A stretch of 49,954 bases of DNA from Bacilli bacterium. GTDB lineage: Bacteria; Bacillota_I; Bacilli_A; RF39; UBA660. Location: positions 1 to 49,954 of the forward strand of contig JAQUGJ010000001.1 in assembly GCA_028684255.1 (NCBI GenBank), in the 5' to 3' direction. This document shows positions 1 through 49,954 of this stretch, piece after piece; positions within the stretch are counted from its first letter, which is position 1; each line of letters begins with the position of its first letter. The translations under genes were made by a program, and so were the position numbers. Below the pieces are notes generated by a model. It was not told the origin of the DNA. It did no database searches and saw only the letters and a program-made list of their open reading frames with translations.

Positions 1-1382
1 TCTGAAAATCTTAAATGTCCTAAAGTAATACCTCCCGATTTTTTAGAATCATATTGGAAGTATCCTTGAGCATATTTTGATGTATAATTTCCAATTAATT
101 TTATTATTGATTTAGAAGCACTTACCATTCCGTCGCTTCCATAACCATAAATTAAAAATTCAAGTGAATCACTGATTTTATATTCTTTATCAAGTTTTAA
201 ACTTAAATGGGTTACATCATCTTCTATTCCAATTGTAAAGTTGTTAACCGGATTAGTTTTTAACATATCATAAACAGCTTTTATTTGTGCTGGATTTGTA
301 TCTTTTGAAGATAATCCATATCGACCACCATATACTTCAATTTCTTTATCTTTTAAAGAGGCTACTATATCTAAATAAAGAGGTTCTCCTATTGATCCAG
401 ATTCTTTAGTACGATCTAAAACTGCTATTTTTTTAACTGTATTAGGAATTACATTTATTAAATATTCTTTGGAGAAAGGTCTATATAAATGTACTTCAAT
501 AAGACCGATTTCGCTTTTTTCATAATCAATCACCGTTTTTATTGTTTCACAAACAGAACCCATTGCTACTATTACATATTTTGCATTTGGATTCCCATAG
601 TAGTTAAATGGTTTATAATCTGTTTTAGCAATTGTATTAATTTTTTCCATATAATTATTTACTATATGAGTAACATTATCATAATCTTTATTTCTTGATT
701 CTGTTACTTGAAAATAAATATCATCATTTTGGGCTGTACCTTTAGTTACTGGATTTAAAGGATTTAAAGCTCTTTTACGAAAGTTAGAAACTGCTTCTTT
801 ATCTAGAAGTTCCTCAAGATCGGATTTTTCTAACATATCTATTTTATTAATTTCATGACTAGTTCTAAAACCATCAAAGAAATGTAAGAACGGTAAACTA
901 GATTTTATTGCTGACAAATGTGCTACTGCCGCTAAATGGGCGGCATCTTGAACTGAAGAAGATGCAAGTAAACAAAATCCAGTTTGTCTTGCTGCATATA
1001 TGTCTTGATGATCTCCAAATATACTAAGTGCATGAGTTGATAAACTTCTAGCAGCCACATGCAATACGCCTGGTAACAATTCTCCTGCCATTTTATACAT
1101 ATTAGGAATCATTAATAATAATCCTTGGCTAGCAGTAAAAGTAGTTGTCAATAATCCTGTTTGCAAAGAACCATGAATCATTCCAGCGGCTCCCGCTTCA
1201 GATTGCATTTCAACTACCTTTACTTTATCTTCAAATAAATTTAATAATCCCTCATTACTCCAAGAATCTACTAATTCTGCCATCGTACTAGATGGAGTTA
1301 TTGGATAGATACCCGCTACTTCAGTAAACATATATGCAACTTTTGCACATGCTTCATTTCCATCAACTGTTATCTTTTTCAT
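1..1382 (-). CDS. nifJ: pyruvate:ferredoxin (flavodoxin) oxidoreductase, N-terminal ~460 codons; gene runs off the window start
   Basis: Not in the ORF track because no stop lies in the window. My translation from ATG at 1380-1382 gives MKKITVDGNEACAKVAYMFTEVAGIYPITPSSTMAE..., typical of the PFOR N-terminal domain. AGGAGG sits 4 nt upstream. Confidence 0.8.
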   Translation of the reverse strand, partial: MKKITVDGNEACAKVAYMFTEVAGIYPITPSSTMAELVDSWSNEGLLNLFEDKVKVVEMQSEAGAAGMIHGSLQTGLLTTTFTASQGLLLMIPNMYKMAGELLPGVLHVAARSLSTHALSIFGDHQDIYAARQTGFCLLASSSVQDAAHLAAVAHLSAIKSSLPFLHFFDGFRTSHEINKIDMLEKSDLEELLDKEAVSNFRKRALNPLNPVTKGTAQNDDIYFQVTESRNKDYDNVTHIVNNYMEKINTIAKTDYKPFNYYGNPNAKYVIVAMGSVCETIKTVIDYEKSEIGLIEVHLYRPFSKEYLINVIPNTVKKIAVLDRTKESGSIGEPLYLDIVASLKDKEIEVYGGRYGLSSKDTNPAQIKAVYDMLKTNPVNNFTIGIEDDVTHLSLKLDKEYKISDSLEFLIYGYGSDGMVSASKSIIKLIGNYTSKYAQGYFQYDSKKSGGITLGHLRFS

Positions 1383-1393
1383 ATTTCCTCCTA

Positions 1394-2044
1394 TTAAAAA
1401 TTATTGTATTTTGTTTTTTCAAATTCACTTAATTCTCTTATTCTTTTAGCAATTCCTTCAAAATTTTTATGTAACATATAACTCTTAAATGTTTCTTGTT
1501 CTTCTTTTGCCAATACTATTGGAAATAAATTATTTTTTAATAATTCATAATTAATAATAAAAGTAATTGTTTTAAATATTTCTTTTTCAAACAGACGATT
1601 AAAAGTTATATCATTATAAAGATACCCTAATTTATGGTGTATACTTATATTTTTACCATTATAAGAGTTAATTATTTCATCTAATTGTTCATCTACTGTT
1701 TTTAAATTAGATTTGAAAAACATTCCTTCTTTTTCTATTACTTGATATATTTTTTTGTCAGTTAAAAGTCTATTTACTTCATAAATAAATTCTTTATCTA
1801 ATGGTTTATTATTCCTAGATTCTTTTAAAATATAATCAAAAGTTATATACGTATTAATAATTTCGTATAGATCATTACTTTTATATAATTTATAACTAAA
1901 CTTTTCTCTGTCAAACAATAAAGCATAGATTTCAACACTATTTAAATTATTTAAAGATAGTTTTCCTAATTCCAAACAAAGTCTGACAGTATAATCCTTC
2001 AAATACTCTTTTTTATTTAATATGGATTCTAAAGCATTATTCAC
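1394..2044 (-). CDS. hypothetical protein, possibly a degenerate (catalytically dead) Fic-fold protein
   Basis: 216-aa ORF with GTG start overlapping the rpe stop. The segment HHKLGYLYNDITFNRLFEKEIFKTITFIINYELLKNNLFPIV has the spacing of the Fic core HPFxDGNGRxxRxxxNxxLxxxGxP, but the catalytic residues are replaced. Confidence 0.55.
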   Translation of the reverse strand: MNNALESILNKKEYLKDYTVRLCLELGKLSLNNLNSVEIYALLFDREKFSYKLYKSNDLYEIINTYITFDYILKESRNNKPLDKEFIYEVNRLLTDKKIYQVIEKEGMFFKSNLKTVDEQLDEIINSYNGKNISIHHKLGYLYNDITFNRLFEKEIFKTITFIINYELLKNNLFPIVLAKEEQETFKSYMLHKNFEGIAKRIRELSEFEKTKYNNF

Positions 2045-2667
2045 TTGATCACCTTCTTTATTTGTTCTTCATAGTCGTCACTATTAGTAATAAAACTCCC
2101 AATTACTAAGATATCTGCATCTTTACAATAATCAACAGTTTCATCATTAATACCACCATCTACTTCAATCAAAAAATTATATTTTTTTTGTTGTTCTTTT
2201 AATTTACTTATTTTTTCACTTGTGGTTTTAATAAATTTTTGTCCACCTGCTCCAGGTTCGACACTCATTAATAGAACTAAATCTAAATATTTTAAATATG
2301 GTTCCAATTTACTTATTTCAGTATTTGGTTTTATTGAAAAACCGACTTTTATATTTTTAGATTTGATATAATCAATAACTTCTATGGGATTTTGGAGTGC
2401 CTCTAAATGTACAGTTATAAAATGTGGATTTAAAGTAGCAAAGGAATCGATATATTTATATATATCTTTTACCATAAGATGAACATCTTTTGGTTTTGTT
2501 GTTCCTTCTAATATTTTACTTACTTCTTTAATATCCCAAGTTTTATTAGATACAAATTCACCATCCATTATATCGACATGAAGATAGTCAATACTTGTAT
2601 TATCTAATTTTCTTACATTTTCTTTTATGTTTTCAGTGATTGATAAAAAAGATACTGCTATTTTCAT
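2041..2667 (-). CDS. rpe: ribulose-phosphate 3-epimerase
   Basis: HVDIMDG, HLMV, VEPGAGGQKF and EVDGGIN motifs; conserved position after rsgA. Confidence 0.9.
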   Translation of the reverse strand: MKIAVSFLSITENIKENVRKLDNTSIDYLHVDIMDGEFVSNKTWDIKEVSKILEGTTKPKDVHLMVKDIYKYIDSFATLNPHFITVHLEALQNPIEVIDYIKSKNIKVGFSIKPNTEISKLEPYLKYLDLVLLMSVEPGAGGQKFIKTTSEKISKLKEQQKKYNFLIEVDGGINDETVDYCKDADILVIGSFITNSDDYEEQIKKVIK

Positions 2668-2675
2668 GTTCCCTC

Positions 2676-3506
2676 CTATTTATTTATAAACTTTAGATAA
2701 TTGTTATATCTACTTATTAAAATTTCTTTATTATTTACTTTCTCTTTGATTATACAATGATCTTCTTTAATATGATTACAATCTCTATATTTACACTCAT
2801 CACGATATAGATTAAATTCAACAAAATTATCCCTTATTTGTTCATTTGTTAAAATATTTATATCGATTGCTGAAAAACCCGGTGTATCGGCAACCCATCC
2901 TTTGCATACGTTTAATAATTCAGTATGTCTAGTAGTATGTTTCCCTCTTCCGAGCGTTAAAGAAATTTCATTGGTTTTTAAATTTAAATTTTCATCTAAC
3001 TTATTTAACAAAGTACTTTTTCCACTGCCACTTTGACCAGTAAAAACAGTTATTTTGTTTTCTAATATTTCTTTTATTTTATCCAATTCATTATTAAAGA
3101 ATACTTTATATCCTATTTTTTGATAGTAATTTTTGTATATTTCGATTTCCTTTAATTCTTTTTCATTCAAAAGATCTGTTTTCGACATACAAATTATTGG
3201 TAGTATATTGTTATATTCAATAATTACTAATAGTTTATCCAATAAATTAGTATCAAAATCAGGATTTTTAGTACTAACTAATATTATTACTTGGTCAATG
3301 TTTACAACAGGTGGCCTTGTTAATTCGTTTTTACGCGGTAATATTTCTAAAATATATTGATTTTCAACATCTATTTTGACAATATCTCCCACTAAAGGTG
3401 TTTGATTTTGATTTCTAAATTTTCCTCTAGGTTTACAAACATACTTTTTATCCTCTACCAACACTGTATAATCATTACTAATGTTTTTTATTATCTTACC
3501 AATCAT
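2676..3506 (-). CDS. rsgA: ribosome small-subunit-dependent GTPase A
   Basis: Circularly permuted GTPase with GQSGSGKSTLLN P-loop and C-terminal Cys/His cluster CKYRDCNHIKEDHC. Confidence 0.9.
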   Translation of the reverse strand: MIGKIIKNISNDYTVLVEDKKYVCKPRGKFRNQNQTPLVGDIVKIDVENQYILEILPRKNELTRPPVVNIDQVIILVSTKNPDFDTNLLDKLLVIIEYNNILPIICMSKTDLLNEKELKEIEIYKNYYQKIGYKVFFNNELDKIKEILENKITVFTGQSGSGKSTLLNKLDENLNLKTNEISLTLGRGKHTTRHTELLNVCKGWVADTPGFSAIDINILTNEQIRDNFVEFNLYRDECKYRDCNHIKEDHCIIKEKVNNKEILISRYNNYLKFINK

Positions 3507-5218
3507 TATTCCTCTTCTTCAACCACTAATACTGCTTTTGCAATAACTATTCTTAAAGAAGCTTTAGCAACAACAGCAGCTCCTGGACTTCTATTTTGGC
3601 TAATAATTTTACCTGGTGTATATTCTGATGTTTCAACATAGTCAAAAGTACATACTAAACTATATTGAGTACAAAAATCTTTAATATCACTTTCACTATA
3701 GTTTTCTGCCTTAAAGTCGGGATATTCTGTTATTATATTTGGAATATATAAAGTAATTGTATCACCCTCTGAAAGGTATGTTCCCTTTTCAGGAGATTGT
3801 TCTAAAATGTCAGATTCTTTTTTATTACTATCTTTTGAAACATCTTGTTTTTTTGTTAAAACATATAGACCTTTTTCTTCGAGCATCCCTTTTACTTCAT
3901 AGTAATTTCCACCAACATAATTATCGATTAAAATCTTATTATCTCCTAATGACACTATTAATTTTATTTCAGTTCCTTGTTTTCTAACTGATCCAAATAC
4001 AGGTGTGGTTTTTACTACTAATCCTTCTTCAATATCAGTACTATTAGCCTCACCATATTCTGTACTTATTTCAAAACCTAAATCTTTTAATTTTTTTTCG
4101 GCTTCTAAAACTGTTAATCCTGATACATCAGGAATTGGATTTTCTTTTACTTTTGTTACTTTGGGTAATATGATAGCAAAAACTAATAAGATAACTGCCA
4201 TAAGTAAGCAGATAGTTCCTGTTATCCAAATTAATGTGTTAAGAACTGTTTTTTCTTTTTTAGTTGTTTTTACCAAAGTATCACTCTCTTCTAATACTTG
4301 TTTTTCTTTTATATCCTTTACTGCTTTTAATTTTTTTGTTTCTTCTAAGTCATTTTCAGGGTGCTTATGAACTATCCTTTTTTCATTAGCTCTTTCTTCG
4401 TCTAATGCTGTACTTATATCGTCGTGCATCTCCATTGCGTTGGCATATCTATTTTTAGGATTTTTAGCAGTTGCTTTTAAAATAATGTTTTCTAATGATT
4501 GTGGTAGTTCTGGATTTGACTTAGAAATACTAGGAATAGGTTCTTTTAATTGTTTAATTGCTATTTCGACAGCATTGTCACCTTTAAAAGGAACCTTTCC
4601 AGTAATTAATTCATACATCAATATTCCAAGTGAATATATATCGCTTCTTATTGTTGAACCACTACCGTTTGCTTGTTCTGGTGGTAGATAATGAACTGAT
4701 CCCATCACTGAGTTAGTTTGTGTTAATTCATTAGCATTTATTGCTAAAGCAATTCCAAAATCAGTTATTTTTACTATACCATCATCTAATATCATAACAT
4801 TTTGTGGTTTAATATCACGATGTATTATATAACTTTCATGAGCACAAGCAATTGCGCTGGTTAGTTGTAACATGATATCTATTACTTCTGGTAAAGTTAA
4901 AGCACCTCTTTTTTTAATTAAGTTCTTTAATGTTTTACCATCAATAAATTCCATAACGATAAAGTAATTTCCATCATCTTCTCCAACGTCATACATTTCA
5001 ACTATATTAGGGTGTGATAAAGAAGACGCTGATATTGCTTCTCTTTGAAATTTTTTAACGAATTTTTCATCATCCGCTAAATCACCTCTTAAAATTTTAA
5101 CAGCAACGTTTCGATCTAAAATAGTGTCATACGCTAAATAAACATTAGCCATCCCACCTTCACCAATCGTTCTAATTATCTGATAGCGATCATTTATTTT
5201 CTGACCTTTTATCACCAT
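3506..5218 (-). CDS. prkC: Ser/Thr protein kinase with three PASTA repeats
   Basis: Hanks kinase motifs GEGGMANVY, HRDIKPQN, DFG and PPE; one TM segment; three C-terminal PASTA-like repeats. Confidence 0.9.
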   Translation of the reverse strand: MVIKGQKINDRYQIIRTIGEGGMANVYLAYDTILDRNVAVKILRGDLADDEKFVKKFQREAISASSLSHPNIVEMYDVGEDDGNYFIVMEFIDGKTLKNLIKKRGALTLPEVIDIMLQLTSAIACAHESYIIHRDIKPQNVMILDDGIVKITDFGIALAINANELTQTNSVMGSVHYLPPEQANGSGSTIRSDIYSLGILMYELITGKVPFKGDNAVEIAIKQLKEPIPSISKSNPELPQSLENIILKATAKNPKNRYANAMEMHDDISTALDEERANEKRIVHKHPENDLEETKKLKAVKDIKEKQVLEESDTLVKTTKKEKTVLNTLIWITGTICLLMAVILLVFAIILPKVTKVKENPIPDVSGLTVLEAEKKLKDLGFEISTEYGEANSTDIEEGLVVKTTPVFGSVRKQGTEIKLIVSLGDNKILIDNYVGGNYYEVKGMLEEKGLYVLTKKQDVSKDSNKKESDILEQSPEKGTYLSEGDTITLYIPNIITEYPDFKAENYSESDIKDFCTQYSLVCTFDYVETSEYTPGKIISQNRSPGAAVVAKASLRIVIAKAVLVVEEEE

Positions 5219-5955
5219 TATTTTTCACCTCTCATATCAAGTAATGCAACCGATATATTATCGTTTCCTCCTCGGTTATTACTTTTTTGAATTAATTTTT
5301 GTAATTTTTCATCTACTGGTTTTTTTTCGTTTATAACCTTTTCTATTGTCTCATCATCTAACATATTTGTTAAACCATCGCTACAAAGCATTATTCCTTG
5401 AATTTCATCATCAACATCGAAAATATCCATTTCTACTTGTGTATTTGTACCTAAAGCTCGCATTAAAATGTTTTTTCTTGGATGTTCTTGTGCTTCTTCT
5501 TTAGTTAATTTTCCAGATTTATACAATAAATTTACTAATGTGTGATCTTCTGTTATCTTATGTAATCTATTATTTCTGATTACATATCCAGAACTATCAC
5601 CAATATTTCCAAAAATTAAGAAATTTTTTGTATAAATTGCCATAACCAGAGTAGTTCCCATTCCAGTGCTCTCTTTATGTTCATTAGTATATTTATAGAT
5701 TGCCGAATTAGCCTCACTTACTATTTCTTTGAGCCAATTCATAGTATCTTCTTTATCTCCAATACTTCCCATTGATTCAAATCTTTTGCCAATTTGACTA
5801 ACGACAATATTTGCAGCTATTTCACCACCGCGATGACCACCCATACCGTCTGCAACAATCATTAATATTTCATAGTTTTTATTTTTGACAACTAAAACAC
5901 TATCTTCATTATGATCTCTTACTTTTCCTGGATCTGTTAAATAAAAATATTCCAT
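5218..5955 (-). CDS. prpC: PP2C-family Ser/Thr phosphatase
   Basis: RDHNEDS, ADGMGGH, CSDGL and GGNDNIS motifs. I prefer the start at MEYFYLTD (ATG 5953-5955, RBS TAAGGAGTG) over the track start at 6015, which overlaps rlmN. Confidence 0.85.
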   Translation of the reverse strand: MEYFYLTDPGKVRDHNEDSVLVVKNKNYEILMIVADGMGGHRGGEIAANIVVSQIGKRFESMGSIGDKEDTMNWLKEIVSEANSAIYKYTNEHKESTGMGTTLVMAIYTKNFLIFGNIGDSSGYVIRNNRLHKITEDHTLVNLLYKSGKLTKEEAQEHPRKNILMRALGTNTQVEMDIFDVDDEIQGIMLCSDGLTNMLDDETIEKVINEKKPVDEKLQKLIQKSNNRGGNDNISVALLDMRGEK

Positions 5956-5959
5956 TTTT

Positions 5960-6970
5960 TCACTCCTTAGAATTTGAACGAAGTTGACCACAGGCAGCAC
6001 TAACTTTTGATCCAAATTCCCTTCTTACGGTAACTTGTATCTTATTTTTTTTCAGTGTGTCGTAGAATTCCATTACTTTATCACTTTTTTTGAATTTATT
6101 TTTTGTTTCATTATAAGGAATTAAATTAACGTAACAATTTAACCCTCTTAATAATTTTGATAGCTCTAAAGCACTCTCATAACTATCATTTACATCCTTT
6201 AATAAAATGTATTCAAATGTTATTCTTCTATTAGTTGTTTCTATATACCTTTTTATAGTACCAATTAAGTTATTTATATTATAAACCTTGTTAATTGGCA
6301 TTAGCGAAGATCTAAGTTCGTCATTAGCAGCATGTAGGCTAATAGCTAAATTAACTTGTTTGTTAATCTCCATAAATTTAATTATTTTAGGTGTAATACC
6401 ACAAGTAGAAACAGTAATATGTCTACTTCCAATATTTATCCCTTTTGGATGATTGATTATTTCAATAAACTTCATTACGTTTTCAAAGTTATCAAAAGGT
6501 TCACCTATTCCCATAAGAACAAGATGAGTAATTTTTATCCCAAGGTCTTTTTCAATCACTAAGATTTGATTTATCATTTCACTTGCTTCAAGATCTCTTA
6601 TTTTCTTTAGTTTGCCACTTTCACAAAAAGCACAGTTCATATTACAACCTATTTGAGTTGATATACATAAGCTGTTACCATAATTATGAAACATTAAAAC
6701 TGCTTCAATTGTATTATCATCATTTAAATTTAATAAGTATTTTTTAACATCAGCATCTTCTTCTTTTTTTAATACACTCATATTATTAAATTCGAAATTA
6801 GTATTTAAAAAATCTATTAACTCTTTTTTTAAATTAGTCATCTCTTCAAAAGATGATACCCTTTTTTGATATAACCAATCATAAATTTGACTTGCGTTAT
6901 ATTTTTTAAAATTGTTTTCTATTAATATTTTTTCTAATTCTTCTAGTTTATAATTATATATATTTTTCAT
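5960..6970 (-). CDS. rlmN: 23S rRNA/tRNA (adenine-C2)-methyltransferase, radical SAM
   Basis: CNMNCAFC radical-SAM cluster motif; C-terminal AACGQL; conserved position upstream of prpC-prkC. Confidence 0.9.
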   Translation of the reverse strand: MKNIYNYKLEELEKILIENNFKKYNASQIYDWLYQKRVSSFEEMTNLKKELIDFLNTNFEFNNMSVLKKEEDADVKKYLLNLNDDNTIEAVLMFHNYGNSLCISTQIGCNMNCAFCESGKLKKIRDLEASEMINQILVIEKDLGIKITHLVLMGIGEPFDNFENVMKFIEIINHPKGINIGSRHITVSTCGITPKIIKFMEINKQVNLAISLHAANDELRSSLMPINKVYNINNLIGTIKRYIETTNRRITFEYILLKDVNDSYESALELSKLLRGLNCYVNLIPYNETKNKFKKSDKVMEFYDTLKKNKIQVTVRREFGSKVSAACGQLRSNSKE

Positions 6971-6985
6971 ATTCCACCTATTTTC

Positions 6986-6994
6986 ATTATATCA
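6986..6994 (-). promoter_or_regulatory. putative extended -10 promoter (TGaTATAAT) for the rlmN operon
   Basis: Minus strand reads TTTTTGATATAATGAAAATAGGTGGAATATG. TATAAT is at 6986-6991 and TG at 6993-6994. No good -35 was found. Confidence 0.4.
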
Positions 6995-7023
6995 AAAATA
7001 TATTGAAATTGATATATATTATT

Positions 7024-7050
7024 ACAAAAAAAAAGACCGCTATCAGTCTT
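7024..7050 (-). terminator. rho-independent terminator after secG
   Basis: Minus strand AAGACTG-ATAG-CGGTCTT: 7-bp stem with one G-U pair, followed by a run of 9 T, 4 nt after the secG stop. Confidence 0.6.
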
Positions 7051-7054
7051 GAAA

Positions 7055-7273
7055 TTATAATACCGTACAAATAACTATAAAAATAATCCCTAAAATCATT
7101 GTCAGTCTTGTAATGAAAAGTTCCCCGCCTCTTTCTTTACGATTTGCAAATAAACTATCATTACCACCAGATATTATATTTGAAGCTCCTTCTGTTTTAC
7201 CACCTTGTAACAAAAAGATTGCTATTAACAATATTGATACTATATTTAATACTATATGTAAAAAAGTTTCCAT
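7055..7273 (-). CDS. secG: preprotein translocase subunit SecG
   Basis: 72 aa with two TM helices separated by a Gly-rich loop (LLQGGKTEGASNIISGG). Confidence 0.8.
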   Translation of the reverse strand: METFLHIVLNIVSILLIAIFLLQGGKTEGASNIISGGNDSLFANRKERGGELFITRLTMILGIIFIVICTVL

Positions 7274-7319
7274 TTTTCACCTCTCACACTTAATAATTTA
7301 TCATATTTTTAAATGAAAA

Positions 7320-8024
7320 TCAATTATTTATGGTACTTTCTATAAATAATTTAAAAATTTCATTACTTTTAACATCATTTTGTGCTAAAACTTCGGGATG
7401 CCATTGTACTCCTAAAGCAAATTTTTTATTAGGATTTTCAATTGCCTCTATTATTCCATCTTCTGAATATGCTGATATTTTAAACTCATTTGTTTTAAGT
7501 ATATGATAATTATGAACACTGTTTACCATTACTTTTTCAGTTTGGTATATTTTTTGCAATAAAGAATTTTCTTCAATATTTATGTGATGAACTTGAGCTA
7601 CTCCTCTTTGACGATGATTTATTTCAGTTTCATTTCTTTCAACTTTTTGAGGACTTTGTTCTTTCTTAACATTATCAACATATGCCATTAATTGCATGCC
7701 CATACAGATTCCTAACAAAGGAATATCTTTTTCTAGAGAATAACGACAAATTACTTCATCATATTCAAACCATTTTTCTCCACCCGGCATTATTATACCA
7801 TCGCATTTATCAACTATTGTATATAGGTATTCAATTTGTTCTTGTATTAATCTATCTGCTTGTGATGGTACAGTTTCACTATAATTTATATCTTGGGGAG
7901 GCAATATTAATATCGGAATTCCCCCATTATTGATAACAATTTTACGATAATTTTCATAAGTGTATAAAAAACTTCCAATTTCATCTTTATCACTTCTTGC
8001 TACTATCCCAATTATTGGTTTCAT
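7320..8024 (-). CDS. class I glutamine amidotransferase / gamma-glutamyl-GABA hydrolase family (peptidase C26)
   Basis: Nucleophile elbow GICMGMQ and VQWHPE His/Glu motif. Confidence 0.8.
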   Translation of the reverse strand: MKPIIGIVARSDKDEIGSFLYTYENYRKIVINNGGIPILILPPQDINYSETVPSQADRLIQEQIEYLYTIVDKCDGIIMPGGEKWFEYDEVICRYSLEKDIPLLGICMGMQLMAYVDNVKKEQSPQKVERNETEINHRQRGVAQVHHINIEENSLLQKIYQTEKVMVNSVHNYHILKTNEFKISAYSEDGIIEAIENPNKKFALGVQWHPEVLAQNDVKSNEIFKLFIESTINN

Positions 8025-8031
8025 ATCTCAC

Positions 8032-9300
8032 CTACTTTGGTTCTATTTCATATGTAAATTGATTTGATAAGTCAATATGATCTATAACCTCTTTTATCTC
8101 ATCAATGGTTACATTTTTAATTATATCTATTTCATTTTCGTATATATTGTTATAATTTGTCTTGTTCTCAACAATTCTATAATTTATCCCGGGAACATTA
8201 TCGTAGACTTTAATTATTGCACTGATGGCTGCTTTTTTCTTTCGTTCTAATTCTGATGCTGTTATATTTAAATCTTTTAGTTCATTGTTTATTTTTTTAA
8301 ATAATTCTTTACTATTTTCACTTTCAGATATTACTAACATTATAATGTGTTTCTTCATATCTAAAGAAGCAATATAAAGAGGTTCTGTAATAATTTTTTC
8401 GTCTCTTAATTGTTCGCTTAAAATTGATGTTGATCCTAATTTTAGTTCAAAAATATTATTAATTATAAATAATAGCTTTAATCTATCCATATTTTTTAAT
8501 TTTTCTACATTTATCTTATAACCAATTTCAACTTTAGGGATTGTTACATTCATTTTTATCTTTAAAGATTTTTTTGCTACTTTATCTTTTTCATTATATT
8601 GTTTAAATTTTACTTTTTGGGCCATATTTAAGTTTCTTTGTGTTTGATTTTCTTTAATTAAATCCATTGTTTTATCAGGATCAATATTTCCAGATATTAC
8701 AATAAACATATTAGAAGGATGATAAAAAGTGTTATAACACCTGTATAAATCTTCTTTTGTAATACTATTTATACTTTCTTTAGTTCCTATCAAAGATTTT
8801 TTATAAGACAATTCATTAAAAATAATTGCTAGTGTATCTAAATACATTCTATTATAAGGACTATCATTGATCATATTTAACTCTTGAATTATGATCCCTT
8901 TTTCTTTTTCAACGTTTTCTTCAGTAAAATAAGGATTTTGAACATAGTCTAATAAACATTTTAAATTTTCTTCAAAGAAATCTGGACCACTAAAAAGATA
9001 AGAGGTTCTTTCATAACTAGTATTAGCATTTGCATTAGTACCATTTTCCGCAAAGAAAGAAAAAATGTTTTTGCCATCTTCTTCTTCAAACATTTTGTGT
9101 TCTAAAAAATGCGCTATTCCTGCTGGAAACTCAACCATTTTATTCTCACCAATAGGAACAAATTCGATATCTTTACCACCAAATTTTGTGTTATAGGTTG
9201 CATATATATTGTTACCTTTTTTTGGTATCAAATATACTTCTAGTCCATTTTCCAATTTTTCATAATGAACAATTAAGTCAATTAGAGGTATCTTCTTCAT
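8032..9300 (-). CDS. M16 (pitrilysin) family zinc peptidase, active subunit
   Basis: Inverted zinc motif HFLEH; paired with an upstream M16 paralog as in ymfF/ymfH-type pairs. Confidence 0.8.
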   Translation of the reverse strand: MKKIPLIDLIVHYEKLENGLEVYLIPKKGNNIYATYNTKFGGKDIEFVPIGENKMVEFPAGIAHFLEHKMFEEEDGKNIFSFFAENGTNANANTSYERTSYLFSGPDFFEENLKCLLDYVQNPYFTEENVEKEKGIIIQELNMINDSPYNRMYLDTLAIIFNELSYKKSLIGTKESINSITKEDLYRCYNTFYHPSNMFIVISGNIDPDKTMDLIKENQTQRNLNMAQKVKFKQYNEKDKVAKKSLKIKMNVTIPKVEIGYKINVEKLKNMDRLKLLFIINNIFELKLGSTSILSEQLRDEKIITEPLYIASLDMKKHIIMLVISESENSKELFKKINNELKDLNITASELERKKKAAISAIIKVYDNVPGINYRIVENKTNYNNIYENEIDIIKNVTIDEIKEVIDHIDLSNQFTYEIEPK

Positions 9301-10558
9301 TCGAACCTCCTTCTAATAAGAATATTGTATCTAAGTTTATCTTTTTACTAAAATTCACAATCATACTTTTTGTTACTTTTAATATCTCTTTTTTTCTTAA
9401 TTCTAATAAATCAAAATTTAAATACTCATATGAGGCATATAAGTTTATAATTGCACTTATCGAATCTTCTAATTCTTTAAATGAACTTAAATAAGTTTTT
9501 TTTCCTGCTTCAATATCCTCATCTTTAAAATTTCCTAAAGTCATATCTTTTAACACTTGTTTTATTATTTTAGTGGCTTTCTTATATTGATTAGCATCTA
9601 TACCAGCTGTTATCATCATAGTGTTATTAACAACTGATATTGAAGAACTTATTCCATAACATAAAGAATTTTTTTCCCTTACTTCTTTAAATAACTTAGA
9701 ATCTGCTCCACCACCTAATATATAATTATATATTATTGAAACATATTTTTTTTCAAAATCCGTTAATTTATCTAATTTAAATCCAAGTACTAAAGTAGAT
9801 TGTTCATAATCTTTTTTTTCTTTTATTGTCCTAGATTTTGTTTTAATTTTTTGATGTTCAAAATAATGAGGTTCGCTTTGTTTTTTAACGGTGTTTATCA
9901 TTAAATATTTATCGAATACATCCTTAAATACTTTTTGATCAAAATCACCAATAACAAAAATATCGACAATATCCTTTTTAATAACCTCTTTATAATATTC
10001 ATATATATCTTTTTCGTCTAATTTTTTTAAATCCTCTAAATAACCAACACTTTTATAAGATAATATACCACCCTTATTCATTTCTGATAAACAGCGATAT
10101 TTACTATATACAGTTGGATTATCATCAAATTGTTTTATATCATTTTCAAGTACGTTTTTTGCATTATTAAATGTTTTTTTATCGAACTTATTATCAACTA
10201 CATTTGGATTAAATATAAACTCTAAAAAAAACTTTAAAGATTCTTCTAAATTATTTGGTTCTGTATATTTATCGTTTAGAAAAAATGCATTAAAGCTCAT
10301 AATATTATATTTTCCTGACATTGTTGTATTCACCCCGAAGCCTACGTCATATAATTCTTCTCTTCTTATATCGACTAATCTCCTTGTTGGGTAATTTTTA
10401 GTTGATTCAAATAATATATTTACCAATAAATTTCTTTTAGTTATTTCTTCTTTAGTAAGTTTTTGTTTGAAATTAATTCTAATTCCAACATTTTTAAAAC
10501 GATCTGTTTTGACAAAGTGAACATTATATGCCAGTGTATTGTCTTTTCGATAGTTCAT
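9278..10558 (-). CDS. M16 family peptidase-like protein, probably the non-catalytic partner
   Basis: M16 length and layout but no HxxEH seen; 23-nt overlap with the downstream M16 gene. Confidence 0.7.
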   Translation of the reverse strand: MNYRKDNTLAYNVHFVKTDRFKNVGIRINFKQKLTKEEITKRNLLVNILFESTKNYPTRRLVDIRREELYDVGFGVNTTMSGKYNIMSFNAFFLNDKYTEPNNLEESLKFFLEFIFNPNVVDNKFDKKTFNNAKNVLENDIKQFDDNPTVYSKYRCLSEMNKGGILSYKSVGYLEDLKKLDEKDIYEYYKEVIKKDIVDIFVIGDFDQKVFKDVFDKYLMINTVKKQSEPHYFEHQKIKTKSRTIKEKKDYEQSTLVLGFKLDKLTDFEKKYVSIIYNYILGGGADSKLFKEVREKNSLCYGISSSISVVNNTMMITAGIDANQYKKATKIIKQVLKDMTLGNFKDEDIEAGKKTYLSSFKELEDSISAIINLYASYEYLNFDLLELRKKEILKVTKSMIVNFSKKINLDTIFLLEGGSNEEDTSN

Positions 10559-10568
10559 ATATTCCCTT

Positions 10569-11267
10569 CTAGATTGCTTTTAGCGCTAGTACGATCATTT
10601 CATTAAAAGCTGTTTGTCTTTCTTCAACTGTAGCTTTAGCATTTGTTATAAAATTATCAGATACAGTTAAAATACAGGCTGCTTTTTTACCTAAAACATT
10701 AGCATTATGAAAGAGTGCAAAACTTTCCATTTCAACTCCTAAGCAATCATATTTAGATACTAGATCTAAATAATTATCTTTCTCTTGATAGAATACTTCA
10801 CTTGAATAAATTAATCCTTCATTCAATTTAACATTATTATCTTGTGCAATTTCTTTTATTTTATTATTTAATTGTAATGATGGTTTTAATATATTATCTT
10901 TACAACCATTTTGTATTAGAGCGTAATTTGACTCTGAATAACTTTTATCTACTAGTATTAAACTATATAAATCTAATTCCTTTTTATATGAACCACAACT
11001 ACCAACTCTTATGATGTTTTCGACATTATAAAATTTAAATAATTCATAAGAATATATTCCTATACTAGAAATACCCATTCCCGAACCCATAACAGTTACC
11101 TTTTTATCTTTATAATAACCAGTATAGGCATACATATTACGTACACTATTAACCAACTTATAGTCAGTTAAATATGTTTCGGCAATGTATTTAGCACGCA
11201 GAGGATCACCCGGCATGATAACGTTAGGCGCTATATCTTCTATCTTAGCTTCAATATGTGGAGTCAT
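10569..11267 (-). CDS. deoD: purine nucleoside phosphorylase, DeoD type
   Basis: MTPHIEAK...GDPLRAKYIAE, GMGISSIGIYSYEL, VGSCG and VEMES motifs. Confidence 0.9.
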   Translation of the reverse strand: MTPHIEAKIEDIAPNVIMPGDPLRAKYIAETYLTDYKLVNSVRNMYAYTGYYKDKKVTVMGSGMGISSIGIYSYELFKFYNVENIIRVGSCGSYKKELDLYSLILVDKSYSESNYALIQNGCKDNILKPSLQLNNKIKEIAQDNNVKLNEGLIYSSEVFYQEKDNYLDLVSKYDCLGVEMESFALFHNANVLGKKAACILTVSDNFITNAKATVEERQTAFNEMIVLALKAI

Positions 11268-11875
11268 TGTCTTTTTCCTTTTGATTTAATTAAGATAAAT
11301 CCTCCAATAGCTATTAACGCGACAAAAGGAATCATATAATAATAGTAATTACTTTTTTCAATCGGTATAACAACATTATCACTATTTTCAATTACTTCTG
11401 TTACCTTTTCTAGTTCTAATTTTGTAGTATAGCATATATATGTATCGTCTAACTCATAATCACATAAGTTAAATTCTACTTCTTCTTCAATATCGTTTTC
11501 TTTAACATATACTTTTAAACCATTTTCATTTTTAATAGTTAAAGAATTATCATTTAATACATAGTCTTTGATTACATAATAAGTTGTTACACTACTATCT
11601 ACTTTTATTTTTAATTCACTTATTGTACCACCCGTTAGTTTTAATGTTCCACGATTAAAATCAACTTTTGTTTTTTCCCCTACTATAAAGTTACCATATT
11701 GATTGTTTATTTCCTCTTTTTTATCAGTCCATAAAGACACTCTTTCAAAACCTTCGGTAATATAATACAATTTAGTATTTCCTTTATTTGTAAGTTCTAC
11801 AGACACATCATAATCAGCGGCACTAACTATAGGTAGCATTAATGCCATTAAAATTAAACCAAATATCTTTTTCAT
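11264..11875 (-). CDS. hypothetical secreted, C-terminally membrane-anchored protein
   Basis: Signal peptide MKKIFGLILMALMLPIVSA/ADY and C-terminal TM plus KSKGKRQ. ATG at 11873-11875 with GAGGT RBS is preferred over the track start at 11887, which overlaps that RBS. Confidence 0.6.
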   Translation of the reverse strand: MKKIFGLILMALMLPIVSAADYDVSVELTNKGNTKLYYITEGFERVSLWTDKKEEINNQYGNFIVGEKTKVDFNRGTLKLTGGTISELKIKVDSSVTTYYVIKDYVLNDNSLTIKNENGLKVYVKENDIEEEVEFNLCDYELDDTYICYTTKLELEKVTEVIENSDNVVIPIEKSNYYYYMIPFVALIAIGGFILIKSKGKRQ

Positions 11876-11964
11876 ATTACACCTCATTATAATAATATCA
11901 TATTTTATTCTATTTTTATAGGTAATTTTATAATTTAAACATTCATTAGATTTACCTATATTTT

Positions 11965-14769
11965 TTAAAGTACTTCTTTTAAATATTGTCCAGTATAACT
12001 TTTTTTATTTTTTATAACTTGTTCTGGTGTTCCAGTCGTGACTATTTCACCACCGTTATCTCCACCTTCTGGACCTAAATCTATAATATAATCGGCAATT
12101 TTAATTACATCTAGATTATGTTCAATTACAACAACGGTATCTCCATTTTCTACTATTCGATTTAAAATAACAAGCAATTTTTTTATATCCGCACTATGAA
12201 GACCAGTAGTAGGTTCATCTAATATAAACAAACTTTTTCCAGTTGGTTTTTTTTGCAATTCTTTTGCTAATTTAACACGTGCTGCTTCTCCTCCACTTAA
12301 GGTTGGGGCGCTTTGTCCTAATTTGACATAAGATAATCCCACATCCATTAGCATTTGTAATGCTTGTTTTACTTTTGGAACATTCTCAAAAAAAGTATTT
12401 GCTTCTTCAACGCGCATTTCTAATACATCATAAATGCTTTTACCTTTATATTTAATTTGCAAAGTCTCACCATTATATCTTGTCCCCTTACATACCTCAC
12501 AAAGAACATATACATCTGGAAGAAAATGCATCTCAATTTTTTTAACACCATCTCCCCAACAAGCCTCACAACGACCGCCTTTGACATTAAAACTAAATCT
12601 ACCTTTATCATATCCACGTATTTTTGACTCTTTTGTTTGAACAAAGACATCTCTTATATGATCAAAAACGCCAGTATATGTCGCTGGATTACTTCTAGGT
12701 GTTCGGCCAATTGGAGATTGCGATATCTCAACAACTTTATCGATATTTTCAAGTCCCTTTATTTCATTATGTTTACCAATTTTCCATTTTGAACGATACA
12801 AATTATTGGCAACGGCTTTATATAATATTTCGTTTACTAAAGATGATTTACCACTACCACTTACACCAGTAATACAAGTAAATGTTCCCAATGGAAATTT
12901 AACATTTATATTTTTAAGATTATTCTCTTTAGCACCCTTTATTTCAAGGAAAAGACCATTACCTTTTCTTCTTGTTTTTGGAACCTCAATTTTTTCTTTA
13001 CCGGTTAAATATTTAGCAGTGATACTATTTTCACATTTCATAACTTCTTCTGGTGTTCCAACAGCTACAATATAACCTCCATGACTACCAGCCTCTGGAC
13101 CGATATCTACTAAAAAGTCAGCCGCTAACATTGTTTCAGTATCATGTTCGACAACAATTAAAGTGTTTCCTAAATCTCTCATCTCTAATAAAGAGTTGAT
13201 TAATTTTTGATTATCTCTTTGATGAAGTCCAATACTAGGTTCATCTAATACATAGAGTACTCCAGTCAATCTAGAACCAATCTGAGTTGCTAATCTAATT
13301 CTCTGTGCTTCCCCTCCACTTAGGGTTCCAGCATTTCGCGCTAAAGTTAAATATTCTAAACCAACATTAATTAAAAAATTTAAACGTGATTCTAATTCTT
13401 TAATTACTAAATTTGAAATTTCTTTTTGTTCTTTTGTAAGTTTTAAGTTTGTTAGAAATTTATGAAAATCTCGTATACTTAAAAGAGTAACATCATAGAT
13501 ATTTTTTCCGTTTATTAAAACTGAAAGTACTGCATCATTAAGTCTGGCACCTTTACAGGTTGGACATGTCAACTCAGTCATGTACTTTTCTATCCACTCC
13601 CTAATCCAAGTACTTTTTGTTTCAATGTACCTTCTTTCAAGATTAGCAATGATTCCTTCATAGTTGGATTTTGTAGTTCTTGAACCGCTTTTTGATGTGT
13701 ATTTAAAGTCAATAATGTCATCTGTACCATATAGAATTATATTTAATTTTTTTCTACTTAATGATTTTATTGGAGTATCCATATCTATCTTGTAAACTTT
13801 ACAAACTGTTGATAGAGCTGTATACGTTGTGTTAGTTTGATCATTGTTAATTGCAACTATGGCTCCCTCATTAATTGATAAGTTTTTATTAGGTATTATT
13901 AAATCTTCATCTATTTTTAATTTGATTCCAAGACCATTACAATCTGCACATGCTCCATAAGGGGCATTAAAAGAAAACATTCTTGGCTCTAATTCTGGTA
14001 ATGAAAAATCACAATTTGGACATGCATATTTTTCACTCATAACAATTTCTTCATAACCCATGACATCAATAACAACTTTTCCGTTTGCAAGTGAAGCAGC
14101 AGTTTCGATTGCCTCATATAACCTACTTCTTATTTCATCTTTAATTATTAATCTATCAATTACGATACTAATTTTATGTTTTATGTTTTTTTCTAATTTA
14201 ATTTCTTCTTCTAAATCATATTCATTATCATCGACAATAACTCGAACAAAACCTTCTTTTTTTAAATCCTGTAAATATTCTTTAAAGGTTCCTTTTTCAC
14301 CATAAACAACAGGGCTTAATATTCGAATTTTAGTATTATTTTCTAGTTTTAAAACTTGATTTGTCATCTCTTCAATACTTTGACTAGTAATTGGTTTATT
14401 ATGAACAGGACAATAAGGAATCCCTATTCTAGCATATAACAATCTTAAATAATCGTATATTTCCGTTACTGTACCAACAGTACTTCTTGGATTCTTATTA
14501 GTTGTTTTTTGGTCGATACTTATTGCTGGACTTAAACCTTCAATTGAATCAACATCTGGTTTTTCTGATCCACCTAAAAACTGTCTAGCATATGCGCTTA
14601 GACTTTCTATATATCTTCTTTGTCCTTCAGCATATATAGTATCAAACGCTAAAGAAGATTTACCACTACCACTAACGCCAGTCATTACAATTAGTTTGTT
14701 TTTTGGTAAAACTATATCAATATTTTTTAAATTATTTTCTCTTGCACCTTTTATTATTATTTCGTTCAT
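11965..14769 (-). CDS. uvrA: excinuclease ABC subunit A
   Basis: 934 aa; two ABC modules (GVSGSGKSSL twice; LSGGEAQR / LSGGEAAR); CxxC zinc modules. Confidence 0.95.
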   Translation of the reverse strand: MNEIIIKGARENNLKNIDIVLPKNKLIVMTGVSGSGKSSLAFDTIYAEGQRRYIESLSAYARQFLGGSEKPDVDSIEGLSPAISIDQKTTNKNPRSTVGTVTEIYDYLRLLYARIGIPYCPVHNKPITSQSIEEMTNQVLKLENNTKIRILSPVVYGEKGTFKEYLQDLKKEGFVRVIVDDNEYDLEEEIKLEKNIKHKISIVIDRLIIKDEIRSRLYEAIETAASLANGKVVIDVMGYEEIVMSEKYACPNCDFSLPELEPRMFSFNAPYGACADCNGLGIKLKIDEDLIIPNKNLSINEGAIVAINNDQTNTTYTALSTVCKVYKIDMDTPIKSLSRKKLNIILYGTDDIIDFKYTSKSGSRTTKSNYEGIIANLERRYIETKSTWIREWIEKYMTELTCPTCKGARLNDAVLSVLINGKNIYDVTLLSIRDFHKFLTNLKLTKEQKEISNLVIKELESRLNFLINVGLEYLTLARNAGTLSGGEAQRIRLATQIGSRLTGVLYVLDEPSIGLHQRDNQKLINSLLEMRDLGNTLIVVEHDTETMLAADFLVDIGPEAGSHGGYIVAVGTPEEVMKCENSITAKYLTGKEKIEVPKTRRKGNGLFLEIKGAKENNLKNINVKFPLGTFTCITGVSGSGKSSLVNEILYKAVANNLYRSKWKIGKHNEIKGLENIDKVVEISQSPIGRTPRSNPATYTGVFDHIRDVFVQTKESKIRGYDKGRFSFNVKGGRCEACWGDGVKKIEMHFLPDVYVLCEVCKGTRYNGETLQIKYKGKSIYDVLEMRVEEANTFFENVPKVKQALQMLMDVGLSYVKLGQSAPTLSGGEAARVKLAKELQKKPTGKSLFILDEPTTGLHSADIKKLLVILNRIVENGDTVVVIEHNLDVIKIADYIIDLGPEGGDNGGEIVTTGTPEQVIKNKKSYTGQYLKEVL

Positions 14770-14839
14770 AAATCACCTTACATAAATATTATAGCACAAA
14801 ACAAGATTAATATTATTGAAAAAAAAGAGAGTTTAAAGT

Positions 14840-15913
14840 TTATTCTATCTCTTTTTTATCCATTTCTACTTGGTGTATTGTATTGAACTTTTTAGTAATC
14901 TTTTCAGTTGTCGTATGAATGTCTTTAACATCCTTACTTACTGTTTCGATACTACGATATAATTTATCCCAACGGTTTTTATATCTAGAAAAATCATCAC
15001 TTAAAGCGTTTAATTCTCTATGAATTACAGTTGCGTATTTATCTCTTTCAATATTCTTAATTATTACTTGAATTGTTGTTAAAGTGCTTATCAAAGTTGT
15101 TGGTGATGTTAACCATACCCTTTTCTTATTACCATAATCAAGAAGTTCAATATGATATGCATTTATTTCTGCAAAAATAGCTTCTGCCGGTAAAAACATA
15201 ATTGCTTGTTCACTTGTAACACCAGGAATTATATATTTAGAACTAATATCATCAATATGTTTTTTAACATCTTGTTTAAATAATTTTTCAGCATTTAATC
15301 TAACAATTTCCGAATTTTTCTTATCTACCATTTCTTGGTAATGCTCGAGTGGAAATTTAGAATCAATTGCAATTACTCCTAATGGTTCTGGCGCGAATAA
15401 AACGCAGTCAACTAATGTACCATTACTGAATTTGTATTGCATTCTATATAATGTATCATTATTTCCAAAAACATTAGACATAATATGTTTTAAATTAACT
15501 TCACCAAAGGTTCCTCTTGCTTTCTTATCTGTTAATACATTTTGCAATGAAACAATATCATATGATAAACTATCTATCTTCTTCTGAGCTTCGTCGATCT
15601 TTGTTAATCTTTCAATTACAGAATTAAATGTCTTGTTTGTTCTTTCAAAATTTACATCTAATTTTTCATTTACCATATCATTGATTTGTGTTAATTTTTT
15701 ATCAATTATTTGAATTAGTTTAGAAAAATCCTCACTTATATCTCTACTGATACCGGTTTTAAATTCTCCCAATTCCTTTACTGTCGACATTTCTACTTTC
15801 CCTAATCGCTCAGTAATGTTCGATTCATTTACCCCTCTTGTTAATAATATTGAAGCTAGAGCTATAACTATTATCAAGATTAAAATTAATAGTACTATTA
15901 TTAAAATTTCCAT
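14840..15913 (-). CDS. rmuC: DNA recombination protein RmuC
   Basis: N-terminal TM, long coiled-coil region, conserved RmuC C-terminal domain (VLFAPEP..IAIDSKFPLE..FLPAEAIF). Confidence 0.8.
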   Translation of the reverse strand: MEILIIVLLILILIIVIALASILLTRGVNESNITERLGKVEMSTVKELGEFKTGISRDISEDFSKLIQIIDKKLTQINDMVNEKLDVNFERTNKTFNSVIERLTKIDEAQKKIDSLSYDIVSLQNVLTDKKARGTFGEVNLKHIMSNVFGNNDTLYRMQYKFSNGTLVDCVLFAPEPLGVIAIDSKFPLEHYQEMVDKKNSEIVRLNAEKLFKQDVKKHIDDISSKYIIPGVTSEQAIMFLPAEAIFAEINAYHIELLDYGNKKRVWLTSPTTLISTLTTIQVIIKNIERDKYATVIHRELNALSDDFSRYKNRWDKLYRSIETVSKDVKDIHTTTEKITKKFNTIHQVEMDKKEIE

Positions 15914-15921
15914 AAATCACC

Positions 15922-16506
15922 TCAATCTAAATTATATTTTTTATTTACAAAATAAGATACAATATAAGCTCCTAATAGCAATATAACTATTTTAATTAAA
16001 ACTTTATAATCTGAAATGCTTTCTATTAAGGTTGTTCCAATGTATCCCCAGAAAAAAATTATTGATATTTTAGCAATCAACATTGCTAATATAAATTTTT
16101 TAAAACTCATTTTGGATAAACCTGCTGCAATATTAATTGTGAATGCTGGTGTAAAAGGTAATGCTGTAACAATAACTAAAAGGCTGAATTTTACACTAGA
16201 CATTTTTTTCATCAAATCACTATATTTTGTTGAATTAAGATTCTTATATAAACGTTTACTAAGTCCTTTCCTAAAAAGCCAAAAAGATATAGCACAACCT
16301 ATAACAGTTCCAATCCAAGAAACAACAAATCCTAAGGCATTTCCCATTACTAATGTATTAATCGCAATAAAAACTGCCAATGGTAATATTGGTAATATAG
16401 ATTCAACGATGACAATAATTAATCCCATCAATATCGATATTATTATATTATCATTTACAATTATATTCTTTAAAAAAAGTACTATTTGTTCTAATGTTTC
16501 TTGCAT
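15922..16506 (-). CDS. TVP38/TMEM64 (DedA superfamily) membrane protein
   Basis: Polytopic membrane protein with WIGTVIGCAISFWLFRKG-type motif. ATG at 16504-16506 (MQETLEQ, GGTGA RBS) is preferred over the track start at 16545. Confidence 0.6.
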   Translation of the reverse strand: MQETLEQIVLFLKNIIVNDNIIISILMGLIIVIVESILPILPLAVFIAINTLVMGNALGFVVSWIGTVIGCAISFWLFRKGLSKRLYKNLNSTKYSDLMKKMSSVKFSLLVIVTALPFTPAFTINIAAGLSKMSFKKFILAMLIAKISIIFFWGYIGTTLIESISDYKVLIKIVILLLGAYIVSYFVNKKYNLD

Positions 16507-16560
16507 TTCGTCACCTATTATAATTATATCACAATAACAAAACAAGGTATATAAAATACC

Positions 16561-16851
16561 TTATTTTTCCAATATCCAACTTTCGTATCCCCCTAAAACA
16601 TTAACAGCTTTATACCCTAACGAGTTTAAGAAAAGACACATTTTATAACTTCTTATACCTTTTTGACAATATATATAATATTTTTTATTTCTATCTAAAT
16701 ATTTATTTGGATTACTAATTAATAAATTACTTTCAATATTCTTTGAATTCGGAATATGATTATTATTATAACTAATCGGAGTTCTGATATCAATAACATG
16801 TACTTTATCACCCATTTTTAATAAATCAGTGACGCTGATATTTGTTACCAT
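16561..16851 (-). CDS. rhodanese-like single-domain sulfurtransferase
   Basis: 96 aa with active-site loop CQKGIRS. Confidence 0.8.
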   Translation of the reverse strand: MVTNISVTDLLKMGDKVHVIDIRTPISYNNNHIPNSKNIESNLLISNPNKYLDRNKKYYIYCQKGIRSYKMCLFLNSLGYKAVNVLGGYESWILEK

Positions 16852-16907
16852 TAAACCACCTAGTACATTATATGCAAATAAATATTATGATAAAGTGCAT
16901 TTAACTA

Positions 16908-19061
16908 TTAAACATCGTCATTAAAGAAATCATCAAAGAATTGATCATCAGTAATAAGGTTCTTATTATCCGACTTTTTATTTTCTTCATCTGGTATTTC
17001 AATTGGTTTAGGTTTTTCTTCAATAAAACCAGGTAATGTAACATTTATTTGTTCATCTTCTATTTTACTTATAATCTCTACTGGTTCATTATCCAATTCT
17101 TCAATGAAAGGCGATTTAATTTCTTCTACATTTTCAATTGTTGGCCTTAATATATTTCGATTTTGTGAAGACAATTCGCGCTCTCTTTTTTCTTCTTCTT
17201 CCAATTCCGCTATTTTAGCATCTATTCTTTTTACTAATTCATCTATATTAAATGCTCCTGGTTTTGAAGATTCTGACTGTCTTTCAGTTGCTCTACTAGC
17301 ATTGTCTACAGGATTAAGATTACCTAAAACTTCTTTTATCTTTTGTTCTTTTTTATTATCAACAAAAGCTTTTATATCAAAATAACGAACTTGTCCTGGA
17401 GTTCTCTCTGGGTAAGACGCTTTAATATAATCTTTTCCCCAAGCATTTTTTTCTAACATTTTAAAATTAGGTGTCATTTCAGTCTTATATGGCATCATTC
17501 TAGTTCTAATTGTAATAATTGACCATTGCTTTAAACGTTGTAAGTCACTTACTGTTACTAATGGTGTTGAAACTGTTTTATCTTTTTCTTTAGATTTTTC
17601 TTCTCCACACATTTTACTTATTTCTTCTAAAGCACTTATTTCACTACTAATTAAATAAATTATATTTCCACAATTTCCTTTTATTGTTTCGCCATTTTCT
17701 TTGCCATATACTTGCGTTAATTGTGCAAAGTTTTGAATAATAAAATTAAATCTAATCTTTCTACTACGTGCTGCAGTAACCATAGTTGTTACATCTTTAA
17801 GTGGGGGCATATTTGCAAATTCGTCTAGAATAAAATTGGTTCTAAATGGTAATTTCCCACCACTTTCTTGTGCTATATCAATTAATGTTTCATAGCATTG
17901 TTTAATAAATATTGTTACTAATGAATGATATGTCTTTTTTTCATCTTGAACTACTAAGAATACAGCTGTTTTCCTTCGTCCGATTTCTTTCATATCAAAG
18001 TCACTTTTTGATAACATTTCCGATAAATTTTGACGAGACGAAAATAGTTTAATTTTTTGTTTAAATACAGATAAAATACTACTTTTTGTTTCATTTGGTG
18101 CCATTAATGTACTTACTGCATTTATATACGCTGGTGATGTTGGATCTTTATAACTAAAGTATTCTTTAATATAGGTAGTATTACCCATTTTTTCTTCACC
18201 AGCACTAGTCATTAAGTTAATACTACTTAAATTTATTTCTGCTTCATCAGCATCATCGAATAATCCAAGTGCCAAACCTGCAAAATAATCCGCTGATGTC
18301 TTTTCCCAGAAAGGATCTTGTCCTTGGGCATTCTCATCATAAAGAATATTCATTGCTAAGTCATCTAATAATTCGTTAGCCTTATCTTGATTTCCATTTC
18401 TATATAATGAATATGGTAATGCTAAAGGATTCCATGAATTACCCCTTTGTGGATCACGGAAATTAAGTAAAACAATATTATATCCTTTTTCCTTTAATTC
18501 TATAGCATTGTTTTCATATATTTCACCCTTAGGGTCAGTAATAATCATCGATTCGCCTTTTTTGGCTAGTACTTTTACTAACGGTTGTACTAACATTTCT
18601 GTTTTACCAGAACCGGTTGATCCGATAATTAAACTGTGAAATTCACCATTATCTACCCATAATTCTTTACCATTATTTATAAGCGGAATACCTGCTACAT
18701 CAGAAGTTGGTGATGCAGGATCAACTCTTTTTAAAACTTTTTTCATTTCTTTAGTTGTTGCCCATCTTGCATAACCTTTATCTTTCTTAGCATTTGTTGA
18801 AATTCCAATACCTTTTTCTCTATCAAAAAATAAAGAAGAAACACTAAGCATTATAAATACTAATGCAAAAAAGAAGAAGACAAAAGTACCCGCTATTTTT
18901 TCTTTATTAAATGCAGGTAGTGGATCAAAACCATGAAAAGTACCTGTTCTTGAAAATGTTGTTAAATTTAATGTCGCTATTGCTACTAAATATAATAAAG
19001 CTACACAAAAAATTAAGAAAATTACTATATCTTTTGCATCTGCTCTTATTTTTAATTTCAT
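16908..19061 (-). CDS. type IV secretion coupling protein, VirD4/TraG family
   Basis: Two N-terminal TM helices, GYARWAT motif, Walker A GSTGSGKTE, Walker B-like FILDEF, acidic C-terminal tail. Confidence 0.85.
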   Translation of the reverse strand: MKLKIRADAKDIVIFLIFCVALLYLVAIATLNLTTFSRTGTFHGFDPLPAFNKEKIAGTFVFFFFALVFIMLSVSSLFFDREKGIGISTNAKKDKGYARWATTKEMKKVLKRVDPASPTSDVAGIPLINNGKELWVDNGEFHSLIIGSTGSGKTEMLVQPLVKVLAKKGESMIITDPKGEIYENNAIELKEKGYNIVLLNFRDPQRGNSWNPLALPYSLYRNGNQDKANELLDDLAMNILYDENAQGQDPFWEKTSADYFAGLALGLFDDADEAEINLSSINLMTSAGEEKMGNTTYIKEYFSYKDPTSPAYINAVSTLMAPNETKSSILSVFKQKIKLFSSRQNLSEMLSKSDFDMKEIGRRKTAVFLVVQDEKKTYHSLVTIFIKQCYETLIDIAQESGGKLPFRTNFILDEFANMPPLKDVTTMVTAARSRKIRFNFIIQNFAQLTQVYGKENGETIKGNCGNIIYLISSEISALEEISKMCGEEKSKEKDKTVSTPLVTVSDLQRLKQWSIITIRTRMMPYKTEMTPNFKMLEKNAWGKDYIKASYPERTPGQVRYFDIKAFVDNKKEQKIKEVLGNLNPVDNASRATERQSESSKPGAFNIDELVKRIDAKIAELEEEEKRERELSSQNRNILRPTIENVEEIKSPFIEELDNEPVEIISKIEDEQINVTLPGFIEEKPKPIEIPDEENKKSDNKNLITDDQFFDDFFNDDV

Positions 19062-19070
19062 GTTTACCTC

Positions 19071-19751
19071 CTACATTTGGTTTGCTTTTTTATTTTTTAA
19101 ATAGAAGAATGTAATAATTCCAACAATTGAAACTATTATTATTCCAGCAAAAATAATCATGTTAATATAAAAACTAAAATTCGGTTTTTCTGGTACCTCG
19201 ATTATTTTATAAGAAAATTTAATCGGTTTATTTAAGAAATTATCTCGATTGATTTTCCATATATAAGTCTTTCCATCAACTTCATCAGCATTATGATCAA
19301 TTGCTTCTACATCTTCCGCTAAATTAAATCTAATTGCCATTCTTTCAGAATAATAATATTGTGAATCAAAGCAAAGGAATTGTTCACTTGTTGTAATTAA
19401 ATATTTATCTTCTGTCTTAACACTTGAAAAAATATCATAACATGTTGCTGCTAAATAAAGTCCTGTAAATTCCGAAAAATTATTATATGTGTAATCGTAA
19501 TAAATATCCAATCCTTTATCAGTATATTCATAACTCGTATTATACAATTCGGTCGAAAAGGGATCTGTAAATACAGATACTGGTTCAATATCACTGTTAC
19601 TTTTTATTTCAGCACCAAGAAATTCATTAATACCATACGAAACCTTTGCCCTTTCAGTCAAGGAACTTCCACTAATATCTAAATCATATGTAGCGGAACA
19701 TCCTGTAAAAAATATTACAAACATTAAAAACCAAATTATTTTTTTTTTCAC
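19071..19751 (-). CDS. hypothetical lipoprotein with C-terminal TM anchor (T4SS-associated)
   Basis: Lipobox FFTG/C at residues 14-18 and C-terminal TM IIFAGIIIVSIVGIITFFYL. Sits between the hydrolase and the coupling protein. Confidence 0.6.
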   Translation of the reverse strand: MKKKIIWFLMFVIFFTGCSATYDLDISGSSLTERAKVSYGINEFLGAEIKSNSDIEPVSVFTDPFSTELYNTSYEYTDKGLDIYYDYTYNNFSEFTGLYLAATCYDIFSSVKTEDKYLITTSEQFLCFDSQYYYSERMAIRFNLAEDVEAIDHNADEVDGKTYIWKINRDNFLNKPIKFSYKIIEVPEKPNFSFYINMIIFAGIIIVSIVGIITFFYLKNKKANQM

Positions 19752-19760
19752 AATATCCCT

Positions 19761-22184
19761 CTATCCCAATAAAAATACAAAACCTGCAAAATAATATTTT
19801 CTATCACCACTAGTATAACCTAAAACACTATCAGCTGTCATCTCTCTACCATATCTAACTTCTACCCCGCTCCAACCAGAATAGCTACTCCAAGGTTTTT
19901 TCTTCCAACCATCACTAATGATAATTGAAGAAACTTTTCCAGAGCTTGAATAATTTACCTTTTCTACAATTGCAACGTGACCATAACCATTTCTGTAAAT
20001 ACCTGAGGCATCTTGATAGTTACTTCCACCTGCTGCTATTCCACCAGCCCAAGAAACTACTGAACCTGGTTTTGCTTCATTAACATTTGTTGAAACCGGA
20101 AAGTAATTGGAAAGGCCACTATAAGCACCCCATCCAGCCCCATCACCAGCATGATTTCTAACGGCATTTATAGCAGCTGCTCTCAGCGATGCTTCCATGT
20201 CCGAAAACATTAATATTTCAATTGCCCTATATTTGGAATACCACGGACATTGACCGATATTTCCAGCCTGACTATTATATATTTCTTTTCCATTAAAATC
20301 AACAGCCTGTCTGATTTCGTTTGAATCTTGTCCCTCTCTTATTGGTGCTGAACTACTATAAGTACCACCAATTAAACCTCCAGTAACTTTTTTTATTAAA
20401 ATATTTGTATCGTTTTTAAAATATTTTAATAAAACATTATCACTTGTTCTATCTGTTTCTGGCGTAATATCATTATAAATGTCTTGTAAATCTTGTAATT
20501 TAATATCACTTTCAGGTGTTGAACTTTCTGAAGAACCGTGTTCTATATATTCAAACTTTGTTCTATGTGAAGGCAGAATATCATCGTTTAAGTATAAAAC
20601 CTTGCCCCTACTAGGTAATAATTTGTCTTTTAATTCTTGTTCAGGTTCTACATACTTCAAATGTTCTTCATTTTCTACTGTATATAGGTCTAAAGGTTCT
20701 TTGCAAAAACCAGTTTCGTATAATATATATGACCTAAAAACAATTGCCGCTGCTTCGTCTATTACGTCATTGGTACTACTACCATAAACATTTTTTAGAT
20801 TTTTAACGAATCCTGCTACTAAATTTTCTAATTCATAAGGTTGCTCAACTAATGTATCATTTAAATTAACTGTTACACCAGTACATATATTTACAACAGC
20901 ACCTCTATTACTCATTAATTCTTCTAATATATATTCATAATATTCACTTGTCGAAATAATTTGTTCAGCTGCCATTTTTATTTCATTTTCTGTTGGTATG
21001 TATTCTATGTTTCGTAATTCTGCTATTTTTAATTCTGCTTTTTCTTCTATCTCTTTCTTCTCACTTGAAGAAAGCATATCACCATTTACTTTTATTAATA
21101 CTCCAGCTTTATAAGTATAACCTTCATCTGTTAACCATCTTCTAAATTTTTGATTATAATAATTTTCCTTTAAAACATCAGACAAATAATCTTCTATTAA
21201 AAATTGTTTGTATTTTTCTTCATCATAATCATATTTGACTCTTGTTACTATGGATTTGCTCATTTTATCAGTTGAAGGATCTTTTATTTCTGTACACGTT
21301 GATTCAATTACTTTACTTGTTAATTTTTTAGCAATTAATCTAAGTTTACTTTCAGAATTATTGTTTGTAAAAGTGTTTTCAAAAAAATTACCAATTGCTC
21401 CCCACCAAGAAGTATCTGGAGTATATTTTTCAATTAATGAAGCATAATTTGAATCACCTTCTATTGCTTTTTGATATACTTCATTATAATTACCACATGG
21501 ATGAGCATCTGAAACATTAGATGCCGCTAGAATTCCATCGTAATCAATTCCAACAGGATCTTCCTCATCGCTGTACCATAGATAATTTTCACCCAATACT
21601 TTTAATTCATTTTTTGATATTGAAAGAGAAGTCGTTCCATATAATAATTCATAATAACCATCTTCCGGTAATTTTTCATACATTATTGTCGATACTAGAA
21701 CAGGAATATTTATAATTGGACCATATGAAAATCTAGCATATCCGGCTTGATTCTCATTATACTTATCGTCATTTAATTCGCCAGACATTTTATTGCCGCT
21801 ATTTACATAGTACAAATCATATATAGTCTTGGTTGCATCAAAGAAAGCTTGCTCAGCTTCTGCTTCATCTCTTGCCAAACACTCTGCATCGGTTCCATAA
21901 CATCCCGAAGTAAATAAATTACCTACTTTTGTTCCAAAGGTTCCAACACTCTCTAAAACGTTACCAACGATCCCCGTAACAAGGATTACTGGTGCCATTG
22001 CTGCCATTATTATTATAACAACAACAGCGCCAAAAAAGACAACAGGAATAATTGCTAAAGCAATTTTTACCATTAGCATTGTCTTTTTAACACTCTTTAA
22101 GGAATCTTTTTCTGATTTATAATTTTTTATATTTTCTGATAAGTTTTTTCTTGTTTTATTTAAAAACGAACCAAATTTTCCCAT
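19761..22184 (-). CDS. membrane-anchored peptidoglycan hydrolase with C-terminal CHAP domain (VirB1 / PrgK / TcpG functional analogue)
   Basis: N-terminal TM; C-terminal CHAP catalytic Cys (GQCPWYSKYRA) and His (GYGHVAIVEKV). Central segment VAGFV...DEAAAIVFRSYILYE is faintly SpoIID-like. Confidence 0.75.
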   Translation of the reverse strand: MGKFGSFLNKTRKNLSENIKNYKSEKDSLKSVKKTMLMVKIALAIIPVVFFGAVVVIIIMAAMAPVILVTGIVGNVLESVGTFGTKVGNLFTSGCYGTDAECLARDEAEAEQAFFDATKTIYDLYYVNSGNKMSGELNDDKYNENQAGYARFSYGPIINIPVLVSTIMYEKLPEDGYYELLYGTTSLSISKNELKVLGENYLWYSDEEDPVGIDYDGILAASNVSDAHPCGNYNEVYQKAIEGDSNYASLIEKYTPDTSWWGAIGNFFENTFTNNNSESKLRLIAKKLTSKVIESTCTEIKDPSTDKMSKSIVTRVKYDYDEEKYKQFLIEDYLSDVLKENYYNQKFRRWLTDEGYTYKAGVLIKVNGDMLSSSEKKEIEEKAELKIAELRNIEYIPTENEIKMAAEQIISTSEYYEYILEELMSNRGAVVNICTGVTVNLNDTLVEQPYELENLVAGFVKNLKNVYGSSTNDVIDEAAAIVFRSYILYETGFCKEPLDLYTVENEEHLKYVEPEQELKDKLLPSRGKVLYLNDDILPSHRTKFEYIEHGSSESSTPESDIKLQDLQDIYNDITPETDRTSDNVLLKYFKNDTNILIKKVTGGLIGGTYSSSAPIREGQDSNEIRQAVDFNGKEIYNSQAGNIGQCPWYSKYRAIEILMFSDMEASLRAAAINAVRNHAGDGAGWGAYSGLSNYFPVSTNVNEAKPGSVVSWAGGIAAGGSNYQDASGIYRNGYGHVAIVEKVNYSSSGKVSSIIISDGWKKKPWSSYSGWSGVEVRYGREMTADSVLGYTSGDRKYYFAGFVFLLG

Positions 22185-22202
22185 TCAAAACACCGCCTAT
22201 TA

Positions 22203-23987
22203 TTATAGTCCGCCACCGCTTCCAAATGAATCTAATTCTTGTTCAGTAACAACTATATTTATTTGCATTCTTCTACTACCACACACAAATAAAGCTTCAC
22301 CTTGATTGTAATTCTTTATTCCTGACTTTTCATTATCATTTAAATCAATTAATTTTGATAAATCTTCAACAGCTTGTTTCTTTAATCCCATAACTAAGTA
22401 ATAAGAAGCATTATCAAATATTGCTTTTCCTTGTGTTATTACTTTAGGATCACTAAAGTCAGTTGGTTGTTGTGTAATAATAATTGTACCAGTGTTATAT
22501 TTTCTAGCACGTCTTTGTATTTGTGCTAAGAAATCAGCACCTAAAGCATTACCACCACTTAACAATACATGGGCTTCATCTACTACTAATACAGTATTTT
22601 TACTCTTATCTAAAGTTAATCCCCACGCATATTTTAATATATTAAAGAATAAAGCATTTCGAATGTTTTCGTCAGCATTCATTAATTCTCTAATGTTAAA
22701 TACAACAAATTCACTATTTGGTTTTATTGTTGTATGACCACTAAAGTAATATTTCAATTCTCTTACTAACGGTCTAATTTTTAATTCTAATTTTTCTAAA
22801 ATTTCTTTTTCATGTGATTGTTCTGGCATCGATAATAATCTACCTTTTATTGTAACGTGTACATCTTCAAAAGTAGGATAATCTGCCGAAGTCATTTTAC
22901 TGAAATCGGTATTAAAGTCAATACCAAATCTTTTATATGTTTCTTGAACTATTTCACTAAACATATTTACTACATCTTCTTCTATGGAAGGATCATAATA
23001 TTTCATAAATGCTTTAATTGTTTGGAAAGTTCTAGTTAATATTGTATAACCAAGACCTGATGCTAATTCTTCTTCGTCAGCATCCATAACAATTTCTAGT
23101 GGATTTATCATACCAAATTCTCCACCTTTACCTAAGTCAATAAAGTCACCATTAAATGCTTTAGCCATATCTTCTAATTCACCTTCAGGGTCAATTAATA
23201 CAACTTGATATCCATTTCTAAAATGTGATCTAAAAATTAACTTAGCAGCAGTAGATTTACCACTACCAGAAGTACCTAATATAATTAAATTAGCATTGTT
23301 TCTATTATGTTCTTTTTTAGTTTGATATAAAAACTGATTAAATAGAATAACTCCTCCAGAGAAATCAACTCCTAATAAAGTTGAAAGGCCTGGATCTTTG
23401 ATGCTATCAAAAATAAATGGATACATTGCTGCTAACGTTGGTGCTGCAATTGGTGTACCAATTCTATTTTCAACATCTTGATTTGGGAATATTGGAATTA
23501 TTGATTTAAATACTTGTTCTTGTTGGAATCTTAAAGGGATTGCCCTTAATTCCATAGCATCTAAGTAATTTTTTATTTGCATTTTTTTGCTTACTAAATC
23601 TTCTTCTGAATCTGCACTTATCATTATGTGCATTTGAAAGTCATATATTTTTGCTTGCGTAGACGCTAATTCTTGAATAAACATTTCTAACGATTCATAA
23701 TCTTGTCTAATTCTTTCTTGAATTGTCTTATCATTTTCTTCTTGATAACGGATTTTCAAATCTGCTATTTCTTTATTTAACATCTTACTAACCATACTAA
23801 ATGGTATTGGAATATGTTTGATTACTACCTTTATTCCTGACATACTTGTTATATTAGAAAGGAATCCTGGACTTATCATTTTTGGAAAAGAAATAACCGA
23901 AAATATAGTTGTAAATTTATCATTAATGATAATTTCTGCTGGTTTAAATTCCAACGCCTTTGGCGCTATTTGATTTCTAATTTCCAT
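22203..23987 (-). CDS. T4SS ATPase, VirB4 / TraE / PrgJ family
   Basis: Walker A GTSGSGKST and Walker B VLVVDEAH; N-terminal VirB4-type domain; start overlaps the upstream stop (TAATG). Confidence 0.85.
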   Translation of the reverse strand: MEIRNQIAPKALEFKPAEIIINDKFTTIFSVISFPKMISPGFLSNITSMSGIKVVIKHIPIPFSMVSKMLNKEIADLKIRYQEENDKTIQERIRQDYESLEMFIQELASTQAKIYDFQMHIMISADSEEDLVSKKMQIKNYLDAMELRAIPLRFQQEQVFKSIIPIFPNQDVENRIGTPIAAPTLAAMYPFIFDSIKDPGLSTLLGVDFSGGVILFNQFLYQTKKEHNRNNANLIILGTSGSGKSTAAKLIFRSHFRNGYQVVLIDPEGELEDMAKAFNGDFIDLGKGGEFGMINPLEIVMDADEEELASGLGYTILTRTFQTIKAFMKYYDPSIEEDVVNMFSEIVQETYKRFGIDFNTDFSKMTSADYPTFEDVHVTIKGRLLSMPEQSHEKEILEKLELKIRPLVRELKYYFSGHTTIKPNSEFVVFNIRELMNADENIRNALFFNILKYAWGLTLDKSKNTVLVVDEAHVLLSGGNALGADFLAQIQRRARKYNTGTIIITQQPTDFSDPKVITQGKAIFDNASYYLVMGLKKQAVEDLSKLIDLNDNEKSGIKNYNQGEALFVCGSRRMQINIVVTEQELDSFGSGGGL

Positions 23988-24553
23988 TAAGACATCACCG
24001 TCCCAAACTCTGTGGTTTGCCCACCATTTAAGAAGTTATCTAAAATCATTCTTAAATCATCGTTAGTTGTTTGCATTGAAGTTAATCCCGCTGTTGCAAA
24101 AGTATTAATTAAAGCTCTTATTCTTTTTTGAATTAATTCATCATTTTTTTCTCTAAATAATAAGAAATATTCAGTATCTACTACGTTATTATTAGTAAAC
24201 GAGTTAGCTTTGTTTATATCGTCTAAGATTAATTTTCTTTTTATATTATCTTGAACTGAATTATAGTGGAATTGTAATTGCGATAGATATAAATTAATAT
24301 CTACAGGTCTATCTGCTACTACTATCCAAAATTCATAATCCACTATGTTATAAACATTTCTCAAGTTAGCAATTACACTATTTTGCATATCTTGTTCCAT
24401 AATAAATATATTTCTTGGAACTATTTTAACCCCAGTCACTTTTAAACCATTGTCTAAAATAATCATTCCATTTGTAATATTTTTTACCGGAATATTATCT
24501 GCTGTGTACTTACTTTTTTTGGGTTTGACTGTCTTCTTTGAATTCGTCGCCAT
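23987..24553 (-). CDS. hypothetical cytoplasmic protein, translationally coupled to VirB4; resembles a stand-alone VirB4 N-terminal-type domain
   Basis: 188 aa with no TM. The segment IPVKNITNGMIILDNGLKVTGVKIVPRNIFIMEQD parallels IAPKALEFKPAEIIINDKFTTIFSVISFPKMISPG at the VirB4 N-terminus. Confidence 0.45.
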   Translation of the reverse strand: MATNSKKTVKPKKSKYTADNIPVKNITNGMIILDNGLKVTGVKIVPRNIFIMEQDMQNSVIANLRNVYNIVDYEFWIVVADRPVDINLYLSQLQFHYNSVQDNIKRKLILDDINKANSFTNNNVVDTEYFLLFREKNDELIQKRIRALINTFATAGLTSMQTTNDDLRMILDNFLNGGQTTEFGTVMS

Positions 24554-24857
24554 CTCGATAGCACCAACCTTTCCACATATAACTTCTTCTTAATGTAAAG
24601 AATTCATAAATAATTACTATCAATTGAAACATATTGTGATAATTAGGGACTGGTAACACTAGAAAAGAAGATATCAGTCCCGGTATTATACAAATAATTG
24701 CTATTGTAACATTCTCTGTCGGTAGTATTAATAACAATAAAATTGTTAAAACTATCCCTACTCCAAATATTATTAAATCAATGGTTCTAAATAGCCCAAA
24801 TATTAATAATGATTTTTTGGAGTTTGCAGGTATCAAATATTGATTGCCTCCATCCAC
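24510..24857 (-). CDS. PrgI / TcpE / VirB3-like small membrane protein
   Basis: 115 aa with GTG start and GGAGAG RBS. IPANSKKSLLIFGLFRTIDLIIFGVG followed by two TM helices; located immediately upstream of VirB4. Confidence 0.6.
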   Translation of the reverse strand: MDGGNQYLIPANSKKSLLIFGLFRTIDLIIFGVGIVLTILLLLILPTENVTIAIICIIPGLISSFLVLPVPNYHNMFQLIVIIYEFFTLRRSYMWKGWCYRDGDEFKEDSQTQKK

Positions 24858-24874
24858 TTAGTAACACTCTCCTT

Positions 24875-27430
24875 TTATTCTTTATTATTAGGTTTGTTTT
24901 CAGGATTAGTATTTACCTCTCCTGGTTTTTTTATTTCAGTTTCTAATTTGTTTTGAACTTCTTTAACTTGTTCTTTTATATCAATATTTGGTCGCATATT
25001 TTGTGGTTTTGTTTGACCATCTTTATTAAACCTTAAATTATCAACTAAATTTCCACTTCCTGTTTCAGCTCTTTGTTTTGACGCTTCCATATCAATTACT
25101 TCTACATCTACGTCATGTTTAGGCTGACTTTGTGGATTTTTCGATTCTGGTGTAGCATTAGCTTTATTTTGACTTGCTGTTTCTGAGGTAGTGTTAGTTT
25201 TATTTTGACTTGCAGTTTCTCTTGATTTCTTTAAATCAGAATATTTTTCCGCCATATATTCTTTTTTCTCAATAGTATCTTTTGCTTTTTCATATTTTGT
25301 ATATGTATCAGCATCATTAGGTGATAATGCCGCAGCTTCTTTTAATTCAGTATTTAAGAAATCATAGTTAGTTGAAGCCTTAACCGAAGCAATTCTTAAC
25401 TTATCCACAGCTCCTGCTGCTTCTTCAGAAGTATTATAGGTTACGCCATTTACCACTTTCGAACCACTTTCAACACTCATTTTTGCAGTTTCATAAACTG
25501 ATTGAGCGTTATTTTTTACTTCTTTAGCTTCTCGTAACGCTGTTACTTTTTTACCAAATTCCTTATTTACATACATTTTTTGTTCATTAATATCGGCTTG
25601 TGCTGTAATTACATCTTTATTATCCTTATAAGCTTGTTCAATTATTTTGTTTTGTTCACTACTATTTAAATTTTTAAACTCAGGTTGATCAGCTGATTTT
25701 GTAGCATCATAATTTTTTATTGCTTCAGTTTTAACAGCCTCTTTTGCGGTTCCTACGATTTGGTCATATACCTTTTGAGCTTTTTGTTGAGCTTTATATC
25801 CATCACGCATCTTTGTTAACTGTTCATTTGTTGCCTTTGTTTTTGCTGCTTTAGCTTTGGCTAATGTACTTTTGTTTTCTCCACCAAGCCATCCTGTTGA
25901 ACTCCATGCTTCATCTCTCGCATTTGCTGCTTCTCTTCCAACACCACGTGCATCTTTTGCCATATTTTTTACATTTAAATTATCAAGTGTTCCTTTAGCG
26001 CTCTCTCCTATTTTTGCTTTTTTACCTTCCATCCAAGAAGATACAGCACCTTTACCTTGTGCCCTTGCTCTTTGCTTTGCATCTAATTCGGCAGCGGCAG
26101 CGTTTATCTTGTTTTCATTTCTTCTATCCCATCTATTTGCTCTATATGCTGCAAAACCTGCTGCTGTTCCAGCACTTAAAGATTTAACTCCTCTACCTAG
26201 AATTGGTGCTTCACCCAATTTTTTGAATGATTTTCCAAAACCGCCACCAAAGTCTTTCATTCCAGGAATTAATTCTTGTAATAAGTTTGGTAACTCTTTT
26301 GCAAATAATAACGCACCGAAAATTATAAATAATGTTGCAATTACTCCTCCACCAGAAGTAAATAATGTTGCCATTATTGCTGGAAGCTGTTTAATTACAT
26401 ATACTATGAAGAATACCGATGCATATCTTATAAATACATCTAAATATGTAAAACCACACATTTTAAGCCACTTAGAAAACATTTCACCTTTTCCACTTGG
26501 ATCAATTTTAGATAATATTGGAATTGGCGCTATGATTACTAAAAATGCTAATTTAACAACCCTTATTCCAATATCAACACAGAAATTTGCAAAAATATAA
26601 ATTAGAAATGCAGCTGCTAACCATGAAACACCCCATGAATAAGAAAATAAATATGTGTAATTTGTGTCTGCACTTTTTGCGAATTTTGCATTTAAAGGAT
26701 AGCCTTTTCCACCTGATACATCTAATCCATATATCATATTTTTAATACCTTCAAAATTACCTTTTGAATATGCTTGCGAATATGCTTGTAAATCAGCTTC
26801 TTCATCAGCGAATGTTTTTAAGTCATTATAGCAATCACAATTTACCGTAACCGTACCAACTGCTGGTGTATAACCCAAAGTATCCCAACAACCTTTTCTT
26901 TTATATTCTTCATTAACTAATGAATACATCTCTTTGTTACAGTTAGTTGTTCCTGCCAAGTCACTTCTTAAAGTAAAGAAAGAATTAAATATACTAAAAG
27001 TTACGGTTTCTCCTGCACCTGCTGCCGGATCTACCGTCGTATTACTTACTCCCAAGATAAAATTACCTATAACATTTTGATCTAATACTATTTTTTGTAT
27101 TCTCATAGCAGTATCATATATAAATGGTACCGAAATGATAAGTAACAATGAAATAATAACATTTTGTATTAATTTTCCAAATCCTTTACTATTATCGCTA
27201 AAAGTATCTGGATCAATCAAATATTTAAATAAAGATATTGTTAATTTTATCAACATAAAAACACCTAACAAGACATAAATTCTTGTGGTGAAATCAGCTA
27301 GTTGTCCATTTGCCAATAAATCTACATCTGCAATTTTTTGAAACACGTCATAAACTAAGTTCGCTAAGTATAATAATCCGAAATCTATAGTTCCACTTAT
27401 TGTTCTAAGACCGTCTATTAACCAATCCAT
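24875..27430 (-). CDS. VirB6 / TrbL / TcpH-like polytopic T4SS channel protein with long hydrophilic C-terminal tail
   Basis: 851 aa; about 6-7 TM helices in the first ~400 aa, then ~440 aa rich in K/A/E/N/Q. Position between the VirB2-like and VirB3-like genes. Confidence 0.65.
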   Translation of the reverse strand: MDWLIDGLRTISGTIDFGLLYLANLVYDVFQKIADVDLLANGQLADFTTRIYVLLGVFMLIKLTISLFKYLIDPDTFSDNSKGFGKLIQNVIISLLLIISVPFIYDTAMRIQKIVLDQNVIGNFILGVSNTTVDPAAGAGETVTFSIFNSFFTLRSDLAGTTNCNKEMYSLVNEEYKRKGCWDTLGYTPAVGTVTVNCDCYNDLKTFADEEADLQAYSQAYSKGNFEGIKNMIYGLDVSGGKGYPLNAKFAKSADTNYTYLFSYSWGVSWLAAAFLIYIFANFCVDIGIRVVKLAFLVIIAPIPILSKIDPSGKGEMFSKWLKMCGFTYLDVFIRYASVFFIVYVIKQLPAIMATLFTSGGGVIATLFIIFGALLFAKELPNLLQELIPGMKDFGGGFGKSFKKLGEAPILGRGVKSLSAGTAAGFAAYRANRWDRRNENKINAAAAELDAKQRARAQGKGAVSSWMEGKKAKIGESAKGTLDNLNVKNMAKDARGVGREAANARDEAWSSTGWLGGENKSTLAKAKAAKTKATNEQLTKMRDGYKAQQKAQKVYDQIVGTAKEAVKTEAIKNYDATKSADQPEFKNLNSSEQNKIIEQAYKDNKDVITAQADINEQKMYVNKEFGKKVTALREAKEVKNNAQSVYETAKMSVESGSKVVNGVTYNTSEEAAGAVDKLRIASVKASTNYDFLNTELKEAAALSPNDADTYTKYEKAKDTIEKKEYMAEKYSDLKKSRETASQNKTNTTSETASQNKANATPESKNPQSQPKHDVDVEVIDMEASKQRAETGSGNLVDNLRFNKDGQTKPQNMRPNIDIKEQVKEVQNKLETEIKKPGEVNTNPENKPNNKE
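25148..25219 (-). repeat. 2 x 36-nt in-frame tandem repeat inside the VirB6-like tail
   Basis: Encodes ETASQNKTNTTS / ETASQNKANATP; the DNA copies differ at a few positions. Confidence 0.8.
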
Positions 27431-27433
27431 TAA

Positions 27434-27892
27434 TTATACCCCCTTTGCCATTGCCATTACTACATTACATAAAGGATCTGTTGTAACAATGTTAAAATTA
27501 AATAATATGAATCGTATTATTGCTGGCACTAATAAAATTAAAACCATAATAAATATTCTTCTTATGAAACGTTTACTAGCACCTTTTTTCAAGTCTGCAT
27601 CCTCACTAATAGTTGCTTTAGCAAATTCTGTAATTCCCAATATAACAGTAATTACTATAGCTGCAAGTTGTAACAACATTACAATAGTACCTATTTCTTC
27701 AGCTAAGTCTGTTGTAATATAATTTGCACAATTCTCAGGTGCTGCTAAAACATTAAAGTAGTTTGAAACATCTATTGTTTCGATTGCTAAATTATCAGAA
27801 AAATTTTCTAAACTAATTGCATTTACCTTTCCTGTATTAAATAAAAACATCATAGCAAATAAGCAAATAATAAATAAAACTTTTTTTTGCAT
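27434..27892 (-). CDS. VirB2/TrbC-like pilin-type protein with signal peptide (paralog of 29301..29648)
   Basis: Signal peptide ending VNA/IS, then a two-TM hairpin with basic loop: GITEFAKATISEDADLKKGASKRFIRR aligns with GMLDLGKAVMAQKEDEIKKGQQTFVKR in the paralog. Both proteins end in GV. Confidence 0.5.
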   Translation of the reverse strand: MQKKVLFIICLFAMMFLFNTGKVNAISLENFSDNLAIETIDVSNYFNVLAAPENCANYITTDLAEEIGTIVMLLQLAAIVITVILGITEFAKATISEDADLKKGASKRFIRRIFIMVLILLVPAIIRFILFNFNIVTTDPLCNVVMAMAKGV

Positions 27893-27924
27893 TTTTTCAC
27901 CTCTAATATAATTTTACTATCTAT

Positions 27925-27933
27925 AGTATAGCA
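27925..27933 (-). promoter_or_regulatory. putative extended -10 promoter (TGcTATACT) for the T4SS core unit
   Basis: Minus strand TATTTATGCTATACTATAG lies ~30 nt upstream of the ATG at 27892. Confidence 0.35.
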
Positions 27934-27939
27934 TAAATA

Positions 27940-27977
27940 CAATATAAAAAACAATAATAAATTCATTTATTATTGTT
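27940..27977 (-). terminator. rho-independent terminator after the 412-aa lipoprotein gene
   Basis: Perfect 12-bp inverted repeat AACAATAATAAA-TGAA-TTTATTATTGTT (27950-27961 / 27966-27977) followed by TTTTATATT on the minus strand. Confidence 0.5.
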
Positions 27978-27986
27978 CATTTTACT

Positions 27987-29225
27987 CTATCTTTGTAAAA
28001 TTTTAGGACTTTCTATTTTTTTTAATCCTTCAACAGTATATTCACCATATTTTAATTTAGATTTTATTATTTCTTCATCGATTCTCAAAATCCACTCTTC
28101 AGCTAAAGCATCAAAATCAGTTTTTTTAATTTTTACATTGCTATTGTTTTTATAGATTTGATAATCATCAACTTCCTTAAAAGCAACAAAGAAATTACTA
28201 CCATGAGAACCATAATTATTTCCAAAAGTATAAAGCTTTTGAACATTAAAAAGAAAAACATCATTTAATACTTTCTCGTACGATAAACTATTTTTTTCAA
28301 AATTAAAGATTACGTTTAATTCTTCTTCAGTTGCAAGATTCTTTAAATCAATATTCATTTGTTCAAGTGTTAATTCTTTTGTTCCATATTTGTTTTCAAT
28401 ATATCCATCTGCATCCGTTTTTAAAACAGTTTGTCCATCTTCTATACCATAGTATACTGTTTTATAGTACGGAGATGTTATTTCTCTCATAATTTCATTA
28501 GCATATAAATCCATTTTCGCGTATTTTTCATTATAACCAAATTTATTGTTTTTTAATTCGGATAATAAAACATTAGCACCAACAACTTCTTTAAGTTTTT
28601 CTAAATCTTTTTCTTCAGTATACTCACCAGATATAAATTTGGCTAACACCGATTCAAGTTTTTTCTCATCAATACTATAGTTTTCAACATTTTCATTATT
28701 CTTCTTTAACAAATCGACATATTGTGTTAAAAATTCATAATCAACTTCATTAAATGCGTTTTCAGCAACAGTATGGTTCTTTAAAACACCAATAACCTCT
28801 GCTTTTGCCTTCCTTAATGTTGTTTCTGTATATAAATATTTTGCTAATTGTTCTCTTAATATGTTTTTTCCTTCTTCGGTTAACTCAAAACCATATGATT
28901 TTGCAGCCCAATCAGAAAATTTACCAACAACATTTTCGCCCTGGTTTTCCTTAAAATATAGACTATTATCATATAATGAATCATAATATGGCGTTGGTGA
29001 TTGATTTTGCTTATCTTCTCCCGGTTGAACAATACCACTTGGTGTTGGGTCTGGGTTGTTTTTTTCTTTATTACCACATCCACTGATTCCAATTGCAATT
29101 GTTGTTGTTATAAGAACAGCGGCAATTCCTGTCATAATTTTTTTATTTAATTTTAATTTACCTACCTTCGTATTCTTTTCTGCTACTTTTTCTTTGTTTT
29201 CATCTAAATAATTTTTTACACTCAT
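27987..29225 (-). CDS. hypothetical lipoprotein
   Basis: Lipobox ISG/C after a TM-like h-region at residues ~33-50; strong RBS AGGAGGG; no recognisable domain by eye. Confidence 0.6.
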   Translation of the reverse strand: MSVKNYLDENKEKVAEKNTKVGKLKLNKKIMTGIAAVLITTTIAIGISGCGNKEKNNPDPTPSGIVQPGEDKQNQSPTPYYDSLYDNSLYFKENQGENVVGKFSDWAAKSYGFELTEEGKNILREQLAKYLYTETTLRKAKAEVIGVLKNHTVAENAFNEVDYEFLTQYVDLLKKNNENVENYSIDEKKLESVLAKFISGEYTEEKDLEKLKEVVGANVLLSELKNNKFGYNEKYAKMDLYANEIMREITSPYYKTVYYGIEDGQTVLKTDADGYIENKYGTKELTLEQMNIDLKNLATEEELNVIFNFEKNSLSYEKVLNDVFLFNVQKLYTFGNNYGSHGSNFFVAFKEVDDYQIYKNNSNVKIKKTDFDALAEEWILRIDEEIIKSKLKYGEYTVEGLKKIESPKILQR

Positions 29226-29263
29226 TTTATACCCTCCTGTCTTTTATTAAGTGTTATCTTTAC

Positions 29264-29297
29264 ACAAAAAAAGAGCTTGTTGATACGCTCCTTTTTA
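29264..29297 (-). terminator. rho-independent terminator after the 115-aa VirB2-like gene
   Basis: Minus strand AAAGGAGC-GTATCAACAA-GCTCTTTT followed by further T residues, a few nt after the stop at 29301-29303. Confidence 0.5.
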
Positions 29298-29300
29298 TTA

Positions 29301-29648
29301 TTAAACACCATTTACAAAGATATCAAAGCATGATCCAGCACCAGTCGCAACATCAGTACCACCAACCATACCTACAACTAATTTAACTACAACAACTACA
29401 AAGAATACTAGTGCTGCTGCGATTAAACGTTTAACAAATGTTTGTTGTCCTTTTTTAATTTCATCTTCTTTTTGTGCCATAACTGCTTTACCTAAATCAA
29501 GCATTCCCCAAATTATAAGTAAAACTGGAACAGCAAATTGAATTACCGAAATAACTGTCGCAACTAAATTAGGGATTTTGTCATCTACAGTAATTGTATT
29601 ACTCCCACCTAATGTACAAGTTACTAAACTATTCACTAAATCTAACAT
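29301..29648 (-). CDS. VirB2/TrbC-like pilin-type small membrane protein
   Basis: 115 aa; two TM helices flank a basic loop (KAVMAQKEDEIKKGQQTFVKR). One Cys before TM1 and one after TM2. Strong RBS AAGGAGGAAG. Confidence 0.5.
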   Translation of the reverse strand: MLDLVNSLVTCTLGGSNTITVDDKIPNLVATVISVIQFAVPVLLIIWGMLDLGKAVMAQKEDEIKKGQQTFVKRLIAAALVFFVVVVVKLVVGMVGGTDVATGAGSCFDIFVNGV

Positions 29649-29675
29649 ATTTTCTTCCTCCTTAAATCTAATTAT

Positions 29676-29704
29676 ATATTACCTTATTTTTTTTGATTTT
29701 GCAA
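29676..29704 (-). promoter_or_regulatory. putative sigma-A promoter for the 115-aa VirB2-like gene
   Basis: Minus strand TTGCAA (29699-29704), 17-nt spacer, TAATAT (29676-29681). Confidence 0.4.
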
Positions 29705-29724
29705 TACCTTTTTACACTTATTTG

Positions 29725-30753
29725 TCAAAATATACCAAGTATCTTGCTTTTTTTGCTTTTTTCTTCACTAGGATCTTGTCTATGAAACCCTAAAGAAAAT
29801 AGAAATTGGTTCATTGCAAACGATTCTTTATCTCTATCATTTAAAGGTGGCAAATTATATAGTACCTTTAATTTTGATTCATATTCAAACTCTAAAACAT
29901 CTTTTGAGGCTAATAAACTTTGGTTCAAAATGACTTTTTCTTTAGAAATTCTCTGTAACAAAGTTGGATTAACGAGCATTAATCTATTTAGTTTGATAAT
30001 AGATGGTTCTATTAAATATATATATTCACCAATAAATGGATCTGCTGAAATTGAATCATTAACATCAATTATAATTATTTCAACATCTTTATACATATTT
30101 ATAAAATTACCTATTTCATTACTTGCAATACTTTTTAATTCGTTATCTCTAAAGAAAGCAAAATCTCTTTTATCTAATTCAACAGCTATAACTGAATAAT
30201 TTTTAGATAATTCTTTTTTCATCATATATGCTAAAGTAGTTGCCCCAGCATGTTGAGTAGCGTTTTTTATTCCTAAAACCCTTGTTTCTACTTTGGGTTG
30301 AAACGATTCTTTTGTTTCAGATTTTTTGATTACTTTTTTAGTAGTTTCTGTTTCGCTTTCTACTACCACTGGTTCTAATTGTTGAATATGTGCTACATCA
30401 CGATATGAATTAGGATTGTTATATAGATACATTAATCCTTCCATATTAGTTGTAAAGTTATAGATTCCCATTGAAATAAGTTTTGTTAAATATTCGCTCG
30501 AAGTATTTTCTACTGTATCATCAAGGAGCAAAATAACTTTATCCATATCCAAAGCCATTGATAATTTTTGTAAATTTTTTATATCAGTATAATTTTTAAT
30601 AGCGGTTAAATCTAAAATCATACGTTGAAAAAAGAAGTTTTGAAAATTGGAAATAATTTCATCGACATCAAATTCACCATACTTTGTCTTCATTACTTCA
30701 ATTTCAAGGCCAGTTAACATCGCCTGATATTTATTTGCAATTATAACATTCAT
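29725..30753 (-). CDS. TadZ/CpaE-like protein: receiver-like N-domain plus ParA/MinD-fold domain with degenerate Walker A
   Basis: VLGIKNATQHAGATTLAYMM occupies the place of the deviant Walker A xKGGxGK[ST]T. IIIIDVN is Walker B-like. Location is within the pilus genes. Confidence 0.5.
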   Translation of the reverse strand: MNVIIANKYQAMLTGLEIEVMKTKYGEFDVDEIISNFQNFFFQRMILDLTAIKNYTDIKNLQKLSMALDMDKVILLLDDTVENTSSEYLTKLISMGIYNFTTNMEGLMYLYNNPNSYRDVAHIQQLEPVVVESETETTKKVIKKSETKESFQPKVETRVLGIKNATQHAGATTLAYMMKKELSKNYSVIAVELDKRDFAFFRDNELKSIASNEIGNFINMYKDVEIIIIDVNDSISADPFIGEYIYLIEPSIIKLNRLMLVNPTLLQRISKEKVILNQSLLASKDVLEFEYESKLKVLYNLPPLNDRDKESFAMNQFLFSLGFHRQDPSEEKSKKSKILGIF

Positions 30754-30765
30754 TAAATTACCTCC

Positions 30766-31182
30766 TTATAGTTCGTATATGATTTTTGTTTCACCTTCGA
30801 CAGGTATTTGAATTAAAGACTGAATTATTGGAAAATTATAGGTCATATAAACCGTAACAGAATAATAATATCCTCTTCCAGTAGTATATTGATATACACA
30901 ATAAGCGTAATTTGTCCCTGAATAGGTTTCGCTTGCTTTAGCTTTATTATTACATCTTTTGCCAGCTCTATTTGTTGCATATCCGATTGTTTTATAATAA
31001 GCATCAATCTCTATTTTAGCAGCATTTGTGAACCCTTCATGTTTTTCAATAATATCAATTACTTTATTTTTTGTTTTAAAAGCTCTTGAATATCCAAAAA
31101 AACCTATCATTAAGAAGCCTATAACTGCAAGAAAAACCAATATAATATTAATAACAAAAGTTGTTCCTATTGATTCCTTCAC
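30766..31182 (-). CDS. putative minor pilin / pseudopilin (paralog B)
   Basis: GTG start with GGGAG RBS. N-terminus MKESIG plus a 22-aa hydrophobic helix. Clear paralogy with 31187..31615. Confidence 0.55.
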   Translation of the reverse strand: MKESIGTTFVINIILVFLAVIGFLMIGFFGYSRAFKTKNKVIDIIEKHEGFTNAAKIEIDAYYKTIGYATNRAGKRCNNKAKASETYSGTNYAYCVYQYTTGRGYYYSVTVYMTYNFPIIQSLIQIPVEGETKIIYEL

Positions 31183-31186
31183 TGCA

Positions 31187-31615
31187 TCACTCCCTAAACC
31201 TATATATATTATCTGTTTTTGAAAATATCGGTATTTTGACTAATTGTCCTATAAGCGGAAATTCCCAGGAAATATACGTCATAACACCATATGTATCGTG
31301 ATATTCAGAAAAATCTTTTTCATATCGATATATACAATATCCTTGATTGTTATCGTTAACCAAAACACCTTCTCCTTGATTAACTGCACATCTATTACCT
31401 TTAGTAACATTATATCCAATATTTCTAACAAGAAGATTAATTTCTGCGGTTGCATTAGGAGTATATCCTTCATATTTTTCTAATATCACAATGATACTAC
31501 TATTGACTTTGTAAGCACGATAGTAACTTATTATTGCACCTAAAAAAGCAAATATAATAACAATAAAAATTATTATAACATTATACAACATTACATTACC
31601 AACACTTTCCCTCAT
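31187..31615 (-). CDS. putative minor pilin / pseudopilin (paralog A)
   Basis: N-terminus MRESVG plus hydrophobic helix. Conserved positions shared with paralog B: Y.RA.K, EK.EG.T, GY, RC, YC.Y.Y, FP.I..L..IP, IY. Confidence 0.55.
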   Translation of the reverse strand: MRESVGNVMLYNVIIIFIVIIFAFLGAIISYYRAYKVNSSIIVILEKYEGYTPNATAEINLLVRNIGYNVTKGNRCAVNQGEGVLVNDNNQGYCIYRYEKDFSEYHDTYGVMTYISWEFPLIGQLVKIPIFSKTDNIYRFRE

Positions 31616-31636
31616 TTTAACACCTCGTCAATAGAT

Positions 31637-31660
31637 AGAAAACCTATTCCAAAGAATAGA
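31637..31660 (-). terminator. weak stem-loop / partial terminator after the pilin gene
   Basis: Minus strand TCTATTC-TTTG-GAATAGG followed by TTTTCT, starting 3-4 nt after the stop. AT-rich 6-7-bp stem, so possibly only an attenuator or stabiliser. Confidence 0.3.
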
Positions 31661-31662
31661 TT

Positions 31663-31893
31663 TTAATTTTCTAAATCACCAATACAGTCGTTATATGTAC
31701 TTGCATCATACGTTCCTGATGTTGTTTGATTACATCTTCCGTTTCTCCACTCACCACCGGCTTGTGAACAACAAGATTTTTTACCAGTTGTTGCCATCAT
31801 ATTTGTAATAAGTGGAGTGGCAATAGCAGCAACGATTGCTATTAAAACGATCGCTATAACTGTTAAATTTGCTTCACCAGCTGCTTCTTTCAT
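31663..31893 (-). CDS. small (76 aa) Flp/type IV-like pilin candidate, cysteine-rich
   Basis: MKEAAGEANLTVIAIVLIAIVAAIATPLITNMM hydrophobic N-terminus followed by a 40-aa polar head with 4 Cys. Lies directly after TadC, with its own promoter and a GAGGTGG RBS. Confidence 0.6.
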   Translation of the reverse strand: MKEAAGEANLTVIAIVLIAIVAAIATPLITNMMATTGKKSCCSQAGGEWRNGRCNQTTSGTYDASTYNDCIGDLEN

Positions 31894-31916
31894 TTTATCA
31901 CCACCTCATCATTTTT

Positions 31917-31946
31917 ATTATATCACATAAAAATTGTCTCATTCAA
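31917..31946 (-). promoter_or_regulatory. strong sigma-A-type promoter for the pilin gene
   Basis: Minus strand TTGAAT (31941-31946), 18-nt spacer, TATAAT (31917-31922), with extended -10 TG (TGaTATAAT). Confidence 0.55.
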
Positions 31947-31965
31947 GTTTTAAATATCGTGTTTA

Positions 31966-32754
31966 CTATATTCCCATGATTGTAAGCATCGAAATAAGTA
32001 ATAATACTATTATCCCACCACCAGTAGATGCTAACATGATCATTGTTTGCCTTTCCATTCGATCCAATCTGTCAGAATACCTTTGCTCTCTAGCTTTATT
32101 TTGTAAAGTAGAAACATTTTTAGAAAACATTACGATTTGTTCGTGTTTGTTTTCTTGCGATCCGATTCCTAATCTATATAACAATCTCATCATACGCATT
32201 GAATCTCTTACCGGGTATTCCTTTGCAAATTCCATATATGGTTCTACAGTTGAATCTCCAGAATCAATACGTGATACTAATCTTCTTAGACCGGGTCTAA
32301 ATATCTCTGGTGCGGTATCAATTGATCTTGATAACGCAACCGGAACAGTATAATGTTGAATTAATATTTCAAGACTTTTTAAAAAATGCGGTAACATTAA
32401 GTTTATTTTATATAAATTTACACGATAATAGCTTTTTAATTTAGTATATTGCAATTTAAATGTTACAAAACCTGCCGCTAGGGCTCCTATTAATACTAAA
32501 AAACTATATTGACTCATAAAGATAAATAAAACTGCAAAAATCGTAATTATTCCTGTTTGAACTCTCTTACTAAACAATTTTACTACATCTACATCTTCAC
32601 CGTATCTTATAGTCAATAGAAACTTATAATCATCTTCCATTAAAAACCTTAAATATGGTTCTGTATCTGTAATGAACTTTTTAGTATCTATCTTATTATT
32701 AACTTGAAATATAAGAATTATAATAGCGGCTATTATTAAAAATGTTATTTCCAT
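31966..32754 (-). CDS. TadC-like platform protein (T2SS-F family)
   Basis: 262 aa; N-terminal TM, central TM pair, cytoplasmic helical domain (PVALSRSIDTAPEIFRPGLRRLVSRIDSGDS) and C-terminal TM. Overlaps the TadB-like stop. Confidence 0.6.
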   Translation of the reverse strand: MEITFLIIAAIIILIFQVNNKIDTKKFITDTEPYLRFLMEDDYKFLLTIRYGEDVDVVKLFSKRVQTGIITIFAVLFIFMSQYSFLVLIGALAAGFVTFKLQYTKLKSYYRVNLYKINLMLPHFLKSLEILIQHYTVPVALSRSIDTAPEIFRPGLRRLVSRIDSGDSTVEPYMEFAKEYPVRDSMRMMRLLYRLGIGSQENKHEQIVMFSKNVSTLQNKAREQRYSDRLDRMERQTMIMLASTGGGIIVLLLISMLTIMGI

Positions 32755-33659
32755 TATTCAGCCCCCACATCTTCATTATAATATTTTTCGCCATTTAACA
32801 AGAAATATGTGTTAACTGCTATGATAAAATGCAAGAAGACTTGAATTTTCCAATCTGTTAACATTTCAATGTATTTTTCTACTCCAACTAATATTTGGAT
32901 TCCAAATACCATTAAATATAAAATGAATCCGAATTGTACGAATTTCTTATGAAAAGTGGCACGATCCATTCTGTCTCTATAAACACTTTCAACCAACATA
33001 TCGATGTCTAACGACATATTTTCTAATGCATCACTTGAATCTTTAGAACCTTCATTAGTAATTTGCAAAAATAATTGATGCATGTTTTTAACAATATAAT
33101 AATCATATTTTGCATTCATATAGTCTAACGATTGAGTAATTGTCCCGTTTTCATAAGCCATATCGATCATTACTTGAACATCTTGTTTAACAGGATCTTC
33201 TAAAACTCCTGACTCATAAACACCTTCTAGAGCTTTTACAAACGATTGTGTCGTTGCAAATTCCATTATTGTATTTGTTGTATATACTTGAATTTGTTCA
33301 AATATATATTCACTATATAATCTTTTACATCTTAAATAAGTAAGATAAGGAATAGTTGCTACTGCTAAAAAAGCATATATTATTGAAATAATCAAATTAT
33401 AAAAATAAAAATATGATATTACACCTGCAACTCCTGCAAATAAAACAACTTGTATAACATATTGTCTTGGTGTATATTCTTGGCCTAAATCTTTTACTTT
33501 TTGTCTTATCATTTTAAATGAATAAGAAGCATATCTATCATAAAAACCACCAACCTGATTTATTATAAATTTGTATGTGTTTTCAGTTGATACGTTACGA
33601 TAAAAAACAACAAATAAAAGTATTCCAGCAATTATTGCAAAAATTATTCCTGTAGGCAT
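32754..33659 (-). CDS. TadB-like platform protein (T2SS-F family)
   Basis: 301 aa; same TM/helical-domain layout as TadC-like; directly downstream of the CpaF-like ATPase. Confidence 0.55.
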   Translation of the reverse strand: MPTGIIFAIIAGILLFVVFYRNVSTENTYKFIINQVGGFYDRYASYSFKMIRQKVKDLGQEYTPRQYVIQVVLFAGVAGVISYFYFYNLIISIIYAFLAVATIPYLTYLRCKRLYSEYIFEQIQVYTTNTIMEFATTQSFVKALEGVYESGVLEDPVKQDVQVMIDMAYENGTITQSLDYMNAKYDYYIVKNMHQLFLQITNEGSKDSSDALENMSLDIDMLVESVYRDRMDRATFHKKFVQFGFILYLMVFGIQILVGVEKYIEMLTDWKIQVFLHFIIAVNTYFLLNGEKYYNEDVGAE

Positions 33660-33674
33660 TTTTCATCCTCCTTA

Positions 33675-34823
33675 CTATATTTCTAATGTCTCAATCTTCT
33701 CATCTTCAACTGGTACTTGTGAGTTATTAAACTCTTTTAATATTTCACTATTTTCAGACTTGTTTTGTGATAAATCTATTGCATCCTTAGATAAAATTAC
33801 ACCTTGTCCTTCTAAATATTCTAATAAATATCGACTAGGTTCTTTTCTTACCACGTTACCTGTACTTGTCTTTTTATAAATAGTATTATATACTGCTTCA
33901 TTTTCTTCAGTAACATAAAACTCCGTTACTTCAGCAATTTCACGATGAAATCTACCTGTATTTTTATCTTGATATCCTCTTACATATACTCCTAATTGAA
34001 CATATCGATAAATTGATTTTAAGAATTGATCAATTTCTTGATTTGTTTCTAACAAACTATACATACGATTAGGTATCGAAGAAGCTTTGTCAGCATGGAT
34101 TGTCGATAATATGTAGTGTCCTGATGAAATAGAGTTACGAACAGCCATTACTGCTTCAGCACTACGAACTTCGGATAATAATATCCATTTAGGATTCTGT
34201 CTCATACATGTTACTAATACATCACTATACGAGGCAATATTATTTGTCTTCATTGTGACAATATCTCTAGTTGGATATATTTTATCCAAGTGAAGTTCTA
34301 GAGTATCTTCAATAGTTATAATTTTTTCATTTTCTTTGATTTTTGACGCTAAATATTTAACAAATTCTGTTTTACCAGAACCGGTTTCGCCACAAACTAT
34401 AATATTACAATGTCCTTTAACGCACTGTACTAAAAAATCATGAACATCTAGAGTAATATAATTTTCTTCAATAATTTTTTCTTTTTGAAGTCTTATTTTT
34501 GCTGGTGTCTTACGGATAACAACCGCGATTCCATTTTGAGCAACAGAATCATGAACGAAATTAAGGCGCAATTCAGCACTTTCAGCATCCAGAAAGGGAT
34601 GAGCCATATTAAATGTTTTTCCCATTACGTTAGAACATTGAAACGCTAATTTTTCAATAAATATATTGTTAATCTTGGGGTTTTCTGTTCTATAAACACC
34701 TTTAGATAATGTTTTTAACCATATTTGTCCATTGTTACTATAAGAAATATCAGTTATATCGTCATTTTCCATATATTCTTTTAATGGACCAAAATCAATT
34801 TGGGAAAACATATTTCCTGTCAT
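33675..34823 (-). CDS. CpaF/TadA-type secretion ATPase (T2SS-E / VirB11 superfamily)
   Basis: Walker A CGETGSGKTE, Walker B region ILLSEVR, His box STIHAD; followed by two T2SS-F-like genes. Confidence 0.8.
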   Translation of the reverse strand: MTGNMFSQIDFGPLKEYMENDDITDISYSNNGQIWLKTLSKGVYRTENPKINNIFIEKLAFQCSNVMGKTFNMAHPFLDAESAELRLNFVHDSVAQNGIAVVIRKTPAKIRLQKEKIIEENYITLDVHDFLVQCVKGHCNIIVCGETGSGKTEFVKYLASKIKENEKIITIEDTLELHLDKIYPTRDIVTMKTNNIASYSDVLVTCMRQNPKWILLSEVRSAEAVMAVRNSISSGHYILSTIHADKASSIPNRMYSLLETNQEIDQFLKSIYRYVQLGVYVRGYQDKNTGRFHREIAEVTEFYVTEENEAVYNTIYKKTSTGNVVRKEPSRYLLEYLEGQGVILSKDAIDLSQNKSENSEILKEFNNSQVPVEDEKIETLEI

Positions 34824-34834
34824 TTTACTCCTCC

Positions 34835-35647
34835 TTAATCGTTGTTTGGTATTATTAATTCACCATTATCATTTGTTTCAGGTTCAATATTTACTGTTTG
34901 ACTTGTTATATATTGTTCTAAATATTCTAATCCTTTTTGAACACCTTCACCAGCAATCGTACCACCTTTTGGTATAATTTTTAATTCTACATTATTGATA
35001 TACGATGCTTTTAAAATTAGCATAAATATCTCTTTTGGCAAACCATAAGTGATACTAGAAGGCACACGATTTTCATCAAGATTTTCAAATACTGATTGAC
35101 CACTACTATCTTTTACAGTTAATACTTTAACGTTTTCAACTAATTTTCCTACAAAAACTTTTCCGTTTTCTTCACCCTTCATATAAATATCAATTTTATT
35201 ACCAGGATATATAGAGTTTCCATATGTTTGTTCAATGTCAACTTCCATAAAAACAGGAACTTGTCCTTCCTCTAATTCAGAGAATGCAAAATCCGGTAAA
35301 TTCTCTTTTGAAACTATAACATCTTTAAAAAACATACTTCCTTGTGGTATAACAGCGTTTACACTTGTGTATTTACCAATTATTTCTCTACTTGATAATA
35401 AAACATTAGAACTTATAGAAATAGATGGCACACTGATATAAGAAATCATTTGATTGGTGATTTCTGTTTTTGGTTGAATAGTCATAGACGCAATTGGAAT
35501 TTCAATTGGTTCAACCGCAGTTTGAACTTGTTTATTATATCCAAAATATAATAAAGAAATTATAACTACTACTCCTACTATGGTAATTGTATTTTTATTT
35601 GTGAAAAACTTTTTTAATTTAAATCCTAATCCGCTATTCATTTTCAT
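34835..35647 (-). CDS. CpaB/RcpC-like pilus assembly protein (SAF domain)
   Basis: N-terminal TM, then a SAF-like segment (IASMTIQPKTEITNQMISYISVP...IIGKYTSVNAVIPQGSMFFKDVI) and a beta-rich C-terminal domain. Confidence 0.55.
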   Translation of the reverse strand: MKMNSGLGFKLKKFFTNKNTITIVGVVVIISLLYFGYNKQVQTAVEPIEIPIASMTIQPKTEITNQMISYISVPSISISSNVLLSSREIIGKYTSVNAVIPQGSMFFKDVIVSKENLPDFAFSELEEGQVPVFMEVDIEQTYGNSIYPGNKIDIYMKGEENGKVFVGKLVENVKVLTVKDSSGQSVFENLDENRVPSSITYGLPKEIFMLILKASYINNVELKIIPKGGTIAGEGVQKGLEYLEQYITSQTVNIEPETNDNGELIIPNND

Positions 35648-35661
35648 CTTCCCTTTCTACC

Positions 35662-36063
35662 CTAATATGGCAATTCGAGTATTGCATCTGTCTTGCTCGA
35701 TAATTCAAATTCCATTATGTCATTGTTTACTGTACTCGCTGTTGTTGTTGAAATTTTAATGCTTACTTTTGGTGGATATTCATTGATATCATATATATCT
35801 AATTTGTATGTGTAAGATAAGTCCGCTTTTTCAGCAAAGCGTCTATAAAAATTTTCAGCAAACTTTTCTCTGTCGATTTTTATTATTCCACTTGTACGAT
35901 ATGCTGCTATATCAATCGAATCATACATAGCTGCACTTGTTGCTTCTTTAAGTAAATTAGTATTACTTTCCTCTGTATTTGTCAGCGATTGAAACAAAAA
36001 CACTAAAGCTATTCCCAATACGCCAACACCAACAATAAATATTCCCCACATTGACTCTTTCAT
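35662..36063 (-). CDS. putative pseudopilin-like protein
   Basis: N-terminus MKESMWG plus hydrophobic helix IFIVGVGVLGIALVFLF, then a ~100-aa globular part. Confidence 0.45.
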   Translation of the reverse strand: MKESMWGIFIVGVGVLGIALVFLFQSLTNTEESNTNLLKEATSAAMYDSIDIAAYRTSGIIKIDREKFAENFYRRFAEKADLSYTYKLDIYDINEYPPKVSIKISTTTASTVNNDIMEFELSSKTDAILELPY

Positions 36064-36078
36064 ATTACACCACTTTCA

Positions 36079-36738
36079 TTATTTGTATTTTTTATTTTCA
36101 TTTTTTCTTAATAAAAATATAAATGTCGAACAAACTACGATTATACTGATCAATACGTATAAATAATATTCATATATATATTCTAAAATCACTTCATACC
36201 AAGCTTCTTCTAAAACTACTATTTCTTTTTCTACTTCAGGAACATTCTTATACTCTTTGATTTTATTTTTAAATTCTTGGTAACTTATATTTAAAAGTTG
36301 CCATTTGTTACATAGGTAATAATCTTCTATATCATTACAAATGTCATCTTCAGAAAATCTATTATATTTTGGAAATGTAACATATGTTGTTAAAATAAGT
36401 CTCCCTTTACATGCAGGCTTATTTGAATATATTCTAAATTGATAAGCACCACCTGGCACATAATTATTTTTTTCAATTGTAATTTTATCTGTATATCGAT
36501 AATTTTCTAACTTATCGACATCATATATGTAAATGTTTGGATTTAAATTTGCAATCGTTAACTTAAATCTGACTTCTGAATTTATTCCCGATTCTACTTT
36601 ATAATAATAATCATAACTAAAATTCACATTTGATGCAATTTTCTGTAATTCTGAAAGTTCTGAAAAGCTACATTCTGCTTTTACTTTATATGGGGCTAAT
36701 ACTATAAGAATAAATATTATATATCTTATGCTTTTCAT
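36079..36738 (-). CDS. hypothetical secreted protein with C-terminal TM anchor
   Basis: Signal peptide ending KVKA/EC, four ectodomain Cys, C-terminal TM plus basic tail. Confidence 0.55.
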   Translation of the reverse strand: MKSIRYIIFILIVLAPYKVKAECSFSELSELQKIASNVNFSYDYYYKVESGINSEVRFKLTIANLNPNIYIYDVDKLENYRYTDKITIEKNNYVPGGAYQFRIYSNKPACKGRLILTTYVTFPKYNRFSEDDICNDIEDYYLCNKWQLLNISYQEFKNKIKEYKNVPEVEKEIVVLEEAWYEVILEYIYEYYLYVLISIIVVCSTFIFLLRKNENKKYK

Positions 36739-36771
36739 TTACTAACCTCCATTAACTATTTTATCATATTA

Positions 36772-38364
36772 TTACTTTAGTTGGTAATTATAAATGTTAT
36801 TTCTTATTTGTATTTGTAAAGATAACGATTCAGATTCCATTATATCTTTTTTAATTTCTATATAATAATTATCCTTAACGTTAACTTTTGAAGGCGATAC
36901 CGAACTACTTATGTTGCTATATATAGTTTTACCATCCTTACTATAAATAATTTTACCAAATTTTTCTAAAAAAGTATATAGATTGTAATTATTTAAACTA
37001 TTTTCTGCGTTTTCTACTACCCCATTTATACTTAATAAAACCTTGTCGTAACGTTTATTTAAATTTGGTTTTACATACTCTAAAGAAGGATAACAATTAG
37101 AAGTAGTAGGGCAAAATCTATAATTTAAAGTAAATTTATCTTTTATTTCAAAAGCATTTATTGTAAATTGAGTATCTTTTAAATTAGTATTTTCAATAAT
37201 AACTGTTTCTTTTAAATTTACATCCGTTGTTTTATAATCATTATCAAGATGTTGATAGTTTAAATTTACTCGATCATAAACAGGATCTATTTTCCCCCAT
37301 TTAGTATCATAATTTCTTACATATCTAAAATATAAATCTCCTATATTAATATTTTTGGGAACTTCATACACTAATAAAATCTTTTTTTTATCTTTTCCTA
37401 TTTTAGCATTTTTATATGATTGTCCAATATCTAAAAAAGGAGAGCCAGTTAAATTTTTTTCATGGTAATATACTTTATCTTTATAAACTAATTGAAACTC
37501 TGTAGTGATTAAAGTTTCAGACTTGCTTAAATTAGATATTTCTGTTTCAACAACTACAAAATTGTCATCGACCATTTGAAAACCTTTATAATTATTTTGT
37601 AAAATATAAGCATTCACAACATTTATTGAATATTTATCCGTATAAAATAATTCATTCATATTAAATAACCTATTATCATTTTTAAACATTAAAAATAAGG
37701 TTGTTCCAAACATTCCTGCAACAATAAACAAAATAACAAAAAAATTAAATTTTTTTTCAATATAATAATATTTTATAAATCTTTTAGTTTTTCTAAAAAA
37801 TCTTTTAAAACCTTCTGTATCAACGCTAAAACTAACTTCTACTTCTTCAGCATCAGACTCAGCAACTTCTAAAGATTTTAATTCTTCACTAAAACCAAAT
37901 TTTTTAACATCTATTCCAGTCGCTCTAACTAAAAATATTAAAGCACTTCCAATTTGAAAATAAAACAATAATTGTACTATATCTCTTACAAAGTTTAATT
38001 CACGAAGTTCCATAATACGCTTTTCTAATTCAAGCATATTAGAATAAGAAAAGTTATAAATAATTAATGACGCTAATGCAATTACAATGTTTACGACATA
38101 AAAAACAACCGGTTTTTGTTTTCTAAGTAAAACCGCTAAAACAATGATTAAAAAAGCTAAAAACACAAAAGGCAATATAAACATTGCTTGATTATATGTT
38201 CCTACCGCATCGATTATAGTATCACTTTGGTCCATTATATAAGCATTATAAAACTTTAATATAATATTAGTTCTAAATGCCAAATAAATCATTAAGGTTG
38301 CTAAAACGAAATGTAAAAAGCGGAAATGTTTTATTAAAAATGCATAGGGTCTTTTTAAAATCAT
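36772..38364 (-). CDS. hypothetical polytopic membrane protein with large extracytoplasmic beta-rich C-terminal domain (first gene of cluster)
   Basis: About 5 TM helices, then ~300 aa of Y/N/K-rich domain. The track start is a GTG at 38373, which falls inside AAGGTAGGTG. I prefer ATG at 38362-38364 (MILKRPY), 6 nt after that RBS. Confidence 0.55.
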   Translation of the reverse strand: MILKRPYAFLIKHFRFLHFVLATLMIYLAFRTNIILKFYNAYIMDQSDTIIDAVGTYNQAMFILPFVFLAFLIIVLAVLLRKQKPVVFYVVNIVIALASLIIYNFSYSNMLELEKRIMELRELNFVRDIVQLLFYFQIGSALIFLVRATGIDVKKFGFSEELKSLEVAESDAEEVEVSFSVDTEGFKRFFRKTKRFIKYYYIEKKFNFFVILFIVAGMFGTTLFLMFKNDNRLFNMNELFYTDKYSINVVNAYILQNNYKGFQMVDDNFVVVETEISNLSKSETLITTEFQLVYKDKVYYHEKNLTGSPFLDIGQSYKNAKIGKDKKKILLVYEVPKNINIGDLYFRYVRNYDTKWGKIDPVYDRVNLNYQHLDNDYKTTDVNLKETVIIENTNLKDTQFTINAFEIKDKFTLNYRFCPTTSNCYPSLEYVKPNLNKRYDKVLLSINGVVENAENSLNNYNLYTFLEKFGKIIYSKDGKTIYSNISSSVSPSKVNVKDNYYIEIKKDIMESESLSLQIQIRNNIYNYQLK

Positions 38365-38439
38365 TTTTTTCACCTACCTTATATATTTAGTATACAACAA
38401 AACACGCAAAAAAAAAAGGCAAAACTTTTTATTTACAAC

Positions 38440-38473
38440 TTAATTAAAAATAAAAAGAAGTAAATTACTTCTT
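38440..38473 (-). terminator. rho-independent terminator after tRNA-Leu
   Basis: Minus strand AAGAAGTA-ATT-TACTTCTT (38455-38473) followed by TTTTATTTTT. Confidence 0.55.
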
Positions 38474-38484
38474 TGTTTCCTTTA

Positions 38485-38571
38485 TGGTGCTCGTGGTCGG
38501 ACTCGAACCGACACAGCTTTAAGGCCAATAGATTTTGAGTCTATCACGTCTACCAATTCCATCACACGAGC
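38485..38571 (-). tRNA. tRNA-Leu (anticodon CAA), type II with long variable arm, CCA encoded
   Basis: Minus strand GCTCGTG...GGAATTGGTAGAC...GACTCAAAATC...GGTTCGAGTCC...CACGAGCACCA. The acceptor stem pairs perfectly; the anticodon loop is CUCAAAA. Confidence 0.9.
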
Positions 38572-38583
38572 AAAGATAAATAA

Positions 38584-38592
38584 ATTATATCA
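38584..38592 (-). promoter_or_regulatory. putative extended -10 promoter (TGaTATAAT) for tRNA-Leu
   Basis: Minus strand ATATGATATAATTTATTTATCTTT precedes the tRNA 5' end by 12 nt. Confidence 0.4.
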
Positions 38593-38607
38593 TATTTTTT
38601 TATTTTT

Positions 38608-39171
38608 TTATATATTTATTTGTTCATCTTTATAATTTGTTTCATATAAATCAACTTCATGATGATCTACTTCAATTGGAGTTGGTTTAGGCAAGTCATC
38701 TAAAGACTTTAATCCTAAATAATCTAAAAATTCATCAGTTATTCCATATAGAATTGGTCTTCCCGGTAATTCAGATCTTCCAACTTCTTTAATTAGATTT
38801 TGGAAGACTAATTTTCTTATTATATAAGTACAATCTACTCCTCTAATTTCCTCTATATTACTTCTTGTTACAGGTGAATTATAAGCAATTATTGCTAAAG
38901 TTTCTAATGCCGGTTGACTTAAATTATCATTTTTAGAAACTGACATTAATTTTTCATAATATTGACTATGTTCTTTTTTGGTTACTAACTTAATTTTACC
39001 GCCAAAAAACTCAATGTTAATTCCAAAATCATCATTGTTATATCTTGTTTTTAACTGTTCCAATAACAGGTCAATTTCATTTTCATTTTGTTCTAAAACT
39101 TCTATTAAACGTTCTTTACTTATTCCTTCATCTCCAACGACAAATAAAATACCTTCCAATACTCCCAACAT
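38608..39171 (-). CDS. scpB: segregation and condensation protein B
   Basis: ILFVVGDEGIS N-terminus and two winged-helix repeats; follows scpA. Confidence 0.85.
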   Translation of the reverse strand: MLGVLEGILFVVGDEGISKERLIEVLEQNENEIDLLLEQLKTRYNNDDFGINIEFFGGKIKLVTKKEHSQYYEKLMSVSKNDNLSQPALETLAIIAYNSPVTRSNIEEIRGVDCTYIIRKLVFQNLIKEVGRSELPGRPILYGITDEFLDYLGLKSLDDLPKPTPIEVDHHEVDLYETNYKDEQINI

Positions 39172-39175
39172 GTCA

Positions 39176-39877
39176 TCACCCTACTAAATATATCTTGTCA
39201 AAATTTTTTTCTTGTTCGATTTTCAATTCCTGTTTTTTTGCTAAATCTAATATTGATAAAAAAGTAACAATAATATAATCTTTATTATATATTTCAAATA
39301 ATTCTTCAAATTCTACTCTTTTTTTAGTTTTTATTATATGTTTTATTTCTATTTTTCTTTCTTCGATAGAATATTCGATTGTTGTTATTTTAGTATTTAA
39401 TGGTTTATCAAATTCTTTCTTTTGCAAAAATAAAGAAAATGCATTTAATAAATCTTCAACATCTACCTTAGCTGTAATTTCTTCGTTTTTAAATTCATCT
39501 AAATAACTCGGTTCTTTAGTATGTATCAATTTTCTTTCACTTTCAAAATCTTTGAAAACGGAAGTCATTTGTTTATAACTTTCATACTCTAGTAACCTAT
39601 TTATTAATTGTTCACGAGGATCTTCTTCAATTTCTTCTTCTACTTCTTTTTTTGGTAATAAAGTAGCAGATTTCATTTCAATTAATTCAGCAGCCATTAC
39701 TAAATATTCGCTGGCTATATTTAAATTTAATTGTTCCATACTGTTTATATAGTCTAAATATTGTCTAGCTATAACTTCTATCTTAATATCCCAAATGTTG
39801 ATATTAGCCTGTTTAATAAGATACAATAATAGATCTAAAGGTCCTTCGAATTCATCTATTTTAACTTCATAGTTCAT
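39176..39877 (-). CDS. scpA: segregation and condensation protein A (kleisin)
   Basis: FEGPLDLLLYLI motif. ATG at 39875-39877 (MNYEVK) is preferred; the track GTG at 39886 overlaps the AGGTG RBS. Confidence 0.85.
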   Translation of the reverse strand: MNYEVKIDEFEGPLDLLLYLIKQANINIWDIKIEVIARQYLDYINSMEQLNLNIASEYLVMAAELIEMKSATLLPKKEVEEEIEEDPREQLINRLLEYESYKQMTSVFKDFESERKLIHTKEPSYLDEFKNEEITAKVDVEDLLNAFSLFLQKKEFDKPLNTKITTIEYSIEERKIEIKHIIKTKKRVEFEELFEIYNKDYIIVTFLSILDLAKKQELKIEQEKNFDKIYLVG

Positions 39878-39925
39878 AAATAACACCTATTTCATTATAC
39901 CATAAAAAAGTAAGAGTAAATACCC

Positions 39926-40159
39926 TTACAAACTAATAATTTGTGGTAAAAAATAGATAAAAAGCGCTAAAAGGATTAAAAACAATAAAATAAATACGAA
40001 ATTGTTCTTTTCACTTTTCTTAGCCTTTCTTATTTCTTTTTCTATTTGTTCAACAGAGAGAACCTCAGATTCTTTCTTTTCTTTATCAGTTATTTGGATT
40101 TCTTTTAATTTTTCATCAACTTCAATTATTTGAGTATCATCCATATTATTGTTATTCAT
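39926..40159 (-). CDS. hypothetical small membrane protein
   Basis: 77 aa; acidic/basic N-terminal half and a single C-terminal TM. Confidence 0.45.
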   Translation of the reverse strand: MNNNNMDDTQIIEVDEKLKEIQITDKEKKESEVLSVEQIEKEIRKAKKSEKNNFVFILLFLILLALFIYFLPQIISL

Positions 40160-40207
40160 AATATACCTCCTAATTATATAATATCATAAATTTTTTATTT
40201 TTTTCTT

Positions 40208-41389
40208 TTATATTGAATTACCAGCAGTATATCCAGTAGATAGGGCTAAAGTAATATTATAGCCGCCTGTATGACCATGAATATCTAGCACTTCACCAAT
40301 AAAATAAACACCTTTATTTTGAATCGATTCCATTGTTTTAGAGTTAATTTTTTTCATATCGACTCCACCACCAGTTATTAAACTTTGTTCTAAAGAACCA
40401 GTTTTTATAATTTCTAATGGGTATTTTTTAATTTTAAAAACAATTTTTTGTTTTTGTTGTTTTGATAATTGACCTATCTTCACTTTATTAAAATCACTGA
40501 TTAAATAATATGCTAATCGTTTTGGTAATAGTGATTTTATAAATGTTAATACTTCTTTTTTGGAATCATAATTATTTAAATCATCAAGCAATTTTTCAAT
40601 ATTTATTTTGGGTTTAAAATCAACATTAATGATTACAACTTCTTCTTTTAATTTTTTATAAACTTTTTCACTTATTTTAAAAATTGCAGGTCCACTTAAA
40701 CCAGTATGAGTAAATAATAGTGACCCAGACACTTTCTCTTTATCTAAATAAATATCTACATCTTCAATTGTAATACCATTTAAATTATGGTTTTGTTTTG
40801 TTATTAAAAAAGTTTCTGCTGGATATACATCAGTTACATCTTGTTTTATTTTTTTTGCTAAACGATATCCATCACCATTAGAACCAGTTTGAGGATAACT
40901 AAATCCTCCTGTCGCTATAATAATGTTTTTTGTTTTATATATATCTTGATTTGTTTTAACTATCTTTATTTTCTCATCTAATACTAAATCTTTTACATTT
41001 TCATTTAATTTTAATTCAACTTTATATTTTTTTAGTTCACTTATTAAAGCTTCAATTATTGAAAAAGAACTATTACTAACAGGAAATACTCTATCTTCGT
41101 TTTCAATCTTAAGTTTAACTCCTAATTTATTAAAATAATCCATTATTTCTTTTGGCCCAAAAGAAGTTAGGGTACTATATAAATTTTTGCTATTGACTGG
41201 TAATTGTTCAATAAATACTTTTAGTGGTTTAAAATTAGTTAAATTACATCTTCCACCACCAGTTAGTTCTAATTTTTTAAGTATTTTTTCGTTTTTTTCT
41301 ATCAATAAAACTTTTTTATTGCGACTACCCGCCTTGATACTAGCCATTACTCCAGCAGGTCCAGCACCAATAACAATTACATCATACAT
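40208..41389 (-). CDS. NAD(P)/FAD-dependent oxidoreductase, HI0933 / BaiN-like family
   Basis: YDVIVIGAGPAGVMASI dinucleotide fold, GGGRCNLTN motif, C-terminal GGYNIT. Confidence 0.8.
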   Translation of the reverse strand: MYDVIVIGAGPAGVMASIKAGSRNKKVLLIEKNEKILKKLELTGGGRCNLTNFKPLKVFIEQLPVNSKNLYSTLTSFGPKEIMDYFNKLGVKLKIENEDRVFPVSNSSFSIIEALISELKKYKVELKLNENVKDLVLDEKIKIVKTNQDIYKTKNIIIATGGFSYPQTGSNGDGYRLAKKIKQDVTDVYPAETFLITKQNHNLNGITIEDVDIYLDKEKVSGSLLFTHTGLSGPAIFKISEKVYKKLKEEVVIINVDFKPKINIEKLLDDLNNYDSKKEVLTFIKSLLPKRLAYYLISDFNKVKIGQLSKQQKQKIVFKIKKYPLEIIKTGSLEQSLITGGGVDMKKINSKTMESIQNKGVYFIGEVLDIHGHTGGYNITLALSTGYTAGNSI

Positions 41390-41415
41390 AATCCACCTTC
41401 TTTGTTAAACAATTA

Positions 41416-42966
41416 TTATTTTATTCTACTTGGATTCTTTTGAACAGATATTTTGTTAGGAACAGTAGTTGCTATTAAATCATACTTAATAGATAATTCA
41501 TCGGTTCCTTCCATACTTACTTTTAAAATAGCGTTATCATTATCTTGAATAAAAAAATCATACTCATCACCTGCTGATAAAATATCTTTTACTTCCTCTA
41601 AATAATAATCGTCACAAAAGACTTCATTTATACTATTTTTAGTTAAAAATTGTGCTAAAGAAGTTATATCCACTTTATAATCTTTTATCTGCTTACAAAA
41701 ATCTTCTGATTTCATATTAGTTAATAATATATTATCCTCAATCACGTTTTTTAAAACATTTTCATCATATATAAAATATTTTTTACTTTTCTCGCGACTT
41801 AAAGCATTAATTAATTTCTCATAACCATCTATTTCACCATTTTTAAGTAACACTCTTATATCATCTATTTCATCTTTTGTATCTTCTTTTGAAAAAGAAC
41901 ACCCTTTAATCTCGTCAAATTCAATAGAATCATCAATAACAAAATTTGTTAAAGTTTCATAAAAGTCTTTATTCAATTTATAATTTTTTCGATTATAAAC
42001 TGATTCTCTAAATGGTTCATCAATAATTAAATCAGAATATCCAAATATTTTATGACTTATAAAATTAATATTATTCTGACTTATATTTCTACCACTTATA
42101 TAAGATTTTAAATCATCAAAATTATCTTTTTTAGACATATTACATAAATTGCATAATTGTGGAATTTGATTTATATATTCTTTTTTAATGTCCCCGTTTT
42201 GATATTTTTGTTCTATTATTCTATTATATAAATAATAATCGGGTTGAAATTGACTATTATAAAGTCTCTCTAAATTGCACAGATTTTCTTTACTTGGATT
42301 ATTTGATATTCTACTTGTAAATTGAGATAGAATAAGACTTTCGACTCTTTCAATGTCTTCTAATAATTGAACATCATCAGAATTAGTTCCTAAATTAGAT
42401 ATAATAAAATTATAGTTTTTAGCTAGTTCTTTCAATGTTCCTTTTTGCATAAGTTCTGCTGCTATTGGAGGCAAATAAGAAGTGCTAAATAATAAGTGCA
42501 TTTTACTAGGCTCTTTTAAAAATCTATCTAACAACTCATCTCCAAATACAAGTTGTAATTGATGACCAAAATCAGGGACATATGCATTTACCCTTTTTTT
42601 TATATTTATTCCGTAATATTCACAATATTTTTCTTCTGCTAAAGTTGTAAAAACTTCACTTAAATATTTGTTGTCTCTATCTTCATTAAATTCTTTCGTT
42701 AGTACATGAACAAATTCGTGAAATATAGTTTTTCCTATATATTGTTGATCTTTTAAAATTTTTATTTCGCGAGTTTTCAAATTGTAATTACCAACACAAT
42801 TAGCAACTAAATCATCAGTAAAAATAATGTCAGATTCTAAATTTGTATTAATTCTATTTATTATTTTTTCATTACTTAATTTATTTGGAAATATATTTTG
42901 AAAATCTTCAATAAATTGATTTATGGTTTGTTGAGTTTCTTGGTTATATTTTTCCAATTTATACAT
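41416..42966 (-). CDS. hypothetical protein with HExxH zinc-metallopeptidase-like motif
   Basis: 516 aa with TIFHEFVHVLT near residue 83; no signal peptide or TM seen. Confidence 0.5.
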   Translation of the reverse strand: MYKLEKYNQETQQTINQFIEDFQNIFPNKLSNEKIINRINTNLESDIIFTDDLVANCVGNYNLKTREIKILKDQQYIGKTIFHEFVHVLTKEFNEDRDNKYLSEVFTTLAEEKYCEYYGINIKKRVNAYVPDFGHQLQLVFGDELLDRFLKEPSKMHLLFSTSYLPPIAAELMQKGTLKELAKNYNFIISNLGTNSDDVQLLEDIERVESLILSQFTSRISNNPSKENLCNLERLYNSQFQPDYYLYNRIIEQKYQNGDIKKEYINQIPQLCNLCNMSKKDNFDDLKSYISGRNISQNNINFISHKIFGYSDLIIDEPFRESVYNRKNYKLNKDFYETLTNFVIDDSIEFDEIKGCSFSKEDTKDEIDDIRVLLKNGEIDGYEKLINALSREKSKKYFIYDENVLKNVIEDNILLTNMKSEDFCKQIKDYKVDITSLAQFLTKNSINEVFCDDYYLEEVKDILSAGDEYDFFIQDNDNAILKVSMEGTDELSIKYDLIATTVPNKISVQKNPSRIK

Positions 42967-42973
42967 CTTACAC

Positions 42974-43192
42974 CTAATTAAATAAAATATCCGGATTTAA
43001 TTCTTCTGGTGTTTTCCAATCAATATCAAAATTTTCTTTCAAAATACTTTTTTTAACATTCCAATAAATTACTATATAGTTAGGGGTATCAGAATTTATA
43101 CCTTTTTTTTCTAGTTGTAGTTCTGTTAATTTTTCTACTAGCGGTAAAACCTTTTTAAATTCCTCTTTTTCTTCTATTTCATCATATATCAT
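42974..43192 (-). CDS. hypothetical small protein
   Basis: 72-aa ORF with AGGAGGGTAC RBS, 7 nt upstream of the HExxH gene. Confidence 0.45.
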   Translation of the reverse strand: MIYDEIEEKEEFKKVLPLVEKLTELQLEKKGINSDTPNYIVIYWNVKKSILKENFDIDWKTPEELNPDILFN

Positions 43193-43210
43193 AGTACCCT
43201 CCTACCGATT

Positions 43211-43219
43211 ATTATAGCA
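43211..43219 (-). promoter_or_regulatory. putative extended -10 promoter (TGcTATAAT)
   Basis: Minus strand TTTATGCTATAATAATCGG, directly after the nrnA terminator. Confidence 0.4.
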
Positions 43220-43220
43220 T

Positions 43221-43246
43221 AAAAAAAAAAGATAACAAAGTTATCT
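43221..43246 (-). terminator. rho-independent terminator after nrnA
   Basis: Minus strand AGATAAC-TTT-GTTATCT (43230-43246) followed by a run of 10 T. Confidence 0.6.
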
Positions 43247-43255
43247 AAATCATAA

Positions 43256-44233
43256 TTAATATTTATCAATTTCTTTTAATTTCTCATTATATATGGTACA
43301 TACCTTATCTAAATCAGCTATTAGTAGATCAACTTCATCAAAATTTTTCAATCTCGCTCCTGAGGCCATAGCATGACCACCGCCACCATATTTAGCAGCT
43401 GTTGTATTTATAACCGGACCTCTAGAACGAATAGATACTTTAATAACATCATTGTTTTTATCCACCGAAAACATTGCCCAGGAATAAACTTCATTTATAT
43501 AATTAAAGTTATTAATCATATTGCCTGCCGTTGAAGCATCAACTCCATATTCTTTTAAAATCTCATCATCGATTTTAATATATGCGAATCCATTTTCAGT
43601 TACTGTCATGTTGTGTATTACATATCCTTGAAATCTTACTTCTCTGATTGGTCTTAAATACAAAGCTTCATATAATCCGGTAAGTTCAATGTTTGTTTTT
43701 TTAATCATCTTTGACACTAATTTAAAGGTCTTAGGAGTCGTATAACTAAATAAGAATCGATCGGTATCAGATACAATACCAATAAATATTTTTTCAGCTG
43801 CTTCTTTAGTAAGAGTTAATCTTGTATTAAATATAAACTCTAATACTAATTGACAAGCACTTGAAGCTGTTGAATCAATTGCTTCAATATTGCAAAATTT
43901 TTCAACAAAAGGATGATGATCAATTTTTATTTTGTATTCAAAACGATTAGGATTAACACCATCGACTCTTCTTCTATCTGGTGTATCTAATACTATTAAT
44001 AGTGAATCTTCGTACATATCTTCTTCAAATCTATCTAATTGACCAATATATTTGAAGTTTGATGCGGGTGCCCCTATAGCATACACTTTTTTGTGTGGAT
44101 AAGTATTTTTTATAACATCCCTTAGGGCTATAGTCGATGATAGTGCATCTGGATCAGGTCCAACATGTCTAGCAATGACAATTTTGTCATATTTTCTTAT
44201 TTTCATCCATATTCTAAACCACTTTATATTCAT
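43256..44233 (-). CDS. nrnA: DHH/DHHA1 phosphoesterase (oligoribonuclease / pAp phosphatase NrnA type)
   Basis: HVGPDPDALSS, DHH (KIDHHPF) and GGGHAMASG motifs. Confidence 0.8.
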   Translation of the reverse strand: MNIKWFRIWMKIRKYDKIVIARHVGPDPDALSSTIALRDVIKNTYPHKKVYAIGAPASNFKYIGQLDRFEEDMYEDSLLIVLDTPDRRRVDGVNPNRFEYKIKIDHHPFVEKFCNIEAIDSTASSACQLVLEFIFNTRLTLTKEAAEKIFIGIVSDTDRFLFSYTTPKTFKLVSKMIKKTNIELTGLYEALYLRPIREVRFQGYVIHNMTVTENGFAYIKIDDEILKEYGVDASTAGNMINNFNYINEVYSWAMFSVDKNNDVIKVSIRSRGPVINTTAAKYGGGGHAMASGARLKNFDEVDLLIADLDKVCTIYNEKLKEIDKY

Positions 44234-44248
44234 AATACCTACTTTCTA

Positions 44249-45424
44249 TTAAATCAATTCAAAAGTATCTTTTGCAATCATTATTTCTTCATCAGTCGGA
44301 ATAACATAACATGGTATTTTCGAATCTTCTGATGTAATTTTTACTTCTCTACCTCTGCTATTATTTGCTTCTCCATTTAGTTTAATTCCCATAACTTCTA
44401 ATCCTTCAATAACTTGTGCTCTTGTCAATAGAGAGTTTTCTCCAACACCTGCTGTAAATACAATAGCATCAACACCATTCATTTCAAAATAGTATTTAGC
44501 AATATAATCAATTATTCTTCTAACATACATTTTTTGCGCTAAAACACAACGCTCATTACCGTCTTTTATACCCTCTTCGATATCTCTTGAATCACTGCTG
44601 ATTCCACTTATTCCTAGTAAACCACTTTCCTTATTCATAATATTGGTTACTTCTTCAATACTTAGTCCTGTTTTATCCATAATATATGGAATAATTGTTG
44701 CATCTATATCACCGCAACGAGTTCCCATTATAAGACCAGCATTAGGCGTTAATCCCATTGATGTATTAATACATTTGCCGTTTTCTACTGCACTTATACT
44801 AGCACCATTACCAATATGACAAATTATTGTTTTTATATCTTGTCGACCTAATATTTCATTTATTCTCTCAGATACATATTTGTGACTCGTTCCATGAGCA
44901 CCATATCTTCTTGCCTTATATTTAGTATACCAATCATATGGTAAACCATATAAAAATTGTTCAACTTTCATTGTTTGATGAAAAGCTGTATCAAAAACTG
45001 CTGTTTGTGTTGCATTTGGTATTACTTCTTGAGCAGCTCTTATTCCGATTATAGCCGCCGGATTATGTAGCGGCGCTAAAGAAGCAAATTCTTCTATTTT
45101 AGCAATTACTTTTTCATCAATAACAACTGTTTTATCAAAGTAATCACCACCTTGAACAATTCGATGTCCAATACCTTTTATTTCTTCTAATGACTCAACA
45201 ATATTATTATTAATTAATTCCTCAACTAAACTTGTAAAAGCCACTTTATGGTTTGGTAACGATAACTCTTTTTTTGTTTTTTCACCATTGATTTTAATTG
45301 TATAAAAACTATTATCAATACCAATCCGTTCAAAATTTCCGGAAATTAAATCCTTTCCTTCAGGCATTTCATATAATTTGAATTTTAATGATGAACTACC
45401 TGCATTAACTGATAAAACTTTCAT
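44249..45424 (-). CDS. ackA: acetate kinase
   Basis: MKVLSVNAGSSSLKF N-terminus; RYGAHGTSH; length of 391 aa. Confidence 0.9.
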   Translation of the reverse strand: MKVLSVNAGSSSLKFKLYEMPEGKDLISGNFERIGIDNSFYTIKINGEKTKKELSLPNHKVAFTSLVEELINNNIVESLEEIKGIGHRIVQGGDYFDKTVVIDEKVIAKIEEFASLAPLHNPAAIIGIRAAQEVIPNATQTAVFDTAFHQTMKVEQFLYGLPYDWYTKYKARRYGAHGTSHKYVSERINEILGRQDIKTIICHIGNGASISAVENGKCINTSMGLTPNAGLIMGTRCGDIDATIIPYIMDKTGLSIEEVTNIMNKESGLLGISGISSDSRDIEEGIKDGNERCVLAQKMYVRRIIDYIAKYYFEMNGVDAIVFTAGVGENSLLTRAQVIEGLEVMGIKLNGEANNSRGREVKITSEDSKIPCYVIPTDEEIMIAKDTFELI

Positions 45425-45432
45425 ATTTCCTC

Positions 45433-45966
45433 CTAAATCTCATATTCATAAAAACCACAATTTTCAATATAAACTCCTCCAAAATTACCATCTTCAGGAA
45501 TTCCATTAAAATAATAATAAAGTACTTTTATTATTCCACTATGTGTTACAATTGCTATTTTTTTATTATCATATTTTTCTTTTAACTCAAGCAAAAAATC
45601 TCTTGACCTATTATATAAATCTTGAATATTTTCTGCTTTTTCATATTTTTTATTTAAATAATAATTCCAATATTCCTCTAAATTCACCTTATGTTTCGAT
45701 AAACCTGTAAATTCACCATGATCTCTACCAATTAATTTTTGATTATAAACTATTGGAATTTTATTGTCACTTAAAATTTCTGATGTTTTTTTACATCTTT
45801 CAAGTGGAGAACTGATTATTAAGTCAATACTTTTATCTTTCAACTTTTCTCTTAAATCTATACATTGTTTTATTCCCTCATCATTTAAACCATTATTTAT
45901 TCTTCCTTGTAGTTGATTACCTGCATTGACTTCTGTTTTGCCATGTCTAATAAGATATATTTTCAT
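45433..45966 (-). CDS. histidine phosphatase (phosphoglycerate mutase) family protein
   Basis: LIRHGKTEVN catalytic RHG motif and downstream THSG. Confidence 0.8.
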   Translation of the reverse strand: MKIYLIRHGKTEVNAGNQLQGRINNGLNDEGIKQCIDLREKLKDKSIDLIISSPLERCKKTSEILSDNKIPIVYNQKLIGRDHGEFTGLSKHKVNLEEYWNYYLNKKYEKAENIQDLYNRSRDFLLELKEKYDNKKIAIVTHSGIIKVLYYYFNGIPEDGNFGGVYIENCGFYEYEI

Positions 45967-47444
45967 TAATTCTTATTTTTCATATGAGGGAATAATATAA
46001 CTTCACGAATGCTCTCACTATTAGTAATCATCATTACTAATCGGTCAATTCCCATTCCCATACCACCTGCTGGAGGCATACCGTATTCTAAAGCTTCAAC
46101 AAAATCAATATCCATTTCATTAGCTTCTTCATTTCCTAGTTCTTTTTCTTTAATTTGATTTTCAAATCTTTCATATTGATCAATTGGATCATTTAATTCA
46201 GTAAATGCATTAGCGTATTCACTACCTACTATAAACAATTCGAATCTTTCTGTAAATCTTGGATCTTTACTCTTTCTTGCTAAAGGACTTATTTCAACCG
46301 GATGACCATATACAAAAGTAGGATCAATAATTGTCTCTTCTACATATTTTTCATAGAAAGCATTAACAATATGTCCGTATAAAAAATGTTCTTCAACATG
46401 GATATCATGTTCGTTTGCTAATTTTTTAGCATCTTCAAAAGACATGTTATCAAAGAAATTTATTCCAGTTTTTTCCTTAATACCATCTACCATATGAAGT
46501 CGTTTAAACTTTGGTTTTAAGCTTATATCATAACCTTTCCACTTAATGTCATAGGTTCCTAAAACATCCATTGCTACTTGTCCAATTATGTTTTCAGTTA
46601 AATCCATCATACCTTCTAAATCACTATATGCCTTATATACTTCAATTGTAGTAAATTCTGGATTATGATTTCTATCCATTCCTTCATTCCTAAATAATCT
46701 GCCTATTTCATATACAGCATCCATTCCACCAACTAAAAGTCTTTTTAAAGGTAATTCGGTTGCTATTCTTAAGTAAAATTCCATATCTAAAGCATTATGA
46801 TGCGTTACGAAAGGTCTTGCTGCAGCCCCTCCTAAAATAGACCCTAGTACTGGAGTTTCAACTTCAACATATCCTAAATTATCTAAATAATGTTGAATAG
46901 AACGAATTATTTTTGGTCTTGCAAAAGCAACTTTTCTTGCTTCTTCATTCACAATTAAATCAACATATCTTCTTCTAAATCTTTCTTCAACATCTGATAA
47001 TCCATGAAATTTTTCAGGAAGTGGCTTTAAAGCCTTTACTAAATGGATATATTTGTTAGCATGAACACTTAATTCACCAGTATTTGTCTTAAATACATAT
47101 CCTTCGATTGCTATAATATCTCCCAAATCAGAATCCTTAAATATTTCATAATTTTCTTCGCCTATATTATCTTTACGAACATAAACTTGAATTTGACCAA
47201 ATTTATCTTGAATATGCATAAATCCAGTCTTTCCACTACGACGTTTAGTCATAATACGACCTGCAATTAAAACATTATCTTTTATTTCTTCTAATTCTTC
47301 TTTACTTTTTTCTAAATGTTTTTCCTTTATTTGTTTTGAATCACTTGTCAAATCAATACGATTTCCAAAAGGATCAACTCCTAAACTTCTTAACTTTTCT
47401 ACTTTTTCTCTTCTTACTAATTCTTGTTCTGTAAATTCTCTCAT
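45966..47444 (-). CDS. lysS: lysine--tRNA ligase, class II
   Basis: OB-fold N-domain, motif 2 [18 protein letters not shown], motif 3 GMGIDRLVM. Confidence 0.95.
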
Positions 47445-48028
47445 TCTTTCACCTCTATAATTTTAGTATTAGTCCAAATATCTTGAAGACCTCTACCATC
47501 TTTGCTTTTTAACATAAATGCAATTGTTACAATCAACAATATAAATTGTCCTAAACTTAGGAATATTGTTACTAAAAAATACGATGTACTTGGTAGTATA
47601 TATAACACTGATAAAGACAATAGCATTTGTAATAAACCATTAATAATAAAATTTCTGATAATAAGATCATTGATTGTAAGATCTTTATTAACTCCAACAA
47701 CTTTTATGCCACATTTCCGTTTTCCAATAGTTGCGCCATCATTATAAAATGGCAATATAACAAAATATAATAAAATAAATATAATATCGATAACTACATA
47801 AATAACATTTTCTTTTGATAATTGATAATTTATATCAATTGTTTGATTAATATATTTATCGACAGTTATTTCGTTTTTTATTACTTTTTCTTGTACTTCT
47901 TCTAATTCTTTTAGCAAATTTTCGTGATTACTACTTTTAGGAATTACTGCTTGTACTAACGAAACAATAATAGATAATATTACTATATCAATTATATACG
48001 CTATCGCTCTAGTTTTAAACTTTACCAT
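47441..48028 (-). CDS. RDD family membrane protein
   Basis: [15 protein letters not shown] start of an RDD domain, [14 protein letters not shown], three TM helices. Confidence 0.7.
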
Positions 48029-48998
48029 TTTTCTCCTCCTTGTAATTATTTAATAAGTTAAGAATTTCTTCAACTTTTTTTGATTTAAATATTTCTTGTT
48101 TTAATTTATTAACATTAGGCATTCCTTTTAAATACCAAATGACATGACTTCTTATTTCAAGTATAGCTCTTTTTTCATCTTTTGTTGTCTCTAATTTTGA
48201 AATATGTTTTTTTATCATTTCAATTTTTTCTTCTATTGTAATTTTAGTTGGCAATATATCATGTTCTAAATAATCAATACACTCTTTTATTATCCAAGGA
48301 TTTCCTAATACTCCTCTTCCTATCATCACAGCATCACAACCAGTTTCATCGATCATTTTTTTAGCATCGAAACAAGTACGAATATCACCATTTCCAATAA
48401 CCGGAATATTAACATTTTCTTTTACTTTTTTTATTATATTCCAATCGGATTTACCTTCGTAACCTTGACTTTTTGTTCTAGGATGAATTGCAATAGCACT
48501 TGCGCCCGCTTTTTCACATATTTGCGCTATTTCAACTGCATTGATACTTTTACCATCCCAACCACTTCTAATTTTAACAGTAACTGGAATTTTAACTGTT
48601 TCTACAACAGATTTTACTATATCATACACCTTTTCTGGGCTTTTTAACAAGGCACTTCCAGCCTGTGAAGATATCGCTACTTTAGGAACAGGGCATCCCA
48701 TATTGATATCTATAATATCTGGTTTCATGTTTTCTTCAATATATTTTGCTGCTTTAACAAAAGAATCTTTATCACTTCCAAATATTTGTTGTGATATTGG
48801 TCTTTCTTCTTCAGTCATATAAAGCATATCCAGTGTTTTTTTAGATTCGTAACTAATTGCTTTATCACTTACCATTTCAGCATATATTAACCCACAGCCC
48901 ATTTCTTTTATAATGGTTCTAAAAGCATTATTACAAATACCGGCCATAGGTGCTAAAACAACACGATTTTTGATTAAAACATTTCCGATTGTAAACAT
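48015..48998 (-). CDS. dusB: tRNA dihydrouridine synthase B
   Basis: LAPMAGICN, INMGCPVPK and TVKIRSGW motifs. Confidence 0.9.
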   Translation of the reverse strand: MFTIGNVLIKNRVVLAPMAGICNNAFRTIIKEMGCGLIYAEMVSDKAISYESKKTLDMLYMTEEERPISQQIFGSDKDSFVKAAKYIEENMKPDIIDINMGCPVPKVAISSQAGSALLKSPEKVYDIVKSVVETVKIPVTVKIRSGWDGKSINAVEIAQICEKAGASAIAIHPRTKSQGYEGKSDWNIIKKVKENVNIPVIGNGDIRTCFDAKKMIDETGCDAVMIGRGVLGNPWIIKECIDYLEHDILPTKITIEEKIEMIKKHISKLETTKDEKRAILEIRSHVIWYLKGMPNVNKLKQEIFKSKKVEEILNLLNNYKEEKNGKV

Positions 48999-49017
48999 TA
49001 TATCCCTCTATCTAACA

Positions 49018-49026
49018 ATTATAACA
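49018..49026 (-). promoter_or_regulatory. putative extended -10 promoter (TGtTATAAT) for dusB
   Basis: Minus strand TTATGTTATAATTGTTAG lies ~20 nt upstream of the dusB ATG. Confidence 0.4.
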
Positions 49027-49050
49027 TAATAATAGGAATTTAGTTATGAA

Positions 49051-49080
49051 AATAAACAAAAAAAGTAGTAATTACTACTT
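49051..49080 (-). terminator. rho-independent terminator after serS
   Basis: Minus strand AAGTAGTAATTACTACTT palindrome immediately after the stop, followed by TTTTTGTTTATTTT. Confidence 0.6.
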
Positions 49081-49954
49081 TTATATTTTTTCAAGTCCAC
49101 CCATATATGGTCTTAAAACTAGAGGTATATTTATAGTTCCATCAGCATTGTAATTATTTTCGACAAATGCTATTAATCCTCTTGGACTTGCTAATACCGT
49201 ATTATTTAATGTATTCACATAATATGTGCCATCTTCACCTTTAGTTCTAATTCCTAATCTTCTTGCTTGGGCTTCTCCTAAAGTAGAACAACTTCCTACT
49301 TCATAATATTTCTTTTGTCTTGGACTCCAAGCTTCAACATCACAACTTTTAACTTTTAAATCTGCTAAATCACCACTACAACATTCAAGAGTTCTTAGAG
49401 GTATATCTAGATTTCTAAATAATTCAACAGTATAACTCCACATTTTATCATACCAGTCCATAGCATCTTCTTCTTTACATAAAACAACCATTTCTTGTTT
49501 TTCAAATTGGTGAACTCGATAAATTCCTCGTTCTTCTAATCCATGAGCACCAACTTCTTTTCTAAAACATGGAGAATACGATGTCAATGCAATTGGTAAT
49601 TCCTCTTCTTTAACAATTTGATCTTTATATTTACCAATCATAGAGTGTTCACTAGTACCAATTAGGTATAAGTCTTCACCTTCTATTTTATACATCATTG
49701 CTTCCATTTCTGTAAAACTCATTACACCAGTTACTACATCTCCTCTTATCATAAAAGGTGGTATACAATAAGTAAAACCTTTTTCAATCATAAAATCTCT
49801 AGCATAACTCAACATTGCTGAATGTAATCTCGCTACATTTCCCATCAAATAATAAAATCCATATCCAGATGTTCTTGCTGAACTATCTTTATCTAAACCA
49901 TTAATTTTTTCTAAGATATCAGCATGATGTGGTATTTCATATTCTGGTATAACT
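49081..49954 (-). CDS. serS: serine--tRNA ligase, C-terminal catalytic part; 5' end lies beyond the window end
   Basis: Class II core motifs: TSEHSM, CFRKEVGAHG..RGIYRVHQFEKQE, GSCS, and C-terminal IPLVLRPYMGG. The reading frame stays open to position 49954. Confidence 0.85.
   Translation of the reverse strand, partial: VIPEYEIPHHADILEKINGLDKDSSARTSGYGFYYLMGNVARLHSAMLSYARDFMIEKGFTYCIPPFMIRGDVVTGVMSFTEMEAMMYKIEGEDLYLIGTSEHSMIGKYKDQIVKEEELPIALTSYSPCFRKEVGAHGLEERGIYRVHQFEKQEMVVLCKEEDAMDWYDKMWSYTVELFRNLDIPLRTLECCSGDLADLKVKSCDVEAWSPRQKKYYEVGSCSTLGEAQARRLGIRTKGEDGTYYVNTLNNTVLASPRGLIAFVENNYNADGTINIPLVLRPYMGGLEKI

Follow-up and report, generated by a model that had tools for sequence, protein, structure and literature searches.

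The gene cluster studied here lies beside a tRNA-Leu(CAA) gene and encodes a T4SS together with a pilus, which raises the question whether it is a mobile element inserted at a tRNA or a machine of the cell that carries it. In the window, meaning the whole 49,954-nt stretch of Bacilli DNA that was analysed, the cluster comprises 21 co-directional ORFs at 16908..38373 on the minus strand, 97.8% coding and with no intergenic gap above 94 nt. It is likely that this cluster is a vertically inherited, host-fixed, conjugation-derived contact-and-transfer operon of RF39-like small-genome uncultured Bacilli, and we likewise regard it as a probable case of a conjugation-type apparatus that lacks what a mobile element needs for DNA processing, integration and maintenance.

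Borders, composition and mobility genes

The elements that border the cluster are the following.

38485..38571, minus strand: tRNA-Leu(CAA), called by ARAGORN and Rfam; context, outside the machine
38374..38484, minus strand: 111-nt spacer with an AT-rich hairpin and T-run 3' of the tRNA, read directly from the sequence
16852..16907, minus strand: 56-nt junction from VirD4 to the rhodanese gene, without terminator or repeat

The first ORF begins with a GTG at 38373, and the tRNA call and ORF coordinates confirm the distance of 111 nt to the tRNA 3' end given in an earlier, sequence-only reading of this DNA; according to alignment A5, an ATG at 38364 is probably the conserved start of ORF1. The operon promoter and RBS are presumed to sit in the spacer, where a consensus scan gave no convincing promoter or terminator. 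Terminator-like sites were found neither between the genes of the cluster nor past VirD4, and VirD4 runs into the rhodanese gene across the 56-nt spacer as had been described. The cluster is native in codon usage and k-mer composition, and what had been judged by eye to resemble the housekeeping flanks does so in the four measures taken: GC (28.8% against flank values of 27.1% and 27.2%), GC3 (0.165 vs 0.147), RSCU correlation (0.987 between cluster and flanks, 0.991 between flanks) and tetranucleotide correlation (0.978 and 0.981, respectively).

In Pfam and NCBIfam scans, none of the 21 ORFs matched a relaxase, integrase, transposase, Rep or ParB family, and neither did eight opposite-strand and 27 flanking ORFs. 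A MobP3 homolog was absent from the window and from 89 related loci totalling 1.18 Mb, nor did any relaxase turn up across the 50 kb of the window or, in these 89 loci, less than about 10 kb from the cluster. The tRNA 3' 25-mer occurs only once in the window with up to 3 mismatches allowed, and the longest word common to both borders is 11 nt (shuffle mean 10.7, maximum 15). No border repeat rises above the AT-rich background. The earlier claims that the cluster lacks a relaxase or recombinase and that no att repeat exists, the 16.9-kb border included, therefore hold in profile searches of all 21 ORFs and in mismatch-tolerant comparison.

The suggestion of an island on the integration side of a tRNA, on the other hand, was not borne out. 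The tRNA-Leu(CAA) gene adjoins scpB wherever the cluster sits (loci L001, L008, L025, L050, L051, L054 and L055); in L001 it follows scpB, with no cluster in the next 10 kb downstream, and L025 and L055 have an inverted scpAB unit with the tRNA on its far side. The upstream neighbourhood of the cluster is variable, with scpAB in only about 7 of 26 loci. The tRNA is thus linked to the scpB unit and not to the cluster, which makes the framing as an island at a tRNA misleading. Comparison of related loci revealed neither an insertion event nor an empty site.

The pilus and T4SS modules

The first of two modules is a Tad-like pilus with a TadA/VirB11-class ATPase, two platform proteins, one CpaB-like and one TadZ-like protein, and a set of four pilin-like proteins. 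The ORFs of this half of the cluster, including ORF1 and ORF2 ahead of the module, are the following.

36772..38373, minus strand: ORF1, 533 aa, about four N-terminal TM segments and a large predicted extracellular C-terminal domain
36079..36738, minus strand: ORF2, 219 aa, surface protein with signal peptide, four invariant Cys and C-terminal TM anchor
35662..36063, minus strand: ORF3, 133 aa, DUF5411 (Pfam PF17424, E 8.7e-47), candidate minor pilin
34835..35647, minus strand: ORF4, 270 aa, CpaB/RcpC-like pilus assembly protein with N-terminal TM segment
33675..34823, minus strand: ORF5, 382 aa, TadA/CpaF/VirB11-class secretion ATPase (Pfam T2SSE, E 1.7e-29)
32754..33659, minus strand: ORF6, 301 aa, putative TadB-like platform protein, polytopic by TM topology
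31966..32754, minus strand: ORF7, 262 aa, putative TadC-like platform protein, polytopic by TM topology
31663..31893, minus strand: ORF8, 76 aa, major pilin candidate for the Tad-like pilus
31187..31615, minus strand: ORF9, 142 aa, leader M[KR]ESxG and helix, TadE-like minor pilin candidate
30766..31182, minus strand: ORF10, 138 aa, pilin-like, minor pilin candidate
29725..30753, minus strand: ORF11, 342 aa, TadZ/CpaE-like, alpha/beta N-domain (low-confidence) and MinD/ParA-class C-domain

ORF1 gave no Pfam, NCBIfam or PDB-profile match. In 26 loci it opens the cluster, with 25-35% identity, and the position of ORF2 is conserved in 46 loci. In the N-terminal alignment, ORF3 shows an MKESxWG leader ahead of a hydrophobic helix; in L083 its homologue is fused with a Peptidase_C39_2 domain. 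ORF4 matches Pfam RcpC (E 6.9e-6) and TIGR03177 CpaB (E 1.3e-7), both under the cut-off. In ORF5, which is 71-83% identical over 80 loci, Walker A (GETGSGKT), Walker B and the His box are all intact, and the top NCBIfam models are VirB11, TrbB and a TadA conjugal-transfer-associated ATPase. ORF6 (59-75% conserved, without Pfam match) and ORF7 (50-67% conserved) match the two membrane ORFs of plasmid pBMB67, the former the ORF after the ATPase (E 3.8e-7) and the latter the second one (E 9.8e-7). ORF8 has a near-invariant N-terminus, in which a hydrophobic helix comes after MKEAxGEAN(L/M)T, and no Pfam Flp match. ORF10 is probably a paralog of ORF9, since both queries match one and the same ORF in L025, L028, L039 and L045. 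The four pilin-like proteins have a common MKExxG leader.

ORF11 gave no Pfam, NCBIfam or PDB sequence match, and its P-loop is degenerate (GIKNATQHAGATT); hhalign gave a weak match at the P-loop with the AAA ATPase of pBMB67. An AF2 model from a 40-sequence alignment reached pLDDT 70.6 overall and 80-93 in the C-domain, and its Foldseek matches were HypB, MinD, ParA, FlhG and FleN (E about 4e-5 to 5e-3). The model thus points to a ParA/MinD-class fold with a degenerate Walker A, which is in line with the TadZ-like label given earlier and corrects it in the motif.

The second module is a monoderm T4SS with VirB3-like, two-ORF VirB4, extended VirB6, two VirB2-like, CHAP hydrolase and VirD4 components. 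Two lipoprotein genes, ORF13 and ORF20, lie among its genes and are listed with them.

29301..29648, minus strand: ORF12, 115 aa, VirB2-like T4SS pilin candidate, two-helix hairpin in alignment A1
27987..29225, minus strand: ORF13, 412 aa, lipoprotein with lipobox ISGC
27434..27892, minus strand: ORF14, 152 aa, second VirB2-like pilin candidate, ORF12 paralog, cleavable signal peptide
24875..27430, minus strand: ORF15, 851 aa, extended VirB6-like channel protein, about six TM segments in the N-half
24510..24857, minus strand: ORF16, 115 aa, VirB3/PrgI-like small membrane protein with TM segments, 44-nt overlap with ORF17
23987..24553, minus strand: ORF17, 188 aa, VirB4 N-terminal domain as a separate ORF
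22203..23987, minus strand: ORF18, 594 aa, VirB4 ATPase (Pfam AAA_10, P-loop_TraG)
19761..22184, minus strand: ORF19, 807 aa, membrane-anchored cell-wall hydrolase, C-terminal CHAP (Pfam E 2.5e-8), VirB1 analogue
19071..19751, minus strand: ORF20, 226 aa, lipoprotein with C-terminal TM anchor
16908..19061, minus strand: ORF21, 717 aa, VirD4-type coupling protein, both Walker motifs (A and B) intact, acidic C-terminal tail

ORF12 has the conserved loop GMLDLGKAVMAQKEDEIKK, and Pfam PF18895 T4SS_pilin matches 8 of 21 members of its family (best E 5e-4), the copy in the window falling below threshold; a single-sequence AF2 model suggests two long helices at low confidence. Alignment A1 matched ORF14 with hhalign at a probability of 95.7% (E 9.2e-9), and two VirB2-like pilin paralogs are unusual among monoderms. 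The slot of ORF13 is variable, holding unrelated 207-532-aa ORFs in relatives, or nothing. ORF15, with a long, hydrophilic and partly repetitive C-tail that contains a 36-nt repeat (D14), is 23-35% identical in relatives and matches the NCBIfam MMCAP2_0566 conjugal transfer family (E 1.2e-5, under cut-off). ORF16 (46-62% conserved) was assigned by position, as the PrgI-family gene of pBMB67; the TadB/C, VirB3, VirB6 and VirB2 assignments are altogether weak or positional. ORF17 aligns with positions 92-277 of the NCBIfam VirB4_plasma model (E 5.5e-15), and Pfam TraC-like is found in relatives. ORF18 has intact Walker A (GTSGSGKS) and Walker B (VVDEAH) motifs and matches VirB4_plasma (E 5.5e-103), the CD1110 family (E 1e-51) and PDB 4AG5 (E 3.6e-56). 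The module of ORF19 is swapped in relatives for Peptidase_C39_2 plus SpoIID, Peptidase_M23 or a shorter CHAP protein. None of the ORFs of the cluster could be assigned as a VirB8 analogue, ORF20 being a possible candidate. ORF21 matches Pfam T4SS-DNA_transf (E 1.8e-54), TrwB_AAD_bind and TraG-D_C. Only four products have no hydrophobic segments, namely VirB4 and its separate 188-aa N-domain, the TadA-like ATPase and the TadZ-like protein, in agreement with the earlier list of soluble products.

The two modules could also be independent neighbours, with one operon for a Tad-like adhesion pilus and another for the T4SS, which we consider improbable. A promoter-like site with extended -10 (31946..31917) precedes the ORF8 pilin gene, gaps of 75-94 nt lie around ORF12 to ORF14, and in the distant relatives L082, L083 and L085 the Tad-like module is followed by unrelated genes without an adjacent T4SS, so the modules may act separately. 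However, they are contiguous and co-oriented in about 20 loci spanning both, the VirB2-like ORF12 directly follows the TadZ-like gene, and plasmids pBMB67 and pAW63 carry both modules together (PMC1196294).

Conservation and the likely role of the operon

The gene order from ORF1 to VirB4 recurs in about 45 long metagenome or MAG loci from gut, rumen and sludge. All seven loci reaching that far (L003-5, L086-89) keep the VirD4-rhodanese-(VTT)-RmuC junction, and their lineages have a VirB4 only 79-84% identical to that of the window. The motor proteins VirB4 (68-84% identity to relatives) and TadA (71-83%) are more strongly conserved than ScpA and ScpB. In the comparison with neighbouring housekeeping proteins, the motors, with VirB4 at 79-84%, TadA at 77-82% and VirD4 at 67-71%, are the more conserved ones, against ScpA at 54-63%, ScpB at 44-54%, rhodanese at 48-60% and RmuC at 69%. 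Exposed parts evolve fast (25-35% identity) or are swapped, and the hydrolase domain is exchanged. A VirB4 search gave more than 7000 matches (90%-identity clusters), the best 120 of which are all 78-100% identical to that of the window. The clade corresponds to one full-length representative among 1.84 billion 50%-identity representatives; below it, and for ordinary conjugative VirB4s, identity does not exceed 33%. The clade is tight and distinct. Ca. Fimihabitans, the one named relative behind the RF39 placement of the window, belongs to it and is assigned to GTDB RF39 (PMC8035907), a group described as highly reduced and auxotrophic (PMC12306168). One contig with the cluster is a 1.04-Mb scaffold, and the cluster therefore takes up about 2% of a small genome. 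Co-divergence, with near-identical loci removed, gave r 0.49 (exact permutation p 0.047), a weak test with 6 taxa.

These comparisons suggest that the operon is a conserved chromosomal feature of the RF39-like group (about 45 loci sampled) and not a recent mobile island. The earlier proposal of a domesticated or very old insertion whose T4SS is not dedicated to self-transfer is supported by the conserved gene order, gene content and junction, the native composition, the distinct VirB4 clade and the lack of mobility genes in the window and the related 1.18 Mb. A decaying ICE remnant that has lost its integrase and relaxase and is heading for deletion would agree with those missing genes and the position beside a tRNA. 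It is nevertheless close to refuted and hardly credible, as 21 of 21 ORFs are intact, all three ATPases (VirB4, TadA-like, VirD4) retain their catalytic motifs, motor identity is 68-84% over many lineages with conserved order, composition is native and the tRNA goes with scpB.

As a conserved chromosomal operon without DNA-mobility genes, the cluster probably has a function for the cell that carries it. Contact with a neighbouring cell would be made by the Tad-like pilus together with the fast-evolving surface proteins, the CHAP hydrolase would open the peptidoglycan, VirB4, VirB3 and VirB6 would form a channel, possibly with a VirB2-type fibre, and VirD4 would recruit cytoplasmic cargo for export; the machine would work for the bacterium and not for its own transfer. 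If the operon is host-fixed, the cargo reading we tentatively prefer, by analogy, is interaction with a partner or host bacterium, as in the relaxase-less, growth-essential T4SS of Patescibacteria. On the same premise, relaxase-independent or trans-relaxase exchange of chromosomal DNA in the population, as in mycoplasma chromosomal transfer, is a possible, less likely runner-up.

The absence of a relaxase in cis is compatible with conjugation in trans. The cluster could thus be a working conjugation apparatus with DNA cargo, its relaxase and oriT being supplied from another part of the chromosome or from small mobilisable elements, and could mobilise chromosomal segments or IMEs in an Hfr-like manner. 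VirD4 passes the curated threshold for a family of conjugal coupling proteins (NCBIfam conju_CD1115, 285.5 bits vs 250), the nearest characterised relatives are all DNA-transfer systems (pBMB67/pAW63, mycoplasma ICE, C. difficile CTn; PMC1196294, PMC12857230), and relaxase and coupling-protein genes can sit apart from virB4 (PMC12102498). We nonetheless find this rather unlikely, as no relaxase lies in the window or, in the 89 loci, within about 10 kb of the cluster, and as a donor-only function would not usually be kept order-wide, and under very strong purifying selection, by genomes that measure about 1 Mb.

Far less probable is DNA uptake, in which DNA caught by the pilus would enter through the T4SS channel, as in ComB or archaeal Ced/Ted. 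The latter are relaxase-less T4SS-derived importers, and weak NCBIfam matches link VirB4 to CedD (E 8.8e-12) and VirD4 to CedB (E 2.5e-5). ComB is likewise a relaxase-less T4SS-derived importer (PMC12857230), and a reduced genome could gain from imported DNA or nucleotides. However, far stronger matches are to conjugative export families, ComB-type importers lack VirD4 (PMC12857230), which is kept here at 67-71% identity, and wall hydrolases with a Tad-type non-retractile pilus module suit contact and export better. No PilT-like second ATPase was seen in the Pfam and NCBIfam scans.

Comparison with known systems

The closest known two-module relatives, at about 30% identity, are the B. cereus-group conjugative plasmids pBMB67 and pAW63/pXO2/pBT9727. 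Identities of pBMB67 to the window are 30% for VirD4 (CD1115 family), 30% for VirB4, 29% for the VirB4 N-domain ORF, 27% for the secretion ATPase, 35% for the CpaB/SAF protein and 21-23% for the two platform proteins. As in the window, a PrgI/VirB3-like ORF precedes the VirB4 N-domain ORF of pBMB67, and small pilin-like ORFs follow its platform genes. In pAW63, the VirB3/VirB4 arrangement is the same (105 aa, 223 aa and 645 aa) and a VirB11-like ATPase is followed by two membrane ORFs (PMC1196294). In contrast, pBMB67 has a MobP3 relaxase abutting VirD4, which the window lacks, and the plasmids carry replication, partition (ParM), toxin-antitoxin and IS elements, none of which occurs in the window. 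Module order also differs, the two VirB2-like genes are not annotated on pBMB67, and the cluster is chromosomal and lineage-wide, not plasmid-borne. The homology shows conjugative ancestry or kinship and not current mobility. The earlier reading named carriage by close relatives, on a plasmid or ICE with full mobility genes, as contrary evidence; such carriage was seen at about 30% identity, in plasmids of this type, and not in close relatives.

Mycoplasma ICE (MICE), from hosts in a related phylogenetic neighbourhood (Mycoplasmatota, RF39), have a conjugation module with VirB4 (CDS17), VirD4 (CDS5) and VirB6-like (CDS16) proteins, and the machinery moves chromosomal DNA too (MCT, PMC12857230). 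The best curated model of the VirB4 in the window is the Mbov_0397 ICE ATPase (E 5.5e-103), which also covers the split N-domain; at 345 bits, far under the family cut-off of 590, the VirB4 of the window is therefore no equivalog. The VirB6-like protein weakly matches the MMCAP2_0566 family. MICE are mobile elements with a DDE recombinase, while the window has no transposase; they lack VirB1- and VirB8-like proteins, and their known conjugation genes include no listed Tad-type module (PMC12857230), unlike the window with its CHAP hydrolase and full Tad-like module.

The T4SS of Patescibacteria (Saccharibacteria) is chromosomal and mostly relaxase-less (PMC12102498; PMC12857230) and, as cited in these papers, was found to be required for epibiotic growth (Wang et al. 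2023). Like the window, it is a monoderm conjugation-derived (MPF-FATA-related) system, chromosome-fixed in small-genome auxotrophs, conserved clade-wide, without relaxase in the cluster and with several VirB2-like paralogs (two in the window vs six in one Saccharibacteria species; PMC12857230), and type IV-filament pili occur in the same organisms. The lineage of the window is Bacilli/RF39-like, and its VirB4, at most 33% identical outside its own clade, therefore falls outside the VirB4 clade of Patescibacteria in the comparisons made. Unlike in Patescibacteria, a Tad-type pilus module lies inside the same operon. A type IV-filament pilus encoded beside a T4SS is also described for IncI R64/TP114 (thin pilus) and PAPI-1, where it serves mating-pair formation or stabilisation (PMC9045228; PMC12857230); those systems are diderm, sit on mobile elements with relaxases and use type IVb pili, whereas the pilus of the window is Tad-like.

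Architecture of the cluster

Judged by its genes, the cluster is probably a host-fixed, conjugation-derived machine in a new lineage, without a relaxase in cis and coupled to a Tad-like pilus. The G+C of the window is about 27% and all real genes are on the minus strand, arranged as follows.

Upstream of the cluster, minus strand: scpA and scpB
38485..38571, minus strand: tRNA-Leu(CAA)
38373 down to 16908, minus strand: 21 uninterrupted ORFs, 97.8% coding
Downstream of the cluster, minus strand: rhodanese gene, VTT/DedA gene, rmuC and uvrA
Elsewhere in the window, minus strand: the housekeeping genes lysS, dus, ackA, PASTA kinase and PP2C phosphatase, rlmN, rsgA and rpe

Gaps within the cluster are at most 94 nt, and two gene pairs overlap. 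The sequence-only reading had seen no terminator between the last gene (ORF21, VirD4) and the rhodanese gene; none was found there, nor anything terminator-like between the cluster genes. The GTG start listed for ORF1 (38373) is probably three codons too early, the true start being the ATG at 38364, where the alignment of the family begins (consensus MILRKPYAF); with this start the spacer between the tRNA and ORF1 is 120 nt. Among the 21 ORFs, hydrophobic segments are absent only from VirB4, its N-domain ORF, the TadA-like ATPase and a 342-aa protein, the same proteins that had been called soluble, and the unassigned ORFs 1, 2, 13 and 20 (533, 219, 412 and 226 aa) encode membrane proteins, secreted proteins or lipoproteins, in line with the earlier claim that all such ORFs are exported or membrane-bound. 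Three flanking ORFs lying amid the housekeeping genes had no Pfam match at the thresholds used (41416..42966, 516 aa; 11264..11887, 207 aa; 1394..2044, 216 aa).

The upstream half resembles a Tad pilus module. Its ATPase (33675..34823, minus strand) is clearly of the T2SSE class, with VirB11, TrbB and TadA-associated models as the best curated matches, all below their cut-offs. Two polytopic ORFs occupy the position of the platform proteins TadB/TadC; they have no T2SSF Pfam match, and their names rest on topology and on homology to ORFs of the plasmid pBMB67. In four pilin-like proteins, of 76, 142, 138 and 133 aa (the 133-aa one being DUF5411), a common MKExxG leader precedes a hydrophobic helix, and the N-terminus of the 76-aa protein is near-invariant in relatives. 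The G/XXXXEY processing motif of Flp pilins was not found in these proteins, and neither the cluster nor the related loci contained a Peptidase_A24 family (TadV/CpaA prepilin peptidase), which may lie elsewhere in the genome. The 342-aa protein has no sequence-family match; a model of its C-domain (40-sequence alignment, pLDDT 80-93) matches the structures of HypB, MinD, ParA, FlhG and FleN, and its Walker A motif is degenerate. From this predicted fold, we read the protein as TadZ/CpaE-like. The pair that marks a Tad pilus, a TadZ/CpaE protein of the MinD/ParA class and a CpaB/RcpC protein, was thus found at fold level for the former and through weak profile matches for the latter. A plasmid-partition ParA was rejected as an identity for the 342-aa protein, since the P-loop is degenerate, ParB is absent and the gene is placed within the Tad module.

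The 72-nt gap upstream of the 76-aa gene contains a promoter-like site (31917..31946; TTGAAT, 18-nt spacer, TG, TATAAT; extended -10), possibly an internal promoter that would raise expression of this candidate major pilin, and such matches occur overall at chance rate in this AT-rich DNA. In a more distant group, the N-terminus of the DUF5411 pilin-like protein is fused to Peptidase_C39_2 (L083:7370-8542; also in loci L082 and L085).

In the downstream half, two ORFs make up VirB4, one for the N-domain (188 aa) and one for the ATPase (594 aa), which correspond to positions 92-277 and 295-891 of NCBIfam VirB4_plasma; VirB4 matches PDB 4AG5 with an E-value of 3.6e-56. VirD4 matches Pfam T4SS-DNA_transf and is above the curated cut-off of NCBIfam conju_CD1115, and ORF19 (807 aa) is a membrane-anchored CHAP-domain hydrolase, an analogue of VirB1. 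The VirB4, VirD4 and cell-wall hydrolase of a monoderm T4SS (MPF-FA/FATA, pAW63/pBMB67-like) are therefore each present, and the Walker motifs, as read from the sequence, are intact in all three ATPases. No family match was obtained for a VirB8-like (TcpC/PrgL) component, the candidates ORF2 and ORF20, of which the latter is the lipoprotein of this half, being negative in profile searches. A small two-TM protein stands at the VirB3/PrgI position and owes its name to that position only. ORF15 (851 aa), an extended VirB6-like protein with about six TM segments, weakly matches a conjugal transfer family from mycoplasmas (E 1.2e-5, under the cut-off); the names TadB/C, VirB3, VirB6 and VirB2 used here all have a weak or positional basis. 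The C-terminal tail of ORF15 is long, charged, hydrophilic and poorly conserved, and its gene carries there a tandem 36-nt duplication (25145..25216, 83% identical) encoding a repeated TSETASQNK(T/A)N-type motif.

ORF12 and ORF14, located between the two halves, are small proteins of hairpin type. They are paralogous (hhalign probability 95.7%, E 9e-9), and Pfam T4SS_pilin matches 8 of 21 members of the ORF12 family (best E 5e-4), the window copy being sub-threshold; on these grounds we treat both as VirB2-like pilin candidates. A single-sequence AF2 model of ORF12 has two long helices at low confidence (pLDDT 60.5). PDB-sequence profile searches with ORF12, the TadZ-like protein, ORF2 and ORF1 returned nothing usable.

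Mobility genes, borders and the tRNA gene

The sequence-only reading had described a machine-only island beside tRNA-Leu, lacking relaxase, integrase, replication and partition genes as well as an att repeat. Its absences hold. Pfam and NCBIfam scans of the 21 ORFs, eight opposite-strand ORFs and the flanks in the 50-kb window gave no family match to a relaxase, recombinase, transposase, Rep or ParB, and no tyrosine, serine or DDE recombinase was found in any ORF of the cluster, on either strand, or elsewhere in the 50-kb window. The window has no family match to a MOB relaxase, and a homolog of the MobP3 relaxase of pBMB67 is absent from the window and from 89 related loci (1.18 Mb). Ordinary conjugation would then have to draw on a relaxase supplied in trans, a reading we regard as unlikely. 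An extra 830-1090-aa ORF of the relatives was also considered as a hidden relaxase and dismissed, as the copies examined have a signal peptide, apart from the cut one of L029, and most are Cys-rich, and the copy in L083 has no Pfam match.

The 25-mer at the tRNA 3' end has no second copy in the window with up to 3 mismatches, the two borders have no word in common longer than 11 nt, the length expected by chance, and no border or flanking repeat stands out. The composition of the cluster, which had by eye seemed to match the housekeeping flanks, is indeed indistinguishable from them in G+C, GC3, codon usage and tetranucleotide usage (RSCU r = 0.987 for cluster vs flanks and 0.991 for flank vs flank), and megablast of the cluster against plasmids gave no match. 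No empty scpB-tRNA-rhodanese site was found; the contig scan with ScpB returned two distant loci only (51% and 39% identity), the window's own species not being among them. Neither the atypical composition nor the patchy presence with empty sites that mark an ICE or tRNA island was therefore observed.

The adjacency of scpB and tRNA-Leu(CAA) (38485..39171 in the window) is also present in a distant Bacilli MAG (L001:10001-10661; the ScpB with 51% identity), the only locus lacking the cluster after the tRNA, as judged from the 10 kb available downstream. In two loci (L025 and L055) the scpAB-tRNA unit is inverted and immediately precedes the cluster, its tRNA end facing away from it, and in a third with inverted scpAB (L073) no tRNA was detected in the stretch examined. 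In many other loci the cluster comes after pyruvate formate-lyase and its activase, cinA or an ABC ATPase, and a mobility family was found in none of the ten upstream neighbours of the cluster scanned with Pfam. The adjacency without the cluster, the inverted units and the other upstream neighbours together indicate that the tRNA goes with scpB and not with the cluster, and the position of the cluster beside it is, on this comparison of loci, incidental. The interpretation of a domesticated or very old machine not obviously dedicated to self-transfer is supported, and the framing as an island at a tRNA has to be given up in favour of a lineage-wide core locus.

Conservation and variation among relatives

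With VirB4 as query, more than 7000 cluster representatives matched; identity to the query is 78-100% for all of the top 120. Few of the best matches have a named source (Bacilli, Bacillales or Firmicutes bacterium, and Candidatus Fimihabitans intestinipullorum). The last is listed at NCBI as Mycoplasmatota incertae sedis and was put in the GTDB order RF39, family CAG-822, by its describers (PMC8035907); the placement of the window in RF39 depends on this one named relative. When 1.84 billion representatives at 50% identity were searched, the clade was reduced to one full-length sequence (72% identity), beyond which there are two outliers at 45% and 42% and all ordinary VirB4s at 33% or less. 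The 45% outlier, P0122, was considered as a mobile sister group and found uninformative, as it is a singleton on a 2-kb contig whose own best matches are of the same clade.

Scanning metagenomes with the ATPase yielded 80 loci, and in tblastn with all window proteins the gene order from ORF1 to VirB4 was the same in the approximately 45 loci long enough to judge. At the far end, VirD4 is followed by the rhodanese and RmuC genes in all seven loci that reach it, with the VTT gene also between in five. These seven loci represent several lineages, and one of their contigs is a 1.04-Mb scaffold, so the cluster would make up about 2% of a very small genome. In the same loci, the cytoplasmic and membrane motors are better conserved (VirB4 79-84% identical to the window's, TadA 77-82%, VirB4 N-domain 75-78%, VirD4 67-71%) than the adjacent housekeeping proteins (ScpA 54-63%, ScpB 44-54%, rhodanese 48-60%, VTT 49-55%, RmuC 69%), whereas the exposed parts go down to 25-35% identity or are replaced. 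Co-divergence with ScpAB is positive and weak (r 0.49, p 0.047, 6 taxa, near-identical loci removed); a first Mantel r of 0.98 was discarded because three near-identical loci had inflated it. A decaying ICE remnant, in which the genes left behind would be a conjugation machine stripped of its mobility functions, is extremely improbable beside motors of this conservation.

The lipoprotein slot after ORF12 is variable among relatives. The content of the hydrolase slot behind VirB4 changes between clusters that are highly conserved in other respects: the slot holds CHAP, Peptidase_C39_2 with SpoIID, or Peptidase_M23 depending on the lineage; the CHAP protein of one relative has 608 aa.

19761..22184 of the window, minus strand: hydrolase slot, 807-aa CHAP protein
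L003:11867-16996: hydrolase slot of a related locus
L086:11815-14103: hydrolase slot of a related locus
L088:11812-13638: hydrolase slot of a related locus

In most relatives, an extra 830-1090-aa protein is encoded between ORF2 and DUF5411. The window and the locus L051 are without it, the gap at this slot in the window being 15 nt (36064..36078). The copies examined have a signal peptide (except the N-terminally cut copy of L029) and a conserved C-terminal region, and most of them are Cys-rich, which makes the protein a candidate adhesin or pilus-tip protein.

L008:5622-8726: copy of the extra protein
L006:830-3991: copy of the extra protein
L020:6152-8755: copy of the extra protein
L031:5502-8762: copy of the extra protein

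Possible role and comparison with known systems

RF39 is a prevalent lineage of the human and animal gut, uncultured and with genomes of about 1 Mb, and to our knowledge it is known from metagenomes only. As the 21 kb is intact in the loci compared across the lineage and its motors have diverged less than the housekeeping proteins next to them, the operon is likely to be central to RF39 biology. The literature searched held nothing relevant tying RF39 to T4SS, Tad, pili or conjugation. That 21 kb is kept in genomes of this size, with motors more constrained than ScpAB, argues for a direct benefit to the cell, and we consider it probable that the machine serves the cell in this way and not its own propagation.

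If so, the Tad-like pilus and the fast-evolving surface proteins would touch another cell, the hydrolase would open the peptidoglycan, VirB3, VirB4 and VirB6 would form the conduit, possibly with a VirB2-type fibre, and the cargo would be chosen by VirD4. The organism itself is probably walled, given the PASTA kinase in the window and the prediction that RF39 are mostly walled (PMC10868615). As to the cargo within this reading, three things incline us slightly, and tentatively, to an interaction with a partner or host bacterium of the kind seen in Patescibacteria: how strongly the machine is conserved, how its exposed parts diversify, and the auxotrophy reported for the RF39 lifestyle (PMC12306168). 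Chromosomal DNA exchanged inside the population, as in mycoplasma chromosomal transfer, is possible with rather less confidence. A machine that imports DNA would be highly unlikely.

It is a speculative step further that RF39-like Bacilli depend on a Tad-pilus/T4SS organelle to attach to and exploit (or exchange with) other bacteria. If true, a conjugation machine would have been co-opted in the style of Patescibacteria a second time and independently, inside Firmicutes and with VirB2-type pilins in a monoderm, and the operon would mark this lifestyle and offer a way of growing RF39 with a partner organism. Host-domesticated conjugation machines would be widened from Patescibacteria and archaea to reduced-genome Firmicutes, and the predictions would be that the cells attach to partners, show mosaic recombination and depend on the operon. 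For annotation, the lesson is that a T4SS located beside a tRNA need not be an ICE.

The nearest plasmid-borne VirB4s are about 30% identical and are found on the pBMB67-family plasmids of Bacillus thuringiensis. In pBMB67, the MobP3 relaxase is followed by VirD4 (CD1115 family), a hypothetical ORF, TrbL/VirB6, PrgI/VirB3, another hypothetical ORF and VirB4, and further on by a SAF/CpaB protein, two ATPases (first an AAA, TadZ-like one, then one of the T2SS/T4P/T4SS family), a pair of membrane proteins and small proteins resembling pilins; it carries homologs of seven window proteins, from both modules. The same arrangement is present in pAW63/pXO2, described with VirB11, VirB4 and VirD4 homologs (PMC1196294, PMC9673590), so the two-module design is an established Firmicutes conjugation apparatus. 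The Tad-like module of L082, L083 and L085 stands next to unrelated genes with no adjacent T4SS, which favours two unrelated systems that are merely neighbours; set beside the plasmid arrangements, we find this improbable and keep to a single coupled machine. The component that the cluster lacks in comparison with pBMB67 is precisely the plasmid's relaxase, encoded there right next to VirD4; a MobP3 homolog is absent from the window and from the 1.18 Mb of related loci.

Of the curated VirB4 models, the best is that of the mycoplasma-ICE ATPase (Mbov_0397), which fits the phylogenetic neighbourhood. The score is far below the equivalog cut-off (345 vs 590 bits), and the DDE (CDS22) recombinase/transposase of these elements is absent from the window.

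The closest functional parallel is, by analogy, the T4SS of Patescibacteria, which is chromosomal, clade-wide and mostly relaxase-less, has VirB2-like pilin arrays and, in the single species in which this has been tested, is needed for epibiotic growth (PMC12102498; PMC12857230). The likeness is functional only and lies in the chromosomal, clade-wide location, the lack of a relaxase in the cluster and the multiple VirB2-like pilin candidates; beyond its own clade the window VirB4 is at most 33% identical to all others, bar the 45% and 42% outliers. According to a 2025 review, Gram-positive T4SSs are universally without VirB11 homologs, and VirB2-like pilins among monoderms occur in Patescibacteria only (PMC12857230). 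On gene content, the cluster and pAW63/pBMB67, with a VirB11/TadA-class ATPase and platform and pilin genes linked to a monoderm T4SS, qualify the first statement, and ORF12 and ORF14 may qualify the second. It thus seems that a monoderm T4SS can be coupled to an ATPase of this class and to candidate VirB2-like pilins.

Follow-up and report, generated by a model that had tools for sequence, protein, structure and literature searches.

A relaxase-less relative of the pLS20-type conjugation operon, with a putative type IV filament module, in the chromosomes of RF39-type Bacilli

Does a chromosomal cluster in which a Tad-like pilus module and a Gram-positive type IV secretion system (T4SS) appear to be joined encode one machine, and is that machine a new one? 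In the window, by which we mean the whole stretch of 49,954 nucleotides that was analysed, 21 co-directional ORFs, all on the minus strand, occupy positions 16908-38373, as an earlier note made from the sequence had claimed; the spacing it described (gaps or overlaps of mostly 1-35 nt) holds for 14 of the 20 junctions, at which neighbours overlap by 1 nt or lie no more than 35 nt apart, while the remaining six comprise an overlap of 44 nt and gaps of 47-94 nt. The operon sits between scpAB/tRNA-Leu and rhodanese/RmuC, with RmuC and UvrA as neighbours. The tRNA-Leu(caa) gene, at 38485-38571, is followed by a hairpin and T-run and then by the leader/promoter region of the operon, and many relatives have the same tRNA-Leu upstream of their cluster.

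38374-38571 (-): tRNA-Leu(caa) and operon leader/promoter region (ARAGORN and the sequence itself)

A relative was found in at least 578 species-representative genomes of RF39-type Bacilli, the named members of which belong to the GTDB order RF39, and among relatives from this set the layout recurs. (At E<=1e-10 the ATPase family comprises more than 7,500 clusters; among the 120 ATPase matches listed, identity to the window protein was 75-100%.) A VirB6-like, VirB3-like or VirB4 gene lay downstream of the ATPase gene in 48 of the 54 relatives with 10 kb of downstream sequence, VirD4 followed in 38 of 38 loci with enough flank, and of 34 loci examined upstream of VirB4, 26 showed Tad-like genes there; the remaining eight extend only as far as the first T4SS_pilin gene, and their lack of visible Tad-like genes fits a longer variable insert. 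The flanking genes scpA, scpB, tRNA-Leu, rhodanese and RmuC are conserved as well. Conservation is higher in the motor proteins than in the housekeeping genes on either side, whose values are lower or similar, median identity being 80% for the ATPase, 77% for VirB4, 72% for the TrsD-like protein, 70% for g06 and 63% for VirD4, as against 58% for ScpA, 49% for ScpB, 51% for rhodanese and 69% for RmuC. These comparisons show strong purifying selection on the cluster. The two halves, which the earlier note had read as one contiguous cluster, are a genuinely linked putative pilus module and T4SS and not a chance adjacency. The operon, inherited vertically, belongs to the core loci of RF39-type Bacilli: hundreds of uncultured RF39 species from the gut retain it in their chromosome.

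The downstream half of the operon carries the T4SS genes, as follows.

29301-29648 (-): g12, 115 aa, two-TM hairpin, VirB2-like, T4SS_pilin superfamily
27987-29225 (-): g13, 412 aa, lipoprotein (lipobox visible in the sequence), hypervariable accessory surface protein
27434-27892 (-): g14, 152 aa, signal peptide and T4SS_pilin-like hairpin
24875-27430 (-): g15, 851 aa, VirB6-like, extended and polytopic, long hydrophilic tail
24510-24857 (-): g16, 115 aa, two-TM protein at the VirB3/PrgI position
23987-24553 (-): g17, 188 aa, TrsD/TraC-like, equivalent of the VirB4 N-terminal domain
22203-23987 (-): g18, 594 aa, VirB4 ATPase
19761-22184 (-): g19, 807 aa, membrane-anchored cell-wall hydrolase with C-terminal CHAP domain, VirB1 role
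19071-19751 (-): g20, 226 aa, lipoprotein with a C-terminal TM segment
16908-19061 (-): g21, 717 aa, VirD4-type coupling protein, CD1115 family

Relatives place g12 and g14, previously described as VirB2/TrbC-like hairpins, in the T4SS_pilin (PF18895) superfamily: PF18895 is matched by 25 of the 74 proteins encoded at the region of g12 in relatives, an HMM from g12 relatives matches PF18895-positive L165 proteins at 1e-7, and g14 is matched by the g12-family HMM at 1.7e-13. Between them, g13 has no homologue in 160 related loci, where variable proteins of 170-700 aa hold its position. The VirB6-like character of g15 is borne out by a match to NF045848 (the MMCAP2_0566 conjugal transfer family; 1.2e-5), by the match of a g15 HMM to the extended VirB6 of the pLS20-family plasmid pBatNRS213 (3.2e-5) and by TrbL_4 matches in relatives. 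For g16 (46-61% identity in relatives), position fits the PrgI/VirB3-like assignment, although the TcpE match that accompanies it is weak (E 0.08) and hhalign against plasmid DUF5592-position proteins gave E 0.003 only. VirB4 is present but split: g18 matches NF045975 over positions 295-891 (345 bits), the CD1110 family (176 bits), AAA_10 and P-loop_TraG, whereas g17, whose orthologues are on record as TraC-like (PF26593), covers NF045975 positions 92-277 (E 5.5e-15). The g17 stop and g18 start codons overlap, the split into two ORFs is conserved among relatives, and g18 is ~77% identical across them. Both the CHAP hydrolase (g19; PF05257, E 2.5e-8) and the VirD4/TraG coupling protein (g21; NF045973, 285 bits, exceeding the cut-off of 250; T4SS-DNA_transf, 186 bits; TrwB_AAD_bind; TraG-D_C) stand as first described. 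Outside CHAP, g19 is hypervariable (~29% identity); g20, ~29% identical in 37 relatives, has no family match, and no VirB8-like protein was identified. The ATPase motifs quoted earlier are all found in the translations: CGETGSGKTE, ILLSEVR and STIHAD in g05, GTSGSGKST and VLVVDEAH in g18, and GSTGSGKTE in g21.

The upstream half had been read as Tad pilus machinery, and its genes bear this out in part.

36772-38373 (-): g01, 533 aa, first operon gene, polytopic N-terminus and large extracytoplasmic domain
36079-36738 (-): g02, 219 aa, signal peptide, Cys-rich domain, C-terminal TM segment
35662-36063 (-): g03, 133 aa, DUF5411 (PF17424, E 8.7e-47), pilin-like, candidate minor pilin
34835-35647 (-): g04, 270 aa, CpaB/RcpC-like, N-terminal TM segment
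33675-34823 (-): g05, 382 aa, secretion ATPase of the CpaF/VirB11/FlaI clade (T2SSE, E 1.7e-29)
32754-33659 (-): g06, 301 aa, candidate platform protein, TadB/GspF-like by predicted fold
31966-32754 (-): g07, 262 aa, second polytopic protein, TadC-position partner
31663-31893 (-): g08, 76 aa, candidate major pilin
31187-31615 (-): g09, 142 aa, pseudopilin-like, paralogue of g10
30766-31182 (-): g10, 138 aa, pseudopilin-like, paralogue of g09
29725-30753 (-): g11, 342 aa, cytoplasmic protein, TadZ-like as a candidate assignment only

That g05 is a secretion ATPase is clear from T2SSE, but the narrower label CpaF/TadA is not, VirB11 scoring as well as CpaF (against PDB: CpaF 71 bits, VirB11 70, FlaI 67); g05 is ~80% identical among relatives, with an invariant Walker A. 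The CpaB-like SAF protein, g04, matches TIGR03177 (E 1.3e-7), and its orthologues are already on record as RcpC, although its score against PF16976 (RcpC/CpaB; 26.4 bits) is below the cut-off of 28.8. Neither g06 nor g07, both previously called T2SS-F-like, has a T2SSF sequence match, even at E=10, and Pfam T2SSF leaves 55 of 56 family members of the platform-position proteins unmatched; a GspF-like fold is predicted for g06 only. In particular, the only high-probability Foldseek matches of its AF2 model (pLDDT 76.7) are GspF-family cytoplasmic domains (2vmb_B, probability 0.97, TM 0.66; 3c1q_B, 0.95; 5nbg_A, 0.85), with E-values that are weak, about 1, despite the probability of 0.97. No family match was found for g07, and no paralogy or homology between g06 and g07 was detectable.

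Four proteins carry a short charged leader and a hydrophobic helix, as pilins do. In g08 the N-terminus MKEAAGEAN[LM]TV and the helix are conserved in 86 of 88 relatives; in g09 and g10 the leader M[KR]E[SG]xG[ST], the helix and a SY.KAFKV motif are conserved; and g03, with conserved MKESFWG and hydrophobic N-terminus, is a fourth pilin-like protein beyond those listed earlier. The Flp motif G/XXXXEY is absent from the pilin leaders, g08 has no Pfam match, and there is no prepilin peptidase in the cluster or window. (We considered g01 as a prepilin peptidase and rejected it, the candidate Asp not being conserved.) Neither g01, which keeps 27-39% identity in 67 relatives, nor g02, whose cysteines are conserved in 54, has a Pfam or NCBIfam match. 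The putative TadZ, g11, keeps 46-63% identity in relatives, has no Pfam, NCBIfam or PDB sequence match, and gave a single-sequence AF2 model whose pLDDT, 35.8, is too low for use.

The earlier suggestion that this composite is an undescribed machine does not survive comparison with pLS20-family and other Firmicutes conjugative plasmids, which already carry a homologous, collinear set. RF39-derived HMMs match pBatNRS213 genes in the same order: gene-36-like DUF5411 (9.7e-7), the 'VirB11-like' ATPase (7e-52; 33-35% identity between g05 and the pLS20-family ATPase), two membrane proteins (g06-like 1.2e-4, g07-like 1.2e-5), VirD4 (6e-71), extended VirB6 (3e-5) and VirB4 (4e-37). The same layout is found on four further Firmicutes plasmids, from Brochothrix, Paraclostridium, Peribacillus and Niallia. 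By hhalign, g03 is homologous to gene 36 (91.9%) and g07 to the second post-ATPase membrane protein (94.5% over 197 columns), while g09 and g10 have a weak link only to 120-aa DUF4320-like plasmid proteins. The pLS20 literature notes the VirB11 homologue and gives the neighbouring genes as unknown (PMC8557374). The premise that monoderm conjugative T4SSs lack a pilus is itself contested, by a 2025 preprint on the VirB2-like protein PrgF (10.64898/2025.12.18.695078). The locus is a relaxase-less relative of the Bacillus pLS20-type conjugation operon and not a wholly unknown machine.

We think it probable that the cluster encodes one co-inherited envelope machine, a chromosomally fixed, relaxase-less derivative of a pLS20-type Gram-positive mating-pair apparatus with a built-in type IV filament module, and likewise probable that this is a domesticated, contact-dependent translocation machine in which a filament would form and the two parts would be physically coupled. 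The T4SS translocon would comprise the VirB3-like protein, the TrsD-like protein with VirB4, the extended VirB6, the T4SS_pilin proteins, the CHAP hydrolase and VirD4 as receptor; the filament module would comprise the CpaF/VirB11-clade ATPase, two platform-position proteins and the CpaB-like protein, with one small pilin and three pseudopilin-like proteins as subunits. ATPase and platform would build a short pilus or pseudopilus from proteins with MKExxG leaders; the fibre would pass the CpaB-like collar and a wall gap made by the CHAP enzyme, and may make or tighten contact with another cell, or span the wall; VirD4, VirB4 and VirB6 would then move a substrate through the T4SS channel. A Tad-type fibre may in this way give contact or retraction to the channel, as first proposed. 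Because the locus is vertically inherited and core and has no adjacent relaxase, we infer that, instead of spreading a mobile element, it now serves the cell itself, in contact-dependent exchange of DNA or protein.

It is unlikely that no filament is made, with the ATPase acting simply as VirB11 for the T4SS and the small and polytopic membrane proteins beside it as T4SS-specific subunits. VirB11 is the top NCBIfam match of the ATPase (119 bits, below its cut-off) and the name the pLS20 authors chose, and the lack of T2SSF, Flp and N_methyl matches and of a prepilin peptidase points the same way. However, GspF-family domains are the only high-probability matches of the g06 model, a CpaB/RcpC-like protein and the four pilin-like proteins are present, the same module is found without a T4SS, and Gram-negative VirB11 ATPases are not known to have such partners.

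Stand-alone versions of the DUF5411/CpaB/ATPase/membrane-protein module without a T4SS (L163 and L164; also on record, PMC9523054) make the filament module a module in its own right, and the RF39 ATPase is marginally closer to the stand-alone version (211 bits) than to plasmid versions (153-164 bits). Even so, we doubt that two independent systems, a Tad-like adhesion pilus for colonisation and a T4SS on its own, merely share an operon: hundreds of RF39 species preserve both the linkage and the gene order, as do unrelated Bacillus, Brochothrix, Paraclostridium, Peribacillus and Niallia conjugative plasmids, only small gaps separate the halves, and a terminator scan of one stretch, the operon 3' end, predicted no such site.

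Equally doubtful is a DNA-uptake importer, like H. pylori ComB or archaeal Ced with Ups pili, that supplies DNA or nucleotides to a reduced, auxotrophic genome. The core, chromosomal locus without a nearby relaxase, the weak CedB and CedD matches, the adjoining RmuC and UvrA, and the link between Tad pili and DNA uptake reported for Liberibacter (PMC8513845) are consistent with import; on the other hand, VirD4 is always present (38/38), whereas ComB has no such coupling protein (PMC12857230), matches to conjugation families far outscore those to Ced, and conjugation operons of the export type come nearest in homology. That the locus is an integrative conjugative element inserted at tRNA-Leu, still active or recently decayed, is very improbable: although that gene lies directly upstream of g01 and the nearest characterised relatives are conjugative plasmids, Pfam and NCBIfam reveal no integrase, relaxase or transposase in the window, no att repeat lies in or beside the cluster, the tRNA-Leu 3' end has no repeat copy elsewhere in the window, G+C and skew of the cluster resemble those of the flanks, the insertion context is the same in many species, and the cluster proteins diverge at least as slowly as housekeeping genes.

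These findings favour the domesticated pLS20-type machine. The earlier note had also entertained a fragment of a known plasmid family with a relaxase just outside; the pLS20-family homology is there, but neither the window nor the loci of relatives have a relaxase next to the cluster, and one could lie elsewhere in the genome, outside the window and loci searched. In homology and gene order the RF39 operon corresponds to the mating-pair genes of pLS20-family plasmids, but no relaxase lies beside it. The closest parallel of the RF39 machine is the T4SS of Patescibacteria, which is likewise relaxase-less.

The cluster that the earlier note had read as joining a filament-like module to a type IV secretion system (T4SS) was confirmed by ORF calling and domain matches: 21 consecutive minus-strand ORFs (g01–g21, numbered from the 38373 end) run from 38373 down to 16908, and neighbouring ORFs either overlap (by 1 nt or 44 nt) or are 3–94 nt apart. 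All long ORFs of the window lie on the minus strand, the GC skew is uniform throughout, and the G+C content of the window is ~24–33%; that of the cluster is ~29% against ~26% in the flanks, with the same skew in both. The flanks are ordinary chromosomal genes, namely ScpA, ScpB and a tRNA-Leu(caa) upstream and a rhodanese, a VTT/DedA protein, RmuC and UvrA downstream (Pfam-confirmed), with LysRS, acetate kinase, a PASTA kinase and similar genes read off the translations of the outer flanks. Features of this layout are as follows.

Cluster junctions and surroundings
38485–38571, minus strand: tRNA-Leu(caa), between scpB and g01, with a terminator-like hairpin after it
41416–42966, minus strand: 516-aa protein with a zinc-protease-like HEFVH (HExxH) motif and no Pfam match
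24510–24857, minus strand: VirB3-like ORF (g16)
23987–24553, minus strand: TrsD-like 188-aa ORF (g17)

The tRNA-Leu gene adjoins the cluster in many relatives; in some it is on the opposite strand and further off. The last two ORFs overlap by 44 nt when the longest start is called, and the real start of g17 may lie further downstream.

Five assignments in the cluster are secure: the T2SSE-domain ATPase (g05), VirB4 (g18), the CHAP hydrolase (g19), VirD4 (g21) and the DUF5411 protein (g03). The VirB4 is that of a Gram-positive conjugative-type T4SS (pLS20-type or MPF_FA-FATA); its best model is the Mycoplasma-ICE VirB4 family NF045975 (345 bits, equivalog cut-off of 590 not reached), followed by the C. 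difficile CD1110 family (176 bits), with AAA_10 and P-loop_TraG also matching. The gene is split, such that the 188-aa ORF corresponds to NF045975 positions 92–277 and the 594-aa ORF to positions 295–891, and the stop codon of g17 and the start codon of g18 overlap, one base being common to both. Because the split is kept in relatives, where the small ORF matches Pfam TraC-like, it corresponds to the TrsD-plus-VirB4 arrangement known from one MPF_FATA subclass and from Patescibacteria (PMC12102498). A VirD4-type coupling protein is likewise present, g21 scoring 285 bits against NF045973 (the CD1115 family), above the cut-off of 250, and 186 bits against T4SS-DNA_transf. VirB6-like, VirB3-like and wall hydrolase components are also present. 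For the 851-aa g15, weak but convergent matches (NF045848, E 1.2e-5; the extended VirB6 of a plasmid, 3e-5; TrbL_4 in relatives) point to a VirB6-like protein, and g19 has a clear CHAP domain (E 2.5e-8). HMM searches bore out VirB4, VirD4 and the hydrolase; the VirB3-like call comes from gene position and a weak TcpE match. Two small hairpin proteins, g12 and g14, are members of the T4SS_pilin (PF18895) superfamily: an HMM derived from relatives of g12 matches g14 at 1.7e-13 and the PF18895-positive proteins of one relative at 1e-7, and PF18895 itself directly matches 25 of 74 proteins from the g12–g14 region of relatives.

The upstream module had been described as Tad-type, a description that survives in part. 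The ATPase has a clear T2SSE domain, and its scores against CpaF (71 bits), VirB11 (70 bits) and FlaI (67 bits) do not separate the three; no NCBIfam equivalog cut-off is reached. The two polytopic proteins in the platform position, g06 and g07, show no T2SSF (PF00482) match even at E=10, nor do their distant relatives, homology between g06 and g07 is undetectable with hhalign, and T2SSF matches one of 56 members of the g06/g07 families (E 0.011). A sequence link to T2SSF failed with Pfam at E=10, with distant representatives from a 1.84-billion-protein library and with a profile against PDB sequences; a profile search seeded solely with distant g06 relatives returned 10 proteins. Structure was more informative for g06, the sole cluster component to yield a usable AlphaFold2 model (33-sequence alignment, pLDDT 76.7). 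In a Foldseek search of the PDB, the sole high-probability matches of this model were cytoplasmic domains from EpsF and OutF, two members of the GspF family (probabilities of 0.97, 0.95 and 0.85; target-normalised TM ~0.65; E-values ~1), a predicted fold that supports a platform role for g06.

The 76-aa pilin candidate, g08, begins MKEAAGEANLTV; it has no E-Y at +5/+6, does not carry the Flp G/XXXXEY motif and matches neither the Flp nor the N_methyl Pfam family. In g03, g08, g09 and g10 the N-terminus is a short, charged leader with a final Gly, after which comes a hydrophobic helix; the leaders are strongly conserved in relatives.

Leaders of the pilin-like proteins
g08: MKEAAG
g09: MRESVG
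g10: MKESIG
g03: MKESMWG

These leaders are pilin-like, yet not of the Flp G/XXXXEY type. None of 31 window proteins (21 from the cluster and 10 flanking) matches a prepilin peptidase (TadV/CpaA, peptidase A24) in Pfam, and no other window ORF resembles one by eye. The protein g01 was considered for that role on the strength of a 'GIDVKK' motif and was dropped because the candidate Asp is not conserved. The match of g04 to CpaB/RcpC is sub-threshold (PF16976, 26.4 bits against a cut-off of 28.8; TIGR03177, E 1.3e-7, far under its cut-off) but consistent across orthologues, for which RcpC matches are recorded. The 342-aa g11, put forward as TadZ-like, has no Pfam, NCBIfam or PDB match, and no method applied here confirmed it as TadZ/CpaE; CbiA is matched by one of 27 orthologues (E 0.023), the single-sequence AlphaFold2 model is unusable (pLDDT 35.8), and neither the g11 profile nor that of the CpaB-like protein matches PDB sequences.

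Under a strict definition the filament module does not qualify as Tad: the searches found no T2SSF sequence match, no Flp motif and no peptidase A24 in the window. We conclude that the module is type IV filament-like, belongs to the CpaF/VirB11 clade and is predicted to work like a Tad or Com-type pilus module. Identity with the ComG competence pseudopilus itself was rejected, as ComGA scores just 84 bits against a cut-off of 300 and N_methyl pilins are absent. The SpoIIIA sporulation channel, which likewise has a VirB11-like ATPase and a GspF-like protein (SpoIIIAB), was dropped because no spore_III NCBIfam model is among the ATPase matches and gene sizes and order do not fit.

Relatives of the ATPase fall into more than 7,500 clusters, and the 120 matches listed are 75–100% identical and named uncultured Bacilli; a scan with one genome per species found a relative in at least 578 genomes. 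Named members are Candidatus Coprosoma (CAG-822), Candidatus Fimihabitans and Firmicutes CAG:822, the first two of which belong to GTDB order RF39, family CAG-822 (PMC8035907). Several contigs with the locus at ~80% protein identity (L005, L009, L012, L014 and others) were deposited as 'Ignavibacteriales' or 'uncultured Muribaculaceae' MAGs, labels that probably reflect mis-binning or submitters' default naming. The linkage of the two halves is genuine. VirB6-like, VirB3-like or VirB4 genes lie downstream of the ATPase in 48 of the 54 loci having 10 kb downstream, filament genes lie upstream of VirB4 in 26 of 34 VirB4-centred metagenome loci having 10 kb upstream, and VirD4 follows in 38/38 loci. 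The remaining eight of the 34 end at the first T4SS_pilin gene, a sign that their variable insert is longer. Chance adjacency is contradicted by synteny conserved in relatives as well as in plasmids (described below). In many loci scpAB and tRNA-Leu recur upstream, and rhodanese and RmuC downstream.

Conservation is uneven along the locus. Median identities to the window proteins are 80% for the ATPase, 77% for VirB4, 72% for the TrsD-like protein, 70% for g06 and 63% for both VirD4 and g07, compared with 69% for RmuC, 58% for ScpA, 51% for rhodanese and 49% for ScpB in the flanks. The surface-exposed g14, g15, g19 and g20 are just ~30% identical, and no homologue of the lipoprotein g13 was found among 160 related loci. 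From g11 to the VirB3-like gene, relatives carry a variable cassette: small T4SS_pilin genes (one to three), in most cases a single variable protein of 170–700 aa (often a T4SS_pilin fusion), and a VirB6-like gene, the smallest form being one pilin gene plus VirB6. Extra genes after VirD4 are T4SS_pilin fusions (10/22) or housekeeping genes. Such a pattern marks a core machine that is inherited vertically while its surface components diversify, and not a mobile element. In one relative the cassette contains a gene for a YhcG-type PDDEXK nuclease (DUF1016), and in another an IS200-like transposase follows VirD4; both look like sporadic insertions into an otherwise stable locus. Many relatives (for example L001 5622–8726 and L165 4177–7008) have an extra gene of ~940–1,090 aa, with no Pfam match, between the g02-like and DUF5411 genes, which is absent from the window; one more distant relative has a sortase and a surface Ig-like protein at the same place, and in pLS20-type plasmids the corresponding position is taken by a thioester or isopeptide adhesin.

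A self-transmissible element would have a relaxase (and oriT) alongside the T4SS, an integrase or att repeats, patchy spread and foreign composition, and none of these was found for the locus in the window and the relatives' loci. Relaxase families give no match among cluster proteins or flanking genes, and a relaxase is never among the genes inserted after VirD4 in relatives. An integrated element at tRNA-Leu (an ICE) was rejected because the window contains neither an att repeat, the 3′ end of the tRNA being repeated nowhere in it, nor an integrase; transposases are also absent from the window. Megablast searches of plasmid and phage collections gave no near match of the cluster.

More distant plasmid homologues do exist. 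Tblastn searches of plasmids with the ATPase found 33–35% identical genes of the 'CpaF/VirB11 family' on pLS20-family Bacillus plasmids and other Firmicutes plasmids. The conjugation operon of one pLS20-family plasmid, pBatNRS213 (OK210094.1), is laid out as follows.

Conjugation operon of pBatNRS213
Start: 126-aa protein; VirB11-like ATPase; 267-aa protein; 245-aa protein; 120-aa DUF4320 protein
Middle: tandem 47-aa and several other small proteins; two 363-aa proteins; VirD4; extended VirB6; 103-aa protein; 192-aa protein
End: VirB4; VirB8-like and VirB1-like proteins; Aux1, Aux2 and relaxase

We searched the pBatNRS213 proteins with HMMs built from RF39 orthologues, and the matches fall in corresponding positions.

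RF39 families and the pBatNRS213 proteins they match (E-value)
g03 DUF5411: 126-aa protein (9.7e-7)
g05 ATPase: VirB11-like ATPase (7e-52)
g06: 267-aa protein (1.2e-4)
g07: 245-aa protein (1.2e-5)
g15 VirB6-like: extended VirB6 (3e-5)
g18 VirB4: VirB4 (4e-37)
g21 VirD4: VirD4 (6e-71)

In profile–profile comparison the DUF5411 pair scored 91.9% and the g07 pair 94.5%, with low cross-controls. Sequence homology to pLS20-type operon proteins covers seven proteins. The same layout is found on Brochothrix, Paraclostridium, Peribacillus and Niallia plasmids, which are annotated with TrbC/VirB2 or CagC, a CD1115-family VirD4 and a 'pLS20_p028 family' VirB6-like protein. The RF39 cluster and the pLS20-type operons are collinear. 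Both encode a DUF5411-like protein (126 aa in pBatNRS213), a CpaF/VirB11 ATPase and two membrane proteins; small pilin-like proteins and a VirB2-like protein; a CD1115-family VirD4 and an extended VirB6; and a small protein in the VirB3 position, a TrsD-position protein of ~190 aa, VirB4 and a hydrolase of the cell wall. The earlier note had proposed a composite machine not recognisable as a described system. The machine is real and co-inherited, but it is not undescribed: it represents a variant, chromosomal and relaxase-less, of an architecture known from plasmid conjugation, the filament half of which is simply left unannotated. Identities to the plasmid proteins are only ~30–35%.

The plasmids are mobile and encode a relaxase and Aux proteins, together with a primase and functions for surface exclusion and quorum control, whereas the window is chromosomal and has none of these. 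RF39 adds the CpaB-like protein, g11, and g01 and g02; its hydrolase is a CHAP enzyme, in place of the transglycosylase/C40 enzyme of the plasmids; and its VirD4 gene comes last, not before VirB6. A VirB8-like protein is encoded by pBatNRS213 but was not found in the RF39 cluster, where sequence searches gave no VirB8, PrgL or TcpC family match and an HMM from relatives of the lipoprotein g20 did not match the plasmid's VirB8-like protein. The pLS20-type plasmids also encode two to four tandem proteins of 47–50 aa that start MLDQN(T/A)DR and have one hydrophobic helix.

Tandem 47–50-aa genes in comparison loci
L168: 14461–15189
L166: 14147–14459
L169: 19196–19599
L171: 19176–19513

Their size and tandem order recall Flp pilins, and we found no account of them as pilins. 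The pLS20-family literature calls the VirB11 homologue unusual for Gram-positives, gives genes 36 and 38–47 as of unknown function and states that Gram-positive elements form no pili (PMC8557374). A preprint of December 2025 reports that pili of the VirB2-like PrgF are essential in pCF10 and that PrgF-like VirB2-like proteins occur in almost all of >1,000 Gram-positive plasmids; the filament module described here is not mentioned (10.64898/2025.12.18.695078). Our literature searches found no account of a pLS20 pilus or Tad system, nor of an RF39 T4SS or Tad system, although such absence is not proof.

Taken together, the locus is homologous to a mating-pair apparatus of conjugation that includes a type IV filament-like module; it has become fixed in the chromosome of a reduced-genome gut Bacilli order, has no adjoining relaxase and is under strong purifying selection. 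In a possible mechanism, the ATPase, the g06/g07 platform and a CpaB-like collar would build a short, possibly retractile fibre from the 76-aa pilin, with the three pseudopilin-like proteins as minor pilins. The CHAP enzyme would then open the wall; peptidoglycan is predicted for RF39 organisms (PMC10868615), and a PASTA kinase gene lies in the window. The fibre, with variable VirB2-like or lipoprotein components, would contact a target cell specifically, and VirD4, VirB4 and VirB6 would move the substrate across, which could be DNA (chromosomal, or via a relaxase encoded elsewhere) or protein.

RF39 are abundant gut organisms with reduced, auxotrophic genomes. We consider it a speculative and rather improbable proposal that they depend on the core filament-plus-T4SS machine for a contact-dependent life on other bacteria, attaching by a retractile fibre and transferring protein or nucleic acid. 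If true, the locus would correspond, in Bacilli, to the type IV pili and T4SS that are essential for Saccharibacteria epibiotic growth, and this fibre module would also supply the contact or wall-spanning device that has been missing from pLS20-type Gram-positive conjugation. Reviews describe Gram-positive T4SSs as having no VirB11-type ATPases (PMC12857230), and pili were also said to be absent from them until the 2025 preprint (10.64898/2025.12.18.695078). Here a whole type IV filament-like module is hard-wired to a Gram-positive T4SS, and the pLS20 plasmid family, which is genetically tractable, carries this module unannotated, so that its part in a class of Gram-positive T4SSs is directly testable, and contact and thick-wall crossing by monoderm T4SSs become simple deletion and imaging questions. 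That an abundant, uncultured human and animal gut order keeps the relaxase-less version as a core trait, among its most conserved loci, suggests a cell-to-cell exchange function important to RF39 biology, paralleling Patescibacteria.

Other known systems share parts of this design. Like the Tad/Flp systems of Aggregatibacter, Caulobacter and Bifidobacterium, the RF39 module has a CpaF/VirB11-clade ATPase followed by two polytopic proteins, a CpaB/RcpC-like protein upstream, and a small pilin candidate and pseudopilin-like proteins; unlike them, it has no T2SSF sequence match, Flp G/XXXXEY motif, TadV peptidase in the window or confirmed TadZ, and its ATPase is equidistant from VirB11 and FlaI. 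A computationally flagged 'secretion-related' operon of Roseburia, Ruminococcus and Eubacterium shares DUF5411, a CpaF-type ATPase and a platform-like membrane protein, but is stand-alone, with 8–9 genes and no T4SS genes reported (PMC9523054). Among our comparison loci, L163 is a stand-alone module with DUF5411, a CpaB-like protein, the ATPase and two membrane proteins and no T4SS, and L164 is a minimal form. A ToxN toxin gene and a reverse-transcriptase gene lie beside the module in L163 (69–554 and 8734–9807), which may reflect a mobile or defence-island context. The IncI R64 thin pilus, PAPI-1 and archaeal Ups plus Ced share a type IV filament combined with VirB4/VirD4-type machinery and cell-to-cell DNA transfer (PMC12857230; PMC12102498), but all of these belong to diderms or archaea, their pilus classes are unrelated, and the pilus is usually encoded by a gene cluster of its own. 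The T4SS of Patescibacteria (CPR), like that of RF39, is chromosomal, derived from monoderm conjugation, widespread in a reduced-genome lineage and mostly relaxase-less, with a separate TrsD-like protein beside VirB4 and hypervariable arrays of VirB2-like pilins (PMC12102498). Patescibacteria keep their type IV pili at separate loci and seldom have VirD4 close to virB4, whereas RF39 has the filament module and VirD4 in one operon. The best functional parallel for the RF39 locus is this Patescibacteria T4SS, chromosomal, relaxase-poor and equipped with hypervariable VirB2 arrays; together with type IV pili, it is essential for epibiotic growth of Southlakia (PMC12102498; PMC12857230).
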